The translations under genes and the position numbers were made by a program. A stretch of 64,000 bases of DNA, from NCBI GenBank assembly GCA_002269645.1, contig NIVC01000458.1, positions 124,001 to 188,000 of the forward strand, written 5' to 3'. This DNA comes from Macrostomum lignano. Lineage: Eukaryota. The notes under the pieces were generated by a model. That model had not been told where the DNA came from. It saw nothing but the letters and a program-made list of their open reading frames with translations, and did no database searches. Shown here one piece after another: positions 1 to 64,000 of this stretch (position 1 is its first letter; the number at the start of each line of letters is the position of its first letter).

Positions 1-191
1 CGCGGCGAAGCTGAGCCAGTCGCACCGCTAGTTACTAGGCTAGCCAGAGTGCGAATCAGTTTGGAGAAACTGCCACCTCTGGTGAGCACAACGGCTGTGT
101 AGCCTTGATTAGAGTTCAATGGAGCCGTGTGAAACAGAGGCGGAGACGGCGAGACGGGCAGGCCGGCAACAGACTGGGGACCGTTGGACTC
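1..191 (-). CDS. EXT2: Exostosin-2-like glycosyltransferase, coding exon 3 (runs off window edge)
   Basis: Manual translation after the ccccag acceptor gives ESNGPQSVAGLPVSPSPPLFHTAPLNSNQGYTAVVLT, matching EXT2 PLF...QGFTAIVLT at the start of the GT64 domain. It joins in phase to the exon ending PSMQ. Confidence 0.8.
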
Positions 192-240
192 CTGGGGTTG
201 GCGGAGAACTCAGCTCAGTCAGTTTTGTGTGTATTCAGCT

Positions 241-920
241 GAGTCAGCTGCGTGAACTGAGAACACAGCTAGATGGAGTGACATCACGCGGCAAGCCGAG
301 TGACAGATTCGATAAACTGAGAACACGTATAGATGGAGTGACACCAAGCGGTAAGCCGAGTGACAGATTCGATCAACTGAGAACACGTATAGATGGAGTG
401 ACACCAAGCGGTAAGCCGAGTGACAGATTCGATCAACTGAGAACACAGGGAGATAGAGTGACACCAAGCGGTAAGCCGAGTGACAGATTCAATCAACTGA
501 GAACACGGATAGATGGAGTGACACTAAGCGGTAAGCCGAGTGACAGATTCGATCAACTGAGAACACGGATAGATGGAGTGACACCAAGCGGTAAGCCGAG
601 TGACAGATTCGATAAACTGAGAACACGTATAGATGGAGTGACACCAAGCGGTAAGCCGAGTGACAGATCCAATCAACTGAGAACACGGATAGATGGAGTG
701 ACACCAAGCGGTAAGCCGAGTGACAGATTCAATCAACTGAGAACACGGATAGATGGAGTGACACCAAGCGGTAAGCCGAGTGACAGATCCAATCAACTGA
801 GAACACGGATAGATGGAGTGACACCAAGCGGTAAGCCGAGTGACAGATTCAATCAACTGAAAACACGGATAGATGGAGTGACACCAAGCGGTAAGCCGAG
901 TGACAGATTCGATCAACTGA
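241..920. repeat. 60-bp minisatellite, about 11 copies, filling EXT2 intron 2
   Basis: Unit ACTGAGAACACGGATAGATGGAGTGACACCAAGCGGTAAGCCGAGTGACAGATTCGATCA in tandem, starting about 10 nt inside the intron from the donor at 929. Confidence 0.97.
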
Positions 921-929
921 GTCGCTCAC

Positions 930-1493
930 CTGCATAGACGGAGCCATATAAGGGAAAACTCGATCATTAAGAATCTGCAGCACGGCCAGAGCCACAGCAG
1001 CGGGGCTGGCAAAGTATCGCTTATAAATAACGCGCATCTGATAGCGCATAAAAGCCACGTATTGGCGAGAAAATTTTGTCAACATTCGAAACAAGCTGCC
1101 AACGTCAGCTTCCCGATTTAATCGAATACTAAATCGATTCCATTCAATTAGCTCGTGAAATGGAAACACATTAGTGTTGGTGAGAATCACCGGGATGCAC
1201 TGACGGCTGACAGCGTCTAGGAGGGCAGCGGAGCCGGTTAACTGGGTGTAGAACACTAGGCAGAAGGTGGCCTTGGACAGCACATCTGGATAGGCGTATC
1301 TAGTACCGTTTCTAGCGCAGCGAGACTCCTCAGTTGCGGCCGAGGCCGACGGGCAGAAGTTCAATTGTAGGAAGCGTCTGTCGCCGAGGCTTCGGCGGAG
1401 TCGCTTCACCGGTTCGGGTGCGCTGGGTGGAGCGGATGCCAGCAACACGGGGCGCTCGGTTGAGTCAAGAGAGTCGTCGCTAAACGACTCCGT
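930..1493 (-). CDS. EXT2: Exostosin-2-like, coding exon 2 (GT47 C-terminal part); acceptor position approximate
   Basis: YPDVLSKATFCLV...CIPVIL...FPFHELIEWNR...ALAVLQILNDRVFPY matches EXT2 YPQVLQEATFCVV...CVPVVI...LPFSEVLDWKR...ALATLQIINDRIYPY. Donor CAG|GTGAGC at 930/929. Confidence 0.88.
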
Positions 1494-1639
1494 CTTGAGT
1501 TGGTTGGGAAAGTTGATTCAGAAGAATCTATTACTGCATAAGAATTTCCAAGCAAATTTTAAATGTGATGTAGAGGGCAATTCTATGGACAAGCGTCAGA
1601 GAGAGTCTATGGCCAATATAGGTACGACTGTCCGGGAGA

Positions 1640-2478
1640 ATTCATAAGAATCTAGATGGGCGATTGGCAGGGAGAATTTAGAAGAGTCTAGGGGATTGCC
1701 AGGGATAATTCAGAAGAGTCTAGGGGCGATTGTCAGAGAGGATTCAGAAGAGTCTAGGGGCGATTGTCAGAGAGGATTCAGAAGAGTCTAGGGGATTGGC
1801 AAGGAGAATTCAGAAGAGTCTAGGGGATTGTCAGGGAGAATTCAGAAGAGTCTATGAGCGATTGCCAGGGAGAATTCAGAAGAGTCTACGAGCGATTGCC
1901 AGGGAGAATTAAGAAGAGTCTATGAGCGATTGTCAGGGAGAATTCAGAAGAGTCTAGGGGTGATTGTCAGAGAGGATTCAGAAGAGTCTAGGGGTGATTG
2001 TCAGGGAGAATTCAGAAGAGTCTAGGGGTGATTGTCAGGGAGAATTCAGAAGAGTCTAGGGGTGATTGTCAGGGAGAATTCAGAAGAGTCTAGGGGTGAT
2101 TGTCAGAGAGGATTCAGAAGAGTCTAGGGGATTGCCAGGGAGAATTCAGAAGAGTCTAGGGGTGATTGTCAGAGAGGATTCAGAAGAGTCTAGGGGTGAT
2201 TGTCAGAGAGGATTCAGAAGAGTCTAGGGGATTGCCAGGGAGAATTCAGAAGAGTCTAGGGGATTGCCAGGGAGAATTCAGAAGAGTCTAGGGGTGATTG
2301 TCAGAGAGGATTCAGAAGAGTCTAGGGGTGATTGTCAGGGAGAATTCAGAAGAGTCTAGCGGTGATTGTCAGGGAGAATTCAGAAGAGTCTAGGGGTGAT
2401 TGTCAGGGAGAATTCAGAAGAGTCTAGGGGTGATTGTCAGGGAGAATTCAGAAGAGTCCAGATTATGGGCGATTGTCA
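1640..2478. repeat. 32-34 bp minisatellite in EXT2 intron 1
   Basis: Unit GGGAGAATTCAGAAGAGTCTAGGGG(T)GATTGTCA, more than 20 copies with variants. Confidence 0.96.
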
Positions 2479-2511
2479 GTTAGGGTTAAAGAGAAGGCAG
2501 CAAACTCTCAC

Positions 2512-3253
2512 CTGATCGTCAGGCCGCCCAGCAGCCAGGGTAGGCAAAGCAATATCAAACGTTGATCGATAGGTTCGCTCAGTAAAACTGGCGCTGGCCA
2601 CCATAGCCTTAGACAATGGCAGACGAATTATGGTGGGCCCCGGTCGCACTAGAGCTACGCGTACCGGATAGGCCTCTAACAATAAATGATTAACGCCATT
2701 GCCCGACCATTTGGGCAGGTGATAGAGATACTGAGGCAGCCAATCTAGCTCATAATTACTGGGATTCAGCGTGTCAATATCTGGCAGAAATACGCACGCT
2801 CTATCCGGAATCCGGATCCTCAGTATAAAATGGCGAATCTCGAATCGCTCGCATTAAATTATCAAATTGTCTACTGCGAAACTGAAACAGCCGGTGCCCG
2901 CCGGGTGTATAGTAGCGACGCCTAGGATAGATGTACACCCCGATACGGTGCTCGCCAACCAGACGACAGGCGTCAATGTCAAAGCAGGTGTGATAAGTGC
3001 ACTTCATGTTGCGCAGACTGAAGTTAAAACCTGGCACCGGGTGTATCACTACGCTGGGAGTGTTCACCTCATCTGAGCCCGTGTCCAAAACCAGCCTAGT
3101 TGAGCCAACTGGCGGAGGGGGAACTCTCTGACTCACTAGCCAAGCTAGGTAGGCCAGCCATAGCAGCGTTACTATGGCAACTGTGCCTAGCATTGTTCTA
3201 GTGGATTCCGCCATGTTTTGTTTAATCAACTTCTTCCTGCAAAAATTTGGCAT
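2512..3253 (-). CDS. EXT2: Exostosin-2-like, coding exon 1 (type II TM anchor plus GT47 N-terminus), interrupted by a 7-bp duplication frameshift
   Basis: First ATG at 3253, TM segment LGTVAIVTLLWLAYLAWLV, CTYHTCFDIDAC...VYIYP...AIRDSPFYTEDPD. After removing one ATCCGGA copy (2803-2816) it reads RACVFLPDIDTLN...NGVNHLL...TYRSTFDIALP. Donor CAG|GTGAGA at 2512/2511. Confidence 0.85.
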
Positions 3254-6200
3254 TCTGAGATCAACTTTTTTGGGATTGGGTAGGTTCAAGACTAAAATTT
3301 TTTATGGTATCCTATGATTTCTGGTATCCATTTAAAAATATCTGTTTAGAATTCTCCTTCATATAGATTAGGATATAGAAGTCAAGGCTTTTGACTTATA
3401 GACTTTAAAGGTTTTAAATAGAAATTTTAATAGAAAAATAAAATTGATAACCATTTTTAAATAAAATTTGATGATAAATTCAAATTATTTTTTTATGTTA
3501 TGAATACTTTTAGATAAATTGCAAAACTTTTAGTCAAAAAAGATATGAGATTCAACCAAGGCAGATAAGGCTAGGCCCCCTATCTGAGTTAAAGGATATA
3601 CAAAATTATAAGAAACAAACGCACCAGTTTTAGTATTAGGAAGAGGACTAAGCATCTTTCTATGCCTCCTCCTTTTCTATAGGTCTTGAACCATTGACCT
3701 GATTGTAGGCCTAGCCAAAAGCCATTTTATATTAGCCACAATCCATCTCAATAATTACAACAAAGTTGGCATATCTATAAGTGGCACTTAGATAATATCA
3801 AAAATAACTAATGATAACAAAGATTGTAGTTTTATAACTATCTAATACATTTGACCCTTGGCTATACATATATGTACTCTTTAAAGAACTAAAATTAAAG
3901 TTATAAAACTAAAGTTAACTAACTAACTAAAGAACTAAAGTTATAAAAAATTTATAGACTATAGACCCAATTAGTAATTTTTAATTAATTAATAAAACTA
4001 TAAAGGCCTTGAAGCATATACTTGTTAAGACTAAAAACTGCCATGCTATTGCTAGGGGGTCAGCAAGATTTTGAAACTTCTAAATTTCTAATTTTTTATT
4101 ATTTAGTATGATAGATATTGTTTGCATAAGTAAAAAGACACCTCACTTTTGAATTTTGGTCAAGTAATAAAAAAGTTATAGAATTTTTCCCATAAGGTAC
4201 TGTGATCATTTTTCTTCAAAATGTCTAATTTTCTGAGTTATTGATTATATAACTTTTGAATTATCCAATGGATTTTTTTTGCCTAATATGTCATTATAAT
4301 ATTTATTATATTTATTATATTATAATATGTCATTATAATATTTCTATTTATGTCATTTTTTATCATTTTTCTTGTAGATTATTTTGTATTAGTGCTTTGA
4401 AAAATACAATTGATAGTTTTTCTTCTATTCTCAAAATAATGAGGTGCCATAAATGGAATTTTAATTTTTAGACCACAATTATTCCATTTTTATCCTTATA
4501 TAGATCATCCAGGTATAGCAACAAGCCGATCTAGCTGTCTGGCAAGGGGCCTAGCCAAGGTAAGTTGCAAAAATACCCATCTAGCAGAGGAGTACTAATT
4601 AGATGACGAGGTATTTACTCCTGCTGTTTACCCAAGCCATTGGTATCATTGTTGGAGTTGTGGTAAGATCTAGCAATGAGATCATTGTTTCCTCTTGTTT
4701 GTATGCCATTTTGGATAATAAAACAGAAGAAAAAAGTCAATTTGCTACTAAATGGTTATGCATACATATTGTTGGGGGTCATGTTTAGACCATTATGTGG
4801 GTAAAGTATAAAAATTTTATACTATGATAAATTCTATATAAAAAACAGGTGCTGGCAATTGGGTGCACTAGATTAATTAGTAAAAATAATAGTTTCAAGT
4901 TTTTAACTCAATTTTTACAATACATAATTGTTTTTTCCTCAAAAAACATATAAAAAGTAAAATTTATTGTTTTTTTCTATCTATTTTCATCAACATTGTT
5001 TTACTACACCTTTCTCCTTTTTTATGTGTTGCCACTTTTTAGAAACATACACTTATGAAAAAAGCACAAACATGAAATTTAGAGAAAAAACCAAAATCTT
5101 TTAACATATATAACTTTTTGTCAATGTTGACCGATTCTCTTATAAAAACATTTATCTAAAGCAAAATTTTATAATCTTTTGAACCCTTCCATCTTTATTC
5201 AATGAAAACTTCTATTTTTTAGTGTTTTTCTTAATCAAACATACTACCCTTTTATTGATTTTCTAATTTTTCTACTTTTCTGTGTTGTTCAATGGACCTG
5301 CTATTGCTACTATTGCAAACAAGTTTTAGAATTGCCTATTAGGAAGCTAACTTTTCTTTGTAAAAAGAGTAAAATATTTATTTTTGGTAAAATTAATAAG
5401 GCATTGCCATTGGTAGTTACAATTAAAATTGTTAACTAGGTTTTATTTATGATATTGTTATATATTTACAAGCAAACTAGGCCCTAAATTGTAAAAAACC
5501 TTTTGGCTATTTTTACAATCCCTATTTAGGACACACACTTTAGAAAAAGAGTCAGATTATTTTACCATGCTTTAGGATTATGAGAAATCATTTTCTATTG
5601 AAATCAATATTTGCTAACTTTCCAAAACTGTAATTGAAATTTTCTGAAATCAAAATTTAGAAAAACAAAGTTTAGTATGACCAAAACTCACTTTTTTACT
5701 CTTGATTTACTGCTTATACAAAACAAAATACAGGTATATATAGCACAATTTATTTTTTTTAGCCACTCTTTTTTTACAGTTCTAAAATTTTGATTTCTAA
5801 TTTTTTTTAAAAATCAAAATTCACTCTTAAAAATTAAAAATTTTGGAAAATCAAAATCAAAATTTTGGAACATCTCCAAGCATTATATGAGAAATTACAA
5901 GTATATAGGCCCCTTCCATAAAGGTTAGACCCTCTTCCATATATATTTTTAAACTATATTAAAGTAGCTTTTTAAAGTTCTATGTCTATAGAATCAATAG
6001 ACTTCTTTATATTAAGCCTTTGGCTATGCTTAATTCTAGGCCTATGCTAAGTATGAGATGTCTTCTACTCAATCTGGCAATAGACAATCTAGCATTCTAG
6101 CAATATATTTTTTTGTAGATTTTAGTACTGAATCTAATGCTTTATACATGTGTAGTGCTCTTGTTCCAATCTAGGATGTGTCAATCCTAATGAAGTTACT

Positions 6201-7149
6201 ATAATGAATAAATTTAACTTTACAAATTAAACTTATCCAGCTGCTTATTATATAATATAAATGCTTAATGTGTATATGCCCTATAAGTCAGACCTCATTT
6301 ATATTCATTTATTTGTTGCTATTTATGAACTATACAAATATAAAGTTTATAAACAATTAGGGGCCTAGTTGTTAAGATTTTTTTCCTTTTAACAAGATTT
6401 GAGAATCAAAGAACCAAAAAATTGCTGGTTGCATTGCAATTTCCAAGTATTTGCCATACTAAAAAAACAAAGAGAATGCAATATTTAGTCATAACTATTC
6501 CATTTAATTTAATAAATTCTACATAATTAAATGTTTGCAAAATTAAATAATAATAAAAATAGAATCTAGTATATAGCCTTAGTAATCTATATAAATGCTT
6601 AATTATTGATTTAATAGCTTTTACTCATATTATACATTGTTGCTAGATTGCCTATTGCTTAATTGACTATTATCTACACTCTTAATAATTTAGTATATAC
6701 CAAAAAATTGGGCATGCATAGTAGGCCAATAATAGGCATTACTAATAGTAGGCATGCAGTTGGCATACATCACTCCTAAGAAAATAGTGTGCACGCACAC
6801 CTAGTATACACTTTATAGAATATAGAATCATATGGAAAGGTTTTAAATAAAAAAGAAAGAAGTTTATTTTTAAACATAAATTTCAAGCTTAGGGCCTACT
6901 AGGTTTTTAAGCTCATAATAAGGTAATTGAACAAATATTTGCATGATTTGAGTTTCTACTATAAATAATATAGGCAAAAAGCACAAAAATCAATCAAATT
7001 ATTAGCCAAGAAAAGTATCTTTATGCTACCTAAAAAAGGCTATTTATTGTTGCAATAGGCCTACTAGCATAGATTTGAGAGTGAATATGCACTCATTTTT
7101 TGGTATACATTTGTAATTATTCCATTTTTGTTTAAGCATGCATTTATAC

Positions 7150-7542
7150 TAGAGGTCGGACGGGATTGAAATCTTCGGGCGGGATCGGGATTGGGAATAA
7201 TTTTTTTCTTGGGATCGGGATCGGGATTCGGGAATCTTGATCAGGTCTTTTAGTGTATTGTCCATGTAAAGTTAAACAAAATCGAGAAAAGATTGTCAAG
7301 ATCAAGAAGTAAAACACAACGAAATTGATATGAAGTTTTGTAACCAACAAAGTTAATAATATAACGAGTACAAGTTGAAGCAAAATACCTTCAAGTAATC
7401 ACTAATTCTATAAATTATTAATCGAAAGACCTGTTCCTGAATCTCAAGTTTTTTAGGGTCGGGATTCTGGTCCTGCGAGAATTCAATTTTGCTCGGGATC
7501 CCGAGATTTCGGGATCAGGATCGGGATCCCGTCCGACCTCTA
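7150..7542. mobile_element. Non-autonomous hAT-type MITE
   Basis: 16-bp TIR TAGAGGTCGGACGGGA / TCCCGTCCGACCTCTA, perfect 8-bp TSD ATTTATAC (7142-7149, 7543-7550), GGGATC subterminal motifs. Confidence 0.92.
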
Positions 7543-9239
7543 ATTTATACCTAGCATGATCTAGACTACACACTTTAGACTACAGTCACCAGATTCTCTA
7601 TTGCCAGATTGATTAGATAGGATAGTATGGATACCTTGTATTGTAATATGATAAAACATAATTTATTTTATTTAAGACAAAAATATAGGCCTAGGCCTAT
7701 TAATATCATATGTGCATAAAAATATTTGCAGTCTTCTGTTTCCTATAGGGCGTAATGGTAATAACAATTTCATGCCAATATTAGTAATACTAAGCCTAGT
7801 ACTAGCAGTAGGTCTAAGACTAAACAAGCCCTGGGTTTATTACTTTTTATCTATTGTATGATTGTCTTGTTTTGTATAAGGAAGTGCTTATCCCCATGGT
7901 CCTGGTCCCATGCCAATAATTCTAATTTTATCCATATAGATCCGTCATCCATGTCTAGGCCCTATAATTTTCAGCTTATCCCCATGGCAGCTTATTGAAA
8001 TAGCTGCCACCATTCAAGTCTATAGGCCGTGTCAATGATTCCAATTTTATTCACATAACTTCCACCATTGGATTGGATCTATTCTTAATTGAATTCCTAT
8101 CTATGCACTGCATGCTATGCTATGCATAAAAATCATATGCTAGGGCCTATTTATGCACTAAAATAGTATTGAAGGCTTTTGCTATCAGTTTAAAAACAAT
8201 GATTTATTGTAATCTTTACTATCTATTGCTGATAGGAGTGATAGTGATAATATAATAATAGATCAAGTTTGACTGCTTCTGCACTGTTCGCAGTGTGCAA
8301 TATAATTTTCACTAAAAATCTAAATTGAAAGTATGCATATTCTGGTCTTTAAAAATCTATACAAACCTGCATATGCTGCATTACTACAACTCAAACAAAA
8401 CAATAGTTAATCTAGCTAGCTAACAGTTAGGTGAGTGAGTTGAGTTCGCAGCAATCACTACAACTCCGAGCCTCCGCTTCACCGCTGGTCGATGCAATCA
8501 AGATACGCTTTATAGGAAATAAATACTTTTGAAATCGCGCGCTAAAGCATGCAGTTATCGAGCAACTTTCGGCACAAGACGTACCTACCAAAGATATCTA
8601 TTCCGCCACTTATATTTAGTAAGATGACTACTCATTAGAAATAAAATCTATACATCCTTTAAAAAAAGCATGACCGAGCCATGCATGGTAACATGACAGG
8701 TTGAATTGACAACATGCATGTGTGTAATTAGTTCATGGTAGGGCATCCCCAGAAAGACAAGATTCTATAAATTAAATATTTAAGTCTGAACTCTGACTTT
8801 GGATAACAAAAGAAAATGTTATCATTCAATGTATTCAATTAAAAGTAGAATGCAGAAGTATATGACTTCCTAGCTAACTTTAGTTTTTCAACTTTGGATT
8901 TTCCAAAAAATCCTTTTTTGATTTTTTACAATTTTAATTTTAGAAACAATAGTTTTTATACGAGCACTTGTAAGCTGTTGAAACCTGCGGATCTTGAACC
9001 CGTGGAATTCCAATCCCCGGAATTATCTTCACACATATTCTAAAATTTGAAGTCATACTCAAACAAAAACTTGTTAATAGTTAGGATGGAGATGAACATA
9101 AAATGGAGCAAATTCGTGTAAAATTAAGATTAGAGGCAAGCATTGATCTTTTTGGCTGGGGTGCTGTGCAGAATATCAGGCAATGTCGATCTAAAACATG
9201 TATTGGAAAAGTCAGGAAAACTCTGGACCTCTGCCTCTG

Positions 9240-10710
9240 CCTCTCTCTACATGTACATCTATCGGATCCTTTGAAACTACTATCTTCGCTTCTGTTTCCT
9301 CTCTTCTCTCTCATCTTTTGTCTCTCCTGTCATCTCTTCTTTCCTCTTTCCTCTCTCCTCGATCTCTCCCCTCTTCTTTTGTCTCTTCCCCCACCTCTCT
9401 TCTCTCACGTCTTTTCTCTCATCCCTCCTTTCTCTTCTTTTATCTCTGCTCTTTTATCTCTTCACATTTCTCTTTTTTTCTCGCCTCTCTCTTCTCTCAT
9501 CTCATCTCTTTGCTGTTCTTTCCTCTCTCCTCTTTCCTCACTCTTTTCTCTCTGCTCTCCTCTCTCCCCTCTACTCTCGTCTCTTCCCTTTCCTCTCTTT
9601 TCTCTCCTCTCTTCTCTCTCATCTCTCTCATCTCATATCTTCTCTCTTATTTCCTCTCTCCTCTCTCATCTTACTTACCTCTCTGCTCCCCGCTCCCCAT
9701 CTCTCTTCTCTCTACTTTCTCCCCTCTCCATTCTCTTTCCTCTCCCCTCTCTCCCCTGTTGTCGATTCTCTCCCCTCTTCTCTCCTTACTCCACTTCTTT
9801 CTCCATTTGTCTCTCTTCTCTGCTCTCACACATTTCTCTTCTCCCTACTCTCTCCTCTCGTCTCCATAATCTCTTCTCTCTCCTCTGTTCTCTCTACTCT
9901 CCCATCTCTTGTCTGTTTACTCTCGTCTCTGTTCTCTGTTCTCCCCTCTCTCTTCTGTCAACTTTAATCTCTTATATGTTCTCTCATTTCTTTCCCCTTT
10001 ACTCTTTTATTTCCCGTCTTTGACTCCTCTCTTTCCTTTCTCCTCTCTTCTCTTCTCTTGTCTCTTCTCTTCTCTCTCCACTCTCCTCTCTCTTCTCTTT
10101 CATCTCTCATCTCTCATCTCTCATTTCTCATTTCTCCTGCCATCTCTACCACCTTATCTCTTTTCTCTTAACTTTACTCTCTCGTCTCTCATTTTTCTTC
10201 TCTTATCTCTGCTTGCTATCTTACGAGCTACTCTCTCCTCTCTCCCCTCTTCTCACTCCTCACTCTCCCCTCTCTCAAAACTTCCCTCCTCTTCTCTCTC
10301 TCCTCTCTTCTTTCTACTTCTCTGCTCTCATTTCTAATCTCTCCTATCATCTCTATTCTCTCTCCTCTCTTGTCTCGATCTTCTCTCCTATCTACTCTCT
10401 CCCTCATGTCTAATCTGTACTATCCTTTTTAACATCTCTCCTATCTTCTCTCTGCTTGCCTATCTCCACCCTATAATATCTCCTTTCTCCACTCTCATCT
10501 CTCTACCCTCTCGTATCTACTCTCTCCTCTCTCATCTCTGTTCTCTTCTATCTGCTCTCTACTTTCTGCTATCTATTCTCTCCTCTCTCATCTCATCTCT
10601 CCCTCTTCTCTCCTCTACTCTCTCCTCCCATTTCTCCCTCCCTACTCCCTCCCCTTCTTCTCTACCCTCTCCTCTCACTTCTTTTCTCCTCTCACTTCTC
10701 CTCTCCTCTC
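9240..10710. repeat. 1.5-kb CT-rich low-complexity tract
   Basis: Degenerate (CT)n/(CTT)n sequence with almost no purines on the + strand. Confidence 0.95.
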
Positions 10711-11033
10711 ACAGTAAAAATATATACTCTGCAGAGATTAGCCAATAATTAGTGAACCAACAGAGTTTTTTTATGAGAATCTGCCAGGAAAAGTAAATGA
10801 ATTTGTGTTTAGCTTTCTATTCAAAAATTTTCCAACTGCAAATCCTAAAGTGTTCTTGGGCAAAAAACATTTAGAATGTTAGACTTAGCTATTGCATTCA
10901 TTCTTTGCGAGATCTTTTTTGAATTGTCATTTTTACTTTTCGGTAAAAATTAGCTTTTACAATAATTAAAAAACTCAATTCAAGATGTTGGCATTGCCCC
11001 TTCAGTTTTTACTGGGCCCAAACTGGGCCCCCC

Positions 11034-12543
11034 TGTCGCGACTTTCCTAGTCATTTCTTTAGTTCACCTTCACTTGTCTCTGTTTACTCTGTTTTCTCTC
11101 TTCTCTGTCCAGCTCAATCTTGTTATTCTTATCTCTCTCTCTCCCTTGCTGCGTTCTGATTGGCTCTCCGTTCTCGCCTCTTTCCTCAGTCGCGCACTCC
11201 ACCCCTCTCTTTATTATCTGCAATTCAAACCCCCTAAGTTAATGTCTGGTATAAATATACTTGTTTGGGCCCTGCGCCCACTTACTGGCTTATCTTAGGT
11301 TCAATTTAACTCCAAGTAACTCTCTAGTCTTTAGTTTAGTATTTTTTCTACATGGCGCCCAATGAAAAATAATTAAGTCAATTCAGTAAGGCTGGCAAAG
11401 GCCATGCCATCGTCATAGTCGTAACCCTCCACCAGTCATCTCGTCATCCCGTCTGTCGGCCTCATCGCTTCGTTTGTCGGCCTCATCGCTTCGTCTGTCG
11501 GCCTCATCGCTTCGTCTGTCGGCCTCATCGCTTCGTCTGCCGGGGGTGCGTCCTGCGGTGTCCTCTGTCTCTCTCGGTCTCAAATTCTCGGCCGGGGCAC
11601 CTCAGGGCTCGCCTGCCGGATCGTCTCTTCGCTCATCGTCTGCCGGGGGTGCGTCCTGCGGTGTCCTCGGTCTCTCTCGGTTTCCAATTCTCTGCCGGGG
11701 CGCCGCGGGGCTCGCCTGCCGGATCGTCTCTTCGCTCGCCTTCCGGATCGTCTCTTCGCTCGTCGTCTGCCGGGGTGCGTCCTGCGGTGTCCTCGGTCTC
11801 TCTCGGTTCAAATTCTCGGCCGGGGCGCCTCGGGGCTCGCCTGCCGGATCGTCTCTTCGCTCATCGCCTGCCAGATCGCCTCGTTAATTCGTCATTCAAT
11901 TTTTTCTTTCACCATGTAGTCACAATGTAAAAAATTAAATTAATTTTTAGGGGGGAAGGCGGATATATTCAGTCTTTTCAGTCTTCTCATTGGTTCAAAA
12001 ACTACTCAATAAAAATCTAAGTTTAAAATTCGGTCTAAATATTTTGCATTCGCTCTACTGTTTTTGTATTCAAATTCTTAGTCATTATGTATTTTTCAAA
12101 TCGTTTTATACACCATTTATTGTGAATGTGTTTTTCAATTTAATTCGACCTAATTCTAACTCATTAATTTCAATTGGTAAAGGTACTCGAAAATTCAAAA
12201 AATGTTCCATTTTTTGGGGGGGAGTGTCGCGACTTTCCTAGTCATTTCTTTAGTTCACCTTCACTTGTCTCTGTTTACTCTGTTTTCTCTCTTCTCTGTC
12301 CAGCTCAATCTTGTTATTCTTATCTCTCTCTCTCCCTTGCTGCGTTCTGATTGGCTCTCCGTTCTCGCCTCTTTCCTCAGTCGCGCACTCCACCCCTCTC
12401 TTTATTATCTGCAATTCAAACCCCCTAAGTTAATGTCTGGTATAAATATACTTGTTTGGGCCCTGCGCCCACTTACTGGCTTATCTTAGGTTCAATTTAA
12501 CTCCAAGTAACTCTCTAGTCTTTAGTTTAGTATTTTTTCTACA
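11034..12543 (+). mobile_element. Complete non-autonomous LTR retroelement (TRIM-like), 1510 bp
   Basis: Two 319-bp direct repeats TG...CA (11034-11352, 12225-12543) that read identically. PBS TGGCGCCCAA (tRNA-Lys type) at 11353, polypurine tract GGGGGGGAG before the 3' LTR, CCCCC target duplication, no gag/pol ORF inside. Confidence 0.93.
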
Positions 12544-12819
12544 CCCCCATCCTGAAACCTCTGGACGCGCCCCTGGGAATTAACTATAAAAAAATTAAAC
12601 CACTGAAATACTTGGGTTAAACTTAAAGGTTAAGTAGCAACAGCTACTGTATTTATGCATGCACACACATATATAATATCAGTCAAGTAGTTGCAAAGGA
12701 ACTTATAGTATCTCTACAATATTATTTACAAAAATTTTATTCGCTATGCTAGCTGCAGTAAAATGAGTACATACTTGTAAATATAGGCTTAAAAGGTGTG
12801 CGATACATCATTATGCGCA

Positions 12820-13154
12820 TTAGTACTTGACAAGTGGCACGCCCTCTGTTACCTCGTAGATGGAATTGTACGTTTTTCCGCCGCAACTTTCGCCAATTTC
12901 GCCGGGACACTTGGCTGGACAATAGACCTCCGTGACGCGGCCAAGGCGACCGTAGGAGTTGCCGCAGAAGCAGGCGTCGGTATCTTGCATGCCAAAGTAT
13001 TTTGCGCCTCGTAGTAAACAAAAACTGTTGCAAAGATGCTTGCGCATGTGCTGATAGCGGCCAACGTAGTCGGGTAAGTCGCGCTTTTTCTCACTGTCGG
13101 AGTAGCAGCCCAGTGCCGGAATCGAATGGACTGTGACGGGGTCCGGGTCGAGTT
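12820..13154 (-). CDS. WSC-domain exon of a probable secreted protein
   Basis: Acceptor ttctgcag at 13155, then LGCYSD...RDLP...CNSFC...YFGMQ...CFCGNSY...C...CPG...CGG...NSIY, the WSC cysteine pattern. The 3' end could be the stop at 12820 or a donor at GAG|GTAAC. Confidence 0.78.
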
Positions 13155-13546
13155 CTGCAGAAACGGGAGCAGATTTTTTTACGATTAAAAGGTAAGGACT
13201 CTGATTCTATCGTTTTCAGATGGTAGAATAAAATTAAACCATTCAGAATACGATATTAAGATATTTTGCAAACGTTTCAGGAGGCCAGACATTGGACAGA
13301 TCCTTCAGGATAGGAAGGTCAGACATTGTGGTTAACTAATCACTGCATAAAATAAACCAAATATCGATTATTTTTTCTAAATAGGTTTTATTTATAACAA
13401 AAAATCCAACACGACAAAAGGTACTTGAATTGGTCACTGCAAATGCTCAACTTTTGTTGGAAATTTTCAGCACACTCGTGTCCAATATCCTAACAAATTG
13501 AGCCTACTTGTAGATCAAAATCGCTAAATAAAACGATTAAACTCAC

Positions 13547-13667
13547 TTTTCTTGATAGCAGAGCTACAGCCTAACACATTTCCGGTAAATTGTGAGAGCA
13601 AGAGCACAATAGCTAGCAATACCAGTCTGCAGATTTCGATGATGCGTAATCTACGACCTCGAGTCAT
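13547..13667 (-). CDS. Probable first exon (signal peptide) of the WSC-domain gene
   Basis: MTRGRRLRIIEICRLVLLAIVLLLSQFTGNVLGCSSAIKK ends at a phase-1 donor A|GTGAGT, compatible with the phase-1 acceptor of the WSC exon. Possible intermediate exons are unresolved. Confidence 0.55.
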
Positions 13668-14680
13668 CTCTTTAGAGTGAAATTCTCGAGTCAAATAAAA
13701 AAGCTATTAAAACATTAACTATGACTAATTTAAACAGCAAATTTCTTGAGTCAGTTAGAGGAAGGCCATAGACGACAAAAGAAGAGTTGGTGAGTATACC
13801 CGGGTGGCTCTTGAGATAGCATGATGCCTCGTAAATACTATTTATAGATGGTCCTTGTACATTTAAAGGACAAAGAGAATGTGAACTTTTTATATTATTT
13901 ATTAATTTAAAGTTATTAAATTACATATTACTAGGTATTTTAAAGTATCTGCTATACATATTAAAAAAGCAAAAATAAAATTTAGAAAACGCAATTCATT
14001 TTGCAAGGCTACCATGTAACTCTGCATTCACGATGACACTTTTAAGCATTTTTAAATAATCTACCCCAATCAAATCATCACAGTAGACTTTTCAACAAGT
14101 CTCTGACTCAAATCAATCAATACAATTCGCTATGGTTTATAGGAATTATAGCTATCTTCTAGCTTCTAAAATGTCCTGACTGATATTTGATCTATCAAGT
14201 TGGACGTCGTTACAAAGACAATCTTCAAATGACGATGAATGTGAGAATCAACAAGTCAAATATTGAGCTCCTATCAATCGATAAGAACAAATTAAATGTA
14301 CTTTACGAGCGTACCTCACAAATTGTAACAGTTACCGACTAGAATTCTTGCATGCAGTAGCTGTGCACACGTAGCAAAACTGAAACAGCGCAAACACTTT
14401 AATTGAAGCAGGGCAAACAATGCTAGACACCTCTCAGCAAAGATAGACTCGTATTCGCGCCGCAGCTTGTGCTCATGATTCAATAGAAGAGCAAACATTC
14501 TATACTGGAATGGGAAAGAAAATGCAGAATTCATCGCATCAGCATCAGTTTAGTCGTTTTCAAGAGTATACTTAAATTAGGAACATGTTTTTTTTGCGAA
14601 AAATGCAATTTTCAAGCGTTAAAACAGTTATAACTGCACAGCAGTCAGTCGCCAAGTCTCCCCCCAGAAACTACCAAGGA

Positions 14681-16390
14681 ATGGACGCCCAGCGCCTACC
14701 TCTGTCCGTGATAGTCAAAGAATCCGTGGCCAATACCACAGCTCACGCCATCGGCCGTGTGGCCCCTGCAAGTCGCGCCATTGTGCTGAGGATCTTTTGG
14801 CTTCTGGCTTTCTTGAGCTTCCTGGGCCTTCTGCTTAACACCTGCACCGTCTACATTCGACGCCTGAACAGTCCGAGCGTAAATTCCGAGTTCCAAGCGG
14901 AAAAGGTTCCATTCGAGTTTCCCGATGTCTACTTTTGCAACAGTCTCCAAGCCGCTGGCTCGTTTATCTACCGACTGAACAGGTCAGAGGCGGACCAGGT
15001 GAACATGCCGTTCTATGCTGCTCAGACTGCATTCGATGCTGCTCTCGGATCTCTGAATGCGTCGGAGAGTGAAAACACAACACTGCGCGAACTTCGGCCA
15101 ACAAGCTTGATCCAGTCTCTGCCCTACAGAACTCTGGCGGACATTGTGGGTCAGTGAAAACTGCAGACATTCTATGGAAACTACGGAATCTTCAGTGCAG
15201 GCTCAGATCGCAGTCTGAATTCTCCGATCGCGGTAGAGACGCTGTTCCACCCGAACCATCTGAAGTGCTTCAAGCTTGCCCTCACCGATGCTGAGTTATC
15301 ACGCATGCAGAATACGAACAACAGATTGCAGCTCGACCTGCTTCTCGATCCTTACTTCTTTGACTTCGATAAGCTTGGCCTGTTTTCAAACCATACAGAC
15401 CGGCTTCCAACAATGTCTGTTTTCGTATCTGGTCAACAGATAACATTATATCCATTCGACTGGAACCTGGAAAATCCGATTGGGTTCGATAAAGGCAGTG
15501 GAATGTATCTCTACCTGACGCCCAGAGGTCACTACCCGTCTCGATTCACCTCTAATGTGATCAGCCTGGGTCCCGGTCGAGCCTACGACGTCTCCATCGC
15601 AATGCAAGATGCCCAGATGACACCGGCGGACTTTCCCGGCCAGTGCGTTGAGAAACACGACGACCCAGTTCTGTTCTTGAACCCGTACAACGGCGCCGCA
15701 GATGCGTTCAGCTACAGCGAGGCTCACTGCTACTATTCGGAGATGGCGAGGGACAGACAGCAGAGGTACAACTGCAGCCCGACACCTGAGCCTACAACCT
15801 GGGAGTTTAGACATCTCCCTCTGTGCCTGAACCTCACAGCGGCTGAAACTGAAGAAGAAATTCATCGAAACATGAAGGCGTCCGTAAAGGCGCGTCTGGA
15901 TGTCAATGGCGGCAACAGCACGTGGTACGACTTGTGCTCCGCGAAGCGACTGTGCAAGCGACGCACTTACTCCGTGACGTCATCTTATGGAATGTGGCCG
16001 AACCAAGCGAGTCTCGTTCGTCTGGTGGATAACGTCATTGGCTCTTTGCTGCAACGTGTTGATCGATAGCAGTTCAGATCACTCGATACGGGTGTTAAAA
16101 CACTGAACTTTTTGTATAGAAGCATTAATTTGGTCCCGTTCGAGACCGGAATAGGGCGCTACTTCCGGCGAGCAGCGGTGAGAGTCACGTTGAGAGCAGA
16201 AGCAACTCGAAGCTCTCTGACAACATTCAGCCTTGACTATCGGCTTGGTCAGTTCATCGCGGACGTTGGCAGCGCACTTGGTTTGTATCTGGGATGTTCG
16301 CTGCTCACCGTGCTGGAGCTGTTTGAACTGTTGCACTACATGCTTATCCGTGCAGCATGCATTGGTCGTCAGCGCAAACGACTGCTATAG
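14681..16390 (+). pseudogene. DEG/ENaC (amiloride-sensitive channel family) copy A, intronless, two in-frame nonsense codons
   Basis: Collinear with the intact 566-aa copy at 44013-45713. TGA at 15155-15157 (AGA in copy B) and TAG at 16067-16069 (TCG in copy B). TM1, FPDVYFCN and TM2 ADVGSALGLYLGCSLLTVLE are retained. Confidence 0.88.
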
Positions 16391-17032
16391 CGCTCTCAAC
16401 AATAGCGGTTTGGCACTATGCATGACGTAGTACAAACTGAACTTTTCTGGAACTGTGGAGTGGTTAGTTAGCTTTATGATGTCTGTTCCAACTGTGTAAA
16501 GAAATTACTTGAAACATAATAAACACTCCATTATTCCTACATTCGGTATGACAAAGTAGCATTAGGTGTGTTGGTTTGTGACTGGTCTTGACTAGTCAAT
16601 AACCAGTTTTAAACCCCTCTTCTCTGCCCGGCCTTGTCGCCTTGCGTACATTCTCTCTCTCCCTCTGTCCGCGCTGTGTGGGGGGTGCTTTGGCTCTGCG
16701 TGCGTAGGGTGGTGGCCTGGTGGGGTGGGCTTTAGCCTCTGCGCCGTTGCCTCTTTTATTGGCGTCTCGCTCAGTTGGCTCAGCGTGTTTGGCTGCCTAC
16801 GTGAGCTCAATTTTTGTTCCAATGTATAAAGAAATTTGAAAAAAAGAGAATTAAAATCATTTTGAATCCCGAAACAATCCCGGGATTTAAGCCTTACAAT
16901 CCCGGGATCCCAATCCCGCACTGTTGTAATCCCGAGGATCATAAATCCCGAAATTTCAAGTCCCAAAAAATCCAGGGATTGAAATCGTGGTCGTGGTGGA
17001 AGCTGGATGCAGCTGTTTCAATACATTTGATA

Positions 17033-17196
17033 TAGGGATCCCGGGATCCCGAGATTTTTTTGAACTTCGAAGCGGGATCCCGGGATTACTCTCAGTCGGT
17101 ATTTTCCGAGATTAGTGATCCCGGGATTTTAACCCATCGGGATTTCAGGATTTCTCAATCCCGGGATTGTAAATTGTCGAGATTTTGGAATCCCTA
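17033..17196. mobile_element. Small hAT-like MITE or element end
   Basis: Termini TAGGGATCCC / GGAATCCCTA and many GGGAT subterminal motifs, as in the 7150-7542 element. No matching 8-bp TSD. Confidence 0.55.
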
Positions 17197-18175
17197 TCCA
17201 TTATTCCTACATTCGGTATGACAAAGTACAAGACGCACATCGCAAATAGCATCAGGCTACCTGTAATGTAGGTATACGAGTAAATCATTCAGACTACCTT
17301 GCGTTGTGAATAGTAGAACTGCAGGAGGGCCGCGGTCACCCTGGCGCTACGCTTTTGGCGACGTCGTCCCAATACCAGCGCTGAGGCAATTCCGCCTATT
17401 CCGCTGACAACTAAGCACATATTCATACAAGCGCGCCAATACTGTACGCAGGCATGTACACTCTCTTGTGCGTTGGGAATTTTTTAGGGCTTTCATTGAT
17501 GTGAATTGCACGACAAACCCCGGCCATTTTTTACAGCACAACACAATAAATCGACCCGGGGTCGTAGCGCAAGAGTCCAACGCGTTTACCGTTGAGCTGC
17601 TCTCCCCTTTCCATTGTCTTTTAGGCAGTAATATTGCAAATAAAATGGAATTTAGCTCAACTTTGGCTCGCCCAAGAAACTAGCTCGTAGACCGCTTCAA
17701 GGTGCTCAGTTGCACAGCCCACCATGCATTCGAAGGCTGGTTACAATTTTAGATAATGCTACGGATGGTATCAATAGCTTAGATAAAAGAAATCGCATTC
17801 CATATATTAAAAATGGTTTGTCGGTATCTAGGTATCTATGTGATCGATTTCAGAAAAATCAAACAATAAAACTACACAGCAAAGAATGAAACCGAACTGT
17901 ACATACCCACCCTATACACTGTTGCTTAATCTGAAAATGGCACGCTGACCGAGACAATCATTTGTTAAATCTCTAAAAAAATCGTCCAGAGAATAAGCAG
18001 AGGCTAGAATGTACTCCAAGGTCCCTTGACTAATTATTTTCCATACCTATTTTAGTGGCGTTTTACAAATTAAACGCTAGTGACCATAGACCAAATGAAA
18101 TGATTATTTACATTGTACAAGACGTTTACATGATCACTGGAGTTAAATTGTTAGAGGCGAAGTTCGCTTGAAAAC

Positions 18176-20038
18176 ATGTCCACGATTTCGCAAGGCCGCG
18201 GCAGGACCAGTATAAGAGCGATTGTGCTCATTCAGTCATGGTACCGCCGGTACAAGGCCCGCCTAGAGGCAAGACGACGGGCAGAATGGAAAATCTACGA
18301 GAAAATCGAGTACGCCAGCGAACGGAACCGAATTCACTTGCAGAACTTCCTTGAAGATTTACTCGAGCTTGGCGCTGAACTTTCCGCCGGAGGAATTGGC
18401 TGTAGCTTTGTTCAACGGCTCCAAGAGTTCAAAAGCGTGTCTATCCAGCCGAAGCAAGATAATATCAATTTGGCAAGTTTTGAAGACTTTGATGTAGAAG
18501 ATTCTTACTCGGGGCCTCGGTTGACCTTCCCTCTGAGCGCCACTCAGGTCCAAACTCTGATAGACCACTTCAGTCAGGGAGGACGGCTGCACGCTCGCTA
18601 CCTCATGCAGCTGCTGCATGAAGTCCTACTGGAACTCAAAACAAGGCCAAACATTTATCGACTCAGCACGAGCATCTCCAAGCAGGTGACGGTGGTCGGA
18701 GACCTGCACGGGCAGCTGGAGGATCTGCTGCTCATTTTCTACAAGAACGGCCTGCCGGACGTCACCAACCCGTACGTGTTCAACGGAGATATCGTCGACC
18801 GTGGCTCAAATTCGGTAGAGGTAGCGCTGCTGCTGTTCGCCTGTCAGCTGGTGTGGCCGACGGCAGTTTTTATCAACCGCGGCAACCATGAAGATGCAAC
18901 CATAAATATAAGGTATGGCTTCACAGACGAAGTTAAGACAAAGTACCAAGACACATTTCCGAAAATCATTGGATTATTTAATGAGGTGTTCTCGTGGCTT
19001 CCCATTGCCACGATGATTGACGGGAGCATCTTTGTAGTTCACGGTGGCATCTCCGACAGTGTGGACCTCGGGCTGCTGGATAAACTTGACAGGCACAAGT
19101 ACTATTCCCTGATTCCTGGTTCTGGAAATAAAGCGGTAAACAAAATGGAACAACAACAGATAATAGACGTTTTGTGGAGTGATCCTCAACCGGAGCTGGG
19201 CTGCCAATTCAACAACGAGCGTAACATTGGATGCTTCTTTGGGCCGGACATCACGGCAAACTTCTTGCAGCGGAACCGATTAAATCTGCTAGTTCGCTCT
19301 CATCAGGTCCCGATTGATGGCTACTGTTATACTCACTGCGAATGTGTGCTGACGATCTTCTCCGCGTCCAACTACCAGTTCGAGGGCAGCAATCCCGGTG
19401 CCTACGTTAAGTTGGACAGCAACGGAAAGCCGGAGATTGTGCAGTTCTGCCCAAACAAGAAAAACCTTAAGCCTCTCGGTCGTCAAATTTTCTGCGCCGA
19501 AGACGCCGCTCTGCGCAGCCTTCGGGCGAAAATCGCCGCAAGTAAGACCGAGCTGGTGGCAGCCTTCAGCAAAATGGATTCCCGAAAGACCGGCTGCGTC
19601 ACCGTCGCCCAGTGGTGCAGCGCGATGGAGTCGGAGCTGAAGTTTGACCTGCCGTGGAGAATGCTGCGGCCTCATCTTGCGGAGTTGACAGCAGACAAAC
19701 GCGTCATGTACATGACGACCTTCCAGAGAGCAACCCTGCAGAATAATATGGAGAACACATTCTTCCCACTGCCAGATGCTTCAGTAATGGAGGCCGTTTA
19801 CAAAAACAAGGAAGAGCTGGAGGCCATTTTCCGCATCATGGACCGCGACAACAGCGGCTACATCAGTCTGGACGAGTTCAAGGAGTGCTGTCGAGTTCTG
19901 GGCCGAGCCACCAAGCGTAACCTGCCTGAAGCCGAGATTGTCGACATGGCCAAAGCGATGGACCTCAACAAGGACGGCAGGATCGACTTTAACGAGTTTC
20001 TCGAGGCCTTTCGAATTGTCGAGTTTAAGAACAAATAA
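18176..20038 (+). CDS. PPEF: Ser/Thr phosphatase with EF-hands (PPEF/rdgC family), copy A, intronless, 620 aa
   Basis: N-terminal IQ motif (IQSWYRRYKAR), PPP motifs GDLHG, GDIVDRG, RGNHE, HGG, RSHQ, SASNY, and EF-hands DRDNSGYISLDE and DLNKDGRIDFNE. Confidence 0.95.
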   Translation: MSTISQGRGRTSIRAIVLIQSWYRRYKARLEARRRAEWKIYEKIEYASERNRIHLQNFLEDLLELGAELSAGGIGCSFVQRLQEFKSVSIQPKQDNINLASFEDFDVEDSYSGPRLTFPLSATQVQTLIDHFSQGGRLHARYLMQLLHEVLLELKTRPNIYRLSTSISKQVTVVGDLHGQLEDLLLIFYKNGLPDVTNPYVFNGDIVDRGSNSVEVALLLFACQLVWPTAVFINRGNHEDATINIRYGFTDEVKTKYQDTFPKIIGLFNEVFSWLPIATMIDGSIFVVHGGISDSVDLGLLDKLDRHKYYSLIPGSGNKAVNKMEQQQIIDVLWSDPQPELGCQFNNERNIGCFFGPDITANFLQRNRLNLLVRSHQVPIDGYCYTHCECVLTIFSASNYQFEGSNPGAYVKLDSNGKPEIVQFCPNKKNLKPLGRQIFCAEDAALRSLRAKIAASKTELVAAFSKMDSRKTGCVTVAQWCSAMESELKFDLPWRMLRPHLAELTADKRVMYMTTFQRATLQNNMENTFFPLPDASVMEAVYKNKEELEAIFRIMDRDNSGYISLDEFKECCRVLGRATKRNLPEAEIVDMAKAMDLNKDGRIDFNEFLEAFRIVEFKNK

Positions 20039-20369
20039 AGCAAGATCGATTGCGCACTATAGTTCCATCTGGAGTGAAATGTTCTGTGAGAGCAATTGTC
20101 GAGAAAAAATTAAGCTGAATCGTTTAATTAGTGATATCAGTTTTGGGAAAACAATTCTGCGTCTGTTGTTTTATAGCGAAAACTATTTATTGCTTTTCAG
20201 TTAAAAATCTCAAATACAGGGCATTCCTGTGTTAATTAAATTGATCCTCTGATGCTGCAAAGCCTTGTCTACAGTACAGTATAGAGATTGACGAACCCGC
20301 GTCCCGTACTTGTTCAACTCGTGTTAATTACTTCGCTCAGAAAAAGCAAACTGATTAGAAAGCAACCTG

Positions 20370-21205
20370 CAGTGTTGGGCAAGTTACTCAAAAAAAGTAA
20401 CTTGCGTTACTGTAACTTAAGTTACCAATTTTTAAAAAGTAACTTACGTTAGCCTAGTAACTTTAGACAAAAACCTGGTAACTTTTAAGTTACTGTCCGT
20501 TACTCACTTCCGTTACCCATGTTATTAACAAAATTTTCTGCTTTTTTCACATTGCACATTTTTTTCACATTGTTGTTACCGAAATTTGCCATTGGGCATT
20601 GGAATTAACCGATTTTTAACAGACAGAGACAGGAATTGGCGACACGATGTGAGGCAAGTACAGTGAAGGACCAATGGGCAATGGTAATCAATAATTTAAA
20701 TTATAAATGATAAAATAAACAAATATCAATAATTCAGTAGAGTAAAATAAATAGAACTGTATAAAATGGTGTAGTGTACTGCAGTGCCAGTGGAGGGACT
20801 TGTGGAGGCTACAGATGAATTTCTTTCTTTGTTTGTTTGTTTGAATAAAACTTGAAATTTTTAGTAACTTGAAAATGAATGGCGAAAATATTACAAAGTA
20901 AAACATGTTTCAAGTATTTATTCATTAATTAAGTGCAATACCATATGATACTATTCACTTAATTTTGAATTTAGGAATGAAAAATGCAAAAACGAGACAA
21001 CCGGCGTACTAGCTATAGGCGTTTCAGTTTTAAATTTAAATATTGCGATTGTTGCAAAGTAACTGTAACGGACTTCCGAAATTTGAGTAACTTACCGTTA
21101 CTCCGTTACTAAAATAAAAAAGTAACTTGCGTAAGGAACGCTTTACGAAAAAGTAACTTGCGTTACCATTTGCAAGTTACTCGGTAACGGAAGTGCCCAA
21201 CACTG
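20370..21205. mobile_element. Non-autonomous hAT MITE
   Basis: 12-bp TIR CAGTGTTGGGCA / TGCCCAACACTG, perfect 8-bp TSD GCAACCTG, numerous AGTAAC/GTTACT subterminal motifs. Confidence 0.93.
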
Positions 21206-21419
21206 GCAACCTGTAATATCCAGTGTCAATACTCCATGATCCTCATAGACCAGGGGCATTGCAGCAATCCAGGTATTCTTTAACCGGTACCTGGGAGCCT
21301 AATAAATCGGATGCTGAGATAATAAAGCTACTTGAACTATGCTGAACATAAATGACTTTGAATTTGACGAAACGATTATCTTACAACTTAGAGGCGCAGC
21401 CATGGGACTCTGATATACT

Positions 21420-22125
21420 CAGCAACATTGAAAAGTCGCCCTCTATGCACAAGGAAACAAAGATACGAGAAAACTGATCAGGGGAGCTTTAATCCGTCCA
21501 ACCCTCGCACACCGCTCCCCTCACTTCATTCCTCAACTCAAGTCTGCCGCGGCGTAGCTAAGTTGCCTCACTCGCAAAGATTGAGACTTTACCTGCACTC
21601 TCAAAAGTGGCGACCACAGACGGAATCTTCAGTAATGGCGACTTTTCGATGATGCTGAGTATATTCACCCAGCTGCCTGTCTCTTCATGAGCCTCTGGGA
21701 GGAAACTGCCCAGAGAACTTTCCTTTATAAGCCAAACATCTACTTCAGGTTCATAGATCACATATTTATTCACTAGGATCACCCGGCTGAGACTCTGACA
21801 GAATTTGTTTGACACGTGAATTCCATCAACCCCAAAATAAAACTAACCGTCAGCTCCTCATCGACTGAGGTCAGCTTCCGACGCTTCTGATCAGGAAAGC
21901 CGACGGTCTATTCATGACACAACTGTTTTATACACAAAATATTCTGTTGAATAAACTGACTGGTTAAAAGCCAGGTAGAGCAAGGTAGAAAATGTTAATA
22001 TGCACATCCTACTCATCTATTTTATCAGACTAACATTAATCATATTAAAAAGCAAAATATTCGTTCAATTATACGCTTTCTTGGCCTGACGAAGAGCTTA
22101 GAGGCTTGAAACTGTCTGTCAATCA
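21420..22125 (+). mobile_element. Degenerate Penelope-like retroelement fragment (RT core remnant plus pLTR-like tail)
   Basis: Manual translation FMSLWEETAQ...PNIYFRFIDHIFIH*DHPAETLTEFV*HVNSINPKIKLT...EVSF resembles the PLE RT YVDD region. A downstream CTGACGA...GAAAC motif lies at about 22086. Confidence 0.68.
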
Positions 22126-23701
22126 ATTTATCTATCTATCTACCTACCGATCAATCAATCAATTTATCAAATCTATCAACGACTACACGAGCACTAGGCT
22201 GCTAGACTATATTAGATTCTCATATTAAAAAAATTAGCTAAAACATGCACAACAACGCAGGCTTGCTTTCAGCACAGAGGCGATAGAAAAAAAGCGTCTT
22301 ATTGACAAATTCTTTTAATCCTTTTTTAATTAATTTTGTCAAAACAATGGAGAATAGTAAATAAATAAATATGTATATATATATTAGAATATAAATATAG
22401 TGCGGTTCTATCAAAGTCAAAATAATAATTAGCGAGCTAGCATAATGTCAGAGAGAGAGAGAGAAGCTTACCGTATTAGGGCGGAGAGAGAAAAAAGCTA
22501 AGAGGGCTCAATACAATAAGAGATAAATATGGCTATTATTGACTAATAGCCAATATTAGACATTAGCAGGACTCAGCATAAAACGGGAGGAATATACAAT
22601 GAAATCGGTGGAACGAGCGGGTTGAGGCTTGAGATCTTGATATCTTTGAAAAAAATATTTGCACGCGCTAACTTTTCTACTTACACAAGTAGAAGAGTGC
22701 GCGCACTCAAGAGTGTTACAACAAATAAATGATTCAAATCGCATTAATCGAAATTATTAGAGCAATAAAAGACAAAGTAATTTCTCGTAGGGTTACAGAC
22801 GGGAGAAAAGAGATTTTGTAAGGCAAAACAGAATGAAACATAAACGGTTGTTTTGTTGCTAGGAGGAAAAATTAAATGAATACAAGAATAAACAGGAGAA
22901 AATCAATGTGTTTTGCATGTTTAAATCCAACGGCAGATGGCGCAAGCAGAGGGATCGAGAGAGGGAGAGAGAAGTTGGAGTCGAACATATATATATAAAT
23001 AAGTACAAGGCACTTCTCTTCATTTTTGTGGAAACCGAAAACAATTGATAACATAAACGAATGCCGCAACGCACGCTAACCAGCCAGTATGTATAAAACA
23101 CATAATTATCCAGTATACGATATTGCTAGTAAATGATTACCAGGATAGCCTAGGCAGGTTAGTTATAGATATACTAGATTACGTCAGACCATCTCAATTC
23201 ACAGCCAGCTGCGATAACAAGTTACTATTAGTAGTTGACCAAAAATTGGAAACCGTTTCCCCCGCGTGTCGAGATGAAATATATTGTCAATGAAAACAGG
23301 TAGCTTAATTTATTAATTAACCAAAAAGTAAAATTTTTATCACTCAGCCTCGAAAAATGATGCAGCGAAAGTCCAGACGCGCGACAGACGGAGAGAAGAG
23401 CAGAGCATCAGCAATGCGCTACAGTAGCAGCAGAAAGTCAGTCAGGAACTGCTGTAAATTGTTTTGCATTTCCAGGTGATGGATTCTACCACAGATAGCA
23501 ACTATGCACCAAAACAGGCAAAAATTTATACTAAAAAATCATCTCTTTAGAATAGCATCTGTGGTGTCTACCTATATTTTTTTCATAAATCTTGTACACA
23601 CATTCGAAAAAACCCTATATAAATAGTAAATAAATATGTTGATGAATTTGAATCTTTCACTATCGAGCAACGCGACTGTTAAAACACGCCTACAGTTCGG
23701 T

Positions 23702-23913
23702 TTACTGCTGCTCTGGCTGCGGCTTCATCAGTTTCTCCTGCTGCAGCGGCAGGCCAAGCATCAGGGGTCGCGCAGCCGCCGCAGGTCGGACTGGACGTCG
23801 TTGATTCGCTGGCGAAGCTCGTTGTACTGTTCAACATTGAAGCTGCTCTTGTCGGCGTCTTTGTAGAATTTCTTCAAATACTCGCGGTCCCACACGGCCG
23901 GGAAAGTGTACTC
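23702..23913 (-). CDS. MCU: Mitochondrial calcium uniporter, last exon (apparent 1-bp deletion near the end)
   Basis: After the aacgcag acceptor: EYTFPAVWDREYLKKFYKDADKSSFNVEQYNELRQRINDVQSDLRRLRDP, matching the MCU C-terminal coiled coil. As written it stops at 23761. One extra C restores DPLMLGLPLQQ...* ending at 23702. Confidence 0.88.
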
Positions 23914-24039
23914 CTGCGTTGGCGGGGCATTGGGGGGAGCGGTGGCAACTGAGAGTCCAAGAGTAGAAGCCTGTTTAGAAGCCTTATCATTATTAACGAG
24001 AATTTCCTTTATAAACGACATCCAGGTTTAAGGCACGCC

Positions 24040-25170
24040 CTTGGACAGGCATCCAGTAAGGGGATTTCCCAGCTGAACTCAGGCATCCAGCAAAAGGGAC
24101 TCCCCACCGCACACAAGCATCCAGCAAGGGGATTCCCCATCGCACTAAAGCATCCAGCAAAAGGGATTCCCCACCGCACACAAGCATCCAGCAAGGGGAT
24201 TCCCCACCGCACTTAAGCATCCAACAAGGAGATTCCCCACCGCACACAAGCATCTAGCAAGGGGATTCCCCACCGCACACAAGCATCCAGCAAGTGGATT
24301 CCCCACCGCACCAAGCATCCAGCAAGGGGATTCCCCACCGCACCAAGCATCGAGCAAGGAGATTCCCCACCGCACCAAGCATCGAGCAAGGGGATTCCCC
24401 ACCGCACACAAGCATCGAGCAAGGGGATTCCCCACCGCACTTAAGCATCCAACAAGGAGATTCCCCACCGCACACAAGCATCTAGCAAGGGGATTCCCCA
24501 TCGCACTTAAGCATCCAGCAAGGGGATTCCCCACCGCACCAAGCATCGAGCAAGGGGATTCCCCACCGCACACAAGCATCAAGCAAGGGGATTCTCCACC
24601 GCACCAAGCATCGAGCAAGGGGATTCCCCACCGCACACAAGCATCGAGCAAGGGGATTCCCCACCGCACTTAAGCATCCAACAAGGAGATTCCCCACCGC
24701 ACACAAGCATCTAGCAAGGGGATTCCCCATCGCACTTAAGCATCCAGCAATGGGATTCCCCACCGCACTTAAGCATCCAACAAGGAGATTCCCCACCGCA
24801 CACAAGCATCGAGCAAGGGGATTCCCCACCGCACCAAGCATCGAGCAAGGGGATTCCCACCGCACACAAGCATCGAGCAAGGGGATTCCCCACCGCACTT
24901 AAGCATCCAACAAGGAGATTCCCCACCGCACACAAGCATCTAGCAAGGGGATTCCCCATCGCACTTAAGCATCCAGCAAGGGGATTCCCCACCGCACTTA
25001 AGCATCCAACAAGGAGATTCCCCACCGCACACTAGCATCGAGCAAGGGGATTCCCCACCGCACCAAGCATCGAGCAAGGGGATTCCCACCGCACACAAGC
25101 ATCGAGCAAGGGGATTCTCCACCGCACTTAAGCATACAGCAAACGGATTCCCCACAGAACTTAAGCATAC
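24040..25170. repeat. 32-33 bp minisatellite in MCU intron 3
   Basis: Unit CAAGCATCCAGCAAGGGGATTCCCCACCGCA(CA/CTT), more than 30 copies, with an internal palindrome GGGGA-T-TCCCC. Confidence 0.97.
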
Positions 25171-25574
25171 AGCGAGCTGAAAGTTAGAAAGTACATCGGG
25201 CTTAGCGAGAGAGATAAGGGCCTGGAACATCCGACTCAAGAATTAAGTGGCCGGCATACGTACCGGTATATCAAAGAGCAGAAGAGCAGAGTTCCGAGAC
25301 GAGACGAATCCAGGGGATCTAGCGATGTATAGTAATCCCTAGAGGGGAACGAAATAGATAGAGCCTACTCGTAAGAGGAAGACGAAGATGGAAGCAAGAG
25401 AAATTTTTTATTCCCAAAGAATCAATATCAAGAGAGCCGGACTGCATTATGGCCAGCGAAAAGGGAGTCTTTTACGAGAGTGCGGTGAGAGTTTTGAGAT
25501 AACAGAGATGATGAATTAAGTATCGAGGGCAAGTACGCTCGAAGGAATAGGGTGGATAGGAGATCGAGCGATAG

Positions 25575-26548
25575 CTTAGGGGCTTTAGGGGCGATTCTCA
25601 GTGAGGTTTAGGGGGATTATCAGTGAGGTTTAGGGGCGATTTTCAGTGAGGTTTAGGGGGGATTCTCAGTGAGGTTTAGGGGGATTCTCAGTGAGGTTTA
25701 GGGGGATTATCAGTGAAGTTTAGGGGCGATTCTCAGTGAGGTTTAGGGGGGATTCTCAGTGAGGTTTAGGGGCGATTCTCAGTGAGGTTTAGGGGGGATT
25801 ATCAGTGAAATTTAGGGGCGATTCTCAGTGAGGTTTAGGGGGATTCTCAGTGAGGTTTAGGGGGATTATCAGTGAAGTTTAGGGGCGATTCTCAGTGAGG
25901 TTTAGGGGGATTCTCAGTGAGGTTTAGGGGGATTATCAGTGAGGTTTAGGGGCGATTCTCAGTGAGGTTTAGGGGCGATTCTCTGAGGTTTAGGGGCGAT
26001 TATCAGTGAGGTTTAGGGGCGATTCTCAGTGAGGTTTAGGGGCGATTCTCTGAGGTTTAGGGGCGATTATCAGTGAGGTTTAGGGGCGATTCTCAGTGAG
26101 GTTTAGGGGCGATTCTCTGAGGTTTAGGGGCGATTCACAGTGAGGTTTAGGGGGATTATCAATGAGGTTTAGGGGCGATTCTCAGTGAGGTTTTGGGGCG
26201 ATTCTCAGTGAGATTTAGGGGCGATTCTCAGTGAGGTTTAGGGGCGATTCTCAGTGAGGTTTAGGGGCGATTCTCAGTGAGGTTTAGGGGGATTCTCAGT
26301 GAGGTTTAGGGGCGATTCTCGGTGAGGTTTAGGGCCGTTAGGGGCGATTCTCAGTGAGGTTTAGGGGCGATTCTCAGTGAGGTTTAGGGGCGATTCTCAG
26401 TGAGGTTTAGGGGCGATTCTCAGTGAGGTTTAGGGGCGATTCTCAGTGAAATTTAGGGGGGATTCTCAGTGAGGTTTAGGGGGGATTCTCAGTGAGGTTC
26501 AGGGGCGATTCTCAGTGAGATTTAGGGGCGATTCTCAGTGAGGTTTAG
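25575..26548. repeat. 22-23 bp minisatellite containing TTTAGGG in MCU intron 3
   Basis: Unit GAGGTTTAGGGGCGATTCTCAGT, about 40 copies. Confidence 0.97.
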
Positions 26549-26671
26549 CATTTGATGGTAGCTTTGGACGATTCTCGTCCAAGTTTTTACAGAACAATTT
26601 TATCTTATAACGTAGCTTCTAAAGACTGCTATCTAAGCAATAAAATGATCCAATCAACAAAGACCTCTTAC

Positions 26672-26875
26672 CTGCTTAGTGAGCACATAGTAGGCATAGC
26701 AGGCTATGGCCGTGCCGTAGCCAACAAAGTACGTGACCGGCTCCATAATATCCCAGCTGTATTCCCACCAGGTTAGCCTGGCAAGCACGCCGAACTGCAC
26801 GCCCATGTAGGACAGGCTCAGCCAGGTGAGAATCCTGGTCCGACGGGAGGCCTTCTCAGCTAGTTGGCCGCGAAT
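26672..26875 (-). CDS. MCU: Mitochondrial calcium uniporter, exon 3 (TM1, DIME pore motif, TM2)
   Basis: Manual translation [68 protein letters not shown], flanked by ctcag and GTAAG. Absent from the ORF track. Confidence 0.96.
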
Positions 26876-27090
26876 CTGAGGAGCGGACGTAGCGAAAAGT
26901 GAGGCAAATGTTTTTACAGAACAAAGCCGGACGATGAGCTATTTTTAGAACGCCATAGCGAATGACGTCAGTCGTTAAGCTATTTATAGAATACCTAGGA
27001 AAATTACGTAATTCGTTGCTAAGCGCTTTTAAGAATGGCATGTAAGTCTGAAACCTAGGGAAAAATAGTAAGACAAAACTCAATATTATT

Positions 27091-27128
27091 TGCGACGCGT
27101 TTCGGCTAAAACTAGCCATCTTCAGGCA
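27091..27128 (-). ncRNA. Minimal type I hammerhead ribozyme, mirror copy
   Basis: Exact reverse-complement copy of 27302-27339 in the left arm. Confidence 0.82.
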
Positions 27129-27301
27129 CTATCGAACAGAATTTATTTCAACCTATTAAATACTGTGTAGACGACAAAATCACGTATTGAAAAGATATAA
27201 AAGGACTAAAGGATCAATGTACAGTCCTTTTATATCTTTTCAATACGTGATTTTGTCGTCTACACAGTATTTAATAGGTTGAAATAAATTCTGTTCGATA
27301 G

Positions 27302-27339
27302 TGCCTGAAGATGGCTAGTTTTAGCCGAAACGCGTCGCA
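27302..27339 (+). ncRNA. Minimal type I hammerhead ribozyme (Penelope-associated type)
   Basis: UGC-CUGAAGA-U-GGCUA-GUUU-UAGCC-GAA-ACGCGU-C/GCA: complete core, 5-bp stem II, palindromic stem III, GUC site at 27334-27336, 3-bp stem I. Confidence 0.82.
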
Positions 27340-28189
27340 AATAATATTGAGTTTTGTCTTACTATTATCTGTTAAGAGTGCTTCTCTACCGCAATTCTAG
27401 GGAAAAATATTTTCTAATCTTTGGTCCCTTCGAGACTTGTAAAACTCGCCAGTCTGCTATGCCTGCGCTTCGATTCGTCTAAGAGAACGCAAACATTTAG
27501 GCTCAAATGTTTGCGTTCTCTGGCCCATCCATCCCACGAGTCGCTGTGTACTGTGTAGGCCTAGAAGCGAATTACGAGCAGGCGAGTTGATGACTGTCAA
27601 GAAACCGGAGCAACCAGTTAGTTTAACAGTAACCCCCTCATTTCCACAGTTGAAGTTGCGATTTTTTCGAGAAAGCACGAACGACTGATGCTGATTACTG
27701 CTGCTTGAGAAACGGAGAAGCAGATAGTCTGAGCTTGACAAGAGAATCTGACTCACTGCAACTGCAACTGGACTGAGCTGACTCGCTCTAATTTATGGAT
27801 AATTGCGTGCAGCCTAAAGTAAGACAGACACAGCAGCTGGTTAAAAGACAGACAGTTGAAAGCTTTGCAAATAGACAATCACATATAGGGTTACTCATAC
27901 AGAAAAGCCAAATCGACAGGCAGAGATACATACAGATAGACTAACAGGCGGAGAGTCATCATTAAGTCAGAAAGACGGACGAAACTAAAGCACACAGAGA
28001 CAGAAACAGACACACAATTATACGAACGTCAGTTTGGATGGACTGGACATTACCAGAGACGGACAGATAGACACACAGACCGTTCGTAAGTCTCAGTCCG
28101 TTCCCTCCCTCCCCCTCTCTCTCCCTGGCTAATAATAATATTTCATATAAGCTAGCTCAATAAAATTTGTGATTTTGCGTGTTTCCCCA

Positions 28190-28301
<112 letters not shown>

Positions 28302-28373
28302 CTACGAGTTCGAGCTAACTATTGCTAGCTACTCGAATATCTGTTGCCAGCAAAAACTGCGCACGACACACCC

Positions 28374-28760
<387 letters not shown>

Positions 28761-29223
28761 GAACACTAACGCAGACGCAGCAACAGACAGCCAGCTACTA
28801 CGCATATTCATCCGCAGGCAAGCAGTGAAGCGAGTCCGGTGCCGGACAGACAGCCCGGTAACAACTCTAATTAATGTGAAAGCCTGCAGGCCGACTGTGC
28901 AGGGCTTACGAGCTTATTGGCGAAGCAAATCAAAGCTAACCAACATGGAAAGTTTTCTCGTATAGAGAGAGAAAGAGGAAAGTTCCCTCAAACTATCTAG
29001 AGCAGTTACCCACTCAGATCAACTATCGTGGAGTTGAGCTCTCCATAAAGTCAGTCGAATCTCTTAGGAAATTCGAGCAATATCAGGCTTTGGGAAATTT
29101 CCCCGATGACTTGCTAGATCATTCAATCCGTAAAACTAAGAAAATGTGGATACTTTATTAACTTCAGAAACGGTCCAATTCAGTACCAATTTTTCTTGGT
29201 TCTCAGGGGCGCGCTTCACAATA

Positions 29224-29863
29224 TGGGTGACAGGGGGAGCTGAAATGGGTGACAGGGGGAGCTGAAATGGGTGACAGGGGGGAGCTGAAATGGGTGACAG
29301 AGGGAGGTGAAATGGGTGACAGGGGGAGCTGAAATGGGTGACAGGGGGAGCTGAAATGGGTGACGGGGGGCTGAAATGGGTGACAGGGGAGCTGAAATGG
29401 GTGCCGGAGAGGGAGCTGAAATGGGTGACAGGGGGAGCTGAAATGGGTGACAGGGGGGAGCTGAAATGGGTGACAGAGGGAGGTGAAATGGGTGACAGGG
29501 GGAGCTGAAACGGGTGACAGGGGGAGCTGAAATGGGTGACGGGGGGCTGAAATGGGTGACAGGGGAGCTGAAATGGGTGCCGGAGAGGGAGCTGAAATGG
29601 GTGACAGGGGGAGCTGAAATGGGTGACGGGGGGAGCTGAAATGGGTGACAGGGGGGGCTGAAATGGGTGACGGGGGGCTGAAATGGGTGACAGGGGGGGG
29701 GGCTGAAATGGGTGACGGGGGGCTGAAATGGGTGACAGGGGGGGCTGAAATGGGTGACGGGGGGCTGAAATGGGTGACAGGGGTGTGAAATGGGTGACAG
29801 GGGGTGTGAAATGGGTGACGGGGGGCTGAAATGGGTGACAGGGGGTGTGAAATGGGTGACAGG
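29224..29863. repeat. About 22-bp G-rich minisatellite in MCU intron 2
   Basis: Unit GGGTGACAGGGGGAGCTGAAAT with variable G-run length. Confidence 0.97.
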
Positions 29864-29978
29864 GTGCCCAACAACGGTACAACAAAGCCAAAGGCGCACC
29901 TGAAGCGCTCAATGCGCACACGTAGACCCATTAAAAGTGGATGAATGAATATATAAACATTGTGAAACGGCAACTCAC

Positions 29979-30244
29979 AGCCTCCATGGGTTCCAGTTGC
30001 AACTGCAGATCCTGCAGCTGCTGCATGAGCTCCTTCTCCTTGGCCAGTTGGTATTCAGGCGTGTTCAGAGCGGAGTGCAGCTGGGAAATCATAGCCTTCA
30101 CATCGGCAAGCTGGTCGACGCTCTCATGAGTCACGACAGGCGACTCCGGCACGGTGACGGCGAAGCGCTGGTCGTTAAGCTGGACATCGAAGTCGCGGCG
30201 GAGCAGACTCTCGATGGAGTCGGAGCCCGCGATGCGGAGGCCGT
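29979..30244 (-). CDS. MCU: Mitochondrial calcium uniporter, exon 2
   Basis: (D)GLRIAGSDSIESLLRRDFDVQLND...HESVDQLADVKAMISQLHSALNTPEYQLAKEKELMQQLQDLQLQLEPMEA, matching MCU DGVRVAAS...HE...LNDVK.LV.QLY..L....QL.KEREL. Acceptor ccaccag, donor GTGAGT. Confidence 0.93.
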
Positions 30245-30289
30245 CTGGTGGGTGTGACCAGGTTGGAATTTGGGGATCATTTGGGATTA

Positions 30290-30900
30290 AGAGTATATGG
30301 GATTTAAGAGGATTATCTGGAATTTTAAAAGATTATTTTTAGGACTTGAGATTATCTGAGATTCGAGAGGATTATTTGGGATTTGAGAGGATTATTTAGG
30401 ATTCGAGAGGATTATTTGGGATTTGAGAGGATTATTTGGGATTTGAGAGGATTATTTGGAATTTGAGAGGATTATTTGGGATTTGAGAGGGTTATTTGGG
30501 ATTTGAGAGGACTATTTGAGATTTGAGAGGATTATTTAGGATTTGAGAGGATTATTTGGGATTTGAGAGGATTATTTGGGATTTGAGAGGATTATTTGGG
30601 ATTTGAGAGGATTATTTGGGATTTGAGAGGACTATTTGAAATTTGAGAGGATTATTTAGGATTTGAGAGGATTATTTGGGATTTGAGAGGACTATTTGAA
30701 ATTTGAGATGATTATTTAGGATTTAAGAGGATTATTTGGGATTTGAGAGGATTATTTGGGATTTGAGAGGATTATTTGGGATTTGAGAGGACTATTTGGG
30801 ATTTGAGAGGATTATTTGGGATTTGAGAGGGTTATTTGGGATTTGAGAGGATTATTTGGGATTTGAGAGGATTATTTAGGATTTGAGAGGATTATTTAGG
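30290..30900. repeat. 20-bp minisatellite next to the MCU exon 2 acceptor
   Basis: Unit GATTTGAGAGGATTATTTGG, about 30 copies. Confidence 0.97.
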
Positions 30901-31974
30901 ACCTGGGGATCGAGTCTGGCGTATGGGCATAACGGAATTTTTGAGGGATTTAATGAATGCCCACTTCAATATTAACATGACTGCCATATTTAATTCCTAT
31001 AATAAACCTTGTTGAACGCAATAAATTAATAAATCAAATAAAAAGAAAAAATCCCAAAGTGGGAGAAATATGAATAAAAATCAGATATAAATTATGCATC
31101 AAGCCGCAAGCTCGTGCTTGCGAGTCGGGTGGGTGCTGCCCCAATTTTGACATTGCATCAATTGAATCTCATTTAGAATGCAACTAAGCAGCTATACTCG
31201 AGCTCAAGGGAGATTTTCGGGACTCATCAAAACACCAGTATGCAGAATGGAAAGCCTTAAAACCCCGTGTTCAGACTCTTTGATTAGTAAGAAAAAATTG
31301 ACTACACTGTGCTGTCTTGTCTTTTTTCTCCATTCTCTTTCTGATAAATAATTCATTAACAAACTTTCAAAGGACGAAAATAAAAAAGAAAAGCATAATT
31401 TGCTTTAGCTTTTTGAACAAATTCAGACAAGAGTTTAGAGGAACCTGAACAGATAGAATAAACAGATGGACCTGATGCGTTCACCTTACTCATCCACCTT
31501 ACTCATAGTTCAAGCTAAGAAGAGAAGGGGAGAGAGAGAGGTAAGTTGAAACAAATTGAATTATGCAAATCAATCGATATGCATATCGCATACATACAGA
31601 TAGATTTACGTAGTTTGGCCCCGTTGTGTCCCGCGAGATGAACTAAGCATACTCAACATGCAAACTGCAACGAGAAATAAACTACCAAAAGTGTAGAAAA
31701 ATGTACTTTTGGCTAAGCCAGAGGATTTTGGTGTCAGCGCGTGTAATGACACATAAACTTCAGATTTGGCATACATGAATCTGGACCCCGCAGATGCCAA
31801 ATGGCACTGCGCGCATAAAAAAACTGGTTTTTAATGTGTCACTTTTAATTATGCAGCGGCTTCCTAAGAGCCACGCAGGGACGCAACAAACTAGGGGGAG
31901 GGGCAGGAGGGCGGTGCCCCCTCCAGCCCAATAAATTTACTGTCAACTTAGTATATAGCACTACGAGTATATTA

Positions 31975-32595
31975 CAGTATAGCTCTGGCACTCTTTTACA
32001 GTATAGCTCTAGCGCTCTTTTACAGTATAGCTCTGGCGCTCTTTTACAGCATAGCTCTGGCGCTCTTTTACAGTATAGCTCTGGCGCTCTTTTACAGCAT
32101 AGCTCTGGCGCTCTTTTACAGTATAGCTCTGGCGCTCTTTTACAGCATAGCTCTGGCGCTCTTTTACAGTATAGCTCTAGCGCTCTTTTACAGCATAGCT
32201 CTGGCGCTCTTTTACAGTATAGCTCTAGCGCTCTTTTACAGCATAGCATAGCTCTGGCGCTCTTTTACAGTATAGCTCTAGCGCTCTTTTACAGTATAGC
32301 TCTGGCGCTCTTTTACAGCATAGCTCTGGTGCCCTCTTAGTATAGCTCTGGCGCTCTTTCACAGTATAGCTCTGGCGCTCTTTCACAGTATAGCTCTGGC
32401 GCTCTTTCACAGTGTAGCTTTGGCGCTCTTTCACAGTATAGCTCTGGCGCTCTTTCACAGTGTAGCTCTGGCGCTCTTTTGCAGTGTAGCTCTGGTGCCA
32501 TCTTACAGTGTAGCTCTGGCGCCATCTTACAGTATAGCTCTGGCGCCATCTTACAGTATAGCTCTGGCGCTCTTTTACAGCATAGCTCTGGTGCC
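31975..32595. repeat. 24-bp minisatellite in MCU intron 1
   Basis: Unit ACAGTATAGCTCTGGCGCTCTTTT, about 25 copies. Confidence 0.97.
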
Positions 32596-33363
32596 CTCTC
32601 CCAGCAAAGAAAGATTCTACATGTAACTAAGCCCCCTGATGCCGTACGACAATTGATAGTACAGTACTTTTGCATGCTCGCGGTTGGCTTCACGCATTCG
32701 CTGTAATTCACCAATGGCAGTTGGTTGATAATTCTGTCTATAGTACTCGTATATTTATAAGTCTAGATACATGTAGCTACTATCTAGACACGGGCAGAGC
32801 GCCATACCACAGGCAAGGTTTGAAGCGTGGCTGGAGAAAAACACACACACGCGTTCTTTTCTTTCTTTCCATTAGTTACAGGCATATACGAGGCTTAAAG
32901 CACAGCAGGCTTTGAGTAGAATGGACAATGAATCTCTATGGACGTGTGGGCAGTCGCACAAATTCAGCAGAGCATTAGAGTGAGTCTTTGAGTTGAATTA
33001 ACGATAAATATATATGTAGTGAGACAGAAACCCCCCCTCTCTCCTGCCTAACCGTCAGTCATTCACTTTTCTTCGCTTGAACTGTACAGTGCCAGTGTTC
33101 TAAAGAAATTGGGGCGCCATTATTTCGTATCTGACTCACCTTAGCTTGACGGAGTGTGTGTGTGCGCGCGTGTGTGTAGAGCATCGAGCATTGAGCTCTG
33201 CACTCAGGCAAATCTAAATAAAGACTTCAAGAAAAATATATACAGTATTTTTTATTTAATAAACTCGTTAAGAATGAGAACGGTTTTATCTGCCTAGAGT
33301 GTCATTTGCTGCAGACCTAAAAACCGACTAACATTAAAGTGTGTCCAAGATTACCTCCTACAG

Positions 33364-33628
33364 CAGGGGTCGGCAAACTATGACTGCGGGACAGAGGGAG
33401 AAGACAGGAGAGTGGAGACAAGGGGAGGGGAGGAGCGGAGAGGAGAGAGATGCGAGATGAGAGAGGAGAGGGGAGATGAGTAAAGATAGGGGAGAGGAGA
33501 ACGGAGAGGAGATTAGAGAGAGCTGAGAAGAGACACAAACCATGAGCGGGCCGAATTGCCATTGTGAAGTTTCAAAGGACCCGAGGGCCGGATAGAGAGC
33601 TTCGCGGGCCGGATTTTGGCGACCCCTG
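33364..33628. mobile_element. hAT-Charlie-like MITE with AG-rich interior
   Basis: TIR CAGGGGTCGGCAAA / TTTGGCGACCCCTG (13 of 14 match), flanked by a CCTACAG direct repeat (7 bp). Confidence 0.8.
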
Positions 33629-34299
33629 CCTACAGAAACCGGTTGCACAGTTCATCTTAGTCTCTACTTAGTTCCGTCTATTACTAAGCTAATCCTAGCA
33701 TATCTTAAGATGATTTCTAAGAAATTAACACCTTCCCATAGTAATTATGGTTCTCCTCGACCAGTAGTTGCAATAAAATCCCTTTACAGTACAGTAAGAC
33801 TTTACTTAGAAGCTTTTATACAACACGCACAATTAACATCAACGCTCTATCCGCATACTACGCTCGTAGTAAGACTATTCATCGTTCATCTAGAGAGAGA
33901 ATCTGTGCAACACAGGATGCACTTTAAATTGAAGGCTGAAGCCGTGAGGGGAAGAGAAAGGCTACGCAAAAAGTTTTAGACTGGCCAGACCGCTCGATGG
34001 TTGGCTGGAAGAGTCAACGTGTGTCGCTTGAAGAAAACCGAAAGAGGATGACCGGTTTAAAGTTTCACCACAGGTTCTGCATACCACCTCTTCTCTTACA
34101 AAGATTTTACAGACTCTCTTAGATACAGGTCTTACAATCAGGGTGTCCGCGCAATTTTCATTTTAGATTTCCAGGTTTTAAGTTAATTAACTTTTCGTTT
34201 TAGGTCGAATTTCAGTTGAAATTTTAACAGAAATTAGAAAAGTAAGAATATACTAAAACTTTCCCATGACCCAAAATTTGAAAATTGAAAACTATTGCT

Positions 34300-34900
34300 G
34301 TTCCACATCCCATAATCCCCATCGTGTATTTCAGCTGCACCGCTGCTGTCCCACACCCCATAATCCCCATAGTGTATTTCAGCTGCACTGCTGCTGTCCC
34401 ACATGCCATAATCCCCATCGTGTATTTCAGCTGCACTGCTGCTGTCCCACATGCCATAATCCCCATCGTGTATTTCAGCTGCACTGCTGCTGTCCCACAT
34501 GCCATAATCCCCATCGTGTATTTCAGCTGCACTGCTGCTGTCCCACATCCCATAATCCCCATCGTGTATTTCAGCTGCACTGCTGCTGTCCCACATCCCA
34601 TAATCCCCATCGTGTATTTCAGCTGCACTGCTGCTGTCCCACATGCCATAATCCCCATCGTGTATTTCAGCTGCACTGCTGCTGTCCCACATGCCATAAT
34701 CCCCATCGTGTATTTCAGCTGCACTGCTGCTGTCCCACATGCCATAATCCCCATCGTGTATTTCAGCTGCACTGCTGCTGTCCCACATGCCATAATCCCC
34801 ATCGTGTATTTCAGCTGCACCGCTGCTGTCCCACACCCCATAACCCCCATCCCCATGCTGTCACACACCCCACACCCCATAATCCCCATCGTGTACGCTC
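34300..34900. repeat. 48-bp minisatellite in MCU intron 1
   Basis: Unit CCATAATCCCCATCGTGTATTTCAGCTGCACTGCTGCTGTCCCACATG, about 11 copies. Confidence 0.97.
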
Positions 34901-35779
34901 GTATTTCAGCTACACAGCTGCTGTCCGACATAACGCAGTATGTTCAACGGCCCCATCATAAAATACAAAATATGAATAAAGAAAACAGTTGCTGTATCAA
35001 TCAGTACAACAGACTAATTAATTTTATTATTTTTTAAGAAAAAAGTTTGTGAGTAGCAACACTCAAAGTGCTTCCAGTCGCGCCCTGCAACAGTCATCGA
35101 TCAAATATGTCAGCCACAGCGAGACCGCCGTTTTTTTTACAAGATAAGCCAAGCCTCAGTCCCTTCAGAGCTACAGCGAATATAGGCAAGAAAAGCGGCG
35201 AGAAAAGGCGAGAAGAAATCGGGTTAGCCAAGAGCAAACTAGACGGAGACAGGTCCAGCAAGACACTGCTCAAGCGAGTCCAATAATAAAGTCAATAAAT
35301 TGGACTCTTCGGATCAAAGGCTTGAGGATTTAGCAGGACGGAATTGACTTTGTTAATCTCATTAAATAAGAGTGCACCGGTACTGCCCGAGTTCGTGTCA
35401 TTTCGCCTCTTTTTTTTTACTCCTTTCATGCGGTGGCCAATCGATCCAGATAGATTGACGGCTGGCTACTACTAGACTGTGTTTGGTTACCCGACAAAAA
35501 AGCAGATAGCAGTTTTACCAAACAAGCGGAGCTATAGGCATATAGACATGTACATGTGCCGTGGGTGATTCTAAATAGAGTTTTAGGAAGGACTCATTTT
35601 ATCATAAGCATTACAACAGATGCCATCGTGACTGAATTATATTTTATAAATATTATTTCCATGCTTCAAAATGCATGCTAATCATCGTTTTTATGGTGAA
35701 CTTGGGGTAAAGAATAAAATGCGTAAAAATTGTTTGTGGTGGGGAGTCAGTTCGTAGCTGATGGCGAATCAAAGATGGC

Positions 35780-36598
35780 TGATAGGGAATCAGAGGCACT
35801 GATGGGGAATCAGAGGTACTGATGGGGAATCAGAGGCACTGATGGGGAATCAGAGGCACTGATGGGGAATCAGAGGCACTGATGGGGAATCAAAGAGGCA
35901 GCTGATGGGGAATCAAAGAGGCAGCTGATGGGGAATCAAAGAGGCAGCTGATGGGGAATCAAAGAGGCAGCTGATGGGGAGTCAAAGAGACAGCTGATGA
36001 GGAATAAAGGCAGCTGATGAGGAATCAAAGACAGCTGATGAGGAATCAAAGAGACAGCTGATGAGGAATCAAAGAGACAGCTGATGAGGAATCAAAGAGA
36101 GCTGATGGGGAATCAAAGAGACGGCTGATGGGGAATCAAAGAGAGCTGATGGGGAATCAAAGAGACAGCTGATGAGGAATCAAAGACAGCTGATGAGGAA
36201 TCAAAGACAGCTGATGAGGAATCAAAGAGACAGCTGATGAGGAATCAAAGAGACGGCTGATGGGGAATCAAAGAGACGGCTGATGGGGAATCAAAGAGAG
36301 CTGATGGGGAATCAAAGAGACAGCTGATGAGGAATCAAAGAGACGGCTGATGGGGAATCAAAGACAGCTGATGAGGAATCAAAGACAGCTGATGAGGAAT
36401 CAAAGAGACAACTGATGAGGAATCAAAGAGAGCTGATGGGGAATCAAAGAGACGGCTGATGGGGAATCAAAGACAGCTGATGAGGAATCAAAGACAGCTG
36501 ATGAGGAATCAAAGAGACAACTGATGAGGAATCAAAGAGAGCTGATGGGGAATCAAAGAGAGCTGATGGGGAATCAAAGAGACGGCTGATGGGGAATC
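35780..36598. repeat. 19-23 bp minisatellite next to the MCU exon 1 donor
   Basis: Unit GCTGATG(A/G)GGAATCAAAGA(GA)(CA). Confidence 0.96.
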
Positions 36599-36687
36599 TG
36601 TTTGGAAATAATGTGTCACTGACGAAGAAGAGTCCATGCGAAATGTTAAGGGTTAAGTGCTGTAATACAGTTGAATAGGGGACTCAC

Positions 36688-36994
36688 CAGACGTGTAGAA
36701 AATAATCTGCTCAACGCCCCGATCCTCATTGCGAATGCTGGCAGTCAGATCGCTAACCGTATTGGTGAGCGGCTTCATGGTGAACTGGCACGCCTTGCCC
36801 CGGCTAGGCAGGGGAATGCGGAAGCGGGGCAGGCCGTCTTGGTAAACCACACTAGCGGAAGTGGCTACTGAGCACAGGCTGCGATGACAGACAGCAATAC
36901 CTACCGGTCGCCAGGCAACAGTTGCTAGGCGAAAACTAAATTGACTGCCAGCCAGCATGTTGATAAGTAGGACTGGGGTTGACGTGTGGCGCAT
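36688..36994 (-). CDS. MCU: Mitochondrial calcium uniporter, exon 1 (presequence-like N-terminus plus N-terminal domain)
   Basis: VVYQDGLPRFRIPLPSRGKACQFTMKPLTNTVSDLTASIRNEDRGVEQIIFYTS matches MCU VVYQNGLP...LPSR...CQFTLKP.....V......EDRG. The phase-1 donor G|GTGAGT joins exon 2 as Asp. Confidence 0.93.
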
Positions 36995-38401
36995 GCGTGT
37001 TATTTAAACAGGCTTACTTTTGCTTACATAATTCATGTTCTACAATAATAAAGCATGTTTATTAACAATATGTTTAAAATATCAAATAATGCAACACTTT
37101 TAGTTTAAGAGATTTTACTAATTGCAGTATTAACATTAACAGGCAAACGTAAGACATATATGTATCTAATATGTATCAATGAAAAGCACATTTTAAACAG
37201 ATTTATCTAATAAATTAGGGATATAAGCACTTGGCAGCTATATTATCCCAAGATCAGAGGGTCACCGTTTTTGTAATTCCACTGCCCTGAGACAATTTTC
37301 TTGCCTTGGGATTATATTACTACTCTATAGTAATTGTTGTCTTGAGGCAATTCTTGCTTTTTAGTGGCCTTAACTCTAAAAAATGAACAAGCCTATGGAA
37401 TACTGTGGATAGTTAATTTAATTAACATGAGAACAACTTTATTAGCTTATATCAGAAGAACAAATTTGTAAGCTCACAAGCAAGAGATAAGTTGCTCTCC
37501 TTTGGCCTTCCCTGACCCTCTATTTATACTATAGTTTTGAAGTAATTTTAAACAAAACAAATATTTTCTAAAACAATGCTGTTTAAACAAAGTTAGTGGA
37601 ATTATGAATGTGCAGTTTTCTAAGAAAGTAAATTGTAGCAAAATATAAAGTATTAAGTGTGCATAGAAATATTATTATTTATTATAATGTACTACCTCAA
37701 AAGCCAATATAACAATTATTTTGTTATTCTTAACTAATTATTTGTTTTAGATATACTTCAAATTTTGATAAAATTTATACTGTTTTTACTTTTTTAGTAA
37801 ACTAGCTTTGTTGCTCCCGGTATTTACCTTCAATTCAATCAGCCAGCCATACATTTATTACTTAGTAAAGCCAAGTTTCTAGTCTTTTCTTTCTATGGTA
37901 AATTTATACTCCAGAAGTGAAGTCCCTAAAAATACTAATAAATTCAAAATCTCACTTGACTTACTACCCTAGGCCTACTTATAAAAATGTATCTACATAA
38001 AGTATATTTATGTATTATATCTTGATATAATATAGGAATGGCATAAATACAGAATGCTGATACATATATACTGTATCTTAGTATAATAATAAAAAACAAA
38101 CTTTTTATTACTTCAAATCTAGGCACTCATTATTTGCATGGTAGGTACGTATAATAGTGCCAGTGTTATTAACATGGTAACTAAAATAAAAACTTGTTTT
38201 ATATACTGTGTAGCACTTATAGCTATGGTCTAGTAACATTTGACCACCAATCTATCCTTTTTAAGGCAAATCAGTTGCATTCTTGTTTGTTTGTTTTGAA
38301 ACACCCTTTGTACTTTGCATTATAAATAGTACAAGCACTACAAGTTAATAAAAAATGCTAGGCTATAAACATATAAATCACAGCTAAATTCCATCTACCA
38401 A

Positions 38402-38762
38402 CTTTTTTCATTAGAGGCAGGGGGGTTATGTGCACCCTGGTGCACTTTAAGCGACATAGGCATACAACTGGCAAAAGGCATTGCTGCCCATTCCACCGAC
38501 TCCCCAAGTAGGCAAACAAACGCGTAGATACATACGTAGGCACACACTCACATAGGAGTGTACAGCAGCCCTAACTTTATATTATCATTAGGCATATACA
38601 TTTCATTGCACCTTAGGGGTTTGGCTCTCAAGGCTGTTAATTGAATGAGCAGAGCCAAGCCAAGATTCCAATTCAGCCCCAAATTAATGTGACTGCACTT
38701 GGAATCGAGCCTGGGTTACTGGCACACTAGAGCCTGCACTAGACTGCTAGGCTACGGCCCCC
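38402..38762 (-). mobile_element. tRNA-derived SINE, copy 1 (heavily C-to-T mutated)
   Basis: Aligns end to end with the copy at 46686-47042, with tRNA-like head and A-rich tail. Confidence 0.85.
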
Positions 38763-41502
38763 CATCTAGGCCTATGGACTTTTTTTAGTTTAAACTCATT
38801 ATAAAAATAAAAGATACATAGACAAATAGTAGGTAGTCCCTGATAGGATAACTTATCAGTTGATACAGTGAGATTGATTAACTGATAGAGCATTTAAAAG
38901 TTAAATAGGGGCCTATCATATATACTTCTAGAACCCTCAACAGCAACAACTTCAATAGCCACAGCAGCATCCAAGGCACCAAAGCATTTATAAGGTATTT
39001 ATTTCAATGACCATATAAATAACACCGGCACTATTTACACGGTACCATGCAAATAACAACTACCTCTAATCCATGTTATACTTATACTAAATCCTATATA
39101 CTAAATCCCTAATCTATGTTTGTCTGTTTGTGTAAAATGCTCTATAGATTGAAAATCTTGCTTGTATGCATTGCATACTAAATATAATTATTTAATTATA
39201 TCACTAACATGACCCACAAGACTGAAAAGGCCTAGGCCTAACCTACTCTAGTTTAAATTAAGTATAGAACAAAAGTAGGCCAATAGCCTAGTTTTAGAGC
39301 TGATTATTCTTATAATCTATATTCCAGCCTTAAGAATTCATTTTAAATCGACAATTTTTCTTGTTAAGACTATGACTAAGTCATCCTTATAATTATATCT
39401 TAGCTAAAAATTAATTTAAAATTATAAAATATCTGAAAGACAGATTGTATATATAAATTTCTATTGGAAACCTGCCATAAATGGACTGAAACTTTAGAGT
39501 CAGATAGTGCGAGAAATTCTGAATAAGTTTGTAAGAATTTAATTTATGTAAAGTCTAAAGAAGTAAATGTCAATTATTAATTATACCGTAATAATGGTGC
39601 ATATGTGCTGTCGATTTTAACGATTTTAAGTTGAAAAAGTAGCTTTTAATTAATCCTACTTACAAAAGTTTTACCCGTATACTCAACTAAATACAAAAAT
39701 AACTTTTTTATATAAACTTCAAAGTAAGAAAAAGAAAATTTATACCTAAACCTACGCTAAATTTTGTTTTAAAAAAGATTATACATCGCCCGGTTTTAAC
39801 TGTAAAACAGCTTGGGGCTCTTCACATTACCAATTCCAGAACCAGAATCGATTCGGATCTTCCAAGAAAAGAAGCAGTATAACTATTTAACTTTGGTGAA
39901 TGTTTGACTGCCTTACAGCTTCACTTTGCACAATTTTTCACTTTCTTCTTGGCTATTGCCATTCAATAATCACAACTTTAAAGCACTTATATTCCTCTAG
40001 TTTAGGAGACAAAAAGTTATACTTTACAAATTGGATCTGGTTCTAGAACCAGAACAAGCAATATGAAAAGGCCCCTTGTAACACGTGTCCTGCTGACGAA
40101 AAGGCTTTTGACGAAATATCCTGGAACCGAGAAAATGCATTAATTCTATTTAAGAGCTACGACTCCTACGAAGGTATCATGTTTGAAAATTGAATAAAAA
40201 AAATATTTCAAGCGTAATACTTTACTGTAAAAAGCTTATATACCTACACAGACTTAGCGTACATTGACAAATGTACGTAGGTTGAAAGAGAGGTTGGTTA
40301 ACGCTGCCGTAATTGTGATCCTTTCGTCTGACAGGAAACCAGAAATATTAAATTCTTAAGTTTACTTCTCAAGCTTTGAGTCGATCTATAATGTAGGTAT
40401 AGGCATATGAAGTTTTTACTAAAATAGTATGGTAATTGCACATGTACATGCGTGCTTTGTATACACACAGTCATGTATGCAACATTTATTGTACATACAG
40501 TACACGTAGGCAAATTTTTTGTCGTACACAGAAAAGCTTATGCAGCACGTGTATGTATAAAATATTCTTTCATTCAAACGGCGACGGACGAAAGACGGTA
40601 AAACATAACGTTTCCGGATTGTTTAATTAGTGTTAAAAAATTAGGTGGGCTTAGGCTACTACGAATTAAAAGTCTGTATAATAGCTATAGCTCCTAGGTC
40701 GTCACTTTTTGAAAAGTAGAAGTGAACCCGATCTATAAGCTTTGTTTCACATAATGCAAATACATGAACTACTGTACTTAAATTAATCACTACAGGCATT
40801 GAATATTGATTAAGTACAGCAACAACAAAATACGCGACCCTGCATGCAAAGTCACAGCAGGTACACATGCACTGTACGCTGCTTGAATTTTTTAATTTGT
40901 AATAATTCATTATAATGTAATAAGATTCTCTGGCTTCGATCGCCTTCGACTGACAGTCAGCAGGTTCGAATAGCCATAAAAACTTATATTTCCGCCCACT
41001 TCTGCGCCTTTATAGACACAGACTGACCACAGCCGGCAGGCGGCAGCAATCCTTTACAAGCGCGACATATGCCGTGGTCATAGATATATAAAAGGGAACA
41101 ATAAGCATCTCATGCATGTATGTCCTTTTCCGGCAGCAATTGCAATACTAAGCTTCAGCCAAACCCGGGTAGTAAAGTGACGTTTGCGCGACGTCAAAAT
41201 GACGTTGAAAATAGGTCAAAGTGTAACGTCGAAATGACGTCAATTCTGTCGTTGTTTTTTACGTAATTTTGACCTAGATCTGTGACGTTGTTTTGACGTC
41301 AAAATGTACCGAAATTTTACCGTCTTTATTTAATAGATTTAATGGATTTTAAATGCACGAAATGACTGGTATGATGTCTTTTAAGAAAACGAATGTTACT
41401 GGCTTTATGATTGATGGTTATCTTTGCATTCTGAAGTCAACTTTCTTTGAATGTGTGTAGGCAGTACATGTATGTACCCATCTTATTTCTAGAAGCTAAT
41501 TG

Positions 41503-41675
41503 CAGTGGCGTAGCTAGGAATTTCCTTCCGGGGGTCACAGTCACAGCGGCAACCGGGGGCGGGGTGCTAGTAGGCCTCTGCGACGGGGGAGGGGGGCTGC
41601 TGCCTGTATTTGGCCTGGATCAGCCGGCTGGGGGGGGGTTCATGACCCCAATGACCCCACTTGGCTACGCCCCTG
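41503..41675. mobile_element. Short hAT-like MITE
   Basis: TIR CAGTGGCGTAGC / GCTACGCCCCTG (11 of 12), TSD GCTAATTG / GCTAATAG (7 of 8). Confidence 0.75.
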
Positions 41676-41763
41676 GCTAATAGTTACATTTTACCAGAAA
41701 ATATTAAACAAGAATACATGCGGACAAAGCCTTATATTCATCTTCTCTTGTATACATACATAT

Positions 41764-43598
41764 TGTAGACATTGGATTTAGAAGTTATATATAGGATGTT
41801 ACTTTTCTTCGTAAATTGTTATTTTAACACAAATTAAGTTGATGTAGACTAAGGCAGAGAGATACGACTGAGAGTTGACGAAGCCTCTTGGCGTTTATTA
41901 GATCGATACGCAGGTTAAATACGATACAACGATTGTTACATAACTGGTTATAAAAGATAGAGACAGGGGTGGGTGAAAAGCACGTACATGTTGTACAATA
42001 GCAACCCCCACCCCGCTCTAGCGACTGGCGCATACAAGTACACTTGCAACTCACTACAATCCTCCCCGGCGAAAAAGATCAATAACATTCAAACGAATAA
42101 TTCGAAGGAAACATAAGAACAGTAAAACATTCGAAACAATATTGGTATAAAGAATTTCTCGCTTTCAAATAATTCGCAACAGTCAGTAGAACAGTCACTG
42201 AGTCAATCAAAAATTCAACCGGCCACATAGCGATCCACCAGCATCCGCCTACGCATCGGGTAGCGTCTCGGGGGCAGCTCCTCGTCCGCCTCATCGCCGC
42301 CGTGCGCCGCGTGCGCAAAGGGCGGCTGCAGGAAGCGCTCTCCGTCAGGGACTGGCAGGATCCGCGGCCGCAGACGATTCACATTCACCCTGCGGGTCCG
42401 GCCGTTCTCGATCTTTCGAATTTCGACTACCAGATCCCGCTGCGACAGCACCTGCCAGCCCGGCTCCCAGTACGGCGCCAGCTTGGAGCCCCTCAGCTCG
42501 ATGCGCAGCAGAACCTCGTCTCCAGGACTGAACGTGCGCAGCTGCCCGGTCGACCTGTCGTAGCCGCTCTTTTGCTCGCCAGCCGCCTGCACCAGATGCT
42601 CCTCGACAAACTCTCGAATTCGCAGCAGGTCGCCCTCGAGCTTGTCGGCGTAGGTGCGCACGTCATAGAATCGCCTGGACTGCTGGCTGATGACCGGCAG
42701 GCTCGGATCGCGCCCGGTGAACACCTTCAGTGGCGGCAGCTGTGTTGAGCAGTGCACCCGGGAATTGTAGGACAGCAGGATCAGTGGCAGCTTGTCCTCC
42801 CACTCGCTCTCTCGCTCGGTGAAACACCTGAGTAACTGCAGCACTGACTTGTTGCCTGACTCTGCTAATCCGTTGCCTTTGGGATTGTAAGCCGTTGTTC
42901 TTGTCTTCGTGACTCCCAGGCCTCGCAGAGTGTCTTGAAAAAGCTGAGACTCGAAACTCGGTCCTTGATCGGAGTGGATGACTCGGGGAAGTCCAGTCTG
43001 GGAGCAGATGGAGAGGAAGGCGCGAGCAGTAGTCTCAGCAGTCTGGTCAGGAATCGCCACGGCCGTCAGGTACTTGGAAAACTGATCCTGAGCCACCAGC
43101 AGGTATTTGTTGCCGCGCGATGATGGCGCCACCTTGACGATGTCGATAGCCACAGAATCCCACGGCGAGCCGATTGGCAGTTCTCCGAGTGGCGCGCTGG
43201 TCCGCGAGCCCGCTTTCTTCTCCTGACAGACAGAACAACTCTGGCAGTGTTGCACGATGTCTTCAGCCATTCCGGGCCAGTAGGCGGTCAGTTTCAGTGT
43301 GCGGTAGCATTTCTCGGCTCCGAAATGACCTCCCAGACCTTCGTGAGCGTTGGTCAAAAACTGTTGTCGAAGCCGCGCTGGCACCACTGGAACCTCCCGC
43401 AGGCCGTCCGGGTCATTGAACTTGCGCAGTAGAACACCGTCATCATCCAGCTTCAGCTTCTTCCAGATTCTGCCGAGTTGCTGCAGTGGTCCTGCTCGCC
43501 ATCTGGGTGCAATTTCTGCGTCTTTGTCCATCGCCTGAATCACCTGGCTGAGCTCCGGGTCATGTCGCTGCGCAGTTTTGAGCTCTTCAGTGTCGATT
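41764..43598 (-). mobile_element. 5'-truncated Gypsy/Ty3 LTR retrotransposon: integrase plus PPT plus 3' LTR
   Basis: ORF 42215-43543 has an HHCC zinc finger (AHEGLGGH...CQSCSVC) and an rve core (VAIDIV, HSDQGPSFES, GNGLAES). PPT GGGGAGGA is followed by the LTR start TGTAG at 42058. The LTR carries AATAAA and ends at CTACA (41764, alternatively 41843). No RT or gag present. Confidence 0.92.
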
Positions 43599-44012
43599 TA
43601 CTAATTATTTACTAGTGTCGATTACTAAGCTTCAGCCAAAAGGGCGTACACATGCTTACAGTGTGACGGCAGGTTTCCGGTGCAGGCAATGGATTTAAAG
43701 AAATGTTAGAAACATTAGAAAATATCTATTGCATGTAAAATATTTATTTTTTATCGTTGTCATGAATACAATAAAGAGGAATGTAGTACAAATAACAATT
43801 AGGTTACATTTAGGGGTTGGACTTATCAGCACTTAAGAACGACTCTCAGTTCCCATTCATTTACGGGTACATGCACGCTCGTATATCCCGATGACCTATC
43901 AAACACTGAGAATTTCAGACAATCTCTGGTGTCCTAAAAGAAGGTTCCAGAATAGCGGCGGGCACTATGAAGCAGCTGTTCAAATAATTTAACAAAAAAT
44001 CAGTCTTTACTT

Positions 44013-45713
44013 TCAATTCGACGCCGGCCTGCAGCAGACAGCAAAAAGAAGCACATTGTGCAGCAGCTCGAACAGCTCCAACACGGTGAGCAGCGAACAT
44101 CCCAGATACAAACCAAGTGCGCTGCCAACGTCCGCGATGAACTGACCAAGCCGATAGTCAAGGCTGAATGTTGTCAGAGAGCTTCGACTTGCTTCTGCTC
44201 TCAACGTGACTCTCACCGCTGCTCGCCGGAAGTAGCGCAACGCTCCGTCTTCGAAGTCAATAAGACGCACTGATTTATCGATAAACTGCAATGTTCCAAC
44301 ACCCGTCTCGAGTGATCTGAACTGCGATCGATCAACACGTTGCAGCAAAGAGCCAATGACGTTATCCACCAGACGAACGAGACTCGCTTGGTTCGGCCAC
44401 ATTCCATAAGATGACGTCACGGAGTAAGTGCGTCGCTTGCACAGTCGCTTCGCGGAGCACAAGTCGTACCACGTGCTGTTGCCGCCATTGACATCCACAC
44501 GCGCTTTTACGGACGCCTTCATGTTTCGATGAATTGCTTCTTCAGTTTCAGCCGCTGTGAGGTTCAGGCACAGAGGGAGATGTCTAAACTCCCAGGTTGT
44601 AGGCTCAGGTGTCGGGCTGCAGTTGTACCTCTGCTGTCTGTCCCTCGCCATCTCCGAATAGTAGCAGTGAGCCTCGCTGTAGCTGAACGCATCTGCGGCA
44701 CCGTTGTACGGGTTCAAGAACAGAACTGGGTCGTCGTGTTTCTCAACGCACTGGCCGGGAAAGTCCGCCGGTGTCATCTGGGCATCTTGCATTGCGATGG
44801 AGACGTCGTAGGCTCGACCGGGACCCAGGCTGATCACATTAGAGGTGAATCGAGACGGGTAGTGACCTCTGGGCGTCAGGTAGAGATACATTCCGCTGCC
44901 TTTATCGAACCCGATCGGATTCTCCAGGTTCCAGTCGAATGGATATAATGTTATCTGATGACCAGATACGACAACAGACATTGTTGGAAGCCGGTCTGTA
45001 TGGTTTGAAAACAGGCCAAGCTTATCGAAGTCAAAGAAGTAAGGATCGAGAAGCAGGTCGAGCTGCAATCTGTTGTTCGTATTCTGCATCCGAGATAACT
45101 CAGCATCGGTGAGGGCAAGCTTGAAGCACTTCAGATGGTTCGGGTGGAACAGCGTCTCTACCGCGATCGGGGAATTCAGACTGCGATCTGAGCCTGCACT
45201 GAAGATTCCGTAGTTTCCGTAGAATGTCTGCAGCTTTCTCTGACCCACAATGTCCGCCAGAGTTCTGTAGGGCAGAGACTGGATCAAGCTTGTTGGCCGA
45301 AGTTCGCACAGTGTTGTGTTTTCACTCTCCGACGCATTCAGAGATCGTAGAGCGGCATCGAATGCAGTCTGAGCAGCATAGAACGGCATGTTCACCTGGT
45401 CCGCCTCTGATCTGTTCAGTCGGTAGATAAACGAGCCAGCGGCTTGGAGACTGTTGCAAAAGTAGACATCGGGAAACTCGAATGGAACCTTTTCCGCTTT
45501 GAACTCGGACCTTACGCTCGGACTGTTCAGGCGTCGAATGTAGACGGTGCAGGTGTTAAGCAGAAGGCCCAGGAAGCTCAAGAATGCCAGAAGCCAGAAG
45601 ATCCTCAGTACAATGACGCGACTTGCAGGGGCCACACGGCCGATGGCGTGAGCTGTGGTATTGGCCACGGATTCTTTGACTATCACGGACAGAGGTAGGC
45701 GCTGGGCGTCCAT
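44013..45713 (-). CDS. DEG/ENaC family channel subunit, copy B, intact and intronless, 566 aa
   Basis: N-terminal NTTAHAIGRV, TM1 IFWLLAFLSFLGLLL, FPDVYFCN, Cys-containing ectodomain, TM2 QFIADVGSALGLYLGCSLLTVLELFE with a GxS filter. Confidence 0.93.
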   Translation of the reverse strand: MDAQRLPLSVIVKESVANTTAHAIGRVAPASRVIVLRIFWLLAFLSFLGLLLNTCTVYIRRLNSPSVRSEFKAEKVPFEFPDVYFCNSLQAAGSFIYRLNRSEADQVNMPFYAAQTAFDAALRSLNASESENTTLCELRPTSLIQSLPYRTLADIVGQRKLQTFYGNYGIFSAGSDRSLNSPIAVETLFHPNHLKCFKLALTDAELSRMQNTNNRLQLDLLLDPYFFDFDKLGLFSNHTDRLPTMSVVVSGHQITLYPFDWNLENPIGFDKGSGMYLYLTPRGHYPSRFTSNVISLGPGRAYDVSIAMQDAQMTPADFPGQCVEKHDDPVLFLNPYNGAADAFSYSEAHCYYSEMARDRQQRYNCSPTPEPTTWEFRHLPLCLNLTAAETEEAIHRNMKASVKARVDVNGGNSTWYDLCSAKRLCKRRTYSVTSSYGMWPNQASLVRLVDNVIGSLLQRVDRSQFRSLETGVGTLQFIDKSVRLIDFEDGALRYFRRAAVRVTLRAEASRSSLTTFSLDYRLGQFIADVGSALGLYLGCSLLTVLELFELLHNVLLFAVCCRPASN

Positions 45714-46685
45714 TCCCCGGCAGTTTCTTGGCGACTTAGAGACTTGGCGACTGACTGCTGTGCAGTTATACTCAACTCAATAGAGAGGCAATCAAGGAAA
45801 TGAATCGATCTGTACCGGCTCAATCATTCCAATCAGAAAGCTCCAAGTGCACCTATTTACTTTGGTAACAAATGGAAGTTTTTGACCAATATAAAGCATA
45901 TATGACTTCCACCTCGCTCTCGTTGCTTAGGGCAACACAGCTTTTGGCCCTTCCAATTAACCAAGCAGTTCAGCGACAGTTATAACTGACGAGAATTGCC
46001 TTGCATTGTTTGTGCAGCTCAGTTAAACAGAGCGTGCATTGGTTAGCTAATGCTTTACGGTGTGTATTGTTTGATGAGTGGCCTAGGCTAATAACCTGCC
46101 GTGCTAAGCAACTCTATACCTGCCCCAACTGCAGCAGACAGGATCACATGCTTGGCAAAATAATTTCAATTCTGTTTGTTCAGGGGCCAATGCCAAATTT
46201 TCAATTATGGAACATGCATTTTAACCATGATTCTTAGTTGCCTTCCTTCGCATTTCATTTGTTTGATTTGAGAAACAGCTGAAGGTTTATGTGATTAGAC
46301 GTTTGTGCTTCCTCCATCTTCCTAGTTTTTGCTGCCCATAGATGCTTGGGATATTTTTATGGACATGAAATGCTGGTTAGGGGAAATGGCTATCTTTATA
46401 GTGCATTTGGTTCAGGAAACTGGCCCTTACATGGCTCCATAGAAGAAAACTCTAGAATACGATTAGTAAACCAAAAATTCAAATTGGCTAATTGTTACTT
46501 GCGGAGTTCACTAACGCTTACACCTCACCATTGAGCATTAGTGAACAGTCATGAATGAGCCCTCATTGTGCAATCACGGAGATGCACTACATCGATTTTT
46601 TGCAGTTTTCAAACTTCACAGAACGGATTGTCAACCAACGCAATCTCGAACCCCTCAGCCCACTGCAATAAGCGATGCGTTGCTT

Positions 46686-47042
46686 TTTTATTAGAGGCAG
46701 GAGGGTTGTGTGCACCCTGGCGCACTTTACGCGACATAGGCACACAACCGGCGAGAGGCATTACTGCCTATTCCGCCGACTCCCCTGAGCAGGCATACAA
46801 GCGCGCGGATACGTACGCAGGCACACACTCACACAGGAGTGTACAGCGGCCCTAACTTTATATTATCGTTAGGCATGTACACTTCACTGCGCCTTGGGGG
46901 GTTGGCTCTCAAGGCTGTTAATTGCACGAGCAGAGCCAAGCCGAGATTCCAATTCAGCCCCAAATTAATGGGACTGCACTTGGAATCGAGCCTGGGTCGC
47001 TGGCACACCAGAGCAGCTGCGCTACCGCTGGGCTACGGCCCC
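46686..47042 (-). mobile_element. tRNA-derived SINE, copy 2 (best preserved)
   Basis: Head GGGGCCGTAGCCCAGCGG (A box) ... GGCTCGATTCC (B box), A-rich tail, 13-bp TSD CGATGCGTTGCTT (46673-46685, 47043-47055). Confidence 0.92.
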
Positions 47043-47304
47043 CGATGCGTTGCTTAATACACGCATATTCTTGTATGCAGAGGAAAAGCTACCCTTTCAA
47101 TCCAACCAATCTGCATCTAGCAAATAGCAAAGAACCATAAAATCCAACGAAAAATGTCTTGGTAAATACTTCAGAGACGATGAATGCACCGACACTTGTT
47201 ATCTCAAACCGAAATCGCACACAGGGACACATGGGTAGCAACATCGTTTATGAAACTTAAATTGCGGATTATAGAAAGTCCAACTTTAACAACTGCACCA
47301 TGAC

Positions 47305-49176
47305 TTAATTGCTCTTAAACTCGACAATTCGAAAGGCCTCGAGAAACTCGTTGAAGTCGATCCTGCCGTCCTTGTTGAGGTCCATCGCTTTGGCCATGTC
47401 GACAATCTCGGCTTCAGGCAGGTTACGCTTGGTGGCTCGGCCCAGAACTCGGCAGCACTCCTTGAACTCGTCCAGACTGATGTAGCCGCTGTTGTCGCGG
47501 TCCATGATGCGGAAGATGGTCTCCAGCTCTTCCTTGTTTTTGTAAACGGCCTCCATCACTGAAAAATCTGGCAACGGGAAGAATGTGTTTTCCATACTGT
47601 TCTGCAAGGTTGCTCTCTGGAAGGTCGTCATGTACATGACGCGTTTGTTCGCAGTAAGCTCTGTCAGATGAGGCCGCAACATTCTCCACGGCAGATTGAA
47701 CTTCAGCACCGACTCCATCGCGCTGCACCACTGGGCGACGGTGACGCAGCCGGTCTTGCGGGAATCCATTTTGCTGAAGGCTGCCACCAGCTCGGTCTTG
47801 CTTGCGGCGATTTTCGCCCGAAGGCTGCGCAGAGCGGCGTCTTCGGCGCAGAAAATTTGACGACCGAGAGGCTTAATGTTTTTTTTGTTTGGGCAGAACC
47901 GCACAATCTCCGGCTTTCCGTTGCTGTCGAACTTGACGTAGGCACCGGGATTGCTGCCCTCGAACTGATAGTTGGACGCGGAGAAGATCGTCAGCACACA
48001 TTCGCAGTGAGTATAACAGTATCCATCAATTGGATCCTGGTGAGAGCGAACTAGCAGCTTGAATCGGTTCCGCTGCAAGAAGTTTGCCGTGATGTCCGGT
48101 CCAAAGAGGCAGCCTTTGCCGCGGCTGCTGATTTGGGATCCGTGCTGCCCGTGAGGATCGCTCCACAACAAGTCTCCCACTTGTTCCCATTCCATTTTAT
48201 CAATATTTCCATTTTTTGAGTTTGAAAAAAGCGAATAGTACTTGTGCCTGTCAAGTTTATCTAGCAGCTCGAGGTCCAGGTTTTCCGAGATGCCACCGTG
48301 AACTACAAAGATGCTCTCATCAATAATTGTGGCAAGCGGAAGCCATGAAAACACTTCGTTAAATAGATCGACGACTTTGTGTGATAGTAAATTGTACTTT
48401 TTGTGAATCTCTTTGTTGAAGCCGTATTTCTGGTTAATAATGGGGTCTTCATGGTTGCCGCGGTTGATAAAAACCGCCGTCGGCCACACCAGCTGACAGG
48501 CGAACAGCAGCAGCGCTACCTCTACCGAATTTGAGCCACGGTCGACGATGTCTCCGTTGAACACGTACGGGTTGGTGACGTCCGGCAGGCCGTTCTTGTA
48601 GAAAATGAGCAGCAGATCCTCCAGCTGCCCGTGCAGGTCTCCGACCACCGTCACCTGCTTGGAGATGCTCGTGCTGAGTCGATAAATGTTTGGCCTTGTC
48701 TTGAGTTCCAGTCGGACTTCATGCAGCAGCTGCATGACATAGCGAGCGTGCAGCCGTCCTCCCTGACTGAAGTGGTCTATCAGAGTTTGGACCTGAGTGG
48801 CGCTCAGAGGGAAGGTCAACCGAGGCCCCGAGTAGGACGTTTCGACGGCGATATCTTCAAAATTTGTCCAACTAGGTAGTTCTCGCTCCTGCCGGTTGGC
48901 GCTCGACTCAATCTCTTGAAGACGCTGAGCAAAACTGCGATCAGCTCCTCCTCCGGACAGTTCGGAGCCAACGTTGAGTACGTCATTGAAAAAGTTTTGC
49001 AAATTAATGCGATTATTCTCACTGGAGTACTCGATGTTTTGGTGGATTCTCCAGGCTACGCGTTTTCTGGCCTCAAGGCGGGCCCTGTATCGGCGGTACC
49101 ATTTCTGTATCGACACAATGGCCTTAATCTTGACTTCACCACCACTGCTCATTAATTTTGTAGTAGCTGTAGCCAT
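47305..49176 (-). CDS. PPEF: PPEF/rdgC family phosphatase, copy B, intronless (about 623 aa from the first ATG)
   Basis: Same IQ, PPP and EF-hand motifs as copy A. The track ORF starts at a TTG (49329); the first ATG is MATATT at 49176. Confidence 0.95.
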   Translation of the reverse strand: MATATTKLMSSGGEVKIKAIVSIQKWYRRYRARLEARKRVAWRIHQNIEYSSENNRINLQNFFNDVLNVGSELSGGGADRSFAQRLQEIESSANRQERELPSWTNFEDIAVETSYSGPRLTFPLSATQVQTLIDHFSQGGRLHARYVMQLLHEVRLELKTRPNIYRLSTSISKQVTVVGDLHGQLEDLLLIFYKNGLPDVTNPYVFNGDIVDRGSNSVEVALLLFACQLVWPTAVFINRGNHEDPIINQKYGFNKEIHKKYNLLSHKVVDLFNEVFSWLPLATIIDESIFVVHGGISENLDLELLDKLDRHKYYSLFSNSKNGNIDKMEWEQVGDLLWSDPHGQHGSQISSRGKGCLFGPDITANFLQRNRFKLLVRSHQDPIDGYCYTHCECVLTIFSASNYQFEGSNPGAYVKFDSNGKPEIVRFCPNKKNIKPLGRQIFCAEDAALRSLRAKIAASKTELVAAFSKMDSRKTGCVTVAQWCSAMESVLKFNLPWRMLRPHLTELTANKRVMYMTTFQRATLQNSMENTFFPLPDFSVMEAVYKNKEELETIFRIMDRDNSGYISLDEFKECCRVLGRATKRNLPEAEIVDMAKAMDLNKDGRIDFNEFLEAFRIVEFKSN

Positions 49177-50482
49177 TTGCTTTGTCTTGCCGTGTCGAAT
49201 TTCGCCACTATATTCAGATCGAGATTTAGAGGTGAGCAGTCTGCAGATTAATAGCGACTTTCCGTGGGAAATAAATGGAGACCACCCTTTTATTCGTAGT
49301 AGTTTATGGCAGAAGTGTGTAAAAGGCAATAGTCCTCAAGGGAGTAGTCAGTGCCTTTAACGAGTTAAAATTTTGAACACAAGGCTTATGTCGAGAGCCT
49401 TAAGATCTCTACAAGAAACCGTCAAAATGTTTTCGAGTTTTCGAGTCCACCCGAGTCGCTCTGTCAGTTTTAGGGTTAGTCCAGCATCCCAACTGCCCGT
49501 CATGGAGGCACCAAATGAAGAAAGAAAATCACCGAATGTAAGAAAGTCTGTTGGCTTCTTAAGATACAGATGTTAAACAGAAAAAGCATTAGCTATCCCT
49601 GATATTAATCTTACCCACAGATACTAGAATGACTAAATGGGCCACTCAGGTATATATATATACTTAGCAAAACAGCTTTCTACTCTAAGTTCAGTAGCAA
49701 TGGTAGATTGTATAGTATGTAACTGAGTTGAATAATGGCCAAAACACAAGTGCACGTAGCGCACGAGTGTCTATGGCCATTTTTAACAAAGTTACATACT
49801 ATAAAAGTCCATTGTATTTATACTTTTACACAGCGTCATGTCATTATTCCACACTTTGCAGTCATTATTTAACACTTTTTGGCTCTGGTGCTATTGTCTG
49901 TTTTGCGATTTAGTTTACCATAGACAAAACACACGAGGGCTATACGAGGTCTACCATATACTTAGCTGGGCCAGAGAAAACAGTTTCCTCAAAGTCAGTC
50001 TATGATTATCTTATGCGATTCTCAAAAATTAAAACTCTATCTACAAAGCAACTATGCCTGCGCTTATTAATTGGAAACATCTTCCGGTGGACTCGCTAAA
50101 CGGAGTCAAGATGGACGAGTTGCAACTGCTGTCTGAGCTTAGTTCAACGGACCGTCACGATGACCAGGCCTTGCGGGATTCCATTGATTGGATTGGATTG
50201 AACGACCATGGAACTGAAGAACTGCCGGACCTGCCGGAAGTGCATGGATGGCTTCAGTGAGCAGTTGATCTCAACAATGGATAGCGCCGAGCTATAATAG
50301 TCACTTTCGAAATCAACGGTTGAACAGATGAATCGGCTATACAAACTGATGAAGTGTTAAGCTTAATTTAATTATCTTTTTTCATGCAATTTGGCGTTTT
50401 TAACACTGCATTTGTTCAATATCAATAAGTATACAATATTTCAAGGAAGCCTCTACTGCCAAATGGTTCACGGGTTTATCTG

Positions 50483-51795
50483 TTAAAATCATGGAGGAAA
50501 GAATAGAATGCAGTGCTAATCTGCGCCAGTTGTTTTTGTCTCGCTCGATTTTCGCTTTTAGCATCCCTTTCCCCCCGTTCCTTCGTATTGGCCGAAAGCA
50601 AATTTTGATGTGAGCTCGTATTGCTTTTGTCATGCTATGTGGAACTGGGGACATCCAAAACGGAACGGCCCATAGGGCTCTATGGCCCAGCACTTGAATC
50701 AACTCGAGACAGCAAGCCATAGACAACTTAATTTGTCATGCAATATGGAACGGTGAGCCAAAATAGAAGGAACGGTGAGCTAAAATAGAAGGGTGAGCCA
50801 TAATAGAAGGAACGGTGAGCCAAAATAGAAGGGTGAGCCATAATAGAAGGAACGGTGAGCCAAAATAGAAGGAAAGATTTGAGCTTTTCACAGAGACAAG
50901 ACGCTTTTATTTTCTTAACGATTCGTCGAGCTAAGTTACGGCCGTATAGATGGCACCGTAAATTTCTGTACGCGATCGACAGTGTATCATAGCCGCCTTG
51001 CACCGTGGACTGTCGATGACGGATGTTTCAGTTTTGTTAGGAGTATCCGAAACTTCTGTTCACCGCATTTGGTCAACATTCGAACAAGCCAGCAGATTGG
51101 AAGCTTTGCCTCGTGGAGGACGCAAGGAAGAAAGCTGCAAAATGGACGCAGAGATGCAATTTTTTGCAACAAGAGGTGCAGCTAAATCCCTTTCTAACGC
51201 TAAAGTCAATGGCTGAGAAGCTGGTTGGAAGCTTTCCTGTCAGGAAAGCCGCACGTGAGCCTTAAAACAATTGATCGAGCAATGGATGGTTTGCTCTTTA
51301 CGATCAAACTTGCTACCAATGGGATGGATGTCGACTCGAGAAGCGAATACGCTAACGAAGAGTTGACCTTTTTATATTTGATGGTTTCAATTTGTGACTT
51401 AAAATGTGCTTCATTAATGTCTGTTTTTATTGTTTCTGTAAATAAAACTCTAACCGTTCCTTCTATTCCGGCTCATCGCTCCATATTGCATGCCAAATCG
51501 AGTTGTCTATGGCTTGCTTTACCCGAGTTAATTCAAGCACTTGGCTATAGAATTCTATGGGCCGTTCCGTTTTGCATGCCCACTGTTACACATAGCACGA
51601 CAAAAGCAATACTATGCTGGGACATACCTTTCAGAGGGGGGGGGTGAAAACGAGACGAAAACGACTTTGTCTATGGCAGTCAGGAGCCAATAGGAAAGAA
51701 CGGGGGGAAAGGGATGTTAAAAGCGAAAATCGAACGAGATAAAAATAACTGGCTCAGATTAGCACTCCATTCTATTCTTTCCTCCATGGTTAAAA
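50483..51795. mobile_element. Degenerate DNA transposon with long imperfect inverted repeats and an IS630/Tc1-like HTH remnant
   Basis: About 50483-50780 is an imperfect reverse complement of about 51450-51795, with internal direct repeats AAAATAGAAGGAACGGTGAGC. The interior reads GLSMTDVSVLLGVSETSVHRIW...PRGGRK and VSLKTIDRAM, broken by stops. Confidence 0.55.
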
Positions 51796-52161
51796 TACAC
51801 TTAATAACAGTTGCGTTATTTCAAATCCTTATGTCTATGGCCTAGAACCTGAAAAGTGTGGAATAATGGCCAAAATATTTTGTTATTGCTTTTGGGTATA
51901 AGTATAATTAAGCGCCCGAGGTCATAAACTTTTGGTGCACGAGTAGCCGTTCTTCACCGATATTGTATGATTTTGAAGGCGTTTGGACCATAGATATTTG
52001 AAGCGTGCAACAATCAGTTTGGGTCAACGTGCACCAATATTGCTGCACGCTCGAAGTATCTATGGTCCAAAATAGAAAGTGTAGACATGAAGTTGTAAGT
52101 CAATAGCAGAAGACTCATATAGGTATAGCTAGTAGCTAGCTAAAGCTCAATATAGCTAGTA

Positions 52162-53325
52162 TCCTTATATCCTAAAAATGAGTTGTCTGTATGTATGTAT
52201 GTATGTATGTATATGGGTATGCGATTGATTTCAGAAAAAACGGCTCAACCGATTTTCTTCAAACTTGCACCATTCGATCAGAAAATTTTCTGGGACGGTA
52301 CATGCATCTTAGCTAAGAAATTGCTAAATGTGAAAGGGATTAAATATTCGAAAAACATGCTTTCTTGCAAAGGTCAAGAAAAATTTCGACTTGAAATGCA
52401 TTGTAAGAATGCTAGAGAAAAAACTGACTGGCTGAATTTCAATTCTGATAAAGATTGCATCGCAACAAATTGAAAAAAGTGTCGAAGAAATGCACACACG
52501 ACTTGATTAAAATTGCGTAACCATATTGCTAACTTAAATTGAGACTGATTCTGGCTGACTGAGAAATTGATTATGTCATAACTTTTTACTCCAATTGACT
52601 TGCTGTAAGATTTGAATTATAAGTGCCACAATTCATGTGCTCCAATTGAAAAAAGATAGCCTAGATGCGAACAGACTGGACTGCTAATGTAGCGATCTGG
52701 GTTCGAATCTTAGTAGCGCAAAATGATTTTTTTATTAATACAACTTAAAAACAAAAAACTGCTAAACATAAAAGAAGCGCAATTTCAAACATAGAAGAGC
52801 CACCATGTCAAAAATAAAAGAGCCACCATATCGAACATAAAAGAGTTACCATGTAAGACATTAAAGAGCCACCATGTCAAACATTAAAGAGCCACCATGT
52901 CAAACATAAAACAGCCATCATGAAGAACATTAAAGAGCCACCATGTCGACCATTAAAAGAGCCACCATATCAAACATAAAAGAGCTACCATTAAGAACAT
53001 AAAAGAGCTACCATTTAGAACATAAAAGAGCCACCATATCAACATAAAAGAGCCACCATGTCAAACATTAAAGATATACAATTTCAAATGTAAAGGTATA
53101 AAGCGCCATGCCAATTTAAAGGAGCCACTATAAAGCTAAGGAAATTGTTGCACTTAGCTACTTATTGTCTGGTGGATGCTTGCTATTTGGGGATGCTTGC
53201 TATCTGGGGGATGCTTGCTCTCTGGGGGATGCTTGCTATCCGGGGGATGCTTGCTATCTTCTTATTACTTGTAGAGAACAGAGATTCTATACAGATGTCC
53301 CCCAACGGGGGGCGAAGATTGCTAG
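52162..53325 (+). mobile_element. Non-autonomous Helitron-like element, unit 1 (1164 bp)
   Basis: 5' A|TCC...TAAAAATGAGTTGTCTGT, 3' hairpin CCCCCAACGGGGGG then GATTGCTAG|T. Contains two short minisatellites. Confidence 0.78.
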
Positions 53326-56300
53326 TCCTATATACTAAAAATGAGTTGTCTGTGGGTATATAGGTATGCGATTGATTTAAGAAAAACTGGCTCAACTGAT
53401 TTTCTTCAGATTTGTACCATTCGATCAGAAATTTTCCTGGGACGGTACATGCATCTTGGCTAAGAAATGGCTCAATTCTAAAGGGATTAAATATTCGAAA
53501 AACATGCTTTCTGCAAAGGTCAAGCAGCTCTTTCGACCTGAAATGCATTGTAAGAATGCTAGAGAAAAAAACTGACTGACTGAATTCCAATTGTGATAAG
53601 GATTAAATCACAACCAGTTGTAAACAGTGCCGAAGAAATGCACACGACTTGATTTAAATTGCGTAACCAATATTGCTAACTTGAATTGAGACTGATACTG
53701 GCTGACTGAGAAATTGATTGTGTCATAAATTTTTACTCTAACTGAATTGCTGTAAGAATTGAAGTATAAGGGCCACAATTCATGTTCTCAAATTAAAAAG
53801 AGATAGCCTAGATGCGAACAGACTGGACTGCTAATGTAGCGACCTGGGTTCGAATCTTAGTAGTGCAAAAAGATTTTTTTTATTAAAACACCTTAAAAAC
53901 ACAAAATGCTAAACATAAAAGAAGCACAATGTCAAACATAAAAAAGCCACCATGTCGAACATTAAAGAGCCACCATGTCGAACATTAAAGGCGAACATGT
54001 CGAACATTAAATAGTCACCATGTCTAACATTAAAGGCTACCATGTCAAACATATATATGACTCCATGTCAAACAATAAAAAGCCACCAAAACATAAAAGA
54101 GCCACCATGTCAAACATAAAAGAGACACCATGTCAAACATAAAGAGACACAATTTGAAACGAAAAAAAGAAGCGTCATGTCGAACAAAATGGAGCCATTA
54201 TAAAGCTATAGAAATTGTTGCACTAGCTACTTGTTCTCTGGTGGATGCTTGCTATTTAAGGATAGATACTTGCTATCAGGGGGATGCTTGCTATCGGAAA
54301 TATGCTTGCTACTAGGGTAACTTGCTATTGGGAGATGCTTGCTCTTGGGGGTGGTGGGTACTTGCTATCTGAGAGTGGTTTGCTAGCTATCTATAAGGAC
54401 TCTTTGTATCCAGGGATGCTTGCTATCTGAGGTTGCTTGCTATCCGGGAATGCTTGCTATCTGGGGGTTGCTTGCTATCGGGGGGATGCTTGCTATCTGG
54501 GGTTGCTTGCTATCTGGGGGGTGCTTGCTATCTGGGGGATGCTTGCGGTCTGGGGGATGCTTGCATGCCGTCTGGGGATGCTTGCTCTCTTGGGATGTTT
54601 TCTTTTTAGAGGGAATGTCTGTTGTTTTTTTGAAAGCTCGAACATTAAAGAGCCACCATGTCTAACATAATAGAGCCACCATGTCGAACATTAAAGAGCC
54701 ACCATGTCGAACATTGAAGAGCCACCATGTCTAACATTATAGAGCCACCATGTCAAACATAAAAGAGCCACCATGTCAAACATAAAAGAGCCACCATGTA
54801 AAACATAAAAGAGCCACCATGTCAAACATAAAAGAGCCACCATGTCAAACATAAAAGAGCCACCATGTCAAACATATATGTGACTCCATGTCAAACAGTA
54901 AAGAGCCACCATGTCAAGCATAAAAGAGCCACCATGTCAAACATATATGTGACTCCATGTCAAACAGTAAAGAGCCACCATGTCAAGCACAAAAGAGCGA
55001 CCATGTCGAGCATTAAAGAACCACCATGTTTAACATAAAAGAGCCACCATGTCAAACATTAAAGAGCCGCAATGTCAAACATTAAAGAGCCATCATGTCT
55101 AACATTAAAGAGCCACCATGTCTAACATTAGAGAGCCACCATGTCTAACATTAAAGAGCCACCATGTCGAACATAAAAGAACCACCATGTCGAACATTAA
55201 AGAGCCACCATGTCCAACATTTATGTGACTCAATGTCAAACATTATAGAGCCACCATGTCAAACATAGAAGAGCCACCATGTCGAACATTAAAGAGCCAC
55301 CATGTAAAACATTAAAGAGCCGCAATGTCAAACATTGAAGAGCTATCATGTCTAACATTAAAGAGCCACCATGTATAACATTAGAGAGCCACCATGTCTA
55401 ACATTAGAGAGCCACTATGTATAACATTAGAGAGCCACCATGTCTAACATTAAAGAGCCACCATGTCAAACATGCCACCATGTCGAACATTAAAGAGTCA
55501 CCATGTCTAACAATAAAAAGCCACCATGTCGAACATTAAAGAGCCACCATGTCAAACAGTAAAGAGCGACCATGTCAAGCAAAAAAGAGCCACCATGTCG
55601 AACATAAAAGAACCACCATGTCCAACATAAAAGAGCCACCATGTCAAACATTAAACAGCCGCAATGTCAAACATTAAAGAGCCATCATGTCTAACATTAA
55701 AGAGCCACCATGTATAACATTAGAGAGCCACCATGTCTAACATTAAAGAGCCACCATGTCGAACATTAAAGAGCCACCATGTCTAACATAAAGAGCCACC
55801 ATTTCAAACATAAAAGAGCCATCATGTCAAACATAAAATTTACACAATTTCAAACGTAAAAGTAAGCGTCATGCCAATTTTAAAGGAGCCGGCCACTATA
55901 GAGCTAAGGAAATTGTAGCATTAGCTACTTATTGTATAGTGTATGCTTGCTATCTGGGGGCTGCTTGCTATCTGGGGGATGCTTGCTATCCGGGAGGGGG
56001 GATGCTTGCTATCTGGGGGCTGCTTGCTATCCGGGAGGGGGGATGCTTGCTATCTGGGGGCTGCTTGCTATCTGGGGGATGCTTGCTATCTGGGGGATGC
56101 TTGCTATCTGGGGGATGCTTGCTATCTGGGGGATAATGCTATCTGGGGGATGCTTGCAATCTGGGGGATGCTTGCTATCTGGGGGATGCTTGCTGTCTTG
56201 GGATGATTTCTTTTTGCATTACACTTTATTTGAGCAGTTTGTCTGTTGTCTTTGTGAAGGCTTTATTTGGCTGTCTTTTTGTTACTTGTAGAGAACAGAG

Positions 56301-56342
56301 ATTCTATCCAGATGTCCCCCAACGGGGGGCGAAGATTGCTAG
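53326..56342 (+). mobile_element. Non-autonomous Helitron-like element, unit 2 (3017 bp), head-to-tail with unit 1
   Basis: Same 5' and 3' termini as unit 1, enlarged by amplification and duplication of the internal GAGCCACCATGTCAAACATTAAA and GGATGCTTGCTATCTGGG arrays. Confidence 0.78.
54640..55835. repeat. About 23-bp minisatellite inside Helitron-like unit 2
   Basis: Unit GAGCCACCATGTCAAACATTAAA, about 50 degenerate copies. Confidence 0.95.
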
Positions 56343-56678
56343 TAGCTAGCTAAAGCTCAACGCGCGACTGCGACCAAAGGCAAATGGGTTTCGTTTTGGA
56401 TTTAACAACCGGCACTCGTATCGGACTATTGCACATGTCGCAAGTTGACGTTGTTGGGGCTTCGAGTTCCCAGTTGGGCGAACGAGTAAGCGAGAGTCCG
56501 CAATGCAATGCATGTTTGACGATCTCATTCAACTGGACGCCGATGAAGTTGAAGCTCCTCAGCTGATATCAATGAAATGGATCTTATGCAATTGGACAAT
56601 ACGCCGGTCTGTTCTAGTGCAAGAAAATTGGTGCTTCGTAAGTTTAGCGAGGTTCTGTCAAAGCAAGAGCTACTCCTG

Positions 56679-57263
56679 GGGCCGATTTCACGAAACAGCT
56701 AGCAGTTAGCAGTTAGCAGCAGCTAGTTTAGCCGTGCTATTTAGACGCGTCTGAAAAAGTGGTTTCACAACACCATGCTAAAAAGCAACGGCTAGTTGCG
56801 TAGAAGCGCAGAGCAGTCAAGATTTGTTCCCGTGGGGACAGAGCACAACTTCGCTGCGTAGAAGGCGCCAGCTGAGGACCAATTCTTTGCACAAGATGCT
56901 CCGCAGTAGCTGGACTCAGTCGGAATCTTTGTGTGAATTTAGCACTGACAGCGAAATTCCGTCTATCGAGGTAAACTCGTGGCTCCCGATGCGGACCGTC
57001 TTGTAGGAGGTTATGAAGATAGAGGAAATTCATTGACTAACCAGGGTTGAGGCTGGCTGAAAAGCAGCTGCTAGTTTAGCCTTGCTAGTCGACGTCTGCT
57101 AGCTTCGTGAAATCAACTCTCCCACCCTCGGCACCCGATCTGACCTGCTAGCCATAGACAGCTAGACGCTGCTACTTAGCAGTCACTTTGAGAAACCCAG
57201 CCACTGCTTTTAGCAGTTAGCAGTGGCTAAATAGCTGTTAGCAGTGTTTCGTGAAATCGGCCC
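56679..57263 (-). mobile_element. PIF/Harbinger internal-deletion derivative (585 bp)
   Basis: Perfect 19-bp TIR GGGCCGATTTCACGAAACA and 3-bp TSD CTG. The interior keeps a Harbinger transposase N-terminus FTQRFRLSPATAEHLVQRIGPQLAPSTQRSCALSPREQILTALRFYAT. Confidence 0.9.
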
Positions 57264-58899
57264 CTGCAATCCGGCGACAGCCGATATTGAACATCTAGTC
57301 ACTGGATTGCGCATCTTCTACGCTCTTCTACGCTTACGCAAGATTGATGGCGGATTTTATGCGCCTGCTTCATTGATTACCGCTTGAGCTGGTCCATTCC
57401 GCTATCTACTTCGTGTCTGTGGACTCAATATCATCGAGGATCAACGTTTCGGAAAGGCCAATCTTCAATTCAAACCCACCGCTGCCAATGTTCATCAAGT
57501 TATGTAGCTCCGTGAAACCGTTCTGTGCTTTGGAGACAGAGGATTTGGAAAAGCAACGCCGCTACTTTTACCGAAGTGATCCCTTCTGGACCGAATCTCT
57601 TCAACAGGAGATGTACTACGTGCTTGCTATCCACTTTTTGTTCGCAGGCCTATTGACTGAGTTGAGATTCTGGCTCGCTTGAATTTTTGCTGAAGTGCTT
57701 TGCTCAATGTGGTTTGGCCATAGACATTTAAAGCGTGCAGCAATTTGGCTTCATTGGTGGACCCCTAAAAACCCGTCCAAAATGATACAATGAAGAATAC
57801 ATAAGCTAATTGGTTCAGCCATAATGTAAATTAGCCACTGAAATGTACATGACAGATTTAGGCTGGAACAACCGAGGAAGGTAAAAAAAATTGGGCGGCG
57901 GGCGTAGAGTTCGGTGTGGAGTTGGAGGTTTTAAGCTTGGGCGGGGGTAAGAGCCAATAAATGAGCTTTGGCTTTAAAAAAACATTAAAATGCTTCAGTT
58001 TAACTTGCTACTAAACTGAGAGTAGCTTGCACGCAAATGTGCTGAGTGGCCCATCTAGTTATTCTAGTATGTGTTCTTACCTAAAAGATCAGCCCATTGA
58101 GTCATGGCACCTCAGAAACTTCTTGAGCCTTGGCATTTCAAAAAACTATTAATTTACTTACAGAGCATTTCATCATTTGTTAAAATCGATTGAAAGTCAC
58201 CCTAAACACGAGCGCTAATGTTTTTAAATATACAGGGCCAAACAAAGAATGTTAAAGATGTAAAAAACTTCTCTTGCAAATTTCCATACATAGGAATAGA
58301 AAGAAAGTATAAATGAAAAGAAATTATATTGAGCATTCGAGATAGTGTCTTTATATTTAGGAGTTAAATTAATCCAAACAAATAAACATTTGGAAGATTA
58401 AAACCAATTTTTCCGTTAGAAATTAAGTAAAAGCAAATAAAATAAGCAACGCAAAGTCGGCAAAGTGTGAAAAAATACTTGATGGAATGAGTTTCATCAA
58501 GCTGAATTTCATACTAAAATTTTGTCAAAGAGTCGAGTCGAGGTGCAGCGCAGACGGAAAGGCAGACGGCATGTGCGCATTTTGTACTGCTTGAAAATAT
58601 TTAGAGGTGGCACACAAACAGCATACAGGAAGGCAGACAGGTAGGTGTCTTATGATTGTTATCTGAACACCAGAATAAGCTGCAGTTTCTTGAATAAACC
58701 TTTGGCAAGTCATATTCAATAGTTTGATAAAATATAAAAAAGTAAATAACAATTTTTCAACTGAACGAGTGCGAATTATACTGAAAGTAGCATGCTGTGC
58801 ATTTTCACAAAGCAAAACAAGAAATCTGTAGCGAAAACTGAAAAAATAACTGGATGTATTTCGATATATTTCCAAGCATTATAACCCCTTTATATATAT

Positions 58900-59360
58900 A
58901 GATGGGCGCTGATTGGTTGGAAGCTTTTGATATTTTCTTACCCCTGGATGCACACTGATTAGTTGGAAGCTTTCCTATTCTCTTCCTCTTGGATGCTCGC
59001 TGATTGGTTGGAAGCTTTCCTATTCTCTTCCTCTTGGATGCTCGCTGATTGGTTGGAAGCTTTCCTATGCTCTTCCTCTTGGATGCTCGCTGATTGGTTG
59101 GAAGCTTTCCTATTCTCTTCCTTTTGGATGCTCGCTGATTGGTTGGAAGCTTTCCTATTCTCTTCCTCTTGGATGCTCGCTGATTGGTTGGAAGCTTTTC
59201 TATTCTCTTCCTTCTGGAAACCCGCTGATTGGTTGGAAGCTTTCCTATTCTCTTCGTCTTGGATGCTGTTCTATTCTCTTCCTCTTGGATGCTCACTGAT
59301 TCGTTGGAAGCTTTTCTATTCTCTTCCTTCTGGAAACCCGCTGATTGGTTGGAAGCTTTT
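58900..59360. repeat. 45-bp minisatellite 3' of the MMD-like gene
   Basis: Unit TGATTGGTTGGAAGCTTTCCTATTCTCTTCCTCTTGGATGCTCGC, about 10 copies. Confidence 0.96.
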
Positions 59361-59480
59361 CTGTTTTATCCTCTAGATGAAAATTCATTATTTGAATAAT
59401 TCCAAAATTTCCATTTATGCGCAAACCAAAGTTCGAAATGATGCACAAAACAAAAGAAAATAATGGCAGAAAAAACATTT

Positions 59481-61499
59481 CTAAAAGCCCATGTCGTCGT
59501 GAATTTGGCCAACTAGATGCGTAGCCACAGCGTCAAAGTGGAGCACGGCTCCAGCCACTACAAACAGGTGCCAGATAGCGTGCGCAAATGGCAAAATGCC
59601 GTCCAGCTTGAAAAAGACTACGCCAAATACGTAGATTGCACCGCCCAGAATCAGCTCGAAAAGGCCGTCAGGATTTTTCTGTAATAGTTGTTAATAATAA
59701 GTATTCAGATAACTAGGTTCAAGCATACGGGCAAATAACTTCAGTACTTACCATTCTTAGGCTGACAAGTACGCCAGGAGCAATACCGACAACCAAGTAG
59801 AGCGAAACTTCCAGCCACTTGTGCCTGAAAGTTATTTATTCACTAGCTGACTAACAAACTTTAATATCCTTTGTTGATTATTACGCCTCAGCTGATTGGC
59901 TGGCTAATTTAATTGGCTTTCATACTTCGTTTCAGCTGATTGGCTGGCTATTCTAATTGGCTGTCATACTTTATGTCTCAGCTGATTGGCTGGCAATTCT
60001 AATTGGTTGTCATAGCATATATCTACGCTTGAAAGGTACATTTAATGTAATCCATTTAAAAGTGACTCACTTCTCGTGAAACAAAAGTTGATAAGTGATG
60101 CCAAGAATAGCGGCAGTCCAAACGGTATACATACAACTAGTGCCAATATCGTATTCGAAATCGCGCAATACAAGCCTGTGGGAAGCAAAACAGTTATTCA
60201 AAAGTTTTTCACCTAGCTTCATGGAATATTGTGCAAAAAAGGGTTCGGAAAACGTTTCTCACCAAGGCGTATAGCTGGCAGCAATAAAAATGTAGATAAA
60301 CACGCGATCGCATCTGTGAAAAATCTCTTTTAGTTGGCTGCAAAGAATTAATAAAACAGAGATGCTACTGATCAAACTACACTACTAACAGTAGAAATAA
60401 AAATGTATATAGATATTGCAAATATAAGCTCAACGCTTACCAAGGCCCGCCGCGGAAGGCGAATATGTGAAATAGCGAAGAGATTAAAAACAGGCAGATG
60501 CCGGAGGCGCCGTAAATAAGCGAAGTGATAGTCTGGGCGCTGTCAGCGGATCGGCTCAGCATGGTGTACATGCGGTACAGCGATGCCGGTATCATGAACA
60601 GGTGGGAGAGAATGTTTGCGAGATGCTCTTGCCTAGTTGGCACGTAGGGCTGGCCCGGCTGGGCCCGCTGGTTTTTGTACCTTAGGGGGGGGGTGATGAG
60701 AAGAAGTGTCTTAGATTGAAGCAGTCCGGCTTTTAAAGTGCACTATAGTATATATGTCATGGGGTGCCGTAGCCTTATGGTCTATCGCGGCGCTCTGGTG
60801 TGCCAGCGGCCTAGGCTCGATTCCAAGTGCAGTCATATTAATTCGAGGCTAAATTGGAATCTCGGCTTGGCTCTGCTCGTCAAATTAACGGCCTTGAGGG
60901 CCAACCCCCAAAGCAACAGTGAAGAGTACATCAGCATAACGATAAATAAAGTTAGTGCCGCTGTACACATAAGAGAGGGTGTTGTCTGTGCCGGACCAGA
61001 TTCTTGGCATAGGTACGTAGATCATTGGGAGACGCCTGGTATTGATAGACTAGTTAATAACTCTTACGTACGAATAACAATCAATAACCTTAGCAACCAT
61101 TCAAGGTCATCAGTATCTAACAATCAACAGTCAAACACAAAAAGATAAACAGCAAAACAAAATTAAGCGAATAAATTTTTTTAAATCTAAAGCAACCTAT
61201 AAGTAAAGAAAAGATCATGCATGAGGGACTGTCAGGGACAGCAAAGGTATTTAAGCTAGTCAAAAAAAATGTCAATTGTCAATTAAAAATCTTACAATGA
61301 TGATAAAAGTCCATTCGTTTAACAAAACATGATGTCGTTATTAGCTCTGCGGCGAGTTTGCCAGAAGTTTGCCAGAATTTACAAATAAGTCGTATTGATA
61401 AGTCAAACAAATAATAGTTTACAATATTTATTCACTAACTCACTTGCTAAGGTTGAGCTGACTCGCTGATTTAACCAGCCGCCTGTGAATGTCTGTCAT
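59481..61499 (-). CDS. MMD: Monocyte-to-macrophage differentiation factor-like (PAQR10/11, hemolysin-III family) 7-TM protein, 6 exons
   Basis: Exons 61499-61444, 60680-60441, 60337-60263, 60175-60071, 59824-59752 and 59678-59481 join in phase with GT-AG sites. Product includes YVPTRQEHLAN, FHRCDRVFIYIFIAASYTPW and GVVFFKLDGILPFAHAIWHLFV. The first exon is less certain. Confidence 0.92.
59891..60015. repeat. Three 44-46 bp tandem units in an MMD intron
   Basis: TCAGCTGATTGGCTGGC..TT.TAATTGG repeated three times. Confidence 0.85.
60761..61000 (+). mobile_element. tRNA-derived SINE, copy 3 (3' end unclear), in MMD intron 1
   Basis: GGGGTGCCGTAGCC...CTCTGGTGTGCCAGCGG...GGCTCGATTCCAAGTGCAGTC...TTGGCTCTGCTCGTC aligns with copies 1 and 2. 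Confidence 0.82.
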
Positions 61500-61699
61500 G
61501 CTGTTGACAATTTTTTAGTTAGAAATAAGAGCAGGCATTTATACAGCACCAGCTCGCTGCTCGCGGCTGCAACCCGCTGGAACGGAAGACTGTAAAATAC
61601 AAAACACAATAAGGCTTTGATAGTTACTATATCGTGGATTGAAAGCTGCAAAGGCTTGTGGGATAGGTAGGAAGAGTGTAAATTGGGGTAGAGGAAAGT

Positions 61700-61860
61700 G
61701 TTGGGTCTGGAATAGTGTACATTGGGGTAGCGGGGAGGTCTTTGATCTGGGAGAGTGTACATGGGGTTAGGGGAGTGTACATTGGGGTTAGGGGGGAGCA
61801 TTGGGTCTGGGAGAGTGTACATTGGGGTAAAGGAAATTGTTTGGTCTTCGAGAGTGTACA
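61700..61860. repeat. Short degenerate G-rich tandem array
   Basis: GAGAGTGTACATTGGGGT units recurring 4-5 times. Confidence 0.7.
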
Positions 61861-62344
61861 TCACTTACGGACGGGAATAAGTCAAGACAAAAAGTTCTAA
61901 AGATCGATAATAACCTTGATAAGATTAGTTAACCGATGGCGCATAACTAAAATGTAATCTTATGGCTAAACTGTCACAAAGTGTAAAAAATGGAATCAAT
62001 AAGAAGTGCAACTAATTTAAAATAAAATATATTTTAACAGCTTTTTAAAAAAATTAAACATAACGACGAACCAATAATTTAACACGAAGACTCTAGGTTA
62101 CTATGTGAGGATCTAGGAGTAAACGCTGAAGTTAATTGCGTTTCAAGTGCATGCGTACACACGTACTACACACGTGTGTGTATCTGCTAATATTACAAGT
62201 CGGGCATCACAAATATTTTTATATCTGCGGAGACGCATAGGGTACTCAGGGAAAAAATATCAACCAAAACGTGCGAGAAAAAAGTCCAAACCCTTTTTGA
62301 AGAAAAATATGATCATTTGACCTTATATGGTGGCTGGATTGACT

Positions 62345-62648
62345 GAGTGACATTGGGGTGGGGACTGGCTGATAAGCGGGAAGTACATTGGGGTGGGGGA
62401 CTGGCTGATAGGAGGGAGTACATTGGGGTGGGGGACTGGCTGATAGGCGGGAGTACATTGGGGTGGGGGACTGGCTGATAGGCGGGAGTACATTGGGGTG
62501 GGGGACTGGCTGATAGGCGGGAGTACATTGGGGTGGGGGACTGGCTGATAGGCGGGAGTACATTGGGGTGGGGGACTGGCTGATAGGCGGGAGTACATTG
62601 GGGTGGGGGATTGGCTGATAGGCGGGAGTACATTGGGGTGGGTTGATA
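62345..62648. repeat. 35-bp G-rich minisatellite
   Basis: Unit TACATTGGGGTGGGGGACTGGCTGATAGGCGGGAG, about 8 copies. Confidence 0.96.
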
Positions 62649-63365
62649 GGAAATGAATGAGACAGCAATCGGTATCGCTGGCTCGGCGCAATTGCAACGA
62701 AAATTCCGTATAGAAATATATTAGAACACATACGAGTATTAAATCTGAAATTGAATTTACGGGGAATGTACTAATTTTACTTAATAAAAAAATCTTTACC
62801 ACTTGACAACAATCAATTCATGCATTGTAATAATATATTCAAACTACAGAAATTATATATCGCGGTAGTGTGGAATATTCAATAGTACATTATGAAACTA
62901 AATACACAAGTGGGATGAAAATGATTATTTGAGGGGAAACAGGCGAGATAGGTTAGTTAACTTAATAAATTATGAATATTTCTGGAAATAGTTGACGCAA
63001 AGATTAAAGCTGAAAGGCATGCAAGTAAAGTATTTTTACTTTACGAATATATGCAGGACTCCCTCCTAACGCTCCAAAATAGCCTTGCTTGTTAAACAAA
63101 TATTGAAATTTGAATTCGTGCCGGAAACGAACAATCCTAATAAGGACACCAATAACATAAAAACGCTCTTAAAAGTATTTTAAAAAGCACGAAATAAAAC
63201 TTCAAAATTTATTTAATGAATACAAAACTATAATTGCAATCAATATGAGTTCAAATATAGGTTTGTTCTGATTTAAACAAGCAATCAACACGCTTATGGT
63301 CTAGTCCAGTTATAGATATAGATACAGTATGCTGTATCAATAAAAGTGCATCCCGCCAGGCCAGC

Positions 63366-64000
63366 TCAGGTAGCCAGAGCTCGCATCACGGCCGCAGCCA
63401 GTTGGCCAATCTGCAGATGCTCGTCCTCCTCCGGCCGCTGCTGCCCCAGCTCCACCAGTGCTCGCAGAACGCTGTCCAAGCCGCGCCGACCTTCTAGATC
63501 ATCAGCCGCCGAGAAGCGTCGGGCAAGTCGCCTAGCCGAAGCGGCGAACAAAGACTTGGTGGCCGGGCCGACAACCGGGACGGCAGTCTGGGCGGGCCCG
63601 GCTTCAACCAGAGCGGCCCCCGCTGCGCGAAGCCAGGCATCGGAGCAGAGAGCGGCCAGCACTACTGTGGTAGCCCACAGCGCAGGCCAAGGCTTGGCCA
63701 ATTTGGCCAGCAAAGCTGACAGCGACGGCATCACCAGCTCGGTCATCAGCTGCGAGGAGGTGCAGCCGGAGCCGCCACTAACCGACGAGGCAACGGTTGT
63801 CCCCGCCGGAGCCGCTGGCGACGTAGGCGACGCGGCAGCCGCCGCGGCAATAGACATGGAATCGGCTAGCAAAGTATTAAATAGCAAAGCAGCCGCGCAC
63901 GGCAACGAAGCGCTCGGGGCGGTTAAAAACAAGTTCAAAGCTTTATTAAGGGCCGCCTGACGGCCAAACAGGCGCAGCATCAGCGGGGGTAGAGCTCGGG
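63366..64000 (-). CDS. Terminal coding exon of an unidentified gene (Ala/Leu-rich, predicted helical), open to the window edge
   Basis: GC-rich non-repetitive frame of more than 200 codons ending in TGA at 63366, followed by an abrupt switch to AT-rich sequence. No family recognised. Confidence 0.6.
   Translation of the reverse strand, partial: RALPPLMLRLFGRQAALNKALNLFLTAPSASLPCAAALLFNTLLADSMSIAAAAAASPTSPAAPAGTTVASSVSGGSGCTSSQLMTELVMPSLSALLAKLAKPWPALWATTVVLAALCSDAWLRAAGAALVEAGPAQTAVPVVGPATKSLFAASARRLARRFSAADDLEGRRGLDSVLRALVELGQQRPEEDEHLQIGQLAAAVMRALAT

Follow-up and report, generated by a model that had tools for sequence, protein, structure and literature searches.

Two neighbouring pairs of channel and phosphatase frames

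The window analysed here, a 64,000-nt stretch of Macrostomum lignano contig NIVC01000458.1 (assembly Mlig_3_7, GCA_002269645.1), carries a DEG/ENaC-family frame and a PPEF/rdgC-type phosphatase frame that adjoin each other twice, 27 kb apart. The locus contains the following features:

14681-16393, plus strand: ENaC A, a 570-codon DEG/ENaC-family frame interrupted by two in-frame stops
16527-17228, no strand assigned: A-spacer insertion in which 638 nt, rich in ATCCCGGGAT palindromes, lie between the two units of a perfect 32-nt direct repeat (16527-16558, 17197-17228)
18176-20038, plus strand: PPEF A, a PPEF/rdgC-type phosphatase encoded as 620 aa in one intact exon, with an IQ motif, a PPP catalytic domain and C-terminal EF-hands
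42215-43543, minus strand: solo retrotransposon-type integrase ORF of 442 aa with H2C2 zinc-binding region and rve core, 470 nt downstream of ENaC B
44013-45713, minus strand: ENaC B, a DEG/ENaC-family gene encoding 566 aa in one intact exon, very divergent, recognised by Pfam ASC
46683-47043, no strand assigned: dispersed SINE-like repeat with a tRNA-like head in the B spacer
47305-49176, minus strand: PPEF B, a PPEF-type phosphatase encoded as 623 aa in one intact exon from the ATG at 49176, recognised by Pfam

The spacers measure 1,782 nt in copy A and 1,591 nt in copy B, in agreement with the ENaC(+)-PPEF(+) and ENaC(-)/PPEF(-) layout at 1.8 and 1.6 kb given in the original prediction. Across the window the strand order is E+ P+ ... 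E- P-, with the copies in opposite orientation and the gene order swapped between them. Because a simple inverted duplication would give P- E-, one such event cannot account for the arrangement, as had been argued. None of the four frames requires an intron, while the annotated neighbours WSC (151 aa in 849 nt) and MCU (328 aa in >7 kb) are multi-exon, also as predicted. A search of the window for further ENaC or PPEF relics found none beyond these four frames. Minisatellites were abundant throughout the window.

On this contig ENaC A is a pseudogene, since its frame is interrupted by TGA at 15155-15157 and TAG at 16067-16069, where ENaC B has AGA and TCG. Both stops are present on the near-identical contigs NIVC01000042.1 and NIVC01000458.1. 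They are absent from a copy of ∼97% identity on the homeologous contig NIVC01001313.1, whose frame is intact, and are private to ENaC A when compared with ENaC B and the homeolog copy A4. The two proteins are 94.6% identical. Both frames of the pair recur as had been claimed, but they do not make up two working pairs on this contig.

ENaC B matched the Pfam ASC profile over its full length (3-455 of 455, E 1.6e-31), confirming the family assignment. Like ASIC, FaNaC and ENaC channels, it has a TM2 stretch, LGLYLGCSLLTVLE, with the G-x-S filter. Unlike theirs, its ectodomain is extremely divergent. The solved ASIC1 aligned only at the TM1 and TM2 regions, and the 'HG' motif before TM1 reads H-A (AHAIGR vs AHGIxR in M. 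lignano paralogues). Only 138 of 1.84 billion representative proteins reached E<=1e-3. Its named relatives are M. lignano paralogues of 25-30% identity, and one unnamed Logan product of 381 aa is 54% identical. These comparisons point to a lineage-specific, very divergent DEG/ENaC clade. Deposited gene models were found for both PPEFs and for neither ENaC.

In both phosphatases Pfam recognised PPP5-linker, Metallophos and EF-hand, as the predicted assignment required, and the IQ motif also in PPEF A, which aligned with PPEFs from cnidarians to vertebrates at 42-48% identity over 98-99% of its length. Shared with PPEF, rdgC and PEF-1 are the N-terminal IQ, the PPP core with GDLHG, GDIVDRG, GNHE and HGG, and two C-terminal EF-hands. 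Missing from PPEF A and PPEF B is the MGCG acylation motif found at the N-terminus of the paralogues C2 and P0004 and of the outgroup P0007. The exact PPEF A product is deposited for contigs NIVC01000042.1 and NIVC01000458.1, and the deposited model P0003 is identical to PPEF B over its first 504 aa. M. lignano has at least seven PPEF paralogues, an expansion unlike the usual situation of PPEF, rdgC or PEF-1. In a neighbour-joining tree all of them formed one clade (100%), within which the single-exon A, B, C1 and C2 formed a subclade (97%). In contrast, the PPEF genes of the two outgroups checked are multi-exon, as expected for this family, encoding 674 aa over 22.3 kb in Owenia and 669 aa over 12.7 kb in Nematostella, and neither adjoins an ASC gene. 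The dN/dS values, 0.15-0.25 for PPEF and 0.44 for ENaC, indicate purifying selection on PPEF A, PPEF B and ENaC B.

The nearest PPEF paralogues, C1 and C2, are single-exon genes lying in tandem on NIVC01000493.1. No ENaC-like sequence was found in the 21.9 kb that reach from 10 kb upstream of C1 to 4.3 kb beyond C2, and eight divergent M. lignano ENaC queries gave no match in this region. The original prediction had named unlinked paralogues as grounds against it, and C1 and C2 in part provide such a case.

Mosaic similarity between the copies

Similarity between A and B is limited to the coding sequences plus 52 nt before the ENaC ATG, close to what had been predicted. It extends over 14629-16345 vs 45770-44049 for ENaC (95.7%) and over 18213-20038 vs 49126-47305 for PPEF (86.9%), with overall dS values of 0.09 and 0.36 respectively. 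The original prediction mentioned neither this contrast nor the following mosaic. Along PPEF A/B, 60-nt blocks alternate between identities of 0.52-0.78 and 0.92-1.00. When the low blocks were pooled, dS was 1.43 and dN 0.35, this dS matching those of A-C1 and C1-C2 (both 1.51), whereas the pooled high blocks gave a dS of 0.126. Since A-C1 has a dS of 1.0 in the same high blocks, nucleotide-level constraint does not explain the identity. The longest identical run is 149 nt, vs a maximum of 75 in 2,000 shuffles. The segments distinguished in this way, read as candidate conversion tracts, are as follows:

14629-16096, plus strand: ENaC candidate conversion tract 1, paired with B 45770-44298, ∼98% identity
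16097-16155, plus strand: putative unconverted ENaC island, paired with B 44297-44239, 31/59 nt differing without indel
18506-18895, plus strand: PPEF candidate conversion tract 1, paired with B ∼48833-48444, 93-100% identity
19250-20030, plus strand: PPEF candidate conversion tract 2, paired with B ∼48093-47313, 85-100% identity

The ENaC island stays in frame in both copies and contains 31 of the 49 differences private to B. Outside the island and the 3′ tail, private differences number 19 in A, 14 in A4 and 11 in B, leaving the three about equidistant. The C-terminal tails of ENaC A and B have diverged, with homology still recognisable. The homeolog comparison A-A4 gave a dS of 0.04-0.08.

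All in all, the unconverted PPEF blocks, as old as the split from the other paralogues, argue that PPEF A and B are ancient duplicates and not recent gene-sized moves, and the mosaic indicates ancient duplication followed by interlocus gene conversion between A and B. High, patchy similarity limited to coding sequences would then result from an old duplication overlaid by recent tracts (dS 0.13 in PPEF, 0.09 in ENaC). For ENaC, the inferred age rests on the 59-nt island and the divergent C-terminal tail, and a 1.7-kb duplication of recent date, patched from a third paralogue, could also fit.

Spacers and transcription signals

The SINE-like repeat of the B spacer recurs at 38402-38762 and 60758-60968, and the A spacer holds a degraded copy (17321-17513); ARAGORN called no tRNA gene in the repeat. 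As it lies in the same absolute orientation in both spacers, it was not part of the duplication. The integrase ORF is likewise outside the duplicated sequence, and neither an RT ORF nor an LTR-like direct repeat was found around it. No poly(A) remnant or target-site duplication was detected flanking copy A or copy B.

A poly(A) signal (AATAAA or ATTAAA) occurs after three of the four stops, that of the upstream ENaC A among them. In neither pair was the acceptor motif YTNCAG found in the 300-400 nt that precede the ATG of the downstream gene; fewer than half of the known acceptor sites carry this motif (9,551/21,754; PMC8629364). Operon assignments cover 15% of M. lignano genes, with a spacer mode of ∼100 bp, and repeats inflate operon spacers (PMC8629364). 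Without its repeats the A spacer falls to ∼0.8-0.9 kb, short enough for the 1-kb limit applied to operons in M. lignano. On the homeolog NIVC01001313.1, ENaC and PPEF are same-strand neighbours at 4 kb. From these signals, separate transcription of ENaC and PPEF seems most likely, and the co-transcribed or functional channel-phosphatase module that had been proposed is unsupported and seems improbable.

Origin of the arrangement

The reading that we consider quite probable is that of an anciently duplicated and rearranged neighbour pair, later gene-converted, with ENaC A now decaying, in the neopolyploid M. lignano. We infer the following order of events. An ENaC-PPEF neighbour pair would have been duplicated long ago, and probably more than one rearrangement step then placed the copies 27 kb apart, inverted and with swapped order, while their non-coding sequence diverged past recognition. 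Much later, at about the time when the homeologous copies of the region separated, interlocus conversion between the paralogous coding sequences would have covered ENaC almost completely and PPEF over about two thirds of its length. Two nonsense mutations would afterwards have arisen in ENaC A in this contig's lineage, a decay as expected of a redundant copy in a polyploid. We read the locus as an ordinary lineage-specific gene-family expansion.

Recent gene-sized moves, whether by retroposed mRNAs or by a small DNA duplication for each of the coding sequences, would make the limits of similarity true duplication boundaries; independent gene-sized moves were one of the two origins offered in the original prediction, beside an ancestral (PPEF-ENaC)n array. 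The intronless state of all four frames, similarity that stops within tens of nt of the coding sequences, the integrase ORF adjoining ENaC B and the low ENaC dS are what such moves would produce. We nevertheless regard them as unlikely, because saturated PPEF blocks interleaved with near-identical ones are impossible from a single recent copy, and the in-frame ENaC island and diverged but homologous tail also speak against them, as do the missing insertion hallmarks and the coincidence of two independent landings 1.6-1.8 kb from a partner. A retro-origin is plausible but unproven for the single-exon PPEF subfamily, as one old event and not as the cause of this arrangement, and to that extent the predicted retro-derivation may hold. 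Far less probable still is that misassembly of a polyploid genome rich in repeats produced the arrangement. The PacBio-based Mlig_3_7 contains many redundant contigs (PMC8629364), and the window's minisatellites would favour such errors. However, two other contigs repeat the A side and one other repeats the B side, there with the order PPEF B, ENaC B, integrase retained and all three proteins 100% identical to those of the window, and the hundreds of substitutions between A and B show that the copies are not collapsed or duplicated reads.

DEG/ENaC channels and PPEF phosphatases are both known from sensory cells of other animals. Selection could have kept the two genes adjacent if the Ca2+-regulated phosphatase acted on the channel or its pathway in the same cells, with co-regulation possibly through an operon resolved by spliced leader or through shared enhancers. 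This is consistent with the same-strand adjacency in both old copies and on the homeolog, with the operon frequency and repeat-inflated spacers of M. lignano, with a repeat-adjusted A spacer below 1 kb and with purifying selection on the three intact genes. We hold it to be improbable, since both instances would derive from one ancestral pair and so count as a single observation, which is no evidence of a functional module. Moreover, the upstream/downstream relation is not conserved between the copies, C1 and C2 have no ENaC neighbour, PPEF A is intact and annotated while ENaC A is dead, and the deposited models cover the PPEFs alone. The missing acceptor motif, the poly(A) signals after the upstream ENaC A and the outgroup gene orders point the same way, and no paper connecting the DEG/ENaC and PPEF families was found in the library searched. 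That same-strand adjacency was kept long in both pairs could reflect selection.

Among known systems, the pairs resemble the SL trans-spliced operons of M. lignano in being same-strand neighbours, and differ from them in their 1.6-1.8 kb spacers, the lack of a close YTNCAG and, in pair A, an upstream pseudogene. Intronless USP genes of flatworms have been proposed to be retrogenes that later duplicated at the DNA level (PMC5793430); the PPEFs are similar in forming an intronless, locally clustered clade within a family that is elsewhere multi-exon. For the PPEFs, no poly(A) remnant, target-site duplication or parent gene structure could be demonstrated. A further parallel to the proposed history is interlocus gene conversion, or concerted evolution, known for globin genes and sex-chromosome palindromes. 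As in nearby inverted paralogues subject to such conversion, near-identical blocks stand beside anciently diverged ones, synonymous sites are homogenised and the tracts stop near the limits of retained homology, here the coding sequences. In contrast to the globin and palindrome cases, coding sequences alone and not whole arms would have been homogenised, and ENaC and PPEF to different extents.

Arrangement of the ENaC and PPEF frames and decay of ENaC A

Macrostomum lignano is a free-living, neopolyploid flatworm that uses spliced-leader trans-splicing and whose assembly has many redundant contigs (PMC10733133; PMC8629364). In the window, a DEG/ENaC-family frame and a PPEF/rdgC phosphatase frame lie side by side at two places, copy A and copy B:

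14681-16393, + strand: ENaC A, DEG/ENaC-like frame
18176-20038, + strand: PPEF A, 620-aa frame, 1,782 nt after ENaC A
44013-45713, - strand: ENaC B, DEG/ENaC-family frame
47305-49176, - strand: PPEF B, 1,591 nt from ENaC B

The ORF positions and Pfam matches agree with the coordinates, layout and both family assignments of the original prediction: the layout is real, and both genes were assigned to the right families. In copy B the order of transcription is PPEF, then ENaC. The exact PPEF A product is on record for both NIVC01000042.1 and NIVC01000458.1 (GCA_002269645.1, assembly Mlig_3_7), and NIVC01000042.1 is 100% identical to positions 8176-30038 of the window. Self-comparison of the window gave only two A/B matches (14629-16345 against 45770-44049, 95.7%; 18213-20038 against 49126-47305, 86.9%), and the similarity is indeed confined to the coding sequences plus 52 nt 5′ of the ENaC ATG. 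Two further points of the prediction were borne out: all four frames need no intron, the annotated neighbours WSC and MCU being spliced, and one inverted duplication is insufficient for the gene order, since it predicts E+ P+ ... P- E- whereas E+ P+ ... E- P- is seen.

The pair had been described as present twice. This holds for the layout but not for a working gene pair, ENaC A being a pseudogene on this contig. ENaC A carries two in-frame stops, TGA at 15155-15157 (AGA in ENaC B) and TAG at 16067-16069 (TCG in ENaC B). Both are substitutions and both are found on the separately assembled contigs NIVC01000042.1 and NIVC01000458.1; this makes them genuine rather than read errors of the indel type. 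The homeologous copy on NIVC01001313.1 (A4), about 97% identical, lacks both stops, and its product is an intact protein of 570 aa. The copy-A channel on this contig is a young pseudogene, and its neighbour PPEF A is intact and annotated.

Minisatellite arrays with periods of ~20-48 nt and lengths up to 1 kb or more crowd the window, and most of its long spurious ORFs arise from them:

First half: 255-921, 1619-2458, 9277-10711, 24045-25173, 25584-26548, 28373-28794, 29223-29864
Second half: 30263-30901, 31954-32604, 34296-34851, 35737-36598, 52765-56205, 58901-59374, 62345-62642

A 319-nt direct repeat (11034-11352 and 12225-12543, 100% identity, ~1.2 kb apart) lies 5′ of the WSC-domain gene.

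Mosaic divergence between copies A and B

Divergence between the two copies is unequal, with a dS of 0.09 for ENaC versus 0.36 for PPEF. The PPEF A/B alignment is a mosaic of two alternating kinds of block, one with 92-100% identity (about 18506-18895 and 19250-20030) and the other with 52-78%. When pooled, the low blocks have a dS of 1.43, equal to the divergence from the nearest PPEF paralogues, C1 and C2 (1.5), and the high blocks have a dS of 0.126, versus 0.87-1.0 when the same blocks are compared with C1 and C2. Because the identity of the high blocks extends to synonymous sites, it is not the product of constraint. The longest identical PPEF A/B run is 149 nt, versus a maximum of 75 in 2,000 shuffles. 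Blocks of such sharply different synonymous divergence within the same two paralogues are the pattern by which gene conversion is recognized. As for the channel, ENaC B has 49 private differences, of which 31 fall inside one in-frame 59-nt island (16097-16155) and a further seven in the final 33 nt of the match; past this point the C-terminal tails are divergent. Over the rest of the gene A, A4 and B are roughly equidistant (19, 14 and 11 private differences, respectively); dS between the homeologs A and A4 is 0.04-0.08. ENaC thus appears to have the same mosaic pattern as PPEF, with a more complete conversion.

The simplest reading of the A/B pattern is that of an ancient duplication, since which the non-coding sequence has been randomised, with the inverted paralogues later undergoing interlocus gene conversion around the time that the homeologous copies separated. 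Such a history would account for a similarity limited to coding sequence, and for the 52-nt overhang, with no need of gene-sized or retro moves. Independent gene-sized moves, which the original prediction had offered as an alternative to an ancestral array for the swapped order, fit less well, as the saturated blocks beside near-identical ones are those expected of an old duplication and conversion. If this reading is right, the locus documents interlocus gene conversion in M. lignano between paralogues that are inverted and separated by 27 kb. The saturated dS also leaves time enough for several rearrangement steps. One possible path to the swapped order would run through a tandem array of ~2.5 units, in which a P-E unit was inverted and one copy was lost; a tblastn search of the window (E<=10) turned up no additional relics of ENaC or PPEF that would mark an ancestral array.

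A single-exon PPEF subfamily and a divergent DEG/ENaC clade

PPEF A and PPEF B both match the PPP5-linker, Metallophos and EF-hand families of Pfam. The PPP catalytic domain (Metallophos, E about 1e-28 in both) shows the motifs GDLHG, GDIVDRG and RGNHE in the alignment, and a C-terminal EF-hand pair is present in both (EF-hand_1 and EF-hand_7, E 1e-18 to 1e-20). The N-terminal IQ motif is matched by Pfam in PPEF A (E 2.8e-4), and PPEF B has the same IQxWYRRY sequence. Catalytic motifs and EF-hands are intact, dN/dS is 0.15-0.25, and identity to proteins named PPEF1, PPEF2, pef-1 or rdgC reaches 42-48% over 97-100% of the query. Exact look-up of PPEF B (from the ATG at 49176) found no gene on record. 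The deposited PPEF B model, P0003, has 578 aa over 1,754 nt (L005, another contig with the B side, 10001-11754); over its first 504 aa it is the same as the genomic ORF, after which it runs on in a different frame and falls 17 nt short of being colinear. A transcript allele carrying a small deletion, or a mini-intron that is an artefact, may lie behind this.

Animals mostly have one or two PPEF genes. M. lignano has at least seven PPEF paralogues, among them P0004-P0006 (UniRef entries, 53-57% identity). In a neighbour-joining (NJ) tree the M. lignano PPEFs all group in a single clade (100%), with the PPEF of a parasitic flatworm as its sister (99%). Within this clade the four single-exon genes make up a subclade of their own (97%), to which three longer paralogues do not belong. 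Two of these four, C1 (631 aa) and C2 (about 686 aa), are in tandem on NIVC01000493.1 (L003) at 10001-11896 and about 15520-17583. The N-terminus of C2 reads MGCGQS, and no gene model was called for it in the look-up. These data show a flatworm-specific PPEF expansion in which the paralogues number at least seven, four of them in a single-exon subfamily.

A retro-derived origin of both genes had been called plausible. Introns are absent where relatives have them, single ORFs spanning the whole proteins: the PPEF gene covers 22.3 kb in Owenia and 12.7 kb in Nematostella, whereas M. lignano PPEF A and B are single-exon. Inspection of the sequence 3′ of all four stop codons and on either side of the copies showed neither a poly(A) remnant nor a target-site duplication, and at this age their erasure is expected. 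Because the single-exon PPEFs form one subclade in the NJ tree, an old intron loss is plausible; one such event, most simply retroposition, followed by duplication at the DNA level, would give rise to the single-exon subfamily, an origin that is plausible but unproven. Our literature searches on intronless genes in M. lignano found no statement beyond the USP family.

ENaC B matches the Pfam ASC profile (PF00858) end to end (profile 3-455 of 455, residues 17-550, E 1.6e-31). It has the two transmembrane segments around a large ectodomain that are typical of DEG/ENaC channels, and its TM1 and TM2 regions align with ASIC1 chains; at the level of sequence, the Pfam and PDB matches settle the family assignment. 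The G-x-S filter motif of TM2 is G538-C-S540, and the alignment with paralogues shows no variation at G538 or S540. The pre-TM1 His-Gly gating motif is altered in ENaC A, A4 and B, which keep the His and replace the Gly by Ala:

14738-14758 (ENaC A) and 45656-45636 (ENaC B): AHAIGR motif, residues 20-26

M. lignano ENaC paralogues read AHGIxR at this place and ASIC1 reads LHGIS, so that ENaC A and B differ from them by H-A in place of H-G. An exhaustive search with ENaC B retrieved only 138 of 1.84 billion representative proteins at E<=1e-3. Among the relatives, those with a name are paralogues from M. lignano (25-30% identity), and one unnamed partial product from a short Logan contig is 54% identical. 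A word-indexed search for homologous proteins returned nothing for ENaC B alone or for a seven-sequence alignment, and exact look-up of the ENaC B protein found no gene on record. ENaC B belongs to a small, very divergent DEG/ENaC clade, flagged here as unannotated and carrying a changed HG motif.

An isolated but intact 442-aa retrotransposon-type integrase ORF (Integrase_H2C2 and rve; 42215-43543, - strand) lies 470 nt 3′ of ENaC B. Neither an RT ORF upstream of it nor LTR-like repeats around it were found, and the homeologous contig encodes a 100% identical protein. The ORF may represent a 5′-truncated element or a domesticated integrase.

Spacers, transcription units and the module idea

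The ENaC-PPEF spacers contain the following repeats:

16527-17228: A-spacer insert, 638 nt full of ATCCCGGGAT palindromes, between perfect 32-nt direct repeats (16527-16558, 17197-17228)
46683-47043, 38402-38762, 60758-60968; degraded at 17321-17513: SINE-like repeat of ~360 nt with a tRNA-like head, also found outside the spacers, 81-88% identical

In appearance the A-spacer insert resembles a foldback or MITE-like element whose duplication is unusually long. Each spacer contains one SINE-like copy in the same absolute orientation, so these copies look like independent insertions; ARAGORN and Rfam called nothing in the window, the SINE-like repeat included. On NIVC01001313.1 (L004) the A spacer has an extra insertion of about 2.5 kb (6386-8904), and the intact ENaC A4 is 4 kb from PPEF A4.

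Co-transcription of the two genes had been considered. Operon spacers in M. lignano peak near 100 bp, and a threshold of 1 kb after repeat subtraction has been used (PMC8629364). After subtraction of an insertion of about 670 nt and a SINE remnant of about 200-280 nt, the A spacer of 1,782 nt comes to about 0.8-0.9 kb; the B spacer of 1,591 nt comes to about 1.2 kb without its 361-nt SINE-like copy. Three of the four stop codons are followed by AATAAA or ATTAAA at 125-265 nt. The sole match to the YTNCAG trans-splice acceptor is at -322 of PPEF A, with none within 400 nt upstream of ENaC B, although its absence is weak evidence because the motif occurs at only about 44% of known acceptor sites (PMC8629364). 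Deposited transcript-derived models exist for both PPEFs and for neither ENaC. These observations, none of them proof, point to ENaC and PPEF as separate transcription units and to a weak or restricted expression of ENaC.

A functional module of channel and phosphatase, even in its broad form, seems to us unlikely and draws little support from the sequence. Adjacency in both copies speaks for it, but both pairs would derive from one ancestral neighbour pair and are therefore counted once. The notion that the two genes travel together also failed at the closest PPEF paralogues: the 21.9 kb around C1 and C2, searched with ENaC B and eight divergent M. lignano ENaC paralogues, contain no ENaC-like sequence. 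In Owenia and Nematostella no ASC neighbour was found within 10 kb of the PPEF gene, and our literature searches found no PPEF-ENaC link. Slightly less probable still is a Macrostomum-specific sensory pair, in which a Ca2+-activated phosphatase encoded by the single-exon PPEF would tune or terminate the response of the divergent DEG/ENaC channel, linkage would have been selected for shared regulation and gene conversion would have kept the sequences in step. All in all, ordinary processes best account for the arrangement: lineage-specific growth of gene families, local duplication and rearrangement of old date, gene conversion, and the decay into a pseudogene of a copy that is redundant in a polyploid genome. 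For a striking layout the outcome is mostly corrective. If co-expression proved true, the pair would offer a testable link from a Ca2+-dependent phosphatase to a DEG/ENaC channel; to our knowledge, a co-regulated channel-plus-phosphatase cassette has been described in no animal.
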